Shown piece after piece: positions 1-48,031 of a stretch of DNA of 48,031 nucleotides; the first letter of the stretch is position 1, and every line of letters starts with the position of its first letter. A program made the translations under genes and the position numbers. The notes under the pieces were generated by a model. The model ran no database searches, was not told the origin of the DNA, and was given only the letters and a program-made list of their open reading frames with translations. The stretch is from Candidatus Thorarchaeota archaeon (GTDB lineage Archaea; Asgardarchaeota; Thorarchaeia; Thorarchaeales; Thorarchaeaceae), in NCBI GenBank assembly GCA_038893995.1, contig JAWAQK010000013.1:1-48031 (forward strand). The letters are read 5' to 3'.

Positions 1-777
1 ATCAAGAATCATAGATTCTTTCAGGTCCGTTTTCGGAACATGGAGCGGGCCATGTCGTTTAGCTACAAGCCCGGCCAGTTCTTGATGCTGTCCCTGCCTG
101 GCGTAGGGGAGGCCCCCTTCTGTCTCTCATCTACCCCTAGCCGTCCAGGCATAATTGAACTGGGGATACGAAAGACTGGCAAACTGACTGAGGCCCTCTT
201 CAAGAAGAAAGACAATGACATAATCTACATCCGTGGTCCCTATGGCAATGGCTTCATGCTCGATTCAATGTTGAATCGTGACATAATCCTGGTTGCCGGT
301 GGTCTTGGGGTGATGCCCCTGCGATCGATACTGTACTACGTCCTTGATAACCGCGATCACTTTGGCAGATTGTTCTTCATGTACGGTTCTAGGACGCCTG
401 ATGACTTCCTGTTCAAGACAGAGTTCATGCAGATCAAGGAACGTGAGGACATAGAGTGCCTATACGCGGTCGAGAAACCCACTCCTGACTGGACTGAAAA
501 CGAAGGTGTTGTCACAAAGCTCTTCTCCAAGCTCCCTAAGATTGACAGCAAGGAAACAGTTGCAGTCGTATGCGGACCGCCGGTCATGTACAGGTATGTT
601 ATCAAGGAACTGCTGAACCTGAAGATCCCCAAGAACCAGATTCAGATGACCCTTGAGAGACGAATGAAGTGCGGTGTCGGAAAGTGTGGCCATTGTGCGC
701 TGGATCACATATACACCTGCATGCAGGGCCCGGTATTCACATACTGGGATGTGCTACACTTCAAGGAGTTGATCTAA
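1..777 (+). CDS. hydG: Group 3b [NiFe] sulfhydrogenase gamma subunit (FAD/NAD(P)-binding, 2Fe-2S), 5'-truncated
   Basis: Frame 1 is open from base 1 (IKNHRFFQVRF...). Motifs PGQF, RGPYGNGF, AGGLG, VCGPPVM, ERRMKCGVGKCGHC...CxxGP; directly upstream of the hydrogenase small and large subunits. Confidence 0.9.
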   Translation: MKNHRFFQVRFRNMERAMSFSYKPGQFLMLSLPGVGEAPFCLSSTPSRPGIIELGIRKTGKLTEALFKKKDNDIIYIRGPYGNGFMLDSMLNRDIILVAGGLGVMPLRSILYYVLDNRDHFGRLFFMYGSRTPDDFLFKTEFMQIKEREDIECLYAVEKPTPDWTENEGVVTKLFSKLPKIDSKETVAVVCGPPVMYRYVIKELLNLKIPKNQIQMTLERRMKCGVGKCGHCALDHIYTCMQGPVFTYWDVLHFKELI

Positions 778-778
778 A

Positions 779-1561
779 GTGTCGTCAAAACAAGAGAGCG
801 TGATAAAGCCCCGAGTGGGCGTCTATGGCTTTACGGGTTGTGCGGGTGACCAGCTATTGATAATCCACACGGAGGATGAGCTGCTGAACCTCTTCAATGC
901 AGTAGACATGCGCTCATTCGTCATGGCATCAAGTAATCCTCCCGAGGGCGAGTTGGATGTTGCATTTGTAGAGGGGAGTATTAGCACGCACGAGGAGGCG
1001 GAGCGCATCAGAGAGATCCGAAAGAGGGCCAAGATACTCGTGGCGATTGGTAACTGCGCGGTCGCTGGGGGACCACAAGCCATGTATGCCAAGGACGGAT
1101 CGTTCGAGAAGCGCATTCAACAGGTGTATGGCGACACGAAGTTCATCACGGACCCCCTCGAGTCCGCCCCGGTTGATGCACATGTGACTGTCGACTACTA
1201 CTTGCCGGGCTGTCCCATTGATGCCTCACAGATCTTTCCGCTGATCACGCGGCTGATCCATGGTGCCATCCCCGAGCCATTTCCTCACCCCGTCTGTCAT
1301 GAGTGTAAGCTGAACGAGAATCGCTGTCTCTTGCTGGACAAGAAGTTCTGTCTTGGTCCCCTTACCAACGGTGGCTGCGGGTCTGTCTGCCCAAGTCACG
1401 GGCTTCCGTGCGTTGGCTGCTGGGGCCCTCAGGCAGATGGCAACTTCAAGCAGCATTTCGAACTCCTAATGAGCTTTGGGATGAACAAGGACGAGATTGT
1501 GAGACGTGTCAGAAACTATGGGGGTCACAAGATCCTCGAATACATCAAGGAATTACAATGA
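779..1561 (+). CDS. hydD: Group 3b [NiFe] hydrogenase small (delta) subunit
   Basis: GTG start. GCAGD, VEGSI, GNCA, PGCP, VCHEC...CLGP...C...CP...CVGCWG Fe-S motifs. Confidence 0.92.
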   Translation: MSSKQESVIKPRVGVYGFTGCAGDQLLIIHTEDELLNLFNAVDMRSFVMASSNPPEGELDVAFVEGSISTHEEAERIREIRKRAKILVAIGNCAVAGGPQAMYAKDGSFEKRIQQVYGDTKFITDPLESAPVDAHVTVDYYLPGCPIDASQIFPLITRLIHGAIPEPFPHPVCHECKLNENRCLLLDKKFCLGPLTNGGCGSVCPSHGLPCVGCWGPQADGNFKQHFELLMSFGMNKDEIVRRVRNYGGHKILEYIKELQ

Positions 1562-1576
1562 GCGGAGGTAAGACAC

Positions 1577-2866
1577 ATGCCAAACAAGATCCTAGTGGAA
1601 CCACTTGCCAGGGTCGAGGGCCACGGTGGCATCAAGGTTGAGATAAAGGCCAATAAGGTCAGCAATGTTGAGGTTCAGATTCTTGAGGGTCCCCGTCTCT
1701 TTGAAACTCTCACACTGGGAAAGACTCCAGAAGAGGACCTCAGTATTGTGCCAAGAATATGCGCAATCTGCAACCTGTCTCACAAGTATGCAAGCCTCAG
1801 AGCGCTGGAGAAGGCACTCGATATTCAGGTCACGCCTGTGACTCAAGAGTACCGTCACCTCATGCATCACGGTGAGATGATAGAGAGTCATAGCCTTCAT
1901 CTGTACTTTCTCGCATTGCCTGACTTCTTGGGATATGACAATGCAGTCGCCATGGCCGACAAGTACGGTGACGTCGTGATGAAGGCACTTCAGCTCAAGA
2001 AGTTTGGAAACAAGGTGATGCGGGTCATGGGTGGTCGCATGATTCATGGTGAGAACCCCATACTCGGGGGATTCAGCAGGCTGCCTGACATTGAGACGCT
2101 TGTTTCAATAAAGCGGGAGGCACAGGAGTTGCTCCCGTTCGTACAGAGCACGGTTGACCTGCTCACGACCCTTGAGATCCCTGATCACATGGAACGCGAC
2201 ACCCAGTTCCTCTGCATGAAGCCGCCTCATAGCGGATACGACTATTACGGCGATGTCATTCTCACGTCTGACGGGAACGAATACCCCGTGGAAGACTACA
2301 AGTCTGTGATACAAGAACGGGTTGTCAGCCACAGCTTTGCCAAGCGATGTCACTACAAGGGAAAACCGTACACAGTGGGTGCGATTGCTAGGGTGCTACT
2401 GCTGGGAAAGCGGCTTAAGGGAAACGCTGCAGAGGCATACAAGAAGCTAGTAAATCCGCGATGGTACCGGAACCCACTGTACAATAATTTTGCTCAGGCT
2501 GTGGAGATGGTGTTCTCTCTGGAGAATATGGTCGAGACTATCGACAAGATACTCAAGAATCCCACTACAGAGGTCGCCAAACGAAAACGAAACAGCGGGA
2601 CAGGCACTGGTGGTGTCGAGGCACCACGGGGTACTCTGATACATCACTACGAGATCAAGGATGGTCTGACAGTCGCAGCTGACTACATTACGCCCACTGC
2701 AATGTTCTTGGACGACGTCGAGGAGTTCATCAGAAAGAGTGGTGACTCTCTGCTGGCAAAGGGTGAAACAGCTGGTCTGGAGCACCAATTCGAGATAATT
2801 GCCAGGGCATTTGACCCCTGCATCAGCTGCAGTGCCCACATGGTGAAGGTGTCTTTCAAGGACTAG
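1577..2866 (+). CDS. hydA: Group 3b [NiFe] hydrogenase large (alpha) subunit
   Basis: RVEGHG, L1 motif RICAIC, VEAPRG, L2 motif DPCISCSAH followed by a short cleavable tail (MVKVSFKD); SD GGAGG upstream. Confidence 0.95.
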   Translation: MPNKILVEPLARVEGHGGIKVEIKANKVSNVEVQILEGPRLFETLTLGKTPEEDLSIVPRICAICNLSHKYASLRALEKALDIQVTPVTQEYRHLMHHGEMIESHSLHLYFLALPDFLGYDNAVAMADKYGDVVMKALQLKKFGNKVMRVMGGRMIHGENPILGGFSRLPDIETLVSIKREAQELLPFVQSTVDLLTTLEIPDHMERDTQFLCMKPPHSGYDYYGDVILTSDGNEYPVEDYKSVIQERVVSHSFAKRCHYKGKPYTVGAIARVLLLGKRLKGNAAEAYKKLVNPRWYRNPLYNNFAQAVEMVFSLENMVETIDKILKNPTTEVAKRKRNSGTGTGGVEAPRGTLIHHYEIKDGLTVAADYITPTAMFLDDVEEFIRKSGDSLLAKGETAGLEHQFEIIARAFDPCISCSAHMVKVSFKD

Positions 2867-2884
2867 GGACAGCCTAGCTGTCCC
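2866..2884 (+). terminator. 8-bp GC-rich hairpin at the hydA stop (3'-end or stability structure)
   Basis: GGGACAGC-CTA-GCTGTCCC, followed by a pyrimidine-rich run; lies between convergent genes. Confidence 0.4.
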
Positions 2885-3037
2885 CCTTGACCTCCGATCC
2901 CTGGCACGGTTTCGAGCCCCAAATGGACTACCAAGCGTGTTCAGCGCGTCATTCATCAGAACCTGAGTTTCTGATCCCGGGACCCCGCCTGAGCAGAGGT
3001 CTGACATGTTTCCCTATGGACATACGTTCAGAGTCTT

Positions 3038-4306
3038 CTATGTTCCCTCGGCATATGCTCTTGCGTATCTTTCTTGTTCCTCAGTCAACCTGTCAATACT
3101 TACTCCCATTGTTTCAAGCTTGGCCATAGCAGTTTCCCTGTCTAGTTCCTTCGGGAACTCGTACACACCTGGCTTCAGGGACTTTCCATTCTTCGCCAGC
3201 CACATCATTGCATTCAGCTGGCCTGCAAAGGACAGGTCCATCACCTCAGATGGATGTCCCTCTGCTGCAACGAGGTTGACTAGTCTCCCCTCACCAAGCA
3301 GATAGAGCGTCCTGTTGTTCTCCATCGAGTACTCTTCAAGGCTAGGTCTCACGGTCCTCTTGGATTTGCTCAGTGCCTCGAGGTCGTGCAGGTTGATCTC
3401 TACATTGTAGTGACCAGCATTTCCAAGTATGGCCCCACTCTTCATCAGTTTCATGTGTTCTCCAGTGATGACATCCTTCATTCCGGTGGCTGTCAGGAAT
3501 ATGTCCCCCTGGGATGCAGCCTCTTTCATCCTCATGACTTGGTAACCATCCATCTTTGCCTGTAGTGCCCGCACTGGGTCGACCTCTGTGACTATTACAT
3601 TTGCACCAAGGCCCCGTGCTCTCTGAGCCATGCCTCTTCCGCAGAACCCGTATCCTGCGATCACAACAGTCTTGCCTGCAATCAGTATCGCCGACGCTCT
3701 CATGACCCCGTCGAAGACGCTCTGACCCGTGCCGTATACATTATCGAAGAGGTGCTTTGTATCCGCATCATTCACGGCCATTATGGGATACTTCAGAGCG
3801 CCGCTTGCTGCCATGGCCCTCACCCTTATGACCCCTGTTGTTGTCTCCTCCGATCCTCCATAGAGGCCAGATATCAGGTCCTCGTGTTTGGAGTGAATAG
3901 TAAATATCAGGTCTGCACCGTCGTCTAGAGTGAGGGTGGGGCCTATCTTGAGGGTCTGGTCAATACACCAGTAGTACTCCTCCGTGCTGAGACCGTTCCA
4001 GGCGAAGATCGATACATCACTTGCTGCCAGAGCTGCAGCCACCCTGTCATTCGTTGAGAGAGGGTTGCAACCGCACCAAGCGACCTCCGCCCCGATTGCC
4101 CTTAGAGATTCTACCAGTACCGCCGTTTCCTTTGTCACATGTAGACATCCAGCAATCTTCATGCCCTGGAGAGGTTTTGTCCTGGCGTACTTCTCTCTGA
4201 GGTGCATGAGCACAGGCATGTGCTTCTCGGCGTATTCTATCAGCATCCTGCCCTCTTCAGCGAGCCCGATATCTCTCACTCTGTAGTCTTTCATGTCTGT
4301 TTCCAT
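3038..4306 (-). CDS. ahcY: Adenosylhomocysteinase (SAH hydrolase); alternative start 4294
   Basis: GCLHVTKET, CNPLST, LDDGAD, EETTTG, KHLFDNVYGTGQS, GYGFCGRG, NAGH, GRLVNL, GHPSEVMDLSF. Confidence 0.97.
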   Translation of the reverse strand: METDMKDYRVRDIGLAEEGRMLIEYAEKHMPVLMHLREKYARTKPLQGMKIAGCLHVTKETAVLVESLRAIGAEVAWCGCNPLSTNDRVAAALAASDVSIFAWNGLSTEEYYWCIDQTLKIGPTLTLDDGADLIFTIHSKHEDLISGLYGGSEETTTGVIRVRAMAASGALKYPIMAVNDADTKHLFDNVYGTGQSVFDGVMRASAILIAGKTVVIAGYGFCGRGMAQRARGLGANVIVTEVDPVRALQAKMDGYQVMRMKEAASQGDIFLTATGMKDVITGEHMKLMKSGAILGNAGHYNVEINLHDLEALSKSKRTVRPSLEEYSMENNRTLYLLGEGRLVNLVAAEGHPSEVMDLSFAGQLNAMMWLAKNGKSLKPGVYEFPKELDRETAMAKLETMGVSIDRLTEEQERYARAYAEGT

Positions 4307-4372
4307 ACCGATGACTTTCCACTATATGAACCATACACAGCGACCATCGTCGTCCCTTACATGCAGACTAGT

Positions 4373-4969
4373 CTAGGTTTCAGATATACTGGTAATGGGG
4401 TGTGTTTCTATGAGCAGTCTGTCCCAGAGACCATCTCCCCTGTAGCGACGAAGTATCAACAGCATCCATCCAACCATCATTACGCTCACGATCAAGTTGG
4501 CAAGAAAATAGGGAACTCCGTTTGGCTCTCCTAGAGGTGTGAACAACAATACCAACGGTCCAACGATGCTGTAGGGGTCGACATACGGCCACAGGAGTGC
4601 ATTGTACCAGTGCATTGTGTAGTCTAGAACGAGATGACTCACCACCCCGCAGAAACAGGAGATGATGAGCCATGGACCAACAGCACAGCGCCGTTTCAGT
4701 GTTTCATCATTGACATTGAAGACTCGACCTACCAGCGGTGGGTAGATGGCTGTCGTGACTAGTACTGCGAGTATCGTGCCGATTGTTGTCGCTCCCAATA
4801 TGCTGTGCAGAAGAAGATGGTCTGGGACAGTTTCACCGAACAGAAGATGCATCAGAGGTACCTCGATGTCTGGTATGACGGAGCCCACGATGAGTCCGGG
4901 GAGCGACAGCCTACGATCCAGCTTGGATATCGAGTGGGCGAGTGGAAAATGAAGAGGGGTGACTGGCAT
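4373..4969 (-). CDS. Membrane-bound putative metal-dependent hydrolase (DUF4184/YdjM-like)
   Basis: MPxTPxH N-terminus, GSxIPD, HS, SHxxLD, and about 4 hydrophobic segments. Confidence 0.7.
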   Translation of the reverse strand: MPVTPLHFPLAHSISKLDRRLSLPGLIVGSVIPDIEVPLMHLLFGETVPDHLLLHSILGATTIGTILAVLVTTAIYPPLVGRVFNVNDETLKRRCAVGPWLIISCFCGVVSHLVLDYTMHWYNALLWPYVDPYSIVGPLVLLFTPLGEPNGVPYFLANLIVSVMMVGWMLLILRRYRGDGLWDRLLIETHPITSISET

Positions 4970-5051
4970 TCTGTAGGCTCTACACCTATCGTCTGACGCT
5001 CTTCAATACTCTTATCAATACCGTCCCCCCTGGCGTGGTTGGTGTTTCATA

Positions 5052-5567
5052 TTGGGCATCTACGAGTTTGATGGGAAGCGTCCACGGATCGACCCAGAGG
5101 CATATGTATCACCTCGTGCATCAGTCATCGGGGACGTCAAGATTGGTCCTCACTCCAGCGTATGGGAGTTTGCTGTCATCAGGGCGGACATGAACTATAT
5201 CGTAATAGGTGAAGGTTCATCAATACAGGACAACGTCACTGTTCACTGCGAGTTCATGAACCCTACTGAGATTGGCAATTACGTTACAGTGGGACACAAC
5301 GCCGTCATCCACGGGGCCCGTCTGGGGGACGACGTGGTCGTGGGAATTGGTGCGGTTGTCCTCTCAGGATCGATCATAGGGGCAGGTTCGGTGGTCGGAG
5401 CCGGGGCAGTAGTGACCGAGAACTCGCAGATTCCTCCAAACTCACTCGTGCTCGGAGTCCCAGGTAAGGTGGTGAAGGAGGTTCCAGCTTCCCTGCGTGA
5501 GTCCTTTAGGAACAATGCATCTCTCTACGTTGAACTCGGCAAGAAGCACAAGGCCTCCTCGCGCTGA
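5052..5567 (+). CDS. Gamma-class carbonic anhydrase family protein (YrdA/PaaY/CaiE-like)
   Basis: TTG start. Hexapeptide repeats, IRAD, IQDNVTVH, TVGHNAVIHG (three His ligands), GVPGKV. Confidence 0.92.
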   Translation: MGIYEFDGKRPRIDPEAYVSPRASVIGDVKIGPHSSVWEFAVIRADMNYIVIGEGSSIQDNVTVHCEFMNPTEIGNYVTVGHNAVIHGARLGDDVVVGIGAVVLSGSIIGAGSVVGAGAVVTENSQIPPNSLVLGVPGKVVKEVPASLRESFRNNASLYVELGKKHKASSR

Positions 5568-6136
5568 TCTATACCACTGCATCTAGGTCCATAGTGGGTG
5601 TGTCATCTGCCACCCTGATGAAGAGCCATAGACTCACCGTTACCAGTCGTGCACTGAGGCAATGAAGTCAGAGAAGTAGACAGACTACTTCACTCATCTG
5701 AGATAGACTCAGTGACTTTCTGGACTCCAGTGCAACCTCGGTATCGGATTCCCGAGGTCGCCGGGGAACGCTTGGATAACACGCACGTGTTTAAGTCAGG
5801 TTACGACCATACCTCGTGCGGCACGCAGTACTCTCAGTCTAGCAAGCAAGATGCTCATGGACCCTCACAACAACTCTGGAAACAATTGGTGAAGAGACAG
5901 TATCTCACGCAGTCGTCTTTCTCCCGATGCTGAGGGCACTGACTGCCGTCCTCACCCCACCCGATCCTAGGGGATTCGAAGACATCAACGGCCTACATGC
6001 AGTTGGCCAGGCAGAGTACATTGCGACGGATATATCTGATTATACCAGTCTGACCTCCGATGGCGCCCCCTACTGATTGAAGTATTCTATTTGGTGGTCC
6101 TCTTCGTCACAGGATGTGGATCGATTCTCTGCTTCC

Positions 6137-7885
6137 CTATGCCAGTCCTCTTTTCTTCATCTCCCTTGCCCTGAGCTCTCTTCTCAGGACCTTTCCGACC
6201 TGGGACATTGGAAGTGAGTCGACTATCTCAATCTCCCTCGGTCGCTTGTACCCTGCCATTCTGGACCTGGCCCATTCCAGGAGTTCCTCCGGGGTGGCTG
6301 TCTGACCCGGCTTCAGGACTATGAACGCCTTCGCAAACTCGTTTCCGGGTTCGTCCTCACGAGGAAGACCGATGACTGCTGCCATCGCCACCTTGGGATG
6401 TTCGTAGAATGCGTCCTCGATCTCTCTTGGGTAGGCCTTCAGTCCTCCTATGTTGAGCATGTCCTTCTTCCTGTCAGAGAGTATCGTGAAGCCCTCCTCG
6501 TCCATGTGACCGATATCACCCGTGAGGAAGAACCTCTTTCCGTCAATGGTCCTGAATACGAGTTCGTCCTCCTTGGGTTTGTTCCAGTAGCCCTTCATCA
6601 CCTGCGGTCCCGAAACAGCGATCTCTCCAGTCTCCCCCTGGGGTAGCTCCCTCGTTCCGGTTTCCAGATCAACTATCTTGCAGTCGGTATCAGATATTGG
6701 GAGACCGATGGAACCGAATTTCCGGTCCTTCCTGGTCGTGGGATTGATGTGCGTAACAGGGGACGTCTCGCTCAGGCCATAACCCTCAAACAGGATAGCA
6801 CCAGTCACAGCCTCGAAGTTCTTCGCCAGTTCAGGCGGGAGCGGCGCAGCCCCGGAGCTGCATATCTTGATGGACCTCAAGTTGTACTTCTTTACATGGG
6901 GATGGTTGACTATGGCCGCATACAGTGCAGGTACACAGTTGAGTATGGTCCCACGGTATTTTGCAATGCTTTTCAGTAAGACGGTCAGAGGTGGTTTTCC
7001 AGCTCTGGGATCTGGTATGCAGATGAGCTGCCCACCTGTGTAGGCGGACATCAGCATTGTGAGTGTCAATCCGTAGCTGTGATACCAGGGCAGCGCTCCA
7101 ACAAACACCTCGTCGCCGTAGAGTATCTTCTGCGGAGCATCGATGTCCTCCTTTGATAGATTTACCCATTCGTATATCTGGTTGATATTCGCGACAATAT
7201 TGAAATGGGTCAGAGAAGCGCCCTTTGGAGTTCCTGTGGTTCCTCCCGTGTACAGTATCAGCGCGAGATCATCTGGATCAATCTTGACGTCGGGTGCAAC
7301 TGGATCATAGCTACCTATGATTTCATCGTAGAAGATGGTCTTGTCCATCTCATAGACCGGGCTCTTTGGGATCTTCTTCAGCACTGAGCCAAGAACAGCC
7401 TTGATCCTTGGTAGGAACGACTTTACACTGCACACTATCACCTTTCGGACATCGGTACCCTTGATTGCCTCATAGCATGTTGGAGTAAAGACAGGATGGT
7501 CGAGTACGAAGACCATCGTGGCACCTGAGTCTCTTAGTTGAAAGTTCAGCTCAGCAGCCTTGTACATGGGGTTACAAGTCACCGTTGTGGCTCCTGCCTT
7601 GAGACACCCAAATAGGACGGGTGGAAAGTGTGGAACATTGGGCAAGAATAGTGCGACTCTGTCCCCTTTCTTGATGCCTTCCTTCGCAAGGAAGTTGGCG
7701 ATCCTATTTGCATGGTCCTGGACTTCACGAAACGTGTTGGTCTTACCCTCGAAGATAGTGTAGACCTTATTGCCAACCTTCTCTGCGGCTCTGTCGAGCA
7801 TTGCAAAAATGGGCTCCCTAGGATAGTCGAGTGACCTCCTGACCTCCTTGGGCCACTTGTGCTTGTGCCACAGCTTCTCCTGCAT
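6137..7885 (-). CDS. Long-chain-fatty-acid/acyl-CoA ligase (AMP-forming)
   Basis: YTGGTTGTPKG, EGYGLSE, TGDIG, DRKKDM, GKVLRR adenylate-forming motifs. Confidence 0.93.
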   Translation of the reverse strand: MQEKLWHKHKWPKEVRRSLDYPREPIFAMLDRAAEKVGNKVYTIFEGKTNTFREVQDHANRIANFLAKEGIKKGDRVALFLPNVPHFPPVLFGCLKAGATTVTCNPMYKAAELNFQLRDSGATMVFVLDHPVFTPTCYEAIKGTDVRKVIVCSVKSFLPRIKAVLGSVLKKIPKSPVYEMDKTIFYDEIIGSYDPVAPDVKIDPDDLALILYTGGTTGTPKGASLTHFNIVANINQIYEWVNLSKEDIDAPQKILYGDEVFVGALPWYHSYGLTLTMLMSAYTGGQLICIPDPRAGKPPLTVLLKSIAKYRGTILNCVPALYAAIVNHPHVKKYNLRSIKICSSGAAPLPPELAKNFEAVTGAILFEGYGLSETSPVTHINPTTRKDRKFGSIGLPISDTDCKIVDLETGTRELPQGETGEIAVSGPQVMKGYWNKPKEDELVFRTIDGKRFFLTGDIGHMDEEGFTILSDRKKDMLNIGGLKAYPREIEDAFYEHPKVAMAAVIGLPREDEPGNEFAKAFIVLKPGQTATPEELLEWARSRMAGYKRPREIEIVDSLPMSQVGKVLRRELRAREMKKRGLA

Positions 7886-8085
7886 TCATCTCTCCCTCTA
7901 TCAGCAGACACGCAAGCCGCGTGATGACAGCGACAGATGGTATGTCTCTTGCATGCCGAGATATCTCCTTTTCTCTCGGCCCAGTTGAACAACTTCAGTT
8001 AGGTTAGACAACGGCTACCCCCGCATGTACATCGTGCATGGGGGTTACTGGTCGGATCATATTCGGAGTCTTCTCGGACCCGAGC

Positions 8086-8092
8086 TATATAA
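8086..8092. promoter_or_regulatory. TATA box in the divergent ligase/dehydratase intergenic region
   Basis: TATATAA in a GC-rich background, 65 bp upstream of the 8157 start. Confidence 0.5.
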
Positions 8093-8156
8093 GTGCCAGA
8101 ATAGGTGTACTTGATCGGTATAGTATCCATCTGTAACCCGCCGTGGGGTCATCACA

Positions 8157-9365
8157 TTGAACTACGCTGAGTTATTCAGGCTCTCGATGGATCGTCTCAC
8201 GCGTGCTCGTGACAACGGTGTTCACCTATTGGGGTACATCTATCCTCATGCACCGGTCGAACTCGTCCTAGCTTATGGTGTTGTACCAAGCTTAGTATGG
8301 GTCAGTCCTGTTAGTAGTGGTTCCTATGAACATAGCCTCCAGACATTCGCGTGCTCATATAGCCGAAATCTATTCGGCCAGAGGTCGGAAGAACGGCTTG
8401 GACCGTACTCCAGTTTCCTGTTTCCGAGCAACACATGTGATTCTCTCCAGAATCTCGCCGACATATGGCGTCATCGTTTCCCCCAGGACAGAGTACTTCG
8501 ACTCTCCTATCCAGCCACTGATTACGGACCAGACTCCATCGCTTACATGGCTAGTGAGCTGCGTGAACTCTCGTCCATGTTGAGAGATCTTACTGGCAGG
8601 GACTTTTCCGAGGCGCAATTCAGGACATCATGTCAGCACGTTGGAGAGATGCGTTTCATGCTACAGCGTCTGTACATTCTCCGGGCCATGTACCCAGACA
8701 CGATATCGTACGGTCGTCTTGCAGAGCTCGTGAGACTGTTCCTCACTCTGCCCGATGAAGAGTGCCTTTCCACCATCAGGGATGCCCACACGAGGATCAG
8801 TGAGTCGGTCGGTGGGTCTGTCGATCGCGATATGGAGGGCGTCCGCAGATCTCTTCTTGAAAAACACTTTACAAGCCTAGTTCCAACACGTGCTGACGAC
8901 AGTCTCAGAGTCGCGATAGTAGGAGGTATGGTAGAACCCGTGTCTATTGCCGACCTCTTTGAGTCAGCGACTGGTGGCAGACTCAGTCCCGTGTTTGACT
9001 TTCTCTCATTTGGCTACAAGAGCGTCTTCGTTCCACCTGTTCCGCCGTCTGGAGATCCTCATCAAGAAATGGCCCGATCACTCATGGCCTCACCCAAGGA
9101 ACCTACCACGCAGGGGCTTGAGAGCCGCATGTCGGATCTACAGGCAATGGTCCGTGGATTGCATATTGATGGGCTTGTTGTCTGCGAACAACAGTTCTGT
9201 GATCCAGATGGTTTTGAGGCACCATCCGTTGAAAGGGCCGCGAAAAGCATGAGTATTCCCTGTCTTAGACTACCCATTGACCCCGAATTGTCAGACCGAT
9301 CCCGACTGGTGGGGCGAATACAGGCGTTTCTAGAAACACTTGGAGGAGGTAGGCATCTTGTCTGA
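8157..9365 (+). CDS. 2-hydroxyacyl-CoA dehydratase / benzoyl-CoA reductase family subunit (HgdB/BcrC/BzdN-like)
   Basis: TTG start. PVEL, LQTFACS, TCDSLQN, FCDP, RIQAFLE; three conserved Cys for a 4Fe-4S cluster. Confidence 0.85.
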   Translation: MNYAELFRLSMDRLTRARDNGVHLLGYIYPHAPVELVLAYGVVPSLVWVSPVSSGSYEHSLQTFACSYSRNLFGQRSEERLGPYSSFLFPSNTCDSLQNLADIWRHRFPQDRVLRLSYPATDYGPDSIAYMASELRELSSMLRDLTGRDFSEAQFRTSCQHVGEMRFMLQRLYILRAMYPDTISYGRLAELVRLFLTLPDEECLSTIRDAHTRISESVGGSVDRDMEGVRRSLLEKHFTSLVPTRADDSLRVAIVGGMVEPVSIADLFESATGGRLSPVFDFLSFGYKSVFVPPVPPSGDPHQEMARSLMASPKEPTTQGLESRMSDLQAMVRGLHIDGLVVCEQQFCDPDGFEAPSVERAAKSMSIPCLRLPIDPELSDRSRLVGRIQAFLETLGGGRHLV

Positions 9366-10563
9366 GGAGAAGGCCTATCGGAGTCTCGAATCACAAGCAC
9401 TACTGCAACAGGTAATGTTCCGATACATGCTGGAGGGTCATGAAGCCAGTGAGGAACGGAGACTTGCATGGGTGACATCAGGGTTTCCTGTAGAGATCCC
9501 CGTTGCGATGGATGTTGGTGTAGTCTATCCTGAGCAGTACGGTGCGGTTGTGGGCTCACAGAAGGTAGGACCAGAACTCTGTGGCTATGCAGAGGAGAGG
9601 GGGTTCTCACAGGAGTTATGTTCGTACGCAAGAGCCAGCATCGGTTCTGTCCTGAGGCCTGAACGCAGTCCTCTAGATGGTCTACCATCCCCTCAGGCAC
9701 TGCTGGCCTGCAACAACATATGTGGCACGGTACTACGGTGGTACGAGGCAGTGTCAGAAATGACAGGATCTCCGGTATTCCTGCTAGACACTCCTCCCGT
9801 TGAAGGCATACAGAAGCCTCATCACAAGGAGTACGTGAAGAAGGGCCTTCTCAGACTGGTCGATTTCCTCCAGTCAGTGTTTGGAACGCACCTCTCTGCC
9901 GAGAAACTTGACAGCGTGATAGCTCTCTCAAGTGAGGCTGTTGGACTTTGGACAAGGGTCCTTGAGTCGTGTAGGAACAGGCCAAGTCCCCTGAACTGTG
10001 CAGACAGGTTCTTGGCAATGGCCCCCATAGTGTCGTTGCGTGGCAGGGACTACACGGTGGACTTCTATCGGGCACTTCTTGAAGAGGTGGAGGCCCGCGT
10101 CAGGGGAGGAATCGGAGCAATACGGGATGAGAGAGTGCGGCTATTGTGGGATAACATCCCGCCTTGGTTCAGCATCTTCCGTTTCTTCAACTCACTGGCC
10201 AAGAGGGGTGTTGTATTTCCTGCCGACACCTATACACATGCATGGTCTGGGTCCCTGACGAGTGACGATCCATTCGACAAGGCCGCTGAGATATACTCTA
10301 ATGTATACTTGAATCGGGGTCTTGATGCAAAGGTCGAGAAGATGTGCACACTGATAAAGGACTACTCGATAGATGGCTTTGTGATGTTCTCAGTCCGCTC
10401 ATGCAAGAGATATTCACTGGGGCAACTGGTTTCGAGGGAGTTGGTTTCAGAGAGGACCGGGGTGCCAGGTGTCGTGATTGAGGGCGATATGGTAGACAGC
10501 CGTTCCTTCAACGAGGCACAGGTTCAGACAAGAATAGATGCGCTCCTTGAGATGATCTGTTGA
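9358..10563 (+). CDS. 2-hydroxyacyl-CoA dehydratase / benzoyl-CoA reductase family subunit (HgdA/BcrB/BzdO-like)
   Basis: TTG at 9358 after GGAGGAGG. PVEI, YPE, ELCSYAR, NNIC...WYE, RSCK, EGDMVD, TRIDALLE. Confidence 0.87.
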   Translation: MSEEKAYRSLESQALLQQVMFRYMLEGHEASEERRLAWVTSGFPVEIPVAMDVGVVYPEQYGAVVGSQKVGPELCGYAEERGFSQELCSYARASIGSVLRPERSPLDGLPSPQALLACNNICGTVLRWYEAVSEMTGSPVFLLDTPPVEGIQKPHHKEYVKKGLLRLVDFLQSVFGTHLSAEKLDSVIALSSEAVGLWTRVLESCRNRPSPLNCADRFLAMAPIVSLRGRDYTVDFYRALLEEVEARVRGGIGAIRDERVRLLWDNIPPWFSIFRFFNSLAKRGVVFPADTYTHAWSGSLTSDDPFDKAAEIYSNVYLNRGLDAKVEKMCTLIKDYSIDGFVMFSVRSCKRYSLGQLVSRELVSERTGVPGVVIEGDMVDSRSFNEAQVQTRIDALLEMIC

Positions 10564-10569
10564 GGCGAA

Positions 10570-11358
10570 GTGGTCATGACAGGGCATCTTGCAGTAGGAA
10601 TCGATGCAGGCTCTACAACCACCAAGGGCGTGGTGATTGACCATGACGAGCGACTGGTGGCGAGTTCAGTCGTTCCTACAGCTGGATCAGTTGCCAATGC
10701 AGTCTCACGCGTACTTTCTCAGCTCTCTGCGATGTCTTCTCTCGATATGGCGGAGGCGGTGGTCGTTACGACAGGTTACGGTAGGGCATCAACAGGTCTT
10801 AGAGGGAGACAGGTGACGGAGATCACTTGTCACTCGATCGGCGTGCATCACTTGAATCCTGACATCCGTCTTGTGATTGACGTTGGGGGACAGGACGCCA
10901 AGGTGATACGCATTGGAGCGAATGGGTTTCCCGTGGACTTCGACATAAATGACAAATGCTCGGCTGGAACAGGCAGGTTCCTTGAAGTCATGGCGCGAGT
11001 GCTCGGAGTCACCATCGATGAGCTGGGGCCGCTTGCCCTACGGTCCGAGTCTCCCTGCCCCATAAGCAGTACATGTACAGTCTTTGCCGAGAGTGAGGTG
11101 GTTGGACGCATAGGATCAGGTACCTCCCCCGCGGATATTGCAGCAGGAGTTCATCAGGCGATGTCGTCTAAGATCGCGTCACTCTCTAGGAGACTGGGCC
11201 CTGCTGGACCGGTGGCGTTGACGGGGGGAGTCGCTCTTAATCCTGCATTCAGACACTACCTCTCCCTCAACCTCGGTATCGAAACATGGGTCCCAGAGCA
11301 CCCCCAGCTGACTGGTGCAATTGGTGCCGCAGTGCTGGCAGCCCGTGAGGGTGGTTGA
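10570..11358 (+). CDS. CoA-substrate-specific enzyme activase (HgdC/BadF/BadG/BcrA/BcrD ASKHA ATPase)
   Basis: GIDAGSTTTK, TGYGR, EITCH, DVGGQDAK, NDKCSAGTGRFLE, STCTVFAESE. Confidence 0.95.
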   Translation: MVMTGHLAVGIDAGSTTTKGVVIDHDERLVASSVVPTAGSVANAVSRVLSQLSAMSSLDMAEAVVVTTGYGRASTGLRGRQVTEITCHSIGVHHLNPDIRLVIDVGGQDAKVIRIGANGFPVDFDINDKCSAGTGRFLEVMARVLGVTIDELGPLALRSESPCPISSTCTVFAESEVVGRIGSGTSPADIAAGVHQAMSSKIASLSRRLGPAGPVALTGGVALNPAFRHYLSLNLGIETWVPEHPQLTGAIGAAVLAAREGG

Positions 11359-11451
11359 GTTTCCTGAGGATAGGTCGTACTGGACTCGGTGGAACGATAT
11401 TGGCGCCTCTACCGACTCGACATGCAGCTCCCTATTGTCCAGTTCGCGTGT

Positions 11452-12012
11452 TCACTTGATGCATTCAGCCACTGCATTATTACCGGCCTGGATGCCCAGG
11501 TCCAGAGCCTTCATGTTTGTACTCAGGAATCGAGGCCATCTCGCTTCAATCTGCTTCTTCAGGCCCTCGATGGACACGGCCTTTGTAATTGCCACAATTG
11601 CACCCATCATGACGACATTCACGGCCTGCTTGGTCCCCACTTCCTTGTCCGCTATTCTTGTGGCTGGAATTCGATACACCTTGACGCCTCTGGGCAGTTC
11701 CCCCTCAATCTGCACCAGGTCCTGGTCAATGATCAGTATGCCTCCCTCTTTGAGCCCTCCTACATATTCTAGATACGCAGCTCGGCTCATGGCGACGAAC
11801 ACGTCCGGGCTAATGACCTTAGGATAGTCAATCTCGGCGTCATCGATCACCAGTTCGCTCTTGCTCGCCCCCCCTCTTGCCTCTGGTCCGTAGGACTGAG
11901 TCTGCACGACCTGTTTTCCGTCGTGTAACGCTGCCGCCTCTCCGAGGACTACCGCCATTGTCACTATACCCTGACCGCCAAACCCTCCGATTCTCATTTC
12001 ATATCTGGCCAT
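11452..12012 (-). CDS. korC: 2-oxoacid:ferredoxin oxidoreductase gamma subunit
   Basis: GFGGQG, QSYGPEARGGAS, NVVMMGA. Confidence 0.9.
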   Translation of the reverse strand: MARYEMRIGGFGGQGIVTMAVVLGEAAALHDGKQVVQTQSYGPEARGGASKSELVIDDAEIDYPKVISPDVFVAMSRAAYLEYVGGLKEGGILIIDQDLVQIEGELPRGVKVYRIPATRIADKEVGTKQAVNVVMMGAIVAITKAVSIEGLKKQIEARWPRFLSTNMKALDLGIQAGNNAVAECIK

Positions 12013-12021
12013 ATGCTCTAC

Positions 12022-12864
12022 TCACTTCCTGAGCTTTGCATGCATGCTCTTCATGACATCAGTGAACTCTGGTTTGTCAATATCGATAAACTCCCCACAT
12101 ACGATCCGCCTGTCATATTCAAGTTCTGCCTCGTGGGGCGGCAGGCCGCTCTTGATGTCGGATACCTGCAACAAATGCTTGTGCATCTCCACTCCATCGC
12201 CGAGCCTATTGTTTCGTCCGTAAGACGTTGGGCATGCTCCGACTATTTCTATGAACGAGAACCCCTTCTTGACTATACCTCTCTCAATGGACTTGGTCGC
12301 ACGTCTCACTTGAACCGCGGTCCATCTTGCCACGAAGGTGGCTCCCGAGGATGCTGCAAGCTTGACCAGATTGAATGGATGCTCGATGTTGCCAATGGGC
12401 GGGGGACTGGTCTGTGAGTATCTCTCATGCTCAGTTGTCGGTCCGAATTGCCCCCCTGTCATGCCGTAGTTGAAGTTGTTGAGGCAGACAAGAGTCATGT
12501 CAATATTCCTTCTACAGGCATGTATCAGATGGTTACCACCTATTGCAGCTACGTCTCCGTCGCCGCTCACCACAATGACTTCCAGGTCCGGCCTAGCTAT
12601 CTTGACTCCCTCTGCAAATGCAATTGCTCTGCCGTGAGTTGTATGGAATGTCCCTGTCTTGAAGTATCCTGATATACGTCCAGTGCATCCGATACCAGAG
12701 ACAATCACTACCTTTGACATATCCAGCCCCAGATTGTCAATCGCACGTGCTATCATCCCTGTCACGATACCGATTGAGCAGCCTGGGCAGTATATCCAGG
12801 GCATCCTGTCCTCTCGGATGTATTTTGCCAGAGGGTGCTTGAGCACTTTCTGAGCGACGGCCAA
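12022..12864 (-). CDS. korB: 2-oxoacid:ferredoxin oxidoreductase beta subunit (TPP-binding); ORF extends to GTG 12897
   Basis: CPGC, SGIGC, HGRA, GDGD...NN, YGMTGGQ, CP. The TTG at 12864 fits a TATA-like TTTTATG at 12902-12908 (-). Confidence 0.9.
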   Translation of the reverse strand: MAVAQKVLKHPLAKYIREDRMPWIYCPGCSIGIVTGMIARAIDNLGLDMSKVVIVSGIGCTGRISGYFKTGTFHTTHGRAIAFAEGVKIARPDLEVIVVSGDGDVAAIGGNHLIHACRRNIDMTLVCLNNFNYGMTGGQFGPTTEHERYSQTSPPPIGNIEHPFNLVKLAASSGATFVARWTAVQVRRATKSIERGIVKKGFSFIEIVGACPTSYGRNNRLGDGVEMHKHLLQVSDIKSGLPPHEAELEYDRRIVCGEFIDIDKPEFTDVMKSMHAKLRK

Positions 12865-13264
12865 CGTTCCATCCCTTGAAGGAGCGTTCTTTGGCACGAG
12901 TCATAAAAGGCTTCTCATTAGAACTCCCATGCCATGGGCAATGAAGGACAGACTGTTGGTAGTCCGCTGGCATAACAATGTGGTACGGACCAATCTCGTA
13001 TGGCCTCGAGATCCCTCTCATTGTTCTGAGAGCTTGATCAGTGTCGTGAGTGGAACTCAACGAGCCCACTGGACGCGCCTGCCCATGTCATCGCTGAGTG
13101 ACCTGCTCATCTCACCAAATGGAGGTTGCTTCCATTAGGCCGGTCCAAGACCAGAGCTGCCTGAACCATGATTCTTCGTTCTCTTTCACTCTACCACTAG
13201 GTCCGCTACTAGTCCGGCCTCACCTTATCTCATGGTACTTGTCCCTTAGTGAGAAATCTCCTCA

Positions 13265-14395
13265 TCAGCTAATCTCTCTTAACTTTGCGAGGATCTCCTG
13301 AGGTGTCTGAGGTGTGCCTGCAGGTCGAGTCATGGAGTGAACCGGTGTGGGCGCCGCAGCAGCCTTCACCATGATACAGATCTGTCCAAGATTCTGTTCG
13401 GGTACTACTATGTGCTTGACTCTGCCCGCTATCTCTGCAACCTGCTCATCTGGGAAGGGCCACACAGTCTTCAGTCTAAGCATGCCGGCGCGTATGCCCT
13501 CTTCTCTTGCCAGTCTTATTGCTCTCTTTGCACTACGAGAGGGTGCGCCGTACGCGATAACGGCTATCTCGGCATCATCTAGCATGAACCTTTCAGTTTG
13601 AATGATCTTGTCCTTATGACGTATGATCTTCTCGCTCAACCTAGTCACAAGCTCAATCTGAACTTGGTCACTGTCTGTTGGGTAACCTCGTTGGTCATGG
13701 GTGAGGCCGGTCGCGTAGAACTGGTACTCGGTTCCTAGCAGCGCCATTGGCGGTACAAGGTCCTCGTCGGGCCTGAATGGAAGATACTCACTGGGATCCA
13801 CAGTGGGTTTCTTCCTTGACACAAGCTTGATGTCCTTCTCATCTGGAATGACTAGTTTCTCCCGCATATGTCCAACGACCTCATCTGCGAGGATGAACAC
13901 AGGAGTCCTGAGTTCCTCCGAGAGGTTGAATGCTGTGATCGTATGGTCAAACATCTCTTGGACTGATGCTGGTGTGAGAGCTATTATCTGATAGTCTCCG
14001 TGGGACCCCCACTTTGCCTGCATGACGTCCCCCTGTTGTCCACGCGTTGGTTGACCGGTGCTCGGCCCACCACGCATTATGTTCACCAACACTAGGGGAG
14101 TCTCGGTCATTACTGCCAGCCCAACAGCCTCTAGCATTAGACTGACACCAGGTCCAGATGTGGCAGTCATGGCCTTCACTCCTGTCCACGAGGCCCCGAT
14201 CACGCTCGTGATTGATGCGATCTCGTCCTCGTACTGGACGTAGGCGCCCCCAACCTCAGGCATCCTGAGCGCCATCCACTCTGCTATCTCCGTAGCTGGC
14301 GTTATGGGGTAGCCTCCGAAATATCTACACCCAGCACTGATTGCCCCCTCTGCACAGGCTATGTCTCCCATTGTGAACATTACACGCTCAGGCAT
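13265..14395 (-). CDS. korA: 2-oxoacid (likely 2-oxoglutarate):ferredoxin oxidoreductase alpha subunit
   Basis: ATG at 14395 overlaps the korD stop. GYPITP, EDEI, TSGPG, RGGPSTG, QAKWGSHGD. Confidence 0.92.
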   Translation of the reverse strand: MPERVMFTMGDIACAEGAISAGCRYFGGYPITPATEIAEWMALRMPEVGGAYVQYEDEIASITSVIGASWTGVKAMTATSGPGVSLMLEAVGLAVMTETPLVLVNIMRGGPSTGQPTRGQQGDVMQAKWGSHGDYQIIALTPASVQEMFDHTITAFNLSEELRTPVFILADEVVGHMREKLVIPDEKDIKLVSRKKPTVDPSEYLPFRPDEDLVPPMALLGTEYQFYATGLTHDQRGYPTDSDQVQIELVTRLSEKIIRHKDKIIQTERFMLDDAEIAVIAYGAPSRSAKRAIRLAREEGIRAGMLRLKTVWPFPDEQVAEIAGRVKHIVVPEQNLGQICIMVKAAAAPTPVHSMTRPAGTPQTPQEILAKLREIS

Positions 14396-14741
14396 CTGCA
14401 CTATCCTCGCTCGACTTCTTCTCGAACTCGGGGATGTGTGTTCCCCGTTCGAGTGACCCGGATTCAAAGGCTTCTCTGGCCTCCTCTCTCTCCGCCAGGA
14501 ATATCGCCATGTCCGGACAGATCCACTCGCAGAACTCACAGTTCACACAGGAGTCGATATCGCATGCCGTCACTGGATGATAACCCCTGCGGTTGTATTT
14601 CGACATGTCGAAACAGAGGACCTTCTTCGGACAGAACTCGATGCAGAGACCGCACTGCTTACACTGCTCCTGCAGTATCACTAGCACCTTCTCTCTGGCG
14701 CGTGGAGCCTTGGGAACAATCGGTTTTCGAACCTCCGACAT
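14388..14741 (-). CDS. korD: 2-oxoacid:ferredoxin oxidoreductase delta subunit (2x[4Fe-4S] ferredoxin)
   Basis: CKQCGLCIEFCP and CVNCEFCEWICPD; overlaps the korA start. Confidence 0.88.
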   Translation of the reverse strand: MSEVRKPIVPKAPRAREKVLVILQEQCKQCGLCIEFCPKKVLCFDMSKYNRRGYHPVTACDIDSCVNCEFCEWICPDMAIFLAEREEAREAFESGSLERGTHIPEFEKKSSEDSADA

Positions 14742-14907
14742 CTCTGGAGTACTCCTCGGTCTTGTTTCGAGTCTATCAGTGCAGGACTTGAGGTCCATCT
14801 GAGGCGCGGGTCCTCGAACGTCAGGATGGCCCTCCTTCAGCTCCTATATGAGCATTGCCTTCGGGTAGCTGCAGCGAAACACAGTTAAGAATGAGGCCAT
14901 AAACGAT

Positions 14908-15390
14908 ATGGCCAAGGAGCTCAGGGTCTTGTCAGAAGAGGACGATCTAGCAGGTGTTCTGAAGGGCAAGACATTGCGGGTCTACTGGTACATGTTGCGA
15001 CACCCCGCGCCATTGACCGCCCGTGAGATCCAGCAGGGAACCAAGCTCTCGAGCCCCTCTCTATCTATGCACCACCTCGAGCGGCTCAGGGACCTGGGCC
15101 TCGTGGAGAAAAACGTACATGGTCAGTATACAGTCAAGAGAGACGTGAGAGTCGGTGTACTGAAACTGTTTGTCGGGCGAGGACGCTTCATGGTCCCTCG
15201 CTATCTCTTCTATGCCACTCTGTACACATCCCTTACGGCATCCCTCTCGTCGACTGTCATTCTGATGCAGTTGTACAGCAACTGGATGGTTACTACTCTC
15301 CTGATGCTACTCGTTTCCGTGTGCGTTGTGTGGTGGTTGGAAACAGTGCGAGTCTGGAGAGAACAGCCTTTTCCGGAGGTGTCGGATTGA
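14908..15390 (+). CDS. Membrane-anchored winged-helix (ArsR-like) transcriptional regulator
   Basis: LKGKTLRVYWYML...REIQ...LSSPSL..HHLERL..LGLV wHTH, then two C-terminal hydrophobic helices. Confidence 0.75.
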   Translation: MAKELRVLSEEDDLAGVLKGKTLRVYWYMLRHPAPLTAREIQQGTKLSSPSLSMHHLERLRDLGLVEKNVHGQYTVKRDVRVGVLKLFVGRGRFMVPRYLFYATLYTSLTASLSSTVILMQLYSNWMVTTLLMLLVSVCVVWWLETVRVWREQPFPEVSD

Positions 15391-15443
15391 GCCCTCTTAG
15401 TATTCTAGTGCATATTGGTCAACAATGCTGTCGCGCAGGAGCA

Positions 15444-15707
15444 ATGACGAAGAAAGAGCGCATTGGCCGGTCCATGATGTTTCTGTTGGGCGTACTGGTG
15501 TTGTGTTGGTTCTCTCGTAGGACATCTCCCATACTCAGTTACCTTCGAGTCCGTGAATCCTTGGCCTCCGCCATGGGCATGACATACAGTTTCACGCATC
15601 CAGTACCCCTATGTGTAGACCCTGTCGTGGCATATCTGGTTGTGGTGATCTTGACCTGCATCGTGATGGCAGCAGTGGTCTATCATCTTGCAAAGAAGTG
15701 GCTCTGA
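15444..15707 (+). CDS. Small two-TM membrane protein
   Basis: ATG after AGGAG; two hydrophobic segments; fills the gap between the regulator and hdrB. Confidence 0.5.
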   Translation: MTKKERIGRSMMFLLGVLVLCWFSRRTSPILSYLRVRESLASAMGMTYSFTHPVPLCVDPVVAYLVVVILTCIVMAAVVYHLAKKWL

Positions 15708-15716
15708 TCTTCCGCT

Positions 15717-16613
15717 CTAGTCTACAACTGCATCGACAAAGGGTTTCGTGTCAACGACGTGTTTGTGAAGTCCAACCATATTGGGATCGAGACCCATTGC
15801 CAGGCCAAGCAGTTGCGTATAGTAGATGACAGGAAGGCGATAGCGATTCTCTCCGAGTTCACGGTTCAGCTGCCCCTGTGACATCTCGAACTGAAGATGA
15901 CAGAATGAGCAGACATTGACTATAGCCATTGCACCTGCGTCGATCATGTTGTCCATCTTTTCTCTAGCTATGTCAATACTGACTGGCACATTGCTTCCCC
16001 TCACTCCTCCTCCGGCGCCGCAACACATGTACTTGTCCTTGTACTTCACACTCTTGACGCCTGTTACCTCCACCAGCTCATCCAAGAACGTGTGTCTCTG
16101 TGTCTGTTTCCACGGTCTGTTCTTGGAGGGCTTCAGGAGGTGACATCCATAATGGACAGCCACCGGAATGTCCGCAAGCTGTCGTGTCACTGACTTCTTG
16201 AGCCTCTCCACCCCAATCTCATTGATGACCTCAATCACATGCTTCGCAGTTGAACTGGCCGTGAATCTGAGATTCTGGCCCTGTAGAAGATCCTGCACCT
16301 CTTTCATCTTGATAGGGTGCGCCCTGAGATCTGCCAGTGTTTCTCTGAAAGTTCCGTAGCACCCATTGCATCCTGTGACTATGTCCAGTCCCTTGGCCTC
16401 AGCAAGAGCAAGATTCCTTGAGGCCATGACGAGCCAGGTCTTCTCGTCAAACGACCTGATGACCCCTGGCGCCGGACAACAGCTAGCTCCCTCGAGTTCC
16501 TCCAGTTCTACCCCGATTCTTGGAAGCACTTCCCGAATACTCTTCTCGACGTTCGGAAATCGATTAGGCATCACACACCCTAGAAACAGAGCGTACCTGG
16601 AACCCTTGGACAC
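15717..16613 (-). CDS. hdrB: Heterodisulfide reductase subunit B (copy 1, methanogen-like)
   Basis: GTG at 16613 after GGGAGGA. LGC...CCPAPG...CNGC; HYGCH...CCGAGGG...CSFC (two CCG domains). Confidence 0.93.
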   Translation of the reverse strand: MSKGSRYALFLGCVMPNRFPNVEKSIREVLPRIGVELEELEGASCCPAPGVIRSFDEKTWLVMASRNLALAEAKGLDIVTGCNGCYGTFRETLADLRAHPIKMKEVQDLLQGQNLRFTASSTAKHVIEVINEIGVERLKKSVTRQLADIPVAVHYGCHLLKPSKNRPWKQTQRHTFLDELVEVTGVKSVKYKDKYMCCGAGGGVRGSNVPVSIDIAREKMDNMIDAGAMAIVNVCSFCHLQFEMSQGQLNRELGENRYRLPVIYYTQLLGLAMGLDPNMVGLHKHVVDTKPFVDAVVD

Positions 16614-16617
16614 CTTT

Positions 16618-17157
16618 CTACTCCTCCCGTGCTGCGACGATGGCTTCAAACCCTGTCTTGCGCATCAGTTCCTTGACTTGTTTCAGGGCCTCATTACTCG
16701 AGTGTGTAGTTGGAGGTATTTCCATTAGACCGAGTTCTGCTCTCATCTCGCGGTTTGCATCATCAAGTGGTACAGCATGGCCCGACTGGACTAGTTTCTC
16801 CGCGGTCTTCCTATGCTGGGGAAGCATGAATCCTCTCCTCACAGCCATGTTACGCATTATTATTATTGCATCGCTGACCTTGATCTGCCGCGGGCATCTC
16901 TCAAGGCACGTCAGACATGTTGCGCACAACCAGAGATCAGGCGAACTCAAGACCTCGTCTCTGAGTCCTAACAATGCCTTTCGGATCAGTTCTCTGGTCC
17001 TAAATGCAGTGCGTCGACCACTCGGACAGACTCCCGAGCATGTACCACACTGAATACATGTCCTTAGCCTGTCCGCGCCCGCCTTGACTATGGTTTCCAC
17101 AAAGGTGGGATCAATGTTGGTCGCATCAATGGTCTCTCGACAGATACCATCAGTCAT
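16618..17157 (-). CDS. hdrC: Heterodisulfide reductase subunit C (copy 1)
   Basis: CIQCGTCSGVCPSGR and LWLCATCLTCLERCPR, GHAVP; ATG at 17157. Confidence 0.93.
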   Translation of the reverse strand: MTDGICRETIDATNIDPTFVETIVKAGADRLRTCIQCGTCSGVCPSGRRTAFRTRELIRKALLGLRDEVLSSPDLWLCATCLTCLERCPRQIKVSDAIIIMRNMAVRRGFMLPQHRKTAEKLVQSGHAVPLDDANREMRAELGLMEIPPTTHSSNEALKQVKELMRKTGFEAIVAAREE

Positions 17158-17261
17158 CGCTATTCCTCGGGAGCTGGTGTGTCTTCTGGTTTCCATGCAG
17201 GTATATAGACTTTCAGAAGTAAGCCCTCGCGAAGATACGACTTCGGAGAACTTGGCCCCGT

Positions 17262-18341
17262 CTAGCTTATGTCATAACGATCGTCCGAGAGAAGATGCAG
17301 GTTTCCTATTCTGACATTGGTCAGGCCCGCGTCCTCGGCCACTCTCTTGCATTCGTAAGCATGGTGGCGGCTAGTAGATGGCAGGTCGAGCATGTGTCTG
17401 TGAGGATAGAAACCGAGGAGCACAGTTGGTATCGTGCAGTCGCAATTGGCTATGAACGAACATAATCGTTGCACCTCGATGACTCCAACATAACCTGGGA
17501 CCAACAAGATACTTGCCACGAGAAACTCATGATCTCTGTACTTTCCTCGACTTGCGAGGTATCTGAAGTTACGTAGGACTGGCTGGTTTGATGTGCCTGT
17601 CAACGCCTGATACAGACGAGGCGAATATGCCTTGAGATCGATCTTGAGTGTGCCTCGGCTCTGGATAACAATGTCAGAAATCCTATCGAGGTACTTGCTG
17701 GATATTCTTCCATTAGTCTCATAGCAGATCGGAATGTTCCACCTTTCACGTACAAGCATCGAGGTTTCGATTGAGTGTTGAGCATTACATGACGGGTCGC
17801 CTCCAAAGAAGCATACACACGCCGTCGACTCACCAACCGCCGATGCCAGTTCCGATGGGGCCACGAGTGGTCTCCCAGCTCTGACCATGGAGAAGTGGCT
17901 TTCATTCTGGCAGTAGAGACAGTCTGAGTTACATGATCCGTAGAATACGGCAAGGTTTCTCCCTCCGGGTCTCTGACGAGTACTCTCTCGCTTCGAGACG
18001 GCACACACTTCTCCCGCTGTACAGTTTGTCGGAAGCGGATCGAAGTATGAATACACAATGGCCTTCCCCGGGTACCTCTCCACGATTCTCTGTCCCACAG
18101 CTGAACGAAGTCCACAGAATCCCTGTTCTCCGTCTGACAATCTGCAGTGGTTGGCACACTCTCCACATACAGTGGTTCCGCTGTCAGCAACTCTTCCTAC
18201 CAGTCCCTGTTCGCACCTGTACTGCACATGTCGGGAGAGAACAGCGTCAAGAAGCTCCTCTCTCTCGCTCAGACATAGACCACAGTATCCAAACGATGCG
18301 GATGCAACTCTCCTCTGTTCGAGGTGATTTGGGCACAACAC
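17262..18341 (-). CDS. Radical SAM protein, PFL-activase-like archaeal family (DPLPTNC motif)
   Basis: CNSDCLYC (CxxxCxxC), GGDP, ETNG, DLKA; extra N-terminal Cys motifs (CGLC, CGECANHC, GFC). Confidence 0.88.
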   Translation of the reverse strand: MLCPNHLEQRRVASASFGYCGLCLSEREELLDAVLSRHVQYRCEQGLVGRVADSGTTVCGECANHCRLSDGEQGFCGLRSAVGQRIVERYPGKAIVYSYFDPLPTNCTAGEVCAVSKRESTRQRPGGRNLAVFYGSCNSDCLYCQNESHFSMVRAGRPLVAPSELASAVGESTACVCFFGGDPSCNAQHSIETSMLVRERWNIPICYETNGRISSKYLDRISDIVIQSRGTLKIDLKAYSPRLYQALTGTSNQPVLRNFRYLASRGKYRDHEFLVASILLVPGYVGVIEVQRLCSFIANCDCTIPTVLLGFYPHRHMLDLPSTSRHHAYECKRVAEDAGLTNVRIGNLHLLSDDRYDIS

Positions 18342-18393
18342 ATCGAGTACTCTCGAGTTCGCTCTAGCTCCAACCGAGGTCCTTTGACAACGG

Positions 18394-18400
18394 ATTTAAA
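18394..18400. promoter_or_regulatory. TATA box between the divergent radical SAM and hdrC genes
   Basis: Symmetric TTTAAA within an intergenic region of about 90 bp. Confidence 0.5.
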
Positions 18401-18436
18401 CTTGAAAATCTTACCCCTCAATCGTCGGTGCTCACA

Positions 18437-18979
18437 TTGACTAGCGTTGATGAAGTACCCCCCATTGAGATAGACCAGTTTGACACATCATTTGTCGAGA
18501 TGATAAAGCGTACCGGTGGTCCCAACATACAGAGCTGTTTTCAGTGCGGTACTTGTAGCGGCAGCTGTCCCGCGGGGGCCCGGACAAACTACCTCGTACG
18601 GCTGATCATCAGAAAGGCACTACTTGGTCTTAAACAGGAGTGCATTTCGGCTCCTGAGCTGTGGTATTGCACCACCTGCTACACATGCACTGACAGGTGC
18701 CCACAGGATGTCCGACCGACAGACGTGATCAAGGCCATTCGAAACATCGCGGTTGCGGAGGGTTACATGCTTGAGCCCCACCAAGCGGTTGCTCTCAAGG
18801 TCCTGGAAGCCGGTCACGCGGTCCCACTTGACAAGGAGTCCTGGTCCCAGTTAAGAGAAAGAGTCGGCCTTGCACCAAAGCCACCTAATGCCAGCTCACA
18901 TCCCGAGGCGGTTGAGGAGATTGCCAGGCTTGCTCAGAAGACCGGTTTTGACAAGCTCGTGAAGGAGAGGAAAAAGTAA
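18437..18979 (+). CDS. hdrC: Heterodisulfide reductase subunit C (copy 2); alternative GTG 18428
   Basis: CFQCGTCSGSCP, LWYCTTCYTCTDRCP, GHAVP. Confidence 0.93.
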   Translation: MTSVDEVPPIEIDQFDTSFVEMIKRTGGPNIQSCFQCGTCSGSCPAGARTNYLVRLIIRKALLGLKQECISAPELWYCTTCYTCTDRCPQDVRPTDVIKAIRNIAVAEGYMLEPHQAVALKVLEAGHAVPLDKESWSQLRERVGLAPKPPNASSHPEAVEEIARLAQKTGFDKLVKERKK

Positions 18980-18981
18980 AC

Positions 18982-19917
18982 ATGCCCAAGAAACCTGCAT
19001 TCTACCATTTCCTAGGGTGTATCATACCACACCGATATCCGAGCATTGAGAAGGCGACGAAACTAGTCTTCGAGGATCTGGGTATGGACCTACTCGATAT
19101 GGAGGGTGCCTCCTGTTGTCCTGCACCAGGTGTTTTTGGGTCCTTTGATAGGGTCACGTGGGCGACGATCGCGGCTCGGAACCTCACAATTGCAGAAGCT
19201 GGTGGACACGACATAACCACAGGTTGCAACGGATGTTTCGCCAGTCTCTGGGACACAAACCATGAGTTGAAGCATGACGAGGAACTCAGAGCCAAGGTCA
19301 ACGAGAATCTGAGGGAGATTGGCCGCGAATACAGGGGTACTATCGAGGTCACCCACTATGTCGACGCATTGTACAGAGTGGCTGGCATAGAGAAGATCCG
19401 GTCTCGCGTCAGACGGCCCCTCAAGGGTGTCAGGATGGCTCTCCACCCCGGATGTCACTGGATGCGCCCTGCTGCTGTGAAGCAGAAGGACAACAGTGAG
19501 CGTCCTCACATATTGAGAGAGATATGCGAGGCTACGGGAGCGACGTATGTCCCATACAGAGACGAGCTGATCTGTTGTGGTGCTGGTGGGGCCGTCAGGA
19601 CCGCCGACCTCAAGGTGTCTCTAGACTTTACGATGCAGAAGTTTGAGAGTCTCATTGAGGCAGGAGGGGCGGATGTCATAGTCACACCGTGTCCGTTCTG
19701 CGAGCTTCAGCTTGACATGGGCCAAGTAGAGATCGAGAAAAACTTCGGAAAGGTCTACCATTTCGATGTGTTGCATGTGTCCGAGTGGCTTGCTCTCGCC
19801 TTTGGACACGAACCGGATGAGTTCGGGCTCGCGACTCATCTTCAGTACCAACAGAGAAAGATCAGTCCTGCCTTTCTTGCCAAAGTGATCTCAGAAACTG
19901 CTAAGGGTACTGCATGA
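18982..19917 (+). CDS. hdrB: Heterodisulfide reductase subunit B (copy 2, methanogen-like)
   Basis: LGC...CCPAPG...CNGC; HPGCH...CCGAGG...CPFC. Confidence 0.93.
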   Translation: MPKKPAFYHFLGCIIPHRYPSIEKATKLVFEDLGMDLLDMEGASCCPAPGVFGSFDRVTWATIAARNLTIAEAGGHDITTGCNGCFASLWDTNHELKHDEELRAKVNENLREIGREYRGTIEVTHYVDALYRVAGIEKIRSRVRRPLKGVRMALHPGCHWMRPAAVKQKDNSERPHILREICEATGATYVPYRDELICCGAGGAVRTADLKVSLDFTMQKFESLIEAGGADVIVTPCPFCELQLDMGQVEIEKNFGKVYHFDVLHVSEWLALAFGHEPDEFGLATHLQYQQRKISPAFLAKVISETAKGTA

Positions 19918-20157
19918 TCACCAACGACCCCCAGACAGAGAATGCCACCCCGGTTGACTCCTGCGGTGTTGCTACGTGAATCAAATGCAGTGGACTCCTG
20001 ACTTGGTTGATCGAGCCCTATGCCGATATGTCTCCTGCATTCCTGTCCTCTGACTGGCGTCTCTCTGGTGAGTACAGTCTAGGACTGGGCGCTAGAACAT
20101 AACGGTTTTATCATCCGTTTGGTGACGACCCCTCATCCTAATTGGAGCAAGAGCAGA

Positions 20158-23100
20158 ATGACAGGGGCCGAGACTAAGCCGGTTGTCGTTGTTGGAGCTG
20201 GCATCGCCGGTATCAGAGCAGCCTTGGATCTTGCTGAGATGGGCGTCAAGGTGTATCTTGTTGAGAGATCCCCGTCAATCGGAGGACATATGGCTCAGTT
20301 GGACAAGACCTTCCCGACCCTCGACTGTTCGATGTGTATCATGGGCCCTTGGATGGTCGACTGCTCCCGTCATCCAAACATCGAGATACTAAGCCTGTCT
20401 GAGGTCGAGGAGATCGAGGGTCAACCAGGAAACTTTACGGTCCGCATCAAGAGGCACACACGTCGAGTAGACCCGACCAAGTGCACAGGTTGCGGTGAAT
20501 GCCAAAGAGTCTGCCCGATCGAGGTGCCAAACGAGTACGATCTGGGCCTCAAGATGAGAAAGGCCGTGTACATTCCATTTCCCCAGGCGGTTCCTAACGT
20601 TGCAACAGTTGATATTGAGAACTGTATTCGCTGCATGACCTGCGTCAACACCTGTAAGGCCGAGGCCATTGACTTTGACATTGCTGACGAACAGCTGAAG
20701 TTGAGCGCTGGTGCAGTCATCCTTGCAACCGGATACAGTTTGCTCGCTGCTTCTGAGGTTCCCGAATATGGCTATGGTCGTTATCCAAATGTCGTCACAA
20801 GTCTAGAATACGAGAGAATGATCTGTGCGAGCGGTCCAACAGGAGGTGTCCTCATACGTCCCTCCGATGGCACCGAGCCCCACCGAATTGCATTCATTCA
20901 GTGCGTGGGGAGTAGAGATCAGAACCATTGTGCGTACTGTTCAAGAATATGTTGCACCTATGCCACGAAGGAGGCAATCATCACAAAGGAACACAGTCCT
21001 GACGTCGAGATCGATGTGCTATACAATGACCTGCGTGCCTTTGGCAAGGGCTTTGAGGAGTTCCTGAACCGGGGAGAGACTGAGTATGGCATACGCTATG
21101 TGAAGGGTCTTCCAAGCGAGATACTCGAGGACCCTGCTACGAGAGACCTGATAGTGCGCCACAGCGAATCGGGCAGTCATACAGTCGTCACTGACCGATA
21201 CGACCTGGTTGTCCTCTGTCCGGCCATGGTTCCGAATGACAACTCTGAGTTCTTCAGACGAGTCGGAATCATCACCGATCAATATGGTTTTGTTCCAGGT
21301 CATGGGGGCCATGTCGAGAGCGTCAGGACGAACATACCTGGAATATACATGTGTGGTACGATCAATCACCCCAAGGACATTCCAGACTCTGTTTCTCAGG
21401 CAAGTGCTGCAGCTGCTCTTGCGGCCCTCGACCTTGGGATCAGTAGACGTGAGAGGTCGGAGGAGATCACTGAGGAAGAGTTTCGTTCAGCAGCCGGGGA
21501 ACCAAGAATTGGTGTATTCGTGTGCTCCTGCGGTGTGAACATAGCTGGCACAGTGGACGTGTCTGAGGTCACCAGGTATGCGACGACATTGCCGAATGTG
21601 GTTCATGCTCAGAACCTGCTCTACTCCTGTTCCTCCGACGCTCAGACTGTGATAAAGGATGCAATAAAGGAACACAAGCTAAACCGCGTCATTGTTGCAT
21701 CGTGCACCCCACGAACTCATGAGCCACTCTTTAGGGCCACTGTGCAAGAGGCCGGACTCAACAAGTACCTATTCGAGATGGCGAACATAAGGGAGCATTG
21801 TTCGTGGGTCCACCAGAACGCCAAAGATGAGGCCACAGTCAAGGCGATGGACCTGGTACGTATGGCTGTGGCGCGGTCTGCTCTTCTTGAGCCACAGGTT
21901 GAGGCAATCACGCAGATTGAGCCTGCTGCCCTCGTTATTGGAGCTGGAGTTGCTGGGATGTCTGCCGCTCTGACGATCGCACGAGCTGGGTTCAAGGTCT
22001 ATCTTGTCGAACAGCAGGACCGAGTCGGTGGTCTACTGAACAGACTGCAGACGATAGATTTCGATTTCAGGGACGCCGCCAGTGTGGTCCAAGAACATGA
22101 GAAACTGGTTCGTGAGAACCCCAATATCGAGATACTGCTCAGTTCACAGGTCGTGGCGGCTAGCGGTTCAATAGGTGATTTCAACGTCACCATTACAGGC
22201 CCCAGTGGCGAGCGCAAGGTCAAGGTTGGCGTTGTGGTGATTGCAACCGGCGCCCAAGTGCTAGAGGAATCCGGGCTGTATGGTCTACATCAGTTGCCAG
22301 AAGTAATGACGGAGCTGCAGTTCAGTGAACGACTTGCACGCGGAGAAGGCATTCGGGACGGGGACGTATTCGCCGTCATTCACTGTGCAGGTTCAAGGGA
22401 GGAGCAGTCTCTCAAGGGGGCACGGACATGGTGCTCGTCGATCTGCTGTACGGTCGCTCTTGAACACACACTTGAACTCCTACAAAAGTTTCCAAACTGC
22501 AAGGTGTATCATCTGTATCGGGATCTGAGGGTGGCATACGATGTCGAAGACCGATACCGTGAGGCCCGCAAGAAGGGTGTGGTCTTCATAAGATTTGATG
22601 AGAAGAGTCCCCCGGCTGTACTCAAGGGAACGAAGAAGACGTTGAGGGTAGAGGTGGTTGATCAGTCGCTTGGAGCCAAGCTGGGTATCAACGTGGATCA
22701 CGTCGTCCTTGCAACAGCCATGGTGCCCAATGATGGGAACCGCGAACTCTCAGAGTTGTTCAAGGTACCTCTGAACATCTCGGGTTTCTTCATGGAGGCA
22801 CACCCCAAACTTCGACCTGTAGACTTCCAGACTGATGGTGTATATGTGGCCGGCACCGCCGTTGCTCCGAAATCGATCAATGAGGCGATATCCCAGGGTA
22901 GGGGTGCTGCTGCAAGAGCACTGATACCCCTCATAAGTGGCGTACGGAGGGCCGAAGCTGTGGTGTCGGTCGTCGACCCAGAAGTCTGTGTAGGTTGCGG
23001 AACCTGCGAGACAAACTGTGTCTACAACGCGATAGAGGTGGTCTCGGGCGAGGGCGGACATGACTATGCAGTGTCCAACCCTGTCTTGTGTCAGGGTTGT

Positions 23101-23607
23101 GGTAAGTGTGCTGCGGGCTGTCCCTCAGGTGCCATAACAATGAAACACTTCACTGACGACCAAATCCTTGCACAGATACGTGCTGCCATCGCCGATGCTC
23201 CCCGTTCATCGCCGCGCATCGTTGCGATCCTATGCAACTGGTGCAGCTATGCAGGCGCAGACAACGCTGGAGTCTCTCGGTTTCAACAGCCTACAAATGT
23301 CAGAGACATTCGCGTGATGTGCACTGGGCGAGTCAGTGTGGCACACATGCTTGAGGCGTTCAGGATGGGTGCAGACATGGTGTGGATCTCTGGCTGTCAC
23401 TTCGGTGACTGTCACTACGTTGATGGCAACGTGACGTTTGAGCGCCGTTTCGCGATAGCCCGGAAACTCTTGGAGAAGGCAGGACTTGAGCCTGAGCGAC
23501 TTCAATTTACACAGGTCAGTGCGAGTGAGGGATCGATTTGGGCCGAGAAGGTCAGGGACATGGTAAAGCTTGCTGAGCGGCTTGGTCCAAGCCCTCTCAG
23601 GAGGTGA
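20158..23607 (+). CDS. hdrA: Large HdrA with two FAD modules, fused to a C-terminal MvhD [2Fe-2S] domain
   Basis: Two GAGxAG Rossmann motifs, DKTFPTLDCSMC, inserted ferredoxin, CSRICC, internal VFVCSCG...SCTP...NIREHCSW domain, HPKLRPV, C-terminal ferredoxin, then MvhD motifs CNWCSYAGAD, RVMCTGR, GCHFGDCHY. Confidence 0.95.
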   Translation: MTGAETKPVVVVGAGIAGIRAALDLAEMGVKVYLVERSPSIGGHMAQLDKTFPTLDCSMCIMGPWMVDCSRHPNIEILSLSEVEEIEGQPGNFTVRIKRHTRRVDPTKCTGCGECQRVCPIEVPNEYDLGLKMRKAVYIPFPQAVPNVATVDIENCIRCMTCVNTCKAEAIDFDIADEQLKLSAGAVILATGYSLLAASEVPEYGYGRYPNVVTSLEYERMICASGPTGGVLIRPSDGTEPHRIAFIQCVGSRDQNHCAYCSRICCTYATKEAIITKEHSPDVEIDVLYNDLRAFGKGFEEFLNRGETEYGIRYVKGLPSEILEDPATRDLIVRHSESGSHTVVTDRYDLVVLCPAMVPNDNSEFFRRVGIITDQYGFVPGHGGHVESVRTNIPGIYMCGTINHPKDIPDSVSQASAAAALAALDLGISRRERSEEITEEEFRSAAGEPRIGVFVCSCGVNIAGTVDVSEVTRYATTLPNVVHAQNLLYSCSSDAQTVIKDAIKEHKLNRVIVASCTPRTHEPLFRATVQEAGLNKYLFEMANIREHCSWVHQNAKDEATVKAMDLVRMAVARSALLEPQVEAITQIEPAALVIGAGVAGMSAALTIARAGFKVYLVEQQDRVGGLLNRLQTIDFDFRDAASVVQEHEKLVRENPNIEILLSSQVVAASGSIGDFNVTITGPSGERKVKVGVVVIATGAQVLEESGLYGLHQLPEVMTELQFSERLARGEGIRDGDVFAVIHCAGSREEQSLKGARTWCSSICCTVALEHTLELLQKFPNCKVYHLYRDLRVAYDVEDRYREARKKGVVFIRFDEKSPPAVLKGTKKTLRVEVVDQSLGAKLGINVDHVVLATAMVPNDGNRELSELFKVPLNISGFFMEAHPKLRPVDFQTDGVYVAGTAVAPKSINEAISQGRGAAARALIPLISGVRRAEAVVSVVDPEVCVGCGTCETNCVYNAIEVVSGEGGHDYAVSNPVLCQGCGKCAAGCPSGAITMKHFTDDQILAQIRAAIADAPRSSPRIVAILCNWCSYAGADNAGVSRFQQPTNVRDIRVMCTGRVSVAHMLEAFRMGADMVWISGCHFGDCHYVDGNVTFERRFAIARKLLEKAGLEPERLQFTQVSASEGSIWAEKVRDMVKLAERLGPSPLRR

Positions 23608-23612
23608 ACCAT

Positions 23613-24131
23613 ATGGAACAGACGTGGGGACAGCTAAAGAATCTGGAAGAAACCACCTTCGAGCTGGCAGATGACAGCTTCACCCGGGAGGTGTCCGGAT
23701 TACTGGGTGGACAAGACCTGACTGCTTGTTTCCAGTGTGCCAAGTGCAGCGCAGGATGTCCTGTCAGTGACAAGGTGAATGTACAGATTCACCAGCTCAT
23801 GCGTATGCTTCTGTTTGGCCTGCCTCAGGTACTGGAAACAGACATGGTCTGGCTATGCACCACCTGTTATACCTGTCAGGAGCGGTGCCCACAGGGGATT
23901 GCAATAACGGACATACTCTTTGGTCTAAAGAACATGGCATTTCGAAGAAGACTGACTCCCCCTGGCTATATTGCAGCCAGGAAGAGCCTATACGAGTCCG
24001 GTCGTCTTTACGAGGTCACAGACTGGGAGCGCGACGACCTCGGTCTCGGACCGGTACCCGAGCTAAATACGGAACATATCCGCTCAATGTTTGACAAGAC
24101 TGGACTGATGAAACTTGAGGAGAGAGACTGA
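23613..24131 (+). CDS. hdrC: Heterodisulfide reductase subunit C (copy 3)
   Basis: ATG after AGGAGGTG. CFQCAKCSAGCP, VWLCTTCYTCQERCP. Confidence 0.9.
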   Translation: MEQTWGQLKNLEETTFELADDSFTREVSGLLGGQDLTACFQCAKCSAGCPVSDKVNVQIHQLMRMLLFGLPQVLETDMVWLCTTCYTCQERCPQGIAITDILFGLKNMAFRRRLTPPGYIAARKSLYESGRLYEVTDWERDDLGLGPVPELNTEHIRSMFDKTGLMKLEERD

Positions 24132-24132
24132 G

Positions 24133-25008
24133 ATGACACTCAGCTACGAGGTATTCTTGGGCTGTGCCATTCCCAATCGTTTCAACAATTACGAGAGTTC
24201 CATGCGTGCTGTCGCCGCGGAACTGGGGATCGAGCTGCTGGACTTCGAGGGTGCTTCGTGCTGCGGCACAGTCGTCCTGAAGTCAATCGATGAATTGAGC
24301 TGGCTCTCCATGTCCGGCCGAAACATCGCTCTTGCAGAGAGCCGAGGTCATCAGATTGTCACGCCGTGTAACGGTTGCTTTGGCTCCCTAAGGGACACTT
24401 ACCACGTCCTCAGTCACAGTGAGACATACCGAAGTAGAGTCAACGACATACTACGTCCGTTGGGTCTTCAGTTCACAGGAGCCTCGAGAGTCCGGCACTT
24501 CGTGGAAGTGCTCTACGACCTAAGGGAGCAGATACCTGAGAGGATACGGTATCGCCTGGATGGCCTAAAGATCGCGTTTCACCCTGGTTGCCACCTACTC
24601 CGGCCATCTCAGGTTGCAGAGTTTGACGATCCCGAACTTCCTCGCAAGGTCGAGCATATACTAGAACTCACTGGGGCGAGGTGTGTCCCCTGGAACCTGA
24701 AGTTGAGATGTTGTGGCTCTCCGCTATTGATAGCAAGCGAAACGACGGCATCCCAGATACTCCGGGAGAAGCTGATCTCGGCGCATGAAGCGGGGGCGCA
24801 ATGTATAGTCACCAACTGCCCTGCATGTCACACACAGTTCGATGTTCAGGCACTTGGGCTCAAGGATGATTCAGGAAGGAGCCTGGAGCTTCCGGCCCTC
24901 TTCGTGACACAGATCCTCGGCATTGCAATGGGACTGGACAAGTCGGGGCTCGGGCTCGAACTCAATCGTGTGTCATTGGACCCCATCTCTCATCTGCTGG
25001 GTCTGTGA
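24133..25008 (+). CDS. hdrB: Heterodisulfide reductase subunit B (copy 3, divergent)
   Basis: LGC...SCCG...CNGC; HPGCHLLRP...CCG...CPAC. Confidence 0.9.
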   Translation: MTLSYEVFLGCAIPNRFNNYESSMRAVAAELGIELLDFEGASCCGTVVLKSIDELSWLSMSGRNIALAESRGHQIVTPCNGCFGSLRDTYHVLSHSETYRSRVNDILRPLGLQFTGASRVRHFVEVLYDLREQIPERIRYRLDGLKIAFHPGCHLLRPSQVAEFDDPELPRKVEHILELTGARCVPWNLKLRCCGSPLLIASETTASQILREKLISAHEAGAQCIVTNCPACHTQFDVQALGLKDDSGRSLELPALFVTQILGIAMGLDKSGLGLELNRVSLDPISHLLGL

Positions 25009-25036
25009 GTACGCCTGCCATCTGTGGATTCCCGCC

Positions 25037-26029
25037 CTATGTAGCGGGTCCGCCGTATAGATGACAGGCGACGTATCGGTTGCCCTCGAGCGCAAGTAGC
25101 TGGGGCTCGACCCGGGAACATGGCTCGAATGCCTTGGGACACCTTGGATGAAACCGACAACCTGTCGGTGGATCGATTGGGCTGGGGATCTCTCCCCTTG
25201 GAACAGGTTCTGTCCTCTTGGCCTTGGGGTCAGGGACAGGGATGGCGCGCATTAGGCCCTGTGAGTATGGATGAAGCGGGTCTTCATAGATTCTGTTTCT
25301 GTCCGCAATCTCTGCTATCTTACCAAGGTACATGACTGCGATCCTGTCACACACGTGCCTTGCTGTGGCCAAATCATGAGATATGAACAGGTATGTCAGA
25401 TTGAACTGCTTCTTGAGCTCGAGCATCAGGTCGAGTATCTGTGCCTTCATCGAAACGTCAACCATCGCGACTGGTTCATCGGTCACCACGAATTCTGGTC
25501 TGAGTGCCATGGCTCGGGCAAATACGACACGTTGCTTCTGACCTCCGCTGAGCTGGTGAGGAGGCCTATCGTAGAATGAATTCGCTGGAGCCAGTCCGAC
25601 TAGCTCAAGCATCTCCTCCGCTCTCTTCCGCTGCTCCTCTCTGGTTCCAATCCCCTGCAGTTTCAGAGCATCAGCAACGGCATCCCCAATGGTCATACGT
25701 GGATTCAGTGACGAAGTCGGATCCTGAAATGTGAACTGCACCCTCCTCCTAATCAGCCGCAGTTGCTCCCCCTTCAGTTGTGATAGATCGATCCCATCGA
25801 AGAGAATCTTGCCGCTGGTCGGCTGGATCAGATTCACGCAGAGCCGTCCTAATGTTGTCTTTCCTGACCCACTCTCTCCGACGAGCCCGAGGATCTCACC
25901 CCTTTCGATCTCAAACGAGACACCATCCACTGCTCTCACGAATTTCTTCTCTCTAGTGAACAGCTGACTGACTATACCCTTCTGTACGGGAAAGTACTTC
26001 TTGACCCCCTCTACTCTCAGCAATGCCAA
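25037..26029 (-). CDS. dppF: Oligo/dipeptide ABC transporter ATP-binding subunit (DppF/OppF)
   Basis: GESGSGKT, LSGGQ, DEP, HPYS, GCRFHPRC...C...ACH. Confidence 0.93.
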   Translation of the reverse strand: MALLRVEGVKKYFPVQKGIVSQLFTREKKFVRAVDGVSFEIERGEILGLVGESGSGKTTLGRLCVNLIQPTSGKILFDGIDLSQLKGEQLRLIRRRVQFTFQDPTSSLNPRMTIGDAVADALKLQGIGTREEQRKRAEEMLELVGLAPANSFYDRPPHQLSGGQKQRVVFARAMALRPEFVVTDEPVAMVDVSMKAQILDLMLELKKQFNLTYLFISHDLATARHVCDRIAVMYLGKIAEIADRNRIYEDPLHPYSQGLMRAIPVPDPKAKRTEPVPRGEIPSPIDPPTGCRFHPRCPKAFEPCSRVEPQLLALEGNRYVACHLYGGPAT

Positions 26030-26032
26030 CCT

Positions 26033-27037
26033 TCATTCCTCCCAGAAATGACACGCCACGACTCCGTCTTTCTCCACAGGTTCAAGCAACGGCTCTACCT
26101 CTCGGCACTGGGCCTTGGCAAATGGACACCTAGGTTCGTACTTACACCCTGGCGACAGCTGAGTCAGGTCTGGTGGCGCCCCTGGAATCCATGTCAGCTT
26201 CTTGTCAGGTCTAGTCACGTCAGCAACCGACTGCAACAGAGCCCGGGTGTACGGATGTTTCGGTCGTTCAAAGAGAGACTCGGCACCCGCCCTCTCGACT
26301 ATCCTCCCCGCATATATTACAGCTATATCGTCGGCGGTCTGTGCCAGCACTCCCAGGTTATGAGTGATCATGATCATAGTGAGGTTGAATTTCCTCTTGA
26401 GATCAGCCATCAGATCCAATATCTGTGCCTCAACTACTACATCCAGTGACGTCGTTGGTTCGTCTGCTATGAGCAGCCGCGGATTGAGGGCTAACCCAAG
26501 GCCCACCATGACTCTCTGTCTCATCCCGCCGCTGAACTGATGAGGATAGTCCGATACACGGTTTGAGAGAATTCCCAGATCATTGAGCAATCCTCTTGCT
26601 CTGTCAAGCGCTTCTTCTTTTGATACGTCGGGTTCGTGAGCGCGTATGAGCTCCACGAAGTGGTCGCCAATGTTCATCATCGGATTTAAGGATGTCATTG
26701 GGTCCTGGAATATGTATGATATCTTTCGTCCCCTCAGCAGTCCCATTTTGTGCTCGCTGATCTTCATTATGTCGATCGGGCCTGCCGGAATGACATGCGT
26801 GTCTTTGCGCAATTCCTCGTCGTTGTTCAGGACTATCCTGCCGCTCACGATCCTGCCTGGATAGGGAACCAGTCGTATTATTGCCCGTCCGAATGTTGAC
26901 TTACCGCACCCCGATTCCCCCACAATACCGAGTGTCGTGTTCTCTGTCACCGAGAGCGAGACATTGTCCAGGGCTCTAGCTGTCCCTCGCCTGGTCGTGT
27001 ATTCGACAGTGAGTCCTTCCACCTCTAGTAGTTCCAT
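26033..27037 (-). CDS. dppD: Oligo/dipeptide ABC transporter ATP-binding subunit (DppD/OppD)
   Basis: GESGCGKS, FQDPMTSLNP, YPHQFSGGMRQR, DEPTT, HPYT, C-terminal Cys cluster. Confidence 0.93.
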   Translation of the reverse strand: MELLEVEGLTVEYTTRRGTARALDNVSLSVTENTTLGIVGESGCGKSTFGRAIIRLVPYPGRIVSGRIVLNNDEELRKDTHVIPAGPIDIMKISEHKMGLLRGRKISYIFQDPMTSLNPMMNIGDHFVELIRAHEPDVSKEEALDRARGLLNDLGILSNRVSDYPHQFSGGMRQRVMVGLGLALNPRLLIADEPTTSLDVVVEAQILDLMADLKRKFNLTMIMITHNLGVLAQTADDIAVIYAGRIVERAGAESLFERPKHPYTRALLQSVADVTRPDKKLTWIPGAPPDLTQLSPGCKYEPRCPFAKAQCREVEPLLEPVEKDGVVACHFWEE

Positions 27038-27042
27038 TCTGA

Positions 27043-28311
27043 TCACTCCCTGAGCCGAGGTGTGAGTATCTCGTTGACTCCCTCACCAATCAGCGCAAAT
27101 CCTAGCGCGAGTATGACTATCATGATCCCCGGAAATGTTATGATCCACCATGCTCCGACCACGAGAAGGTCCTTTGAGCCGGCTGTGAGGTCCCATCCCC
27201 AGTCTGCCACATCAATGCCCATTCCGAGTCCAATGAATGTGAGTCCCGCGGCGGTGAGTATTGCATCGGCGAAGTTCATCGACATTACCACTACCGAGGA
27301 GGGCAGAACATTCGGCAGTATGTATCTCAACAAGACATCCCGGTTTCGGGCGCCCAGGACGACAGCGGCCTCTACGTAAGGTAGCTCCTTGACTGTCAAC
27401 ACTTGGCTTCTTATCACTCTGAAATATGATGGAATATACACCACTGATATGGCAAGGGCCATATTCACAACGCCACGACCGAGTATTGCCGCAACTGCAA
27501 TTGCCAGTACAAGCCCCGGGAGGGCGAAGATGCTGTCCATGACTAATGCAACTGTCCTATCCACCAGACCTCCTCTGTAGGAAGCCGCCAGTCCCAATGG
27601 CACTCCAACGGCGAAGCAGATCGCCACTGAGAGCACTGCCACCTGAAGCATGGTGGCTCCCCCTGCAATAGTCCTGCTGAGAAGATCCTGACCGAGTGAG
27701 GTAGTACCCATCGGGAACGAGAGGCTTGGTGGCGACCTGACTGGGCCTACGTTCAGTGTGAATGGATTGTAGGGAACAATGTAAGTTGAGATGGCCGTCA
27801 TGTAGACTATGGACAGTGTGATCGCCAACCCTGAGAGAGTGAGATAACCGGGCATTCCTCTGACACTGAGTCTGGGATATCCTTCGTAGAAAACTATGAG
27901 GATTGCTCCGAGTGCGGTCGAACCAACCATGGTTGCGACTGATAGGTCGACAGCTTCAGTAGGTCTGAGCCCCCATGAAAGGCCGAAGAGGGCAGCGTAG
28001 ATCGCTGTCGTCATGCCAATCTGGGCAATGTACCCCTCTCGCTTGCTCAGTCTTCTTGTCATCAGATTGCGTCTGACTGGTTCCAAGAGTGCAATGCCAA
28101 ACGCACCGATGAACGTGATTATCACAACAGGTACCCCAATGCCACTGTGTGACCTCATTGCAACCAGGAACAGCCCTACCATCAGGAGTACTACTACTGC
28201 TGCAATCGTGACAAAGACAGCCCTCCATTGTCTTGACCTTTGACCGATTTCTAGTCTGGTCCTCAGAAATCTGATAATTGGATAGAATATGCCTCCAATG
28301 TTGTTCTCCAT
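27043..28311 (-). CDS. dppC: Peptide ABC permease (DppC/OppC) with an N-terminal membrane extension
   Basis: PMGTTSLGQDLLSR, EAA loop (YVEAAVVLGA), ILPN, LTFIGLG, WG, WW..FPG. Confidence 0.9.
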   Translation of the reverse strand: MENNIGGIFYPIIRFLRTRLEIGQRSRQWRAVFVTIAAVVVLLMVGLFLVAMRSHSGIGVPVVIITFIGAFGIALLEPVRRNLMTRRLSKREGYIAQIGMTTAIYAALFGLSWGLRPTEAVDLSVATMVGSTALGAILIVFYEGYPRLSVRGMPGYLTLSGLAITLSIVYMTAISTYIVPYNPFTLNVGPVRSPPSLSFPMGTTSLGQDLLSRTIAGGATMLQVAVLSVAICFAVGVPLGLAASYRGGLVDRTVALVMDSIFALPGLVLAIAVAAILGRGVVNMALAISVVYIPSYFRVIRSQVLTVKELPYVEAAVVLGARNRDVLLRYILPNVLPSSVVVMSMNFADAILTAAGLTFIGLGMGIDVADWGWDLTAGSKDLLVVGAWWIITFPGIMIVILALGFALIGEGVNEILTPRLRE

Positions 28312-28326
28312 CTCTCGACGCCCACC

Positions 28327-29352
28327 TCACAGTCTTATTCTTGGATCGAGTGCAGCATAGAGTATGTCAACGACCAGAGTCACGAGTGTGACAAGCAGTC
28401 CGAAGAATACGACAGTGCCCTGGATGGCGGTGTAGTCTCGATGACCTATGCGTTCCACGAGATACGTTCCGATCCCGTTCCAGCTGAACGTGGTCTCAGT
28501 GAGTACAGCTCCAGCTAACAGGGCAGCGAACTGCAGACCAATCATCGTCAATATGGGCAGAAATGCGTTCTTGAGTGCATAGACGTATGTGACTCTCGAG
28601 TCCGGAAGTCCCCTGGCCTGAGCTGCAACAACAAAGTCTGCCCTCAGTGTTTCAAGCATGTTTGTCCTAGTGAGTCTGACGAATATTCCGCATAGTATTA
28701 GCCCCAGTGTAATGGATGGAAGAAGAAGGTGTCTGAGTGCGATAAAGAAAGCGGGGAAATTGAGTTGAATGAGGCTATCTATCGTGAGTAGCCCCGTGAT
28801 TCTCTGAGGCATGAGGTCACCGTATCTCATGTCAAAGCGTCTGCCAGTGGGCAGGATGTTCAGCCAGAATGCGAATATGTACTGAAATAGCATCCCAAGG
28901 AAGAAGACGGGTATGGCGTAGGTGACTATCCCAAACAGCCTTATGGCGGCATCCTTCTTCGTCCCATAGTTCTTTGCAGAGCTGACTCCGAGGGCGATGC
29001 CGAAGAGTGACGCAAACAGCATGGAAAACAGTGCAAGCTCGAGTGTTGCGGGAAAGCGTTCTACTAGGTGTTGTGTGACGGGTGCATAGTCTTGCATGGA
29101 CAAACCCAGGTTGCCTGAGAAAATACCAACTAGATAGTCTACAAACTGTTCTGGCAGTGACTTGTCCATACCGAGCCGGTGGCGCATCTCTGCTATTGCT
29201 TCAGGAGTGGCCCCCTTCTCAAAGTGCAGAAGAACGGGGTCCCCCGGAAGCATTCTGAGGAGAATGAACACGAGTGTTAACAAGAACAGCACCATGGGAA
29301 TCATGAGGGCGATTCTGCTTGCTATGTATGACTTTAGGCTCAAATTGACCAC
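28327..29352 (-). CDS. dppB: Peptide ABC permease (DppB/OppB)
   Basis: LPGDP, GNLGLS, FPATLEL, AAQARGL, LKNA, TETTFSWNGIG, RDY, LDPRIR. Confidence 0.93.
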   Translation of the reverse strand: MVNLSLKSYIASRIALMIPMVLFLLTLVFILLRMLPGDPVLLHFEKGATPEAIAEMRHRLGMDKSLPEQFVDYLVGIFSGNLGLSMQDYAPVTQHLVERFPATLELALFSMLFASLFGIALGVSSAKNYGTKKDAAIRLFGIVTYAIPVFFLGMLFQYIFAFWLNILPTGRRFDMRYGDLMPQRITGLLTIDSLIQLNFPAFFIALRHLLLPSITLGLILCGIFVRLTRTNMLETLRADFVVAAQARGLPDSRVTYVYALKNAFLPILTMIGLQFAALLAGAVLTETTFSWNGIGTYLVERIGHRDYTAIQGTVVFFGLLVTLVTLVVDILYAALDPRIRL

Positions 29353-29370
29353 CCACGCCTCTCGAGGTAG

Positions 29371-29430
29371 AATGGTGTGCCGTCGGCACCCATTTCGCCC
29401 TTAAATCAAGCACGGTACGATTGGGTGCCG
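29371..29430. repeat. Overlapping inverted repeats between dppA and dppB
   Basis: AATGGTGTGCC-GTC-GGCACCCATT (29371-29394) and CGGCACCCA (29384-29392) / TGGGTGCCG (29422-29430). Confidence 0.6.
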
Positions 29431-29447
29431 GCAGCACTATTCAGTCC

Positions 29448-31109
29448 TCATGGTCCCGTCTGTGCATAGGGTCCAAAGTAGAGTAGCCAGTGTCGCCAGT
29501 TTGCTGTTATGTCCAGCACGACACCGTGGACGTAGGGTGATGTGACAGCAACCTGGTTACTCTGCCATAGTGGGATCACAGAGCACTCATCTGCCTGTAG
29601 TAGCTGCAGAAGACGGTATGCATTGGCACGGCCCGTTTCTGTCGTGGCACTCCTTCCTTCGATCCACAAGTTATACTGAGCCGTCGCGTTGGCGGGTCCA
29701 TCCTTGTCGTATCCTAAGTGCAGCCACGATGCGAAAGGCAGGAATGCATAGTTGTCAGGATCTACAAAGTCAGGGTACCAGCCGTATATGAAGACCTGCA
29801 TGCTCCCAGCGGATCGGTAACCCGCATATGTACTCCAGTCGACCCCATGAAGATTGACTGTGATAACACCGCTGCCCTCGAGATCGCTCTTGTAGACGGC
29901 AGCCTGTTCGGCACTCTGCGGATAGTGTCCGCTAGTCTCATACCAGAGGTCTAACTCCAACTTGTTTGTCTCGCTGTATCCATACTTGGCGAGTATGCTC
30001 CGAGTGTAGCTGTAGTTCGCGCTTCCGTAGATCCTGAAGACGTCTTCATGGTATGCCATTCCGGCGGGTATCATACTCCAGAGTGGAGTGAAGCTGCCCA
30101 GGAAGACAGTTTCTGTCACGTGTGTTCTGTTGATCGCAGCCGTTATGGCCCTCCTGACCTCTGTGATATTGAGTGGGTAGAAGTTCTGGTTGAAGCACAT
30201 GTACTGTATCTGCGCTCCAATGCCCTCCCAGACTCTCACATTCGGATTGGTCTTGAATGACTGAATCTGGGCGGCTGTCAGCTGTCTGAACGCAATGTCA
30301 ATCTCCCCGGCTGCCATGGCCGATGCAAGAGCGCTTGAGGATGTATACATGTATATCACTATCTCATCCATCTTTGGTATGCCACTGTTGATGTTCCAGT
30401 AGTATGGATTCTTGACCAGTTTCATTCTCTCGTCGGTGCCACCTGTCCTCACCCACTCAGCCAACACATATGGACCGAGACCACATGGATTGCTGGCACT
30501 TGCGTTCCCCGGGACGTAGTTTACCAGGGCATTCTTTGGTGCACGCATGGGGTCCACCATGTACGAGGCCGCACAGGAGAGTAGCTGCAGGAATGGAGCG
30601 AAGGGTATCTTGAGATAGAATCTGACCACATAGTCAGAAACGATGGTCACGTTCTCTATTATCGAGTCGTACTCCATGTTGAGTTGTGGTCCGTCTGGTT
30701 CCCACAGTCCGTCCCCAGTGAGATTGCAGTTTCGATCAAATGTATACTTGACCACTGAGGCGTCAAACGGTCTGTGTCCATCGAAGGTGACTCCCTGTCT
30801 CAGATTGAATGTCCATACCTTTCCCGTTTCATCGACCGACCAGCTCTCTGCTAGGGCAGGTTCAATGTCATCGGCCCCAGCCTCTGAACCAGGTTTGATC
30901 TCCACCAGACCTGCGCTGACCGCGGTAATGATCTCCCATGAGAAGTAGTCATAGGCCCGTGCAGGGTCCAGATTCACCTCTACTGAGTCTGTCGTGCCCA
31001 TCACCATGGTCCTTCGGGTCGGGTACTGCGGGACTAATAGGAAGTACCCCGCCCCGATGACTACGACAATCAGCACGATTGCAATGATGGCCTTTGTTCT
31101 ATTGACCAA
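29448..31109 (-). CDS. dppA: Peptide ABC substrate-binding protein (family 5) with N-terminal membrane anchor
   Basis: TTG at 31109 after GGAGG; N-terminal hydrophobic helix; LDPA, PALAESW, FNLRQGVTF, GLGPY, VRRAI, GWYPDFVDPD. Confidence 0.92.
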   Translation of the reverse strand: MVNRTKAIIAIVLIVVVIGAGYFLLVPQYPTRRTMVMGTTDSVEVNLDPARAYDYFSWEIITAVSAGLVEIKPGSEAGADDIEPALAESWSVDETGKVWTFNLRQGVTFDGHRPFDASVVKYTFDRNCNLTGDGLWEPDGPQLNMEYDSIIENVTIVSDYVVRFYLKIPFAPFLQLLSCAASYMVDPMRAPKNALVNYVPGNASASNPCGLGPYVLAEWVRTGGTDERMKLVKNPYYWNINSGIPKMDEIVIYMYTSSSALASAMAAGEIDIAFRQLTAAQIQSFKTNPNVRVWEGIGAQIQYMCFNQNFYPLNITEVRRAITAAINRTHVTETVFLGSFTPLWSMIPAGMAYHEDVFRIYGSANYSYTRSILAKYGYSETNKLELDLWYETSGHYPQSAEQAAVYKSDLEGSGVITVNLHGVDWSTYAGYRSAGSMQVFIYGWYPDFVDPDNYAFLPFASWLHLGYDKDGPANATAQYNLWIEGRSATTETGRANAYRLLQLLQADECSVIPLWQSNQVAVTSPYVHGVVLDITANWRHWLLYFGPYAQTGP

Positions 31110-31139
31110 GCGATTATTTCCTCCATCACGCCGAATTTG

Positions 31140-31160
31140 TCTGTCACAAGCTGTGACAGA
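31140..31160. promoter_or_regulatory. Perfect 9-bp inverted repeat (putative operator) between the TATA box and dppA
   Basis: TCTGTCACA-AGC-TGTGACAGA; TATA-like TTAAATA on the minus strand at about 31185-31191. Confidence 0.5.
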
Positions 31161-31236
31161 GGTATCACACACTAGCAACACGGCTATTTAAGGCATATAG
31201 CAGATGATGAACTCCCCACCCATGATTATCCCCTGT

Positions 31237-31800
31237 TCAGTCCGTTTCCTGGGGATAAAGTAGCTCTCCCAGCCTTTTCATCGCATCGCGAACACAGGTA
31301 TCCTTTCCGGTGACCCTCAGGTACCGGTCTCCCTCGAAAGATATATTGACACGGCATTCCTCAGCAATCTCCGAAATGATTTCAGGCGGGCATTCTCTTT
31401 GCAGTCTTATTCTGAAGAACCCGATTCCCTTCTCCCGGGGAAGATCCGAGATACTTACAGTTGGTTCGTCTGGCTCTGGTTTCACTCTCTCGTAGATTGC
31501 GTCCTCGAACCTCTGTTCCCAGGATTCTCTGGTCTCTCTACCACCAAGTTCCTCGGACCATGTCACGAATGAGTCTCTTAGTGCGAGTATCTGAGCCTCT
31601 GTTTCTGCTCTGAGGTCCAGATCCGAATCAGACATCGTTTCGGAACCTCTCTCCACAGAGAGAAGATACTCTAACGCAACCCTACTGTTTCTGAGGTCTG
31701 CATATATCTGGTCCGGAATGAATCCTCCAAGTTGTCTGACCTCACCTATCATCTCGTTCAAGACTGACCAGCCATACAGCAGCCCCTTCAGTGTGACCAT
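31237..31800 (-). CDS. DUF2096-like protein
   Basis: The pattern W.VL.E...E....G..IP..I..DLR and the C-terminal RI.L.......I.EIAE...V.I.FE.D..L...G....V..A.K.L resemble DUF2096 as recalled; 6 bp downstream of hdrA copy 2. Confidence 0.6.
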   Translation of the reverse strand: MVTLKGLLYGWSVLNEMIGEVRQLGGFIPDQIYADLRNSRVALEYLLSVERGSETMSDSDLDLRAETEAQILALRDSFVTWSEELGGRETRESWEQRFEDAIYERVKPEPDEPTVSISDLPREKGIGFFRIRLQRECPPEIISEIAEECRVNISFEGDRYLRVTGKDTCVRDAMKRLGELLYPQETD

Positions 31801-31806
31801 CTGCTC

Positions 31807-34800
31807 CTACTCCCTGAGCATCTCCTCGATCTCGGCCATATAGCTCTTCTCGCGCCACCAACGTAGGTCGCGAGCTCCAGTCGGGCAGATCGCCGCACAC
31901 GCGCCGCATCCCTTGCATCGCATATCGTCGGTCACACTCTTCTTGACGCCGGGGGCGACCTCTACCATCGATATGGCATCATATGGGCATATCTCCGTGG
32001 ATCGACACAAGTCGCAGCCAATACAGAGTTCCTGGTCGACTTCTGCAGTTCCAAGTTCGATCTGTACAGTCCCAAGATTCAGTGGTACGGCCGCCTCGCT
32101 TGCGGCACCTCTTGCCTGGTTTATTGAGTCTGCCACATTCTTGGCGTAGGTGACTCCCAGGAAAACGCCGGGCACTGTAGTTTCAACTGGACGGTACTTC
32201 ATGTGCATCTCACGAAGGAATCCATCCTGTCCCCTGCTTATTCCAAGCGCCTTCACAAGACCGTGCACGTCGTGTGGAGCTTCGAGGCCTAGGGCCAGTA
32301 CTACCATGTCTGACCTTATCCTGATAGTTCTCTGGGCATGGGTATCATATACTGTCACAATGGCCTCATTACCGTCCGGTGCTCTCTCCACAGTCACTGG
32401 ACGTTCACGTTCCCAGCGTAGGTAGGTGACGCCCCTCTGGCGATTCTCACGCCACATCTCCTCCATGCCCTTCTCGTACGGGCGTATGTGTTCCTTGAAG
32501 GCTGAGAAGACCTTGATCCCGGGAAACATCTCTATCAGTTCATGCTGCAGAGAGATGACCGCAGAGCAACAGACTCTCGAACAGTATCTGTTTCCCTCGC
32601 CCGGGTTCTGCCTTGATCCAACGCAGTGGATAAAAACAGGATTCTTAGGTGGCTTCTTGATCTCCCCTCTTTTGAGTCTTCTCTCGAGCTCAAGAGTACT
32701 TATGACTGCCGGAATCTCTTCCCATCCATACTCTCCCTTTCTGGGCTCGTATACGTCGTTGCCAACTGCAACTACCATCGTGCCTATCCTGACTGTCTCT
32801 TCCTTGCCTGACTTTTGGTTGCGTACAGTGACGTCATAGTTTCCATAGGAGCCATCGAGCTTGGTTACTTCGGACTCTAGCAGGACCCTAATTCTCTTCT
32901 CCTCTCTGACCCGGGAGATAAGGTCTTCAACTATCGTATCGGCATATTCCATCCTTGGGAACAGCCGATATAGATCATTCAGCCTTCCACCAAGCCTATC
33001 GGTCTTCTCAACGAGGATGACATCGAATCCCTTCTTTGCAATGTCGAGGGCTGCAGTCATGCCCGACACACCGCCTCCGACCACCATCGAAACCTTCGTG
33101 ACTTCGACAGTCTTCACCGGAATCTCCTCATTGTTGATGGCCTTTGCTACCGCACTACGTATCATGTCCTGGGCCTTCTCTTGCCTCTCTTCGAAGGGCG
33201 CATTTGCATTGACTAGGGCAAGCTGCTCCCGGAGGCCAGCAGGACCAACAAGATAGTACCTTGACAGTCCCGCCCGTTCCAGTGCCTTTCTGAAAGTTTC
33301 CTGATGTTGGAGGGGCGAACACGAGCCTACGACGACACGGTTGAGCTTGTGTTCCTTTATGGCATCAACTATGAGCTGCTGACCGGGATCACTACACATG
33401 AAGATGTAGTCTGTACTGTAGACGACCCCAGGTATGTTCCTTGCCCAGGCAGCTAGGCCTGGTGAATCTATCACGTTCCCTATTATCCCGCCGCAGTGGC
33501 AAATGAAGACTCCAACTCGGGGTTCGTCTGTGACCTCTGCTGGCTCCACAGGTTCCTTCTCGGTAATAACTGGCAATGGCAGAATTGACTGAGCTGCCAT
33601 GGCGGCACCCTTGCCCTCATTGACAGTGTCGGTACCGTCCCTGGGTCCATGTGCGCAGCCCGCCACAAATATACCCGGTCTTGTGGTCTCTAGCGCCGCA
33701 GAGTTTGGATGTCTCTCCCGAATGTATCCCATCTCGTCCAGTTCTATTCCAAGTATCTTTGCAAGTTCCTCTGTTCCTTTGCTGGGTCTGAAGCTGGAGT
33801 TCAGTACTATCATCGATATCTTGTCTATCTCTATTATTTTTCCAGCCGAGGTGTCCTCCATCTTTACGCGCAGGTCGTGTGTTTCGGGATCCTCGGATAC
33901 CTCCGACACCCTGCCTCGTATGAACTTGATTCCATGATTACGTTCGCTGTCCCACAAGAACTCCTCGAGAGCCTTTCCAGCCGTGCGCATATCCATGTAA
34001 GTGTAGATTATCTCGCAGTGCTCCTCCGGATAGTGCATCCTTGTCACTTGAGCCAGTTTTAGACCGAATGAACAGCACACCCTGTTACAGTGGCTAGAGT
34101 AGCCGCTGATGCTCTCGCGGACATCTCTGCTTCCGACACAGTTTATGAAGAGTATCTTCTCTGGTTCTCTACCATCTGATGGCCTCACCATATGGGCGTC
34201 GGTGGGTCCAGTGGGATGCGTCTGACGATCGTACTCGAGTGATGTGAGTACATTTGGAAAGATACCATACCCGTATTCGCCGTAGTCAACTGGTTTGTAC
34301 TCATCGAACCCAGTCGCGACTATTATCGCGCCTACATTTAGCTCAATTAGTCGGTCCTGATCGTTGTAGTTGATGCAGTCTTGGGGACAGACTCCTGCAC
34401 ATGTACCACAGCCGATACAAGCGTCACGGTCTATGGTGGCGACCAGCGGAACTTGCTGTGGGAAATACATGAATATGGCCTTGCGTAGTGACTGACCGAA
34501 GTCGTACTCATTAGGCACTTCGACCGGACATGCCCGAACGCAGGACCTACAACCTGTACATCTGGACTCGTCAACGTACCTGGCCCGCTTTCGTACGGTG
34601 ACCTTGAAGTTACCCGCCGTGCCGGAAACCTTCTCGACCTGTGAGAGTGCATACACGGTTATGTTTGGATGCTTTCCAACTAACGAAGTCAGGGGTGTCA
34701 TGACGCATGCGGAACACTCTAGCGCGGGAAATACCTTGTATATCGACACATACTTCCCGCCAATGTTCACACTCCTCTCGATTAGGTGAACCTTGTATCC

Positions 34801-34908
34801 TCCGTTGGCCAGGGCCAGTGATGCGTTTATCCCTGCCATCCCGGATCCTATCACTAGAACATCGGTCGGCCTTGTCTTCTTGGATTTAGCTGGACCCTTT
34901 CGCGACAT
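31807..34908 (-). CDS. hdrA: Large HdrA with two FAD modules (copy 2), no MvhD fusion
   Basis: GSGMAG and GGGVSG Rossmann motifs, KVFPALECSAC, ferredoxin insert, CNRVCC and CSRVCC, VFICHCG...MCS..GQ...SCSP, KYRPVET, C-terminal ferredoxin. Confidence 0.93.
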   Translation of the reverse strand: MSRKGPAKSKKTRPTDVLVIGSGMAGINASLALANGGYKVHLIERSVNIGGKYVSIYKVFPALECSACVMTPLTSLVGKHPNITVYALSQVEKVSGTAGNFKVTVRKRARYVDESRCTGCRSCVRACPVEVPNEYDFGQSLRKAIFMYFPQQVPLVATIDRDACIGCGTCAGVCPQDCINYNDQDRLIELNVGAIIVATGFDEYKPVDYGEYGYGIFPNVLTSLEYDRQTHPTGPTDAHMVRPSDGREPEKILFINCVGSRDVRESISGYSSHCNRVCCSFGLKLAQVTRMHYPEEHCEIIYTYMDMRTAGKALEEFLWDSERNHGIKFIRGRVSEVSEDPETHDLRVKMEDTSAGKIIEIDKISMIVLNSSFRPSKGTEELAKILGIELDEMGYIRERHPNSAALETTRPGIFVAGCAHGPRDGTDTVNEGKGAAMAAQSILPLPVITEKEPVEPAEVTDEPRVGVFICHCGGIIGNVIDSPGLAAWARNIPGVVYSTDYIFMCSDPGQQLIVDAIKEHKLNRVVVGSCSPLQHQETFRKALERAGLSRYYLVGPAGLREQLALVNANAPFEERQEKAQDMIRSAVAKAINNEEIPVKTVEVTKVSMVVGGGVSGMTAALDIAKKGFDVILVEKTDRLGGRLNDLYRLFPRMEYADTIVEDLISRVREEKRIRVLLESEVTKLDGSYGNYDVTVRNQKSGKEETVRIGTMVVAVGNDVYEPRKGEYGWEEIPAVISTLELERRLKRGEIKKPPKNPVFIHCVGSRQNPGEGNRYCSRVCCSAVISLQHELIEMFPGIKVFSAFKEHIRPYEKGMEEMWRENRQRGVTYLRWERERPVTVERAPDGNEAIVTVYDTHAQRTIRIRSDMVVLALGLEAPHDVHGLVKALGISRGQDGFLREMHMKYRPVETTVPGVFLGVTYAKNVADSINQARGAASEAAVPLNLGTVQIELGTAEVDQELCIGCDLCRSTEICPYDAISMVEVAPGVKKSVTDDMRCKGCGACAAICPTGARDLRWWREKSYMAEIEEMLRE

Positions 34909-35050
34909 TCAGGTGGATCTCCGGACATCAGTGGCGACAGCTCTCCTTGCAGGCGGATATAATGATTGCGAATGAGCCGCTTCTGGTATTAGCAGGCACG
35001 TGAGGTCTGGACCTATAGGCATATATCAACATGCATCGGAGGCGTCTGAT

Positions 35051-35374
35051 GTGAGCTCAGAAGACAATAAGGAGCATAAGAAGGACACCGATCAAGTGAG
35101 GAAGGCCCTCTCGCAGGTCATAGACAGACTAGAGCCAGGCGGCGAAGCACGGGCAGAGTGGCGAACCGCTGTCGGTTCAAACAGGGAGAGGTGGAACCGG
35201 CTGAAGGGAGATATCCACGACCGCCAGGTACTTCTGAAGGAGTTGGTCCGGCAGAAGAGGGCTGGCGAGATCGGTGAGGCTGAGTTTGAATCACGCTACA
35301 GGTCCCTGCAGGACGAACTTACCGATCTCGAGTTTGAGTTCTACAGCATGCGACTTGGACTGGATCTTGAGTGA
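35051..35374 (+). CDS. Hypothetical charged coiled-coil protein
   Basis: GTG at 35051 after GGAGG; heptad-like pattern, GEI.E.EF motif; fills the gap between two minus-strand genes. Confidence 0.65.
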   Translation: MSSEDNKEHKKDTDQVRKALSQVIDRLEPGGEARAEWRTAVGSNRERWNRLKGDIHDRQVLLKELVRQKRAGEIGEAEFESRYRSLQDELTDLEFEFYSMRLGLDLE

Positions 35375-35383
35375 CAGGTCCTC

Positions 35384-36451
35384 TCAGACGAGTCTTGCTC
35401 TCGTCCTCACTATGACGATGGCCTCTACGACGGCGATGAGGCCCATTACGGCAGACAGTGCAGCCAATATGTAGATGGCCTGCGTGTTATTGCCTAGTCC
35501 TACCCCCATGAGCGCATCTGTCAGAATGCCGGCGTTATATGCGATCAATGTTGTATAGTCTGATGTTCCAGTGAACATGGTCTTCCACCAGAGAATCCTT
35601 GACATAGTATCGGATGCCAGTTGCCTTGCGATATCGCCTGCCGTTTGCAGCTGGGCAGTATCCGATCCCGCTATCAGACTGATGGTATGATTCATCAGTT
35701 CTGCCTGGATCTGGAGCAGCTCGTTACCTGACACGAAGATGTTGTCTCCCTTCTGAATCACACCAACAGGTCTCATTCCGAATGTTTCCGCTACGTATGC
35801 CTCAGCAGGAAAGACGAGTAGCACCTTCATGTCCGAGAAATGGTATTCTTGATCTAACTCAGAGATGAACTGGAGTACTCCTCGAACCCTCTGAACGAAC
35901 AGATTGAAGTTCGCGTTCACGATGCTAGCAATGGTAGAGTTCATTTCGGCCAGTGTGTGACGCGTTGCGTTGGCTATCGCAATTGCATTTGTCGGCAAAA
36001 GCCAATACCCATGAGGATTCCCCTCGTGATCATGTTCATGTTCTTCCGCGAGTCCCTCCAGCGGTGACAGTCGCGCTCCAAACTCCTCGTAGTCTCCTAG
36101 AGTGATGCCGGGGGTTGTTACTTGGTCTGCTATGGCCTCTTCCCAGGCAAAGTGGCCTGTCAGAACTAGCAGGTCAGCTTGTGCTGCCTTGTTGATCAGC
36201 TCTGGCGTCGCGGTAAAGGAGTGAGGTTCAACACCCTCGGGAAGCATCACATCGACTTTAACGTACGCTCCACCTATCTCGTTCACCAGGCTTGCCAGGG
36301 GTGCTATCGAGCATAACACACTCAGTCCTCCCACAGTCTGGCTGTCAGCAGGCACAACCCACACAGCGGCGACGCACGTCGAAACGATTAGCACTGTCGT
36401 TATGGCAACTGCCCATGTTGGTACTCTGTGATACACTCCTTGGTTGTACAT
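35384..36451 (-). CDS. Cluster A-I metal ABC substrate-binding protein (ZnuA/MntA-like) with C-terminal TM anchor
   Basis: SIAPL...IGG, LPEGVEPHSF, ADL, His-rich loop EEHEHDHEGNPH..WL, hydrophobic N- and C-termini. Confidence 0.85.
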   Translation of the reverse strand: MYNQGVYHRVPTWAVAITTVLIVSTCVAAVWVVPADSQTVGGLSVLCSIAPLASLVNEIGGAYVKVDVMLPEGVEPHSFTATPELINKAAQADLLVLTGHFAWEEAIADQVTTPGITLGDYEEFGARLSPLEGLAEEHEHDHEGNPHGYWLLPTNAIAIANATRHTLAEMNSTIASIVNANFNLFVQRVRGVLQFISELDQEYHFSDMKVLLVFPAEAYVAETFGMRPVGVIQKGDNIFVSGNELLQIQAELMNHTISLIAGSDTAQLQTAGDIARQLASDTMSRILWWKTMFTGTSDYTTLIAYNAGILTDALMGVGLGNNTQAIYILAALSAVMGLIAVVEAIVIVRTRARLV

Positions 36452-36461
36452 CTCGACCGCC

Positions 36462-36508
36462 TTATTATTCCAATCCCATATAATTATTAACGGAGCTGAT
36501 TTATTAAC
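36462..36508. promoter_or_regulatory. AT-rich divergent promoter / candidate NikR-family operator
   Basis: Very AT-rich island with a direct repeat TTATTAAC at 36484-36491 and 36501-36508. Confidence 0.5.
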
Positions 36509-36557
36509 TCTTGTGCTCCTCCTCTGATTGCCAGTGCTCTAGCAAGGTCGTGGTGTC

Positions 36558-36953
36558 ATGCAGATAGTTGCTGTCTCGATGACAGATCAGAGTTTCGAGG
36601 AACTCGAAAAGTTGAGGATAGTGGGCGGCTACTCCAACAGGTCTGAGGCTGTCAGACATGCGATTCAGTTGCTGATGGCCGAACACAGAAAGCTGGATGC
36701 TGCAGAGGGAAACATCACTGCAGTCCTCACAGTCCTGTATCCTGCCGGTGAAAGAGGAACACATTCGAGAGAGATTCATCATGAGTTTGGCCATCTTCTC
36801 TCCTCAATGATGCATGCGCACTCGATTGACGGTTCCTGTGTTGACGTAATGGTGGTGAGAGGCGATGCCGATCAGGTTCGGTTTCTGCTCAAGAGACTCC
36901 GTTCAGAGACTCGTGCCACAAGGATAAGCGTCGAGTTGCTTGGAGGCGCTTAG
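36558..36953 (+). CDS. nikR: NikR-family ribbon-helix-helix metalloregulator
   Basis: IVAVSM...GYSNRSEAVRHAI RHH domain; metal motif H-x10-H-x-H-x5-C (HEFGHLLSSMMHAHSIDGSC). Confidence 0.85.
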   Translation: MQIVAVSMTDQSFEELEKLRIVGGYSNRSEAVRHAIQLLMAEHRKLDAAEGNITAVLTVLYPAGERGTHSREIHHEFGHLLSSMMHAHSIDGSCVDVMVVRGDADQVRFLLKRLRSETRATRISVELLGGA

Positions 36954-36954
36954 G

Positions 36955-37755
36955 ATGACAGATACAGCCCTTGATGCTTCCCATCTGACATTCACGTACC
37001 CAAACGGTGAGGTTGCACTTGAGGACGTGAGTTTCAAGGTACGTACACCTACGTTCATGGCAATCCTGGGCCCTAACGGTTCAGGCAAGAGCACACTCAT
37101 CAAGCTGGCCCTGGGCATGTTGAAGCCAACAAGCGGTTCCATTCGTACGTTGGGACTCGACCCTGCTGTAGACGGAGACAAGATACGAAGAGCTGTACGA
37201 TACGTACCCCAGAGAGATCGCATCGAGCTGTCAGTACCGATCAGTGTGCGAGATATTGTTCTGATGGGTCGGCTTCTGAAGAGGGCACCTCCTCGCGTGG
37301 TGTCACGGGCCGACATAGAGACTGCGATGTCCGCCTTGGCTCGTGTGGAGATGGATGACCTGTGGAACCGATCATTCAATGAGCTGTCCGGTGGTCAGCG
37401 TCAGAGAGTGCTCGTCGCAAGGGCACTTGCCACCGAGGGTTCCCTCATGGTGCTTGATGAACCTCTCTCGGGCACTGATGCAAGAAGCCAGCAACTCATA
37501 GTAGATGCGCTGAGGGACTGCTATGTCAAAGACCATGTCAGCGTAATCATGGTGACCCATGATCTCAATCCAGTCCATGTCCTGGTGAAGGATGTGTTGG
37601 TACTGAAGCGGACCGTCGTGGGGATTGGTCGACCATGTGAGGTGATGGATCCAAAGCTGCTCGAGTCCGTGTACGGTCCATCTGCAAGAATTGTAGAGTA
37701 TGCGGGGCACAAGTACTGCGTGACACATGATTCGGGGGTTGACCGACACGATTGA
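36955..37755 (+). CDS. Metal ABC transporter ATP-binding subunit (ZnuC/MntB-like)
   Basis: GPNGSGKST, YVPQ, LSGGQRQR, LDEP, VTHDL. Confidence 0.9.
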   Translation: MTDTALDASHLTFTYPNGEVALEDVSFKVRTPTFMAILGPNGSGKSTLIKLALGMLKPTSGSIRTLGLDPAVDGDKIRRAVRYVPQRDRIELSVPISVRDIVLMGRLLKRAPPRVVSRADIETAMSALARVEMDDLWNRSFNELSGGQRQRVLVARALATEGSLMVLDEPLSGTDARSQQLIVDALRDCYVKDHVSVIMVTHDLNPVHVLVKDVLVLKRTVVGIGRPCEVMDPKLLESVYGPSARIVEYAGHKYCVTHDSGVDRHD

Positions 37756-38647
37756 CATCATAATCCAGCTACTGGGGATTCCGTTCGTACAGAGAGCTTT
37801 GCTTGGAGCGGTCATGGTTGCGTTTGTGGCGTCGACATGTGGAACGTTTCTCGTGTTCCGAGGGCTCTCCTTCATGACGTCCGGAGTGGCCCATGCTGCT
37901 CTTGGAGGTGCCGCCCTTGGTCTGTTTCTTCAGTACTCAGGCATTGCACCATGGTTCCATCCCGTTCTGGGTTCTCTTCTCTTCAGCATGCTAGTCGCGC
38001 TAGTCACTGGCTATGCTGGTGAGTCCGGAGTTGCCCAGAAGATGGAGGTGGCGGTTGGTGTTTCATTTGCGTTGTCGATGAGCGTTGCAGTCTTCCTGAT
38101 GTACTATATTCCCCCTACACAAGTTCCACGAATATGGGGCTATCTCATCGGAGACATACTTTTGTTGAGCGATTCGGATGTTGCCCTGCTCGGGATAACG
38201 ACTCTCTCCCTCGCACTGCTGATGATACTATTCAACAGGGAGTTTGTGTATGTCAGTGTTGACATGGAGGGTTCGATTGCTCACGGTCTGAACGCACGTC
38301 TATACCACTACCTGCTGTTGATTTCTTCTTCGCTGGCAATAGCATTGGCCACAAAGGCTGTTGGCTCCATACTTGTCTATGCAATCATGGTGGCCCCGGC
38401 TGCGGCCTCAAACGAGCTCTTCTCTTCCGTGAGGAGAGTCGTCGTTGGAGTCTTTGTGATTGCATTGCTTTCGGAGCTGGCAGGATTATCTCTCTCATTT
38501 GCAGCTCAGGTCTCTCCAAGTGCAGTCGCAGGCATACTAGCCGCATCGTCGTACGTAGTAGCGTTGCAGATAAAGCGACACAGGAAAGGACGGAAGGATC
38601 ATGCACATGGGGTGTCTTCTGATGCCGCCGTTTCCAACGAGTCGTAG
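37727..38647 (+). CDS. Metal ABC transporter permease (ABC-3, ZnuB-like); alternative TTG 37739
   Basis: FVQRALL, GTFLVFRGLSF...AHAALGG, YL.GDIL, KAVGSILV, PAAA. Confidence 0.9.
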   Translation: MIRGLTDTIDIIIQLLGIPFVQRALLGAVMVAFVASTCGTFLVFRGLSFMTSGVAHAALGGAALGLFLQYSGIAPWFHPVLGSLLFSMLVALVTGYAGESGVAQKMEVAVGVSFALSMSVAVFLMYYIPPTQVPRIWGYLIGDILLLSDSDVALLGITTLSLALLMILFNREFVYVSVDMEGSIAHGLNARLYHYLLLISSSLAIALATKAVGSILVYAIMVAPAAASNELFSSVRRVVVGVFVIALLSELAGLSLSFAAQVSPSAVAGILAASSYVVALQIKRHRKGRKDHAHGVSSDAAVSNES

Positions 38648-38677
38648 AGTCGCGCCCTGTTATCTTTCAATACATTG

Positions 38678-38737
38678 CGACTGAGTCGCTGACCCGACCA
38701 TGTCTCGGTCTTTCGCTACCTTTAAGTGACTCAGTCG
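38678..38737. repeat. 10-bp perfect inverted repeat (13 bp with G-U)
   Basis: CGACTGAGTC (38678-38687) / GACTCAGTCG (38728-38737). Confidence 0.65.
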
Positions 38738-38763
38738 GCCGATACCCCGCCGGTGGAACAGTC

Positions 38764-39162
38764 TTGGCAGAGGTCATTCCAGAACGTGGTGCACTGATTC
38801 GATCTACCGTGATAACGGGTAGTCTGACGACCCTATTCATTGTTCTCTCACTGCTCTTCTGGGTTTGGTCGGCTCCTGATTTGGTGAATACTAGTCCAGT
38901 GGGCGCAATAAAGCAGGTCAATGTGTATGTGCTTTACGTCTTAGAGGTCCTCTTTGTGAGTGGGACCTTCATCTTTCTCACTGTTACAGTCGTGAACCTT
39001 GAGCTGGGACTGATGCAGATACGTGCTGGCTGGACAGAGATCACGATCCTCGTAATCACCGTCTTCCTCCTTGGTCTCGTCCTCTTCGGCACAGGAATCG
39101 CAGCAGCAAGTCTTGTCTTGTCGCTGGGTTTTGTGGCGTATCTGTACCTGCTTCAGGAATGA
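38764..39162 (+). CDS. Hypothetical 4-TM membrane protein
   Basis: TTG start downstream of the TATA-like TTTAAG at 38721; four hydrophobic segments. Confidence 0.7.
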   Translation: MAEVIPERGALIRSTVITGSLTTLFIVLSLLFWVWSAPDLVNTSPVGAIKQVNVYVLYVLEVLFVSGTFIFLTVTVVNLELGLMQIRAGWTEITILVITVFLLGLVLFGTGIAAASLVLSLGFVAYLYLLQE

Positions 39163-39358
39163 GAACGTTCAGCGTCCTCCAAGCAACTGCACCAGAAGCT
39201 TTATGTGTTGCACTCCAGGATACGCCTGTGGTTCTGGGCGACAAGAATGATCAGGACCTGACAGGTCGGCCTGTTTATCCGACAACTGGAACTGTCAGAC
39301 CGTCTGTGCTGCAACCCCGATGTTCCGGAATCTGTCACCGATGGACCAGAGATGATGT

Positions 39359-40093
39359 ATGATGTTCGGTATTAGCGGCGCTGGCTATGACATGAGCACC
39401 AGTATCTTCAGCCCTGAGGGCCGTATATTCGCTGCAGAGTATGCTAAGAAGGCAGTCGAACAGGCTCCACCATCGATTGGGATCCTAGTTCGGGAAGGGG
39501 TCGTGCTCGTTGCTGAGAAACGAATTGAACCCCTGTACGAGCCCGATTCGATAGAGAAGATATGGAAGATCGATGATCACATCGGCGTGGCCCCAGCAGG
39601 CCTGATGGCTGACCTCAGGATGTTGGTCCACGAGGCGCGATACAAGGCACAGTCATACTGGTTGACCTATGAGGAACCCATAACAGCAGAAGCGCTCGCT
39701 GATCACATCTGCGACATCAAGGCTCAATTCACACAGGGGGGCGGCGCTAGACCATTCGGTGTGTCAATGATTATCGCCTCAGTTGACTTTGACGGAACTC
39801 CACATCTGTACGTCACAGATCCTACAGGAACTCTACTCGGGTTCCTGGCAACTGCGATTGGCAGGGGAAGCATGCAGGCCGGGGAGGTGCTCGAGAAAGG
39901 CTACAGAATCGACCTGTCTCTGTCTGAGGCGACCATGCTTGCCATTGAGGCACTCAGGAAAGCGTCTGAGTCCAAGTTGACTGCTGATAGTGTAGAGATC
40001 GCTCACATAGCAGTCAGTGATCACAGGTTCCGAAAGTTGTCACGTGAAGAGGTGGCTGATTACCTGGGCAGGGTATCTGACAAACCAAAGTAG
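39359..40093 (+). CDS. psmA: Proteasome alpha subunit (divergent gate region)
   Basis: GYD...FSPEGR...EYA, GVVLVAEKR, EKIWKIDDHIG, GLMAD, TQ.GG.RPFGVS, TDPTG, AIGRG. Confidence 0.95.
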   Translation: MMFGISGAGYDMSTSIFSPEGRIFAAEYAKKAVEQAPPSIGILVREGVVLVAEKRIEPLYEPDSIEKIWKIDDHIGVAPAGLMADLRMLVHEARYKAQSYWLTYEEPITAEALADHICDIKAQFTQGGGARPFGVSMIIASVDFDGTPHLYVTDPTGTLLGFLATAIGRGSMQAGEVLEKGYRIDLSLSEATMLAIEALRKASESKLTADSVEIAHIAVSDHRFRKLSREEVADYLGRVSDKPK

Positions 40094-40107
40094 GAGTTGA
40101 TCCTGAT

Positions 40108-40833
40108 TTGATCGGTTCGGGTGCCAAGACAGGTGAGAAGAGGCTCAAATTGGACGCTGTCGCCATCGGCATCACGAGAGGTCCCTTCAAGTTTGAGATA
40201 TTCGTTGATCCAGACCTCGCATTCAGGTATCGTAGAGGGGAGTCTGTACCCATTGAGGATATACTCAAGAGCTACACCATCTATGAGGACGCGAAACGCG
40301 GCCAGCGAGCCTCTGAACAAGTTGTGTTAGACACATTTGGTACGCTCGATGTGTTCACTGTAGCGTCCGAGATACTCCGCCGTGGCGAGTTCAAATTGAC
40401 GGTCGAGCAGAGGAATCAGCTTGTGGGTGAGAAGACTGATGCAATCGTCACCGCCATTGCTAAGAGGGCAATGAACCCCCAGACCGGTCATCCCCATCCT
40501 CCTGAACGGATCCGGCAGGCGATGCAGGAGGCAAAGGTCCGGGTTGATCCGTTTATCTCCGTTGATGAGCAGATTCAAGCGGTGATCAAGGCCCTCAGGG
40601 TCGTGATTCCCATATCCTTTGATAGTGTCAAGCTACGGATCACGATACCTGCTGCATACTCAGGAAAGGGCAGCAGCATTGTCATCGATGCCGGTCTCGT
40701 CCGATCTGAATCGTGGAATCAGGATGGTTCCTGGACAGCTCTGGTAGAGGTGCCCGTTTCCGAGCGCCAGAGGCTACTTGATGAACTGAGCAGACTGACA
40801 AAGGGGCAGGCTCACATCGAGGTCGTGAGATAG
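40108..40833 (+). CDS. sdo1: Ribosome maturation factor SBDS/Sdo1
   Basis: KFEIFVDP, DAKRG, FGT.D, ILRRGE, NPQTGHPHPPERI..AM.EA; canonical position after psmA. Confidence 0.95.
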   Translation: MIGSGAKTGEKRLKLDAVAIGITRGPFKFEIFVDPDLAFRYRRGESVPIEDILKSYTIYEDAKRGQRASEQVVLDTFGTLDVFTVASEILRRGEFKLTVEQRNQLVGEKTDAIVTAIAKRAMNPQTGHPHPPERIRQAMQEAKVRVDPFISVDEQIQAVIKALRVVIPISFDSVKLRITIPAAYSGKGSSIVIDAGLVRSESWNQDGSWTALVEVPVSERQRLLDELSRLTKGQAHIEVVR

Positions 40834-40903
40834 AGAATGTGAGGATTCCCAGCAATGAACCATCACAAGACAATCATGATAATTGGAAAAACGAGGGAGT
40901 AAA

Positions 40904-41653
40904 TTGGCAGGAGTGTTCTTTCAGAAAAGAGAAGTCGTAGTACCGGGCCAGCTGTTGGCGGAAGGAAGATATCAGTCCTCAGGTGGGACCTACAGTTCAA
41001 ATGGGAAGATCTATTCAGCGTTGGTTGGCCTCGCTGAGCTACGTGGCAATACCGTGAAGGTTGTCCCACTCGAGGGCGTCTATATCCCCCGAGAGGGCGA
41101 CCTTGTGATTGGTACAGTCATAATGGTGGCTGGCAACAACTGGCGTCTGGACATAGGTGGCCCATATCAGGGATCTTTGCATGCCAACAACGCACTGAGG
41201 AAGCCATACGACGATGATCTGTCAAAGTACTATGATGTCGGCGACGTCTTGGCCTGTGAGGTTATCGCCTTTGACAGAACCAGTGGCCCGTTCCTTTCTA
41301 TGAGGGGTCGTGGTCTGAAGCGTCTGGTCGACGGAATGGTCCTGAGCGTCAGCCCAGCGAAGATACCCCGAATAATCGGTAGACGAGGCTCCATGATCAA
41401 CATGATAAAGGAACATCTGAACATTCAGACGGTAGTCGGCCAGAATGGCAGGATCTGGATAAAGGCGCCAGACCTAGCTACTGAACGTCTGGCGGTCCGG
41501 GCATTCACGATGATAGAAGACCAGGCTCATACCTCCAAGCTCACGGACCGCATCAATGCAATGCTGAGCGAGGAGGTCCGTAAGTTGAGGTCTACCCGGA
41601 AAGATTCACGTGAGGGCCAACCTGAGAATAGTGCTGAAAGCAAGGAGGAATGA
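40904..41653 (+). CDS. rrp4: Exosome RNA-binding subunit Rrp4 (ORF extends to TTG 40883)
   Basis: VVVPGQ.L, YIP..GD.VIG S1 domain, PAKIPRIIGRRGSM KH domain, GQNGRIW. Confidence 0.95.
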   Translation: MAGVFFQKREVVVPGQLLAEGRYQSSGGTYSSNGKIYSALVGLAELRGNTVKVVPLEGVYIPREGDLVIGTVIMVAGNNWRLDIGGPYQGSLHANNALRKPYDDDLSKYYDVGDVLACEVIAFDRTSGPFLSMRGRGLKRLVDGMVLSVSPAKIPRIIGRRGSMINMIKEHLNIQTVVGQNGRIWIKAPDLATERLAVRAFTMIEDQAHTSKLTDRINAMLSEEVRKLRSTRKDSREGQPENSAESKEE

Positions 41654-41660
41654 TTTCAAG

Positions 41661-42485
41661 ATGAGTGTTGAGAAGAGGCCTGAGTTTCTAATTAGTCCCG
41701 AGGGCCTAAGAGTGGATGGAAGAAGACCAGATGAGATGCGCCCGATCGAACTGGAGGTCGGGGTCTTGAAGACCGCAGATGGATCTGCGTCGATAAGGCA
41801 GGGCAAGACATACATAATCGCAGCCGTATACGGTCCACGAGAACTTCATCCGAGACATCTGACGCTAAACGACCGCGCGTATCTTCGGACAGTGTATCGG
41901 ATGGCAACATTCTCAGTCCCTGATCGGAAGAAGCCTGCCCCATCAAGGCGTGAGCGGGAGATTTCCATGGTCATCGCCAACGCGCTCGAGCCCTCTCTCT
42001 TCCTCGAGGAGTTTCCCCGAGCAGTTGTTGATGTATTCATACAGGTCATGCAGGCTGATGGTGGAACGAGATGTGCTTCGATCAATGCTGCCTCTCTGGC
42101 ACTTGCTGATGCCGGTATCCCAATGAGATGCCTCGTTCCTGCTGTAGCTGTTGGAAAGGCAGACGGAGTCCTCGTGGTAGATCTGGGAGACGCTGAGGAC
42201 AAGTATGGACAGGGCGACATACCCATGGCCATGCTTCCCACTACGGGAGAGATATCCCTTCTCCAACAGGATGGTAAGTTCACAAAGGACGAGTTGCTCG
42301 AGGCCATAAGGATGGGCATGAACGCATGCAAGTATATTCACGAGCTTCAGAAGGAGGCCCTGAGGAGGGCCTATGCGAAGAGGGCTCCAGCCCCGTCTGG
42401 TGACGAGGACGAGGAATCAGAGAGCTATGCTGACGACCTAGAGACCGACCTGGGAGAGTCGGATCTTCCCGAGGAGGATGAGTGA
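41661..42485 (+). CDS. rrp41: Exosome catalytic subunit Rrp41 with an acidic C-terminal tail
   Basis: RVDGRR...RPI, ADGSA, VYGPRE, SRRE.EIS, QADGGTR, DL...ED..G..D. Confidence 0.96.
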   Translation: MSVEKRPEFLISPEGLRVDGRRPDEMRPIELEVGVLKTADGSASIRQGKTYIIAAVYGPRELHPRHLTLNDRAYLRTVYRMATFSVPDRKKPAPSRREREISMVIANALEPSLFLEEFPRAVVDVFIQVMQADGGTRCASINAASLALADAGIPMRCLVPAVAVGKADGVLVVDLGDAEDKYGQGDIPMAMLPTTGEISLLQQDGKFTKDELLEAIRMGMNACKYIHELQKEALRRAYAKRAPAPSGDEDEESESYADDLETDLGESDLPEEDE

Positions 42486-43308
42486 GATGGGTGATTTCAG
42501 TGCAGAGGTGATCAGTCACATTGACCGCGCCCACATCCGAGGGCTCCTTGACAGAGGTGAGCGGAGTGATGGGCGAAAGTTCGACGAATATCGGAAGATA
42601 GAGATACAGACAGGTGTCGTATCTGCCAAGGCGGAAGGGTCTGCAATTGCAAAGATAGGTAACACCAGTGTCATAGCTGGCGTGAAGGTGGTTCCTGGCG
42701 AGCCCTATCCCGACTCTCCTGATGAGGGGGTCGTGATGATCAGTGCAGAGATGGCTCCCATCGCCTCTCCATTCTTCGAGATCGGTCCTCCCTCCGAAGG
42801 CGCAATAGAGCTTGCACGTGTGGTAGACAGGGGAATAAGAGAGGCAGAGATGATCGATTCGAAGAAACTTAACATCGAAGGGGGCAAGAAGGTCTACATG
42901 ATATTCTGTGACCTCTACACCCTCGAACACGATGGAAACCTGATCGATGCCTGCTCCATCGCGGCGGTGGCTGCCCTGCTAGACACGAAGTTTCCAGAGA
43001 TGAGGCTCGAAGGTACAGAGCTTGTCCCCACAGGGAATATGCTCAGGGTACCTATCCAGAATCTACCCATAGAAGTGACAATGTCCAAGATTGGCGATCA
43101 CCTGATAGTCGATCCGATCCTCAAGGAGGAGATGGTTCAGGACTGTAGGCTGACGCTTTCTGTTGACGAACAGGACAACTTCACTGCCATTCAGAAGGGC
43201 GGCGGTGTGGGAACCTTGTCTTTGCGCATGATAGAGGATGCAATGGACATGGCTCTCCGGAAGAGCAAGGAGATCCGTGCATTTGTTCAGGACGCCGCGA
43301 AAGGATGA
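42478..43308 (+). CDS. rrp42: Exosome subunit Rrp42
   Basis: RSDGR...YR, KAEGSA, PYPDSP..G, ELARVVDRGIRE, DGNLIDA, DP...EE, IQKGG. Confidence 0.96.
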   Translation: MSEMGDFSAEVISHIDRAHIRGLLDRGERSDGRKFDEYRKIEIQTGVVSAKAEGSAIAKIGNTSVIAGVKVVPGEPYPDSPDEGVVMISAEMAPIASPFFEIGPPSEGAIELARVVDRGIREAEMIDSKKLNIEGGKKVYMIFCDLYTLEHDGNLIDACSIAAVAALLDTKFPEMRLEGTELVPTGNMLRVPIQNLPIEVTMSKIGDHLIVDPILKEEMVQDCRLTLSVDEQDNFTAIQKGGGVGTLSLRMIEDAMDMALRKSKEIRAFVQDAAKG

Positions 43309-43333
43309 GAGCATGAACTACAGATCCTGTTGC

Positions 43334-43413
43334 TGACCCGGTGTCCGCCGCTGGATAGATATGCTAATAAACAGATTCAACACGCGAGTGTCTGACTCCG
43401 CAACACCGGGTCA
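43334..43413. repeat. 11-bp perfect inverted repeat upstream of rpl37ae
   Basis: TGACCCGGTGT (43334-43344) / ACACCGGGTCA (43403-43413). Confidence 0.7.
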
Positions 43414-43442
43414 TGCATCTAAGCCGAAAGGGGTTCTCAGAA

Positions 43443-43763
43443 TTGCCGACGAAAAAAGTTGGAACTGCAGGCCGCTTCGGAGCCAGATACGGCTCGAAGC
43501 TCCGTAGTAGAGTCCTCGAGGTTGAACTCAAGGCCAAGGGACACAGGTGTCCGGCCTGCAACACTAGAGCCCTAAGAAGAAAGGCAGCAGGTCTTTGGTT
43601 CTGTAGAAAGTGCGGGGCCCTCTTTACTGGAGGTGCATATGTTCCCTTCACCGAATCGGGCAGGACCGCCCTGAGGGCCATCGAACAGAATCTCAAAGGA
43701 GACCTGATCACACTCCGCGAACGTGAAGAGGCGTCGACCCAGCAGCCCCCGAGCAGTGAGTGA
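43443..43763 (+). CDS. rpl37ae: 50S ribosomal protein L37Ae (eL43) with a C-terminal extension
   Basis: TTG at 43443 gives MPTKKVGTAGRFGARYG; zinc ribbon CPAC...CRKC; FTGGAY. Confidence 0.95.
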   Translation: MPTKKVGTAGRFGARYGSKLRSRVLEVELKAKGHRCPACNTRALRRKAAGLWFCRKCGALFTGGAYVPFTESGRTALRAIEQNLKGDLITLREREEASTQQPPSSE

Positions 43764-43826
43764 AGGACTCTATACACTCGAAATGCATATTGATGGCTTA
43801 TCAGAGGACAAGCAGGGCCGATCCAG

Positions 43827-44396
43827 TTGTTCCTTGTCACGACGTCTAGACGTCCCTCCAATCGGGTACGGACATTCGTTCGAGACATGTGGGCCACGTT
43901 CCCAGGAAGTATGCGGCTTAACAGAGGGACCGCAAGCATCAACGAACTTCTGGCTCGACTGGGCACCTCAGGCAGACAGTTTCTTCTGATAGTTCACATG
44001 AGACATGGTAATCCCAGCGAGATTCAGATAGTCCAGGCCGGCGTCAGCAGTGCCACTAGTGTTCAGCTCGAAGGAGTCGTCCTTCGCAGGGAATTGTCCC
44101 GGGGTTCACTACGCGGCTACAGGGCTCGAAGAGTAGTGGAGATATCGCTTCCTCACGACTCTCCAAGGTGCACGCGGGACTTGGCAGACATGCTTTCGAG
44201 GATAACAGGTCTTGCGCCCGTGGATGCTCCCTCGCCGAGATCCCCTACTGATGTAAGTCCCCGTGATATCATCGTTCGACTCGATCCACTTCCGGGGATG
44301 AGGACTCTCTGGAGTCACTACAACGCTGCAACACTCGACGAGATCGGGCCCCGGATACGTGTGGTTTCATTGCGTGGTGATCTAATACATGACTGA
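43827..44396 (+). CDS. Brix/Imp4 domain ribosome biogenesis protein
   Basis: TTSRRPS.R.RTF, NRG, GNP; canonical position in the exosome superoperon. Confidence 0.85.
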   Translation: MFLVTTSRRPSNRVRTFVRDMWATFPGSMRLNRGTASINELLARLGTSGRQFLLIVHMRHGNPSEIQIVQAGVSSATSVQLEGVVLRRELSRGSLRGYRARRVVEISLPHDSPRCTRDLADMLSRITGLAPVDAPSPRSPTDVSPRDIIVRLDPLPGMRTLWSHYNAATLDEIGPRIRVVSLRGDLIHD

Positions 44397-44667
44397 ACGT
44401 AGTCCCCTGAGAGAGGCTTCTGTGACTCTGCATGTGACGTTTGAAACTCACGAAGTGGCAAGTGCGATCTACTCTGCACTCTTACCCGAGACAAGGTCGG
44501 CACCCTCAGAGAGGGCGGTCACCAGACTTGAACTACAGGATCGGACTATCATTGTGAGTGTCCATGCGCGCGACATCACTGCTCTCAGAGCCGCTGTAAA
44601 TTCCTTTCTCTCCTGGATGTCCAGCTGCTACAGAACAGTTTCCATTGCTAGAGGCCAAAGCAATTAG
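44389..44667 (+). CDS. pcc1: KEOPS complex subunit Pcc1
   Basis: A..IY.AL.PE, A.D..ALRAAVNSFL.W. Confidence 0.9.
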   Translation: MTERSPLREASVTLHVTFETHEVASAIYSALLPETRSAPSERAVTRLELQDRTIIVSVHARDITALRAAVNSFLSWMSSCYRTVSIARGQSN

Positions 44668-44722
44668 TTCAAATACACAACCCAGCACCTCGAACCTATT
44701 CCCTCCAAGGAGAATGAACAAG

Positions 44723-45085
44723 ATGGCTCAGAAACTACCGCCGGCCCTAGAACAGGAGCTTGAGAGATACGAGGGGTTGCGCAGAGAGAACGAGACCCTG
44801 CAACTGACTATCCAGGCTCTCCAGTCTGAACTCTCAGAACTCTCAATGACCTTGGAGCAGCTCCGAAAACAACCAGACGACACGGTGACCTACAAGATCG
44901 TCGGCTCAGTGATGTTTAGGGTCCCCAAGCCAAAGCTCGTTGAAGAACTCGAGGATCGTGAGAAGACTCTCCAGATGCGTGTCAGTTCCTACAGTCGAAA
45001 GCTTGAATCCAGCAGCCAGAAGTTGAAGGAGCTACAGGAGAAGATTCAGATAGAACTTGGAAAGCATAACCTGAGGCTCCAGTGA
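44723..45085 (+). CDS. pfdB: Prefoldin beta subunit
   Basis: MAQKLPP; coiled coil, beta hairpin (YKIVG.VM), coiled coil; SD AAGGAG. Confidence 0.92.
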   Translation: MAQKLPPALEQELERYEGLRRENETLQLTIQALQSELSELSMTLEQLRKQPDDTVTYKIVGSVMFRVPKPKLVEELEDREKTLQMRVSSYSRKLESSSQKLKELQEKIQIELGKHNLRLQ

Positions 45086-45090
45086 CGACA

Positions 45091-45396
45091 ATGACCGATA
45101 CAGCAGATATTGGTCTTCCTCGTCTGAGTGAGGAGGATATCGAACGACTGGCAGAGGAGTGCGAGGCTGAAGTCACGCGATACATCACCCGCATCATTCC
45201 CCCCAAGAGCATATCTGACATGATTGTGGTCTGTTCACTGGAACTCAACGAGGGGCTCCACCTGAGTATCGATGTTGATCTGAATCAGAAATATGACACC
45301 GGTGTGTCTTTGGACGATGTAGTGGAACAGGCCGTTGCTCATGGCGCAGCATGGCTGGAAAAGGTTCTTCGGGAGATGAAGGTCAATGAGCACTAG
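45091..45396 (+). CDS. DUF3194 family protein (alternative GTG 45082)
   Basis: IGLP.L.EE N-terminus, acidic; position after pfdB as in other archaea. Confidence 0.7.
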   Translation: MTDTADIGLPRLSEEDIERLAEECEAEVTRYITRIIPPKSISDMIVVCSLELNEGLHLSIDVDLNQKYDTGVSLDDVVEQAVAHGAAWLEKVLREMKVNEH

Positions 45397-46399
45397 GCTA
45401 CTAGTTTCGACTGCCCGAAGCATACTGATTCTAGGACACCAGAACGCGGATCCTGATGCAGTTGCCTCGATGGTCGCCATGATGCAATACTGCAGGCACC
45501 TGAACCCCGAGTGCATAGTCAAACTTGCGTGCAGCGACATGAGCAGGATCTCGAGTCAGATGCTGAGGATGTTTGTCGGCGATGTCGTAGTTGGTGAGAG
45601 TGTCGAGGACGAGTTCGATCTGATGATCATTGTTGACACAAACAGCAGGTATCAGCTCGGTCCTCAGCTTGAGAACTTGACCCTCGATCCATCGAGGACC
45701 ATTGTCATTGACCATCACGACAGGACTCCTGACACATCTGCCCTTGCTCATAACCTCGTCATAGATGAGGGCAAGTCCTCTACCTGTGAGATTGTCCTTG
45801 AGCTTCTTGAGAATGATGGAGTGCCTCTCGACCGTGCGACCGCGAGTCTGTTGTTGGCTGGTCTCATATTTGACACGAGACGCTTTCTCTACGGAGGCAT
45901 AGCTGCCATCAGAAACGCCCTCAGACTGGTCGAAAACGGCGCAGACTACGATATGTGTCTGAGGTCGCTGATTGTTCGACTCGACCGATCAGAACGCATT
46001 GCCAGACTGAGAGCTGCCGGACGGCTGAAGCTTCACGAGATTGATGGTTGGCTAGTTGTGACGTCAAATGTTAGTGCCTTTGAGGCCAGTGCGTGTCGAG
46101 CGTTCATTGATCTGGGGGCTGATGTGGCAATAGTAGGAAGCCATCCGGAGAGAGACGTCGTCCGCATCAGCTCTAGGAGCACAGTTGAATTCAGTACTGA
46201 AACCGGGGTGAGTCTGAGTCAAGATGTAATGGAGAAGATTGGCAAATTGATTGAAGGCGCCGGCGGAGGACACTCCAATGCAGCCGGTGCCAACGGTAGG
46301 AAGAACCTCGAACTGGCGCTCGAGAAATCAGTCGAGCTGATTCGTCAGGCCATCGAAAGGAACAAGTCAAAGGTGGCGATCCCGGATGGCTCTCATTGA
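45386..46399 (+). CDS. DHH/DHHA1 family phosphoesterase
   Basis: GHQNADPDA, VDT, IDHH, GL..DT, GGGH..AAG. Confidence 0.92.
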   Translation: MSTRLLVSTARSILILGHQNADPDAVASMVAMMQYCRHLNPECIVKLACSDMSRISSQMLRMFVGDVVVGESVEDEFDLMIIVDTNSRYQLGPQLENLTLDPSRTIVIDHHDRTPDTSALAHNLVIDEGKSSTCEIVLELLENDGVPLDRATASLLLAGLIFDTRRFLYGGIAAIRNALRLVENGADYDMCLRSLIVRLDRSERIARLRAAGRLKLHEIDGWLVVTSNVSAFEASACRAFIDLGADVAIVGSHPERDVVRISSRSTVEFSTETGVSLSQDVMEKIGKLIEGAGGGHSNAAGANGRKNLELALEKSVELIRQAIERNKSKVAIPDGSH

Positions 46400-47237
46400 G
46401 TTTGTCGACTTCAGTTTCCGGTACGTTGGAAGCGACTCTTTTGCCCTGCGCCACATTGATCTTAGGATCGAGCAGGGTGAGTTTGTAGTGTTGACAGGGC
46501 CATCGGGCTGTGGAAAGACAACCCTCTGCCGAGCAATGAACGGGCTGGTACCCCACTTCCATCGAGGCTATGTCGGAGGGATGGTTCTCGTGGACGGGCT
46601 CGACACTCGAAACCACAGTGTCGCACAACTCGCCTCAAAGGTAGGCATTGTATTCCAGAACCCTGCGAATCAACTGGTGACTCTCAATGTTGAGAAGGAA
46701 ATTGCCTTCGGCCCAGAGAACCTAGGTGTCGAGCCCATTGAGATACGGAGGAGAGTCGACGAGCTGATCTCTCTGCTCGGGCTAGAACGACTCAGGGGAA
46801 AGCATCCCCATGAGATGTCAGGCGGTGAGCAGCAGAGCGTGGCGATTGCATCAGTCCTGGCCCTCAGACCGAAGATCCTTGTTGCAGACGAACCTACCTC
46901 GCATCTCGATCCGCATAGCTCGGAGATGGTCCTGGATATGATCAAACGGTTGAATGAGCAGGGCATGACCGTTGTGCTGACTGAGCACCGTCTGGATCTT
47001 GTGGCTGGGTGCGCCTCCAGAGTCATTCTCATGAACGAGGGACAGATTGTAGCTGATGGTCCACCGCGAGAAGTGCTCTGTAAAGACCTATGTCTTGAAC
47101 TGGGGATCGGCGTACCCAAGGCAATGCTCGTGTATCGTTTCTTGACGGAGCATGGAGTCCGGCTACCCCGGGCCCCTCTTAACAGTCGGGAGCTGGTATC
47201 CATCATGCAGGAGATGCTTGGGCATGATTCAGCTTGA
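46386..47237 (+). CDS. ECF transporter ATPase EcfA1 (CbiO-like)
   Basis: GPSGCGKTT, VFQNP..Q, EIAFGPENLG, SGGEQQ, DEPTS.LDP, EH. Confidence 0.9.
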   Translation: MALIEFVDFSFRYVGSDSFALRHIDLRIEQGEFVVLTGPSGCGKTTLCRAMNGLVPHFHRGYVGGMVLVDGLDTRNHSVAQLASKVGIVFQNPANQLVTLNVEKEIAFGPENLGVEPIEIRRRVDELISLLGLERLRGKHPHEMSGGEQQSVAIASVLALRPKILVADEPTSHLDPHSSEMVLDMIKRLNEQGMTVVLTEHRLDLVAGCASRVILMNEGQIVADGPPREVLCKDLCLELGIGVPKAMLVYRFLTEHGVRLPRAPLNSRELVSIMQEMLGHDSA

Positions 47238-48031
47238 GGACGTCTACTACAGCTACGATGGGGTTCGTCCCGCCCTCAGGGGAGTATCACTCCAGATTGA
47301 CGACGGTTCACTTGTCGCAATAGTAGGTTCCAACGGTGCCGGCAAGACCACACTGATAAAACACTTCAACGGTCTCTTACGTCCAGATAGGGGCAGAGTG
47401 ATCATTGACGGAGTTGATGCACGGTCAAAGTCCGTCGCCGAACTCTCTCGCACCGTTGGACTGGTATGGCAGAATCCCGACCATCAGCTCTTCCTCGAGT
47501 CTGTGAGGAAGGAGATAACTTTCGGTCTGCGAAACATGGGATTCTCGTCAAGGGAGGCTGAGAGTAGATGCCAAGCAGCTCTGCAAAGACTGGGACTCTC
47601 TGCACTGGCTGACAGGTCTCCCTTCTCACTCTCCGGAGGCGAACGAAAGAGGGTCGCTCTCGCCTCTGTCCTGGCCGTCGAACCAAAGGTTCTTGTCTTG
47701 GATGAGCCGACCGCCGGTCAAGATGCGGGCCAGAAGGAAAGGCTTGCAAGTATGATTCACGAGCTGCACTCGAACGGTTCCACGGTCGTAGTGGTCACTC
47801 ACGATCTCGAGTTCGTTGCTGAGCACCTTGAACGTACAGTAGCGATGTCGGAGGGTAGGATTATTGCAGATGGACGGACCGAGCTTGTACTGACAAACGA
47901 CAGAGTGTTGAGTCTCTGCTCATTGACATCTCCCCAGATATCGATAATTTCCCGCGAGATGAATCGGCTGTTTCCCGATATCTCACCTCGTATGCTTGCG
48001 TTGTCTGAGATACAGGACGCCATCCTGAAAC
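47224..48031 (+). CDS. ECF transporter ATPase EcfA2, 3'-truncated (absent from the ORF track)
   Basis: ATG at 47224 gives MIQLEDVYYSY...GSNGAGKTT...QNPDHQLF...LSGGERKR...DEPTAGQD...THD; no stop before the window end. Confidence 0.9.
   Translation, partial: MIQLEDVYYSYDGVRPALRGVSLQIDDGSLVAIVGSNGAGKTTLIKHFNGLLRPDRGRVIIDGVDARSKSVAELSRTVGLVWQNPDHQLFLESVRKEITFGLRNMGFSSREAESRCQAALQRLGLSALADRSPFSLSGGERKRVALASVLAVEPKVLVLDEPTAGQDAGQKERLASMIHELHSNGSTVVVVTHDLEFVAEHLERTVAMSEGRIIADGRTELVLTNDRVLSLCSLTSPQISIISREMNRLFPDISPRMLALSEIQDAILK

Follow-up and report, generated by a model that had tools for sequence, protein, structure and literature searches.

The large HdrA proteins designated type II are fusions of two HdrA classes, A6 and A12 (PMC12054007). 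Both Lys409 and Glu356 are retained in 75% of type II sequences and two bifurcating flavins were proposed for these proteins (PMC12054007). The logic by which two unlike HdrA units form a heterodimer, including the complementarity that involves Cys197, has also been described (PMC9012536; Chadwick et al. 2022), as has the fused double HdrA of the MetFV-HdrABC-MvhD complex from Moorella thermoacetica, which shows the same complementary loss (PMC9012536). Additionally, HdrA fusions were noted in Thorarchaeota and Lokiarchaeota (PMC11237513). Both the large HdrA fusions and the heterodimer logic are thus already in the literature.

In this study, a 48,031-nucleotide stretch of DNA (the window) from a Thorarchaeota metagenome-assembled genome (2.33 Mb, 91% complete) was analyzed. 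We conclude that the region is probably the core of a lineage-wide Thorarchaeota island that encodes soluble flavin-based electron-bifurcating (or confurcating) Hdr-type complexes.

The island and its neighbors

The features of the region are listed in Table 1. A previous sequence-only reading had described three hdrC-hdrB pairs and two HdrA proteins of more than 1000 residues, and the Pfam and NCBIfam models placed all eight Hdr genes where that reading had put them. The order of the island is korAB, the regulator, radical-SAM-hdrC1B1, hdrC2B2, hdrA-mvhD-hdrC3B3, and hdrA-DUF2096, and this gene set and order are fixed in approximately 45 Thorarchaeota assemblies, one of which is a closed chromosome. 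A type II HdrA is encoded by 26 of 26 same-family genomes and by 140 of the 151 genomes of the phylum sample.

Table 1. Features of the Hdr island and adjoining genes, numbered from the first letter of the window.
Feature	Coordinates	Strand	Description
korB, korA	12022..14539 (korB 12022-12897, korA 13265-14539)	-	two-subunit 2-oxoacid:ferredoxin oxidoreductase; Pfam TPP_enzyme_C, POR_N, PFOR_II
small HTH protein	14908..15390	+	between kor and hdrB1; weak HTH_20 match
hdrB1	15717..16649	-	methanogen-type; two CCG domains, CCPAPG / CCGAGG; exactly 10 Cys
hdrC1	16618..17196	-	two [4Fe-4S] motifs (CxxCxxCxxxCP); TIGR03290 207 bits (cut-off 160)
PflA-like radical SAM enzyme	17262..18341	-	Pfam Radical_SAM; first gene of rSAM-hdrC1-hdrB1 unit
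hdrC2	18428..18979	+	two CxxCxxCxxxCP motifs; TIGR03290 190 bits (cut-off 160)
hdrB2	18982..19917	+	methanogen-type; two CCG domains, CCPAPG / CCGAGG; TIGR03288 384 bits (cut-off 345)
type II HdrA fused to MvhD	20119..23607	+	1162 aa; likely start ATG 20158
hdrC3	23604..24131	+	variant type; two CxxCxxCxxxCP motifs; TIGR03290 99.5 bits (under cut-off 160)
hdrB3	24115..25008	+	variant type; two CCG domains, CCGTVV / CCGSP; likely start ATG 24133
Opp-type peptide ABC transporter (F, D, C, B, A)	25037..31181	-	Pfam ABC_tran, oligo_HPY, SBP_bac_5
DUF2096 protein	31237..31800	-	Pfam PF09869, PF23100; four-helix bundle and KH-like domain
second type II HdrA	31807..34908	-	1033 aa; two asymmetric halves, no MvhD

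The only conserved neighbors of the island are korAB and the gene encoding the HTH regulator. Orthologues of KorA (77-83% identity) were found in 12 Thorarchaeota loci and those of KorB in five, wherever the flank was long enough, and orthologues of the HTH protein occur in 18 Thorarchaeota loci (62-69% identity). The radical SAM gene keeps its position in most related loci. Its product has a CX3CX2C motif at residues 137-144 and nine conserved N-terminal cysteines, scores under the cut-off of TIGR04337 (74 bits), and has PflA as its sole PDB relative by sequence; all of its 120 listed homologues with at least 50% identity are of the Thorarchaeota type. A gap of 6 nt separates the second hdrA from the DUF2096 gene behind it; DUF2096 directly follows this hdrA in at least 23 of 25 loci of its own family, and in none of the five loci examined from other Asgard families.

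No orthologue of the Opp cluster was found at the island in any of 49 related Thorarchaeota loci, most of which have DUF2096-hdrA directly after hdrB3. The cluster is a genome-specific insertion into an otherwise contiguous island and does not belong to the conserved island. The previously suggested link to peptide fermentation was built in part on this insertion and is either unsupported or to be revised.

HdrBC pairs and giant HdrA proteins

The division of the HdrBC pairs into two types, proposed from the HdrB motifs, was borne out. The motifs quoted for all three HdrB proteins were confirmed by reading the sequences, the first two pairs pass the equivalog cut-offs of TIGR03288 and TIGR03290 while the third pair fails both, and the tree separates the two types. 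HdrB1 scores 360 bits against TIGR03288 (cut-off 345) and 302 bits against the solved methanogen HdrB, and HdrB2 scores 348 bits against the solved HdrB 8rvv_B with ~55% identity, as counted by hand from the alignment. HdrB3 scores 257 bits against TIGR03288, under the cut-off, and 236 bits against the solved HdrB; it retains all ten cluster cysteines, carries a motif that 42 of 43 orthologues preserve unchanged, and falls outside the canonical HdrB clade. HdrB1 belongs to a Thorarchaeota-wide orthologous clade and each HdrB represents an old orthologous lineage with support of 100/100. By this phylogeny the three proteins are ancient paralogues.

The coupling of the third pair to HdrA-MvhD was seen at the gene junction, where the stop codon of hdrA-mvhD (TGA, 23605-23607) overlaps the GTG of hdrC3 (with an in-frame ATG at 23613); the stop codon of hdrC3 (24129-24131) is in turn followed by the in-frame ATG at 24133. 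The other two pairs have no translationally coupled hdrA, as the sequence-only reading had noted, but hdrA-mvhD follows hdrC2B2 on the same strand after a gap of only about 200-240 bp. Many relatives carry 3-8 kb of unrelated genes between hdrC2B2 and hdrA. The hdrC1B1 pair is co-oriented with the radical SAM gene and is tightly spaced behind it.

The HdrA-MvhD protein begins with a flavin (TrxR) domain that carries an inserted 2x[4Fe-4S] ferredoxin (residues 19-445), followed by an N-terminal [4Fe-4S] domain (461-593), a second TrxR domain without an insert (599-945), a C-terminal 2x[4Fe-4S] ferredoxin (951-1026), and an MvhD [2Fe-2S] domain (1031-1161; FlpD/MvhD profile match at 1034-1156, 152 bits). 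The AF2 model, which carries no cofactors, has a pLDDT of 82 and a pTM of 0.84 over the whole 1162 residues, with only the linker at 445-457 disordered. In this model residues 460-1026 match residues 2-652 of 5odc_A (Z 34.6) and residues 18-442 match residues 150-575 of 8rvu_a (Z 33.1). The sequence alignments of HdrA-MvhD with PDB 5odc_A and of the second HdrA with PDB 9sfi_A each fall into three pieces, and internal alignment with the other HdrA proteins of the genome supports a two-half architecture. In each giant, two dissimilar halves are joined as a type II fusion. The proteins are no simple duplications but combine two different classes of HdrA in an asymmetric way. The halves are also encoded by adjacent overlapping genes elsewhere in the genome, on contigs C55 (420 and 718 aa) and C47 (437 and 585 aa, with mvhD).

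The conservation of residues and cysteines in HdrA-MvhD was compared across 45 Thorarchaeota and 30 distant orthologues. In both giants the N-half keeps the equivalents of Cys194, Cys197, and Lys409; the Glu356 equivalent is kept in HdrA-MvhD and replaced by Asp in the second HdrA. In the C-half both cysteines and the lysine are lost in all orthologues (45 and 30 for the two giants), and the FeS cysteines of HdrA are all conserved among orthologues. This pattern is consistent with a heterodimer built into one chain and having a single bifurcating flavin. The C-half lysine is retained in 17 of 30 distant homologues, and so the single bifurcating flavin may be limited to Thorarchaeota.

Proposed electron flow and the nature of the disulfide

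On the model of Chadwick et al. 2022, the two halves of each giant HdrA would fold together into an internal heterodimer in which Cys197 of the N-half would complete the cluster of the N-terminal domain located in the C-half. Such a protein would have one bifurcating flavin, one low-potential exit through the inserted ferredoxin domain, and a single input arm composed of the N-terminal domain, the C-terminal ferredoxin, and MvhD. The coupled HdrC3B3 would pass the high-potential electrons on to a pair of non-cubane clusters, where the disulfide would be reduced. The second HdrA, with DUF2096 where the other giant has MvhD, and a canonical HdrA on the unlinked contig C15 are the likely partners of HdrC1B1 and HdrC2B2; the assignment of these stand-alone pairs to particular HdrA proteins is a matter of bookkeeping rather than evidence.

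Through these complexes, ferredoxin from the neighboring KorAB may be connected with a thiol/disulfide couple and a mid-potential carrier. F420H2 and NAD(P)H are candidates for the carrier; three copies of CofE and an FrhB-like gene are present in the genome, and an HdrA with a GltD insert is encoded on C47. The Mvh hydrogenase was not found, and the check for mvhAG that had been proposed yielded no group 3c hydrogenase in this genome or in the closed Thorarchaeota relative. The genome is 91% complete, and a lone mvhD sits at the extreme end of contig C46. A plausible candidate for the generator of the disulfide is the fumAB-tfrAB operon elsewhere in the genome, in which the gene for TfrB (524 bits, cut-off 385) lies beside tfrA and fumAB. 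The earlier view of the host as a non-methanogen that may reduce a disulfide other than the known ones agrees with the gene content: mcrA and ComA were not found in this 91% complete genome or in the closed Thorarchaeota chromosome, and ComD (TIGR03845), marker-16, and DsrC were not found in this genome.

The same gene content weighs on the proposal that HdrB1, HdrB2, and the hdrCBA genes of contig C48 are a remnant of methanogenesis and reduce genuine CoM-S-S-CoB formed by thiol:fumarate reductase, with CoM and CoB scavenged or made by an unrecognized route. The first two HdrBC pairs score above the equivalog cut-offs for CoB-CoM heterodisulfide reductase, HdrB2 shares both CCG loops with the solved enzyme in addition to its overall identity, TfrB clears the CoM/CoB fumarate reductase model at its cut-off, and mtrH-mtrA-mtrH-DUF2114 is present in the genome. 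Thorarchaeota have been described as retaining remnants of methanogenesis, and a cycle of Hdr and thiol:fumarate reductase was proposed for other Asgard archaea. However, equivalog scores report likeness of sequence and not substrate, and, with mcrA and the CoM biosynthesis markers not found as described, we consider this proposal unlikely.

A second proposal is that any HdrA accepts any HdrBC, giving flexible reductases for several disulfides in peptide fermentation. Three methanogen-type HdrBC pairs are encoded in the genome, one on C48 with a canonical HdrA and the two in the window without a coupled hdrA, and at least two HdrA proteins (the second type II copy and the canonical HdrA on C15) have no adjacent HdrBC; some assembly from unlinked genes must therefore occur. 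Against free mixing, gene content and order are fixed throughout the lineage, the HdrB paralogues are ancient and separately conserved, the adjoining peptide transporter is unique to this genome, and the variant HdrBC always adjoins a split or fused A6+A12-type HdrA (in the window, on C47 and C55, and in Desulfobacterales). Of the "diversified, mix-and-match" Hdr system suggested previously, the two HdrBC types are supported and the mixing only in part, and we regard the fully combinatorial form as improbable.

A protein-bound disulfide, such as the dithiolane of a lipoyl carrier as in the sHdr-LbpA system of sulfur oxidizers or another protein disulfide, is to be given equally little weight. 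The genome has three GcvH-type genes, only one of which is accompanied by gcvT; on C7 one lies ~2.6 kb away from a pair of genes for a GlcD-like and a CCG protein, and on C30 one carries a fused DGC domain. However, none of the genes for a lipoyl carrier, lipoate ligase, or sulfur relay is in or beside the island among the related loci examined, and DsrC was not found, as noted. The island HdrA proteins also retain their ferredoxin domains; to our knowledge, the HdrA of sHdr has none. Finally, a chimeric assembly or a set of decaying duplicate genes, for which no supporting point was found, has next to no probability: chance and chimerism are excluded because the arrangement recurs in the ~45 independent assemblies, including the closed chromosome, and because GC content is even (0.51-0.55), and all reading frames of the island are intact with every cofactor cysteine conserved.

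Comparison with known systems

QmoAB of sulfate reducers, which we take to consist of a short HdrA-like protein and a longer one with an MvhD-like domain, would resemble the A6+A12 units that C55 and C47 encode as split genes; the QmoC membrane subunit and the AprAB or Dsr context are missing here. The Moorella MetFV-HdrABC-MvhD complex is, as far as our literature search reached, the only biochemically isolated complex with a fused double HdrA. MetF (PF02219) was not found in the genome and metFV was not among the scanned island ORFs of at least 120 aa.

The HdrA2B2C2 complex of Methanosarcina acetivorans (PMC5296606) also has an MvhD-fused HdrA and runs without the Mvh hydrogenase. It is dependent on F420H2 and ferredoxin, in keeping with the CofE and FrhB-like genes of this genome, and the highest-scoring model is NCBIfam HdrA2 (1160 bits, cut-off 1100). 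HdrA2 has one flavin domain whereas the proteins described here have two, and the substrate of HdrA2B2C2 is CoM-S-S-CoB. In comparison with HdrABC-MvhAGD of Methanothermococcus thermolithotrophicus (PDB 5ODC; also 7BKB, 8RVU, and 9SFI), all of the HdrA domains, the cluster ligands, and both CCG motifs are present, HdrB2 is ~55% identical to the solved HdrB, and the HdrA halves superpose at Z 33-35. The methanogen enzyme is a homodimer, whereas here a fused heterodimer has a single inserted ferredoxin, N-terminal domain, C-terminal ferredoxin, and MvhD. The MvhAG hydrogenase, Mcr, and the CoM biosynthesis gene that belong to that system were not found in this genome.

[quoted passage not shown] These proteins share a single chain of more than 1000 residues with two TrxR-type flavin domains, the fusion of A6-like and A12-like units, the complementary Cys197 and N-terminal cluster domain, and, in some cases, a fused MvhD. 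Here the host is an Asgard archaeon without methane metabolism and there are no genes for FdhB or molybdopterin partners nearby. The Lys409 equivalent of the C-half is lost in all Thorarchaeota orthologues (replaced by Glu/Asp, or by Thr/Ala/Ser), whereas both key residues were reported in 75% of type II sequences (PMC12054007). The half with Cys197 comes first and the half with the N-terminal domain second, opposite to the order given in the text of PMC9012536 for HdrA3/4. The island is a well-preserved, lineage-wide example of an already described set of electron-bifurcating enzymes rather than a new system.

Gene content and conservation of the Hdr island

The genes named in the sequence-only reading were all confirmed by ORF listing and family scans, and the motifs that it quoted are exact (CCPAPG and CCGAGG in HdrB1 and HdrB2; CCGTVV and CCGSP in HdrB3). 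The hdrA-mvhD, hdrC3 and hdrB3 genes overlap or abut in succession, and TATA-like boxes can be read by eye upstream of hdrC2 and of hdrA. The host genome, of which the window is contig C13, comprises 2.33 Mb on 82 contigs and is 91% complete.

Table. Genes of the Hdr island (nucleotides of the window) and pieces of the giant HdrA that align to solved HdrA (residues)
Feature	Position	Strand	Basis
hdrB1	15717-16649	-	ORF listing and family scans
hdrC1	16618-17196	-	ORF listing and family scans
Radical SAM gene	17262-18341	-	ORF listing and family scans
hdrC2	18428-18979	+	ORF listing and family scans
hdrB2	18982-19917	+	ORF listing and family scans
HdrA, 1162 aa, MvhD domain at C-terminus	20119-23607	+	ORF listing and family scans
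hdrC3	23604-24131	+	ORF listing and family scans
hdrB3	24115-25008	+	ORF listing and family scans
Opp-type peptide transporter	25037-31181	-	ORF listing and family scans
DUF2096 gene	31237-31800	-	ORF listing and family scans
HdrA, 1033 aa	31807-34908	-	ORF listing and family scans
FAD (thioredoxin-reductase) domain with inserted two-cluster ferredoxin	residues 19-445		alignment to solved HdrA
N-terminal cluster domain	residues 461-593		alignment to solved HdrA
FAD-domain end and C-terminal ferredoxin	residues 883-1026		alignment to solved HdrA

About 45 Thorarchaeota loci, including one on the closed chromosome CP070761.1, carry the same units in the same order and orientation with protein identities of 50-83%: hdrB1-hdrC1-radical SAM (minus), hdrC2-hdrB2 (plus), a gap, hdrA-mvhD-hdrC3-hdrB3 (plus) and DUF2096-hdrA (minus). 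This synteny and the even GC content rule out a chimeric assembly, which the sequence-only reading had allowed could undo its interpretation. That interpretation was of a mix-and-match Hdr system; the Thorarchaeota Hdr set is instead a fixed, anciently partitioned island and no ad hoc mixture. KorA and KorB are conserved on the hdrB1 side together with a small HTH protein. No such conservation is seen within the 10-kb flanks of the related loci for the hydrogenase, the CoA ligase, the Hgd-like genes or the Opp cluster. The Opp peptide transporter is a local insertion, since hdrB3 is immediately followed by DUF2096-hdrA in most relatives. The Hgd-type genes of the window (8157-11358) encode an activase ATPase together with two subunits of the HgdAB/BcrBC family and adjoin an AMP-forming CoA ligase gene (6137-7885).

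The gap between hdrB2 and hdrA varies from 0.2 to 8 kb among the related loci, and the genes found there in relatives (SAM methyltransferase, CdhD-like protein, MarR and TldD/PmbA) were discarded as a functional clue because they point in no consistent direction. At two loci (L029, 8022-9664; L055, 4037-5658) hdrB2 and hdrA-mvhD are separated by genes for a SAM methyltransferase and for a protein that corresponds to just the C-terminal part of CdhD; this pair occurs in several relatives and is absent from the window. In one relative (L153; G103, contig C92) it is hdrC2-hdrB2, not hdrC3-hdrB3, that stands convergent beside hdrA-DUF2096.

Anatomy of the giant HdrA proteins

Each giant HdrA polypeptide contains two Rossmann/GxGxxG modules (thioredoxin-reductase-type FAD domains), and each half aligns to solved HdrA in both sequence and fold. 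The alignment to solved HdrA (5ODC, 9SFI) splits into three pieces, and a second FAD domain, more divergent and without a ferredoxin insert, sits between the N-terminal cluster domain and the last piece. [quoted passage not shown] The AlphaFold2 prediction for this 1162-aa chain reached a mean pLDDT of 82 and a pTM of 0.84, with disorder only in the linker at 445-457. Model residues 460-1026 superpose on the entire 5odc_A (Z 34.6, 560 residues, 2.5 Å) and model residues 18-442 on HdrA residues 150-575 (Z 33.1, 1.4 Å). The MvhD/FlpD domain (PF02662) occupies residues 1034-1156 with 152 bits; against the solved MvhD 7bkb_F this region reaches 147 bits, and five cysteines in it are kept in 98% of the Thorarchaeota orthologues.

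The same two halves occur elsewhere in the genome as adjacent overlapping genes. On contig C55 (1-8270; L112) they encode 420 aa and 718 aa, the latter with MvhD, next to hdrC-hdrB, an acyl-CoA dehydrogenase gene and a gene for a 764-aa iron-sulfur protein with a ferredoxin motif as its sole family match. On contig C47 (8116-16062; L113) they are A6-like (437 aa) and A12-like (585 aa) and are accompanied by a separate mvhD, hdrC, hdrB, a 133-aa ORF and an HdrA of 918 aa ("type III") into which a GltD/NfnB-like NAD(P)H domain has been inserted.

The flavin-site residues were compared in 45 orthologues of the first HdrA and 30 of the second, using the numbering of Methanothermococcus thermolithotrophicus HdrA. 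The N-half invariably retains Cys194, Cys197, Lys409 and Glu356 (Asp in the second copy); its cysteine pair, C70/C73 in the first copy and C65/C68 in the second, is present in every orthologue compared (45 of 45 and 30 of 30). From the C-half both of these cysteine positions are gone in all orthologues, and the N-terminal-domain cysteines 469, 471, 504 and 529 are kept. Cys197 is thus found in one half and the N-terminal cluster domain in the other, the complementarity that marks type II HdrA, the double-flavin fusion. The cysteines for seven [4Fe-4S] clusters and for the MvhD [2Fe-2S] cluster are conserved among the orthologues. At the Lys409 position the C-half of all Thorarchaeota orthologues has Glu/Asp (first copy) or Thr/Ala/Ser (second copy); a lysine is retained in both halves by 17 of 30 distant homologues from Thermoplasmata and Desulfobacterales. 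Since the bifurcation-linked residues occur only in the N-half, one bifurcating flavin per protein is the likelier arrangement, and the giant HdrAs of Thorarchaeota probably have one each.

Two types of HdrBC and the genes beside them

Fourteen proteins of the genome have paired CCG domains, and six of these are true HdrB with an adjacent HdrC. All three island HdrB proteins have two PF02754 domains with all ten cluster cysteines, and both ferredoxin-type [4Fe-4S] motifs are present in all three HdrC. Against the curated equivalog cut-offs of 345 bits for HdrB (TIGR03288) and 160 bits for HdrC (TIGR03290), the first two pairs score above (HdrB1 360, HdrB2 384; HdrC1 207, HdrC2 190) and the third below (HdrB3 257, HdrC3 99.5); HdrB3 is therefore classed merely as HdrB-like. 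The claim that the island's HdrB proteins would work like HdrB, their substrate aside, stands. HdrB1 and HdrB2 match the solved methanogen HdrB with 302 and 348 bits, the latter at about 55% identity. The CCPAPG and CCGAGG motifs are carried by these two and, on contig C48, by the HdrB that a canonical hdrCBA operon encodes, and HdrB3 and the HdrBs of C47 and C55 have other residues after each CC. All three variant pairs adjoin a split or fused A6+A12 HdrA with MvhD, and Desulfobacterales HdrBs beside type II HdrA are likewise non-canonical.

The HdrB paralogues are 31-47% identical to one another. In a maximum-likelihood tree HdrB1, HdrB2 and HdrB3 each form a Thorarchaeota-wide clade with 100/100 support, and the canonical HdrBs group with Thermoplasmata sequences (99/97), leaving HdrB3 and those of C55 and C47 outside; the tree is midpoint-rooted without a named methanogen anchor, and closeness to methanogens is taken from the scores against the solved methanogen HdrB. 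These deep clades indicate that the three pairs are ancient paralogues and not recent redundant duplicates, so that the grouping which the sequence-only reading named among its refutations is not seen, and the two HdrBC types proposed in the sequence-only reading are borne out by motifs, equivalog cut-offs and tree placement alike.

A radical SAM gene heads the hdrC1-hdrB1 unit throughout the lineage, and its product has a PflA-like core with nine further conserved cysteines. A glycyl radical enzyme is encoded on another contig, and an activase role for the radical SAM protein is possible on that account. A bolder proposal, which we consider very improbable, is that radical SAM-hdrC1-hdrB1 is an HdrA-independent module whose radical SAM enzyme makes, repairs or acts on a low-molecular-weight thiol pair that is used by HdrB1, HdrB2 and a thiol:fumarate reductase in place of CoM/CoB; if true, the prokaryotes most closely related to eukaryotes would have a new thiol cofactor system. 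DUF2096 has two conserved cysteines and takes the position that MvhD has in the other hdrA gene; in Thorarchaeaceae it comes directly after the second HdrA at no fewer than 23 of 25 loci. The homologues listed by a word-based search, which gives the 120 best hits, were all of Thorarchaeota type. In five loci examined from other Asgard families DUF2096 is not next to HdrA, and a role as general Hdr accessory was rejected.

Electron partners, the disulfide and comparison with known systems

[quoted passage not shown] In the reverse direction, the inserted domain would take electrons from ferredoxin that KorAB has reduced. A mid-potential donor or acceptor may be served by an arm made up of the N-terminal domain, the C-terminal ferredoxin and MvhD. 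There are two stand-alone methanogen-type HdrBC pairs and, equally, two HdrAs that have no HdrBC of their own (the second type II copy in the island and a canonical HdrA on contig C15); this pairing is only bookkeeping.

A group 3c [NiFe] hydrogenase (MvhA/MvhG) was found neither in this 91% complete genome nor in a closed relative, so the MvhD arm probably docks something other than Mvh, and Mvh is an unlikely donor. The [NiFe] hydrogenases found in the two genomes are of group 3b type (best models HydA/ShyA for the enzyme in the window) and, as large subunits, of group 4 type. The group 3b-type enzyme at the contig start (window 1-2866) is sulfhydrogenase-like and NAD(P)-linked; genes for its gamma, delta and alpha subunits are present, and the one for beta probably lies beyond the contig end. 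A stand-alone mvhD-like gene on contig C46 (19980-20150), cut by the contig end, shares 65% identity with the fused MvhD across 57 residues, and hydrogenase genes beside it could be hidden in the assembly gap. Next to group 4 hydrogenase/complex I-like genes on contig C21 (3357-6708; L124), a 646-aa D-lactate/glycolate-type FAD oxidase fused to a NuoB-like (Oxidored_q6) domain is divergent from an HdrD-like CCG protein. Candidate mid-potential donors are F420H2, with three CofE copies and an FrhB-like gene present and a precedent in HdrA2B2C2 of Methanosarcina acetivorans (PMC5296606), and NAD(P)H, via the 918-aa HdrA on C47. A MetFV-type partner, as in the Moorella model, was rejected as no MetF was found in the genome.

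Asgard archaea carry many Hdr genes but are not known to metabolise methane. The substrate of these enzymes is a question for models of energy metabolism and syntrophy, which the window narrows without answering. Neither mcrA, DsrC, ComA, ComD nor the marker-16 enzyme was found in the 91% complete genome, nor mcrA or ComA in the closed relative; the genes searched (mcrA, ComA, ComD and marker-16) give no sign that the organism makes and uses CoM-S-S-CoB. Two main alternatives are considered for the disulfide. It may be a CoM/CoB-like thiol pair whose regeneration is coupled to the reduction of fumarate: a fumA-fumB-tfrA-tfrB operon is present on contig C2 (94445-99378; L123), with TfrB at 524 bits against a cut-off of 385 in the CoM/CoB thiol:fumarate reductase model, and a thiol:fumarate reductase and Hdr cycle has been proposed for other Asgard archaea (PMC9723677). 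On contig C1 (73283-78130; L125), cofE, mtrH, mtrA, a second mtrH and DUF2114 stand together; these mtr genes are a methyltransferase remnant without membrane Mtr subunits, and Thorarchaeota have been described as retaining remnants of methanogenesis. Alternatively, the disulfide may be protein-bound, for example on a lipoyl carrier; of the GcvH-like genes elsewhere in the genome, two are non-glycine-cleavage paralogues, but neither is near the island, and no lipoate-binding protein or sulfur-relay gene of the sHdr-LbpA kind was found in the window or related loci. DsrC was dismissed as substrate, none having been found in the genome. On contig C30 (9226-10095; L132) a lipoyl carrier of GcvH type bears a fused DGC domain, and the genes next to it encode another DGC protein and a transporter of the SBF family. 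On contig C7 a GcvH-like gene and a GlcD-like/CCG-protein pair lie within a few kb of a single open frame of 4209 codons (34028-46657). As one HdrB type is very close to that of methanogens and a TfrAB operon is present, a direct chemical search for a CoM/CoB-like thiol pair is merited, and the island offers a defined gene set for heterologous expression.

The island is a conserved enzyme set of an already described kind. Chadwick et al. (2022; PMC9012536) described the cluster in the N-terminal domain of an HdrA as ligated by Cys197 of the partner HdrA, and stated that tandem or fused HdrAs with complementary loss should act as heterodimers, a fused protein being its own partner. The type II HdrA, which corresponds to HdrA3/4 of PMC9012536, was named and its origin traced to a fusion of classes A6 and A12 in PMC12054007. 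Double-HdrA fusions, often with MvhD and numbering up to six per assembly, were reported for 16 of 18 assemblies of Thorarchaeota and 9 of 10 of Lokiarchaeota (PMC11237513); in agreement, full-length type II HdrA matches were found in 140 of 151 genomes of the phylum sample and in 26 of 26 of Thorarchaeaceae. Equivalents of Lys409 and Glu356 at both flavin sites were reported for 75% of type II HdrA (PMC12054007), a pattern that is not found here as the C-half has no Lys409 equivalent; this pattern is not a strict mark of the family, and type II membership still stands. The giant HdrAs of the island thus have the published type II architecture, and what this analysis adds to that picture is that in Thorarchaeota the bifurcation-linked residues are confined to the N-half.
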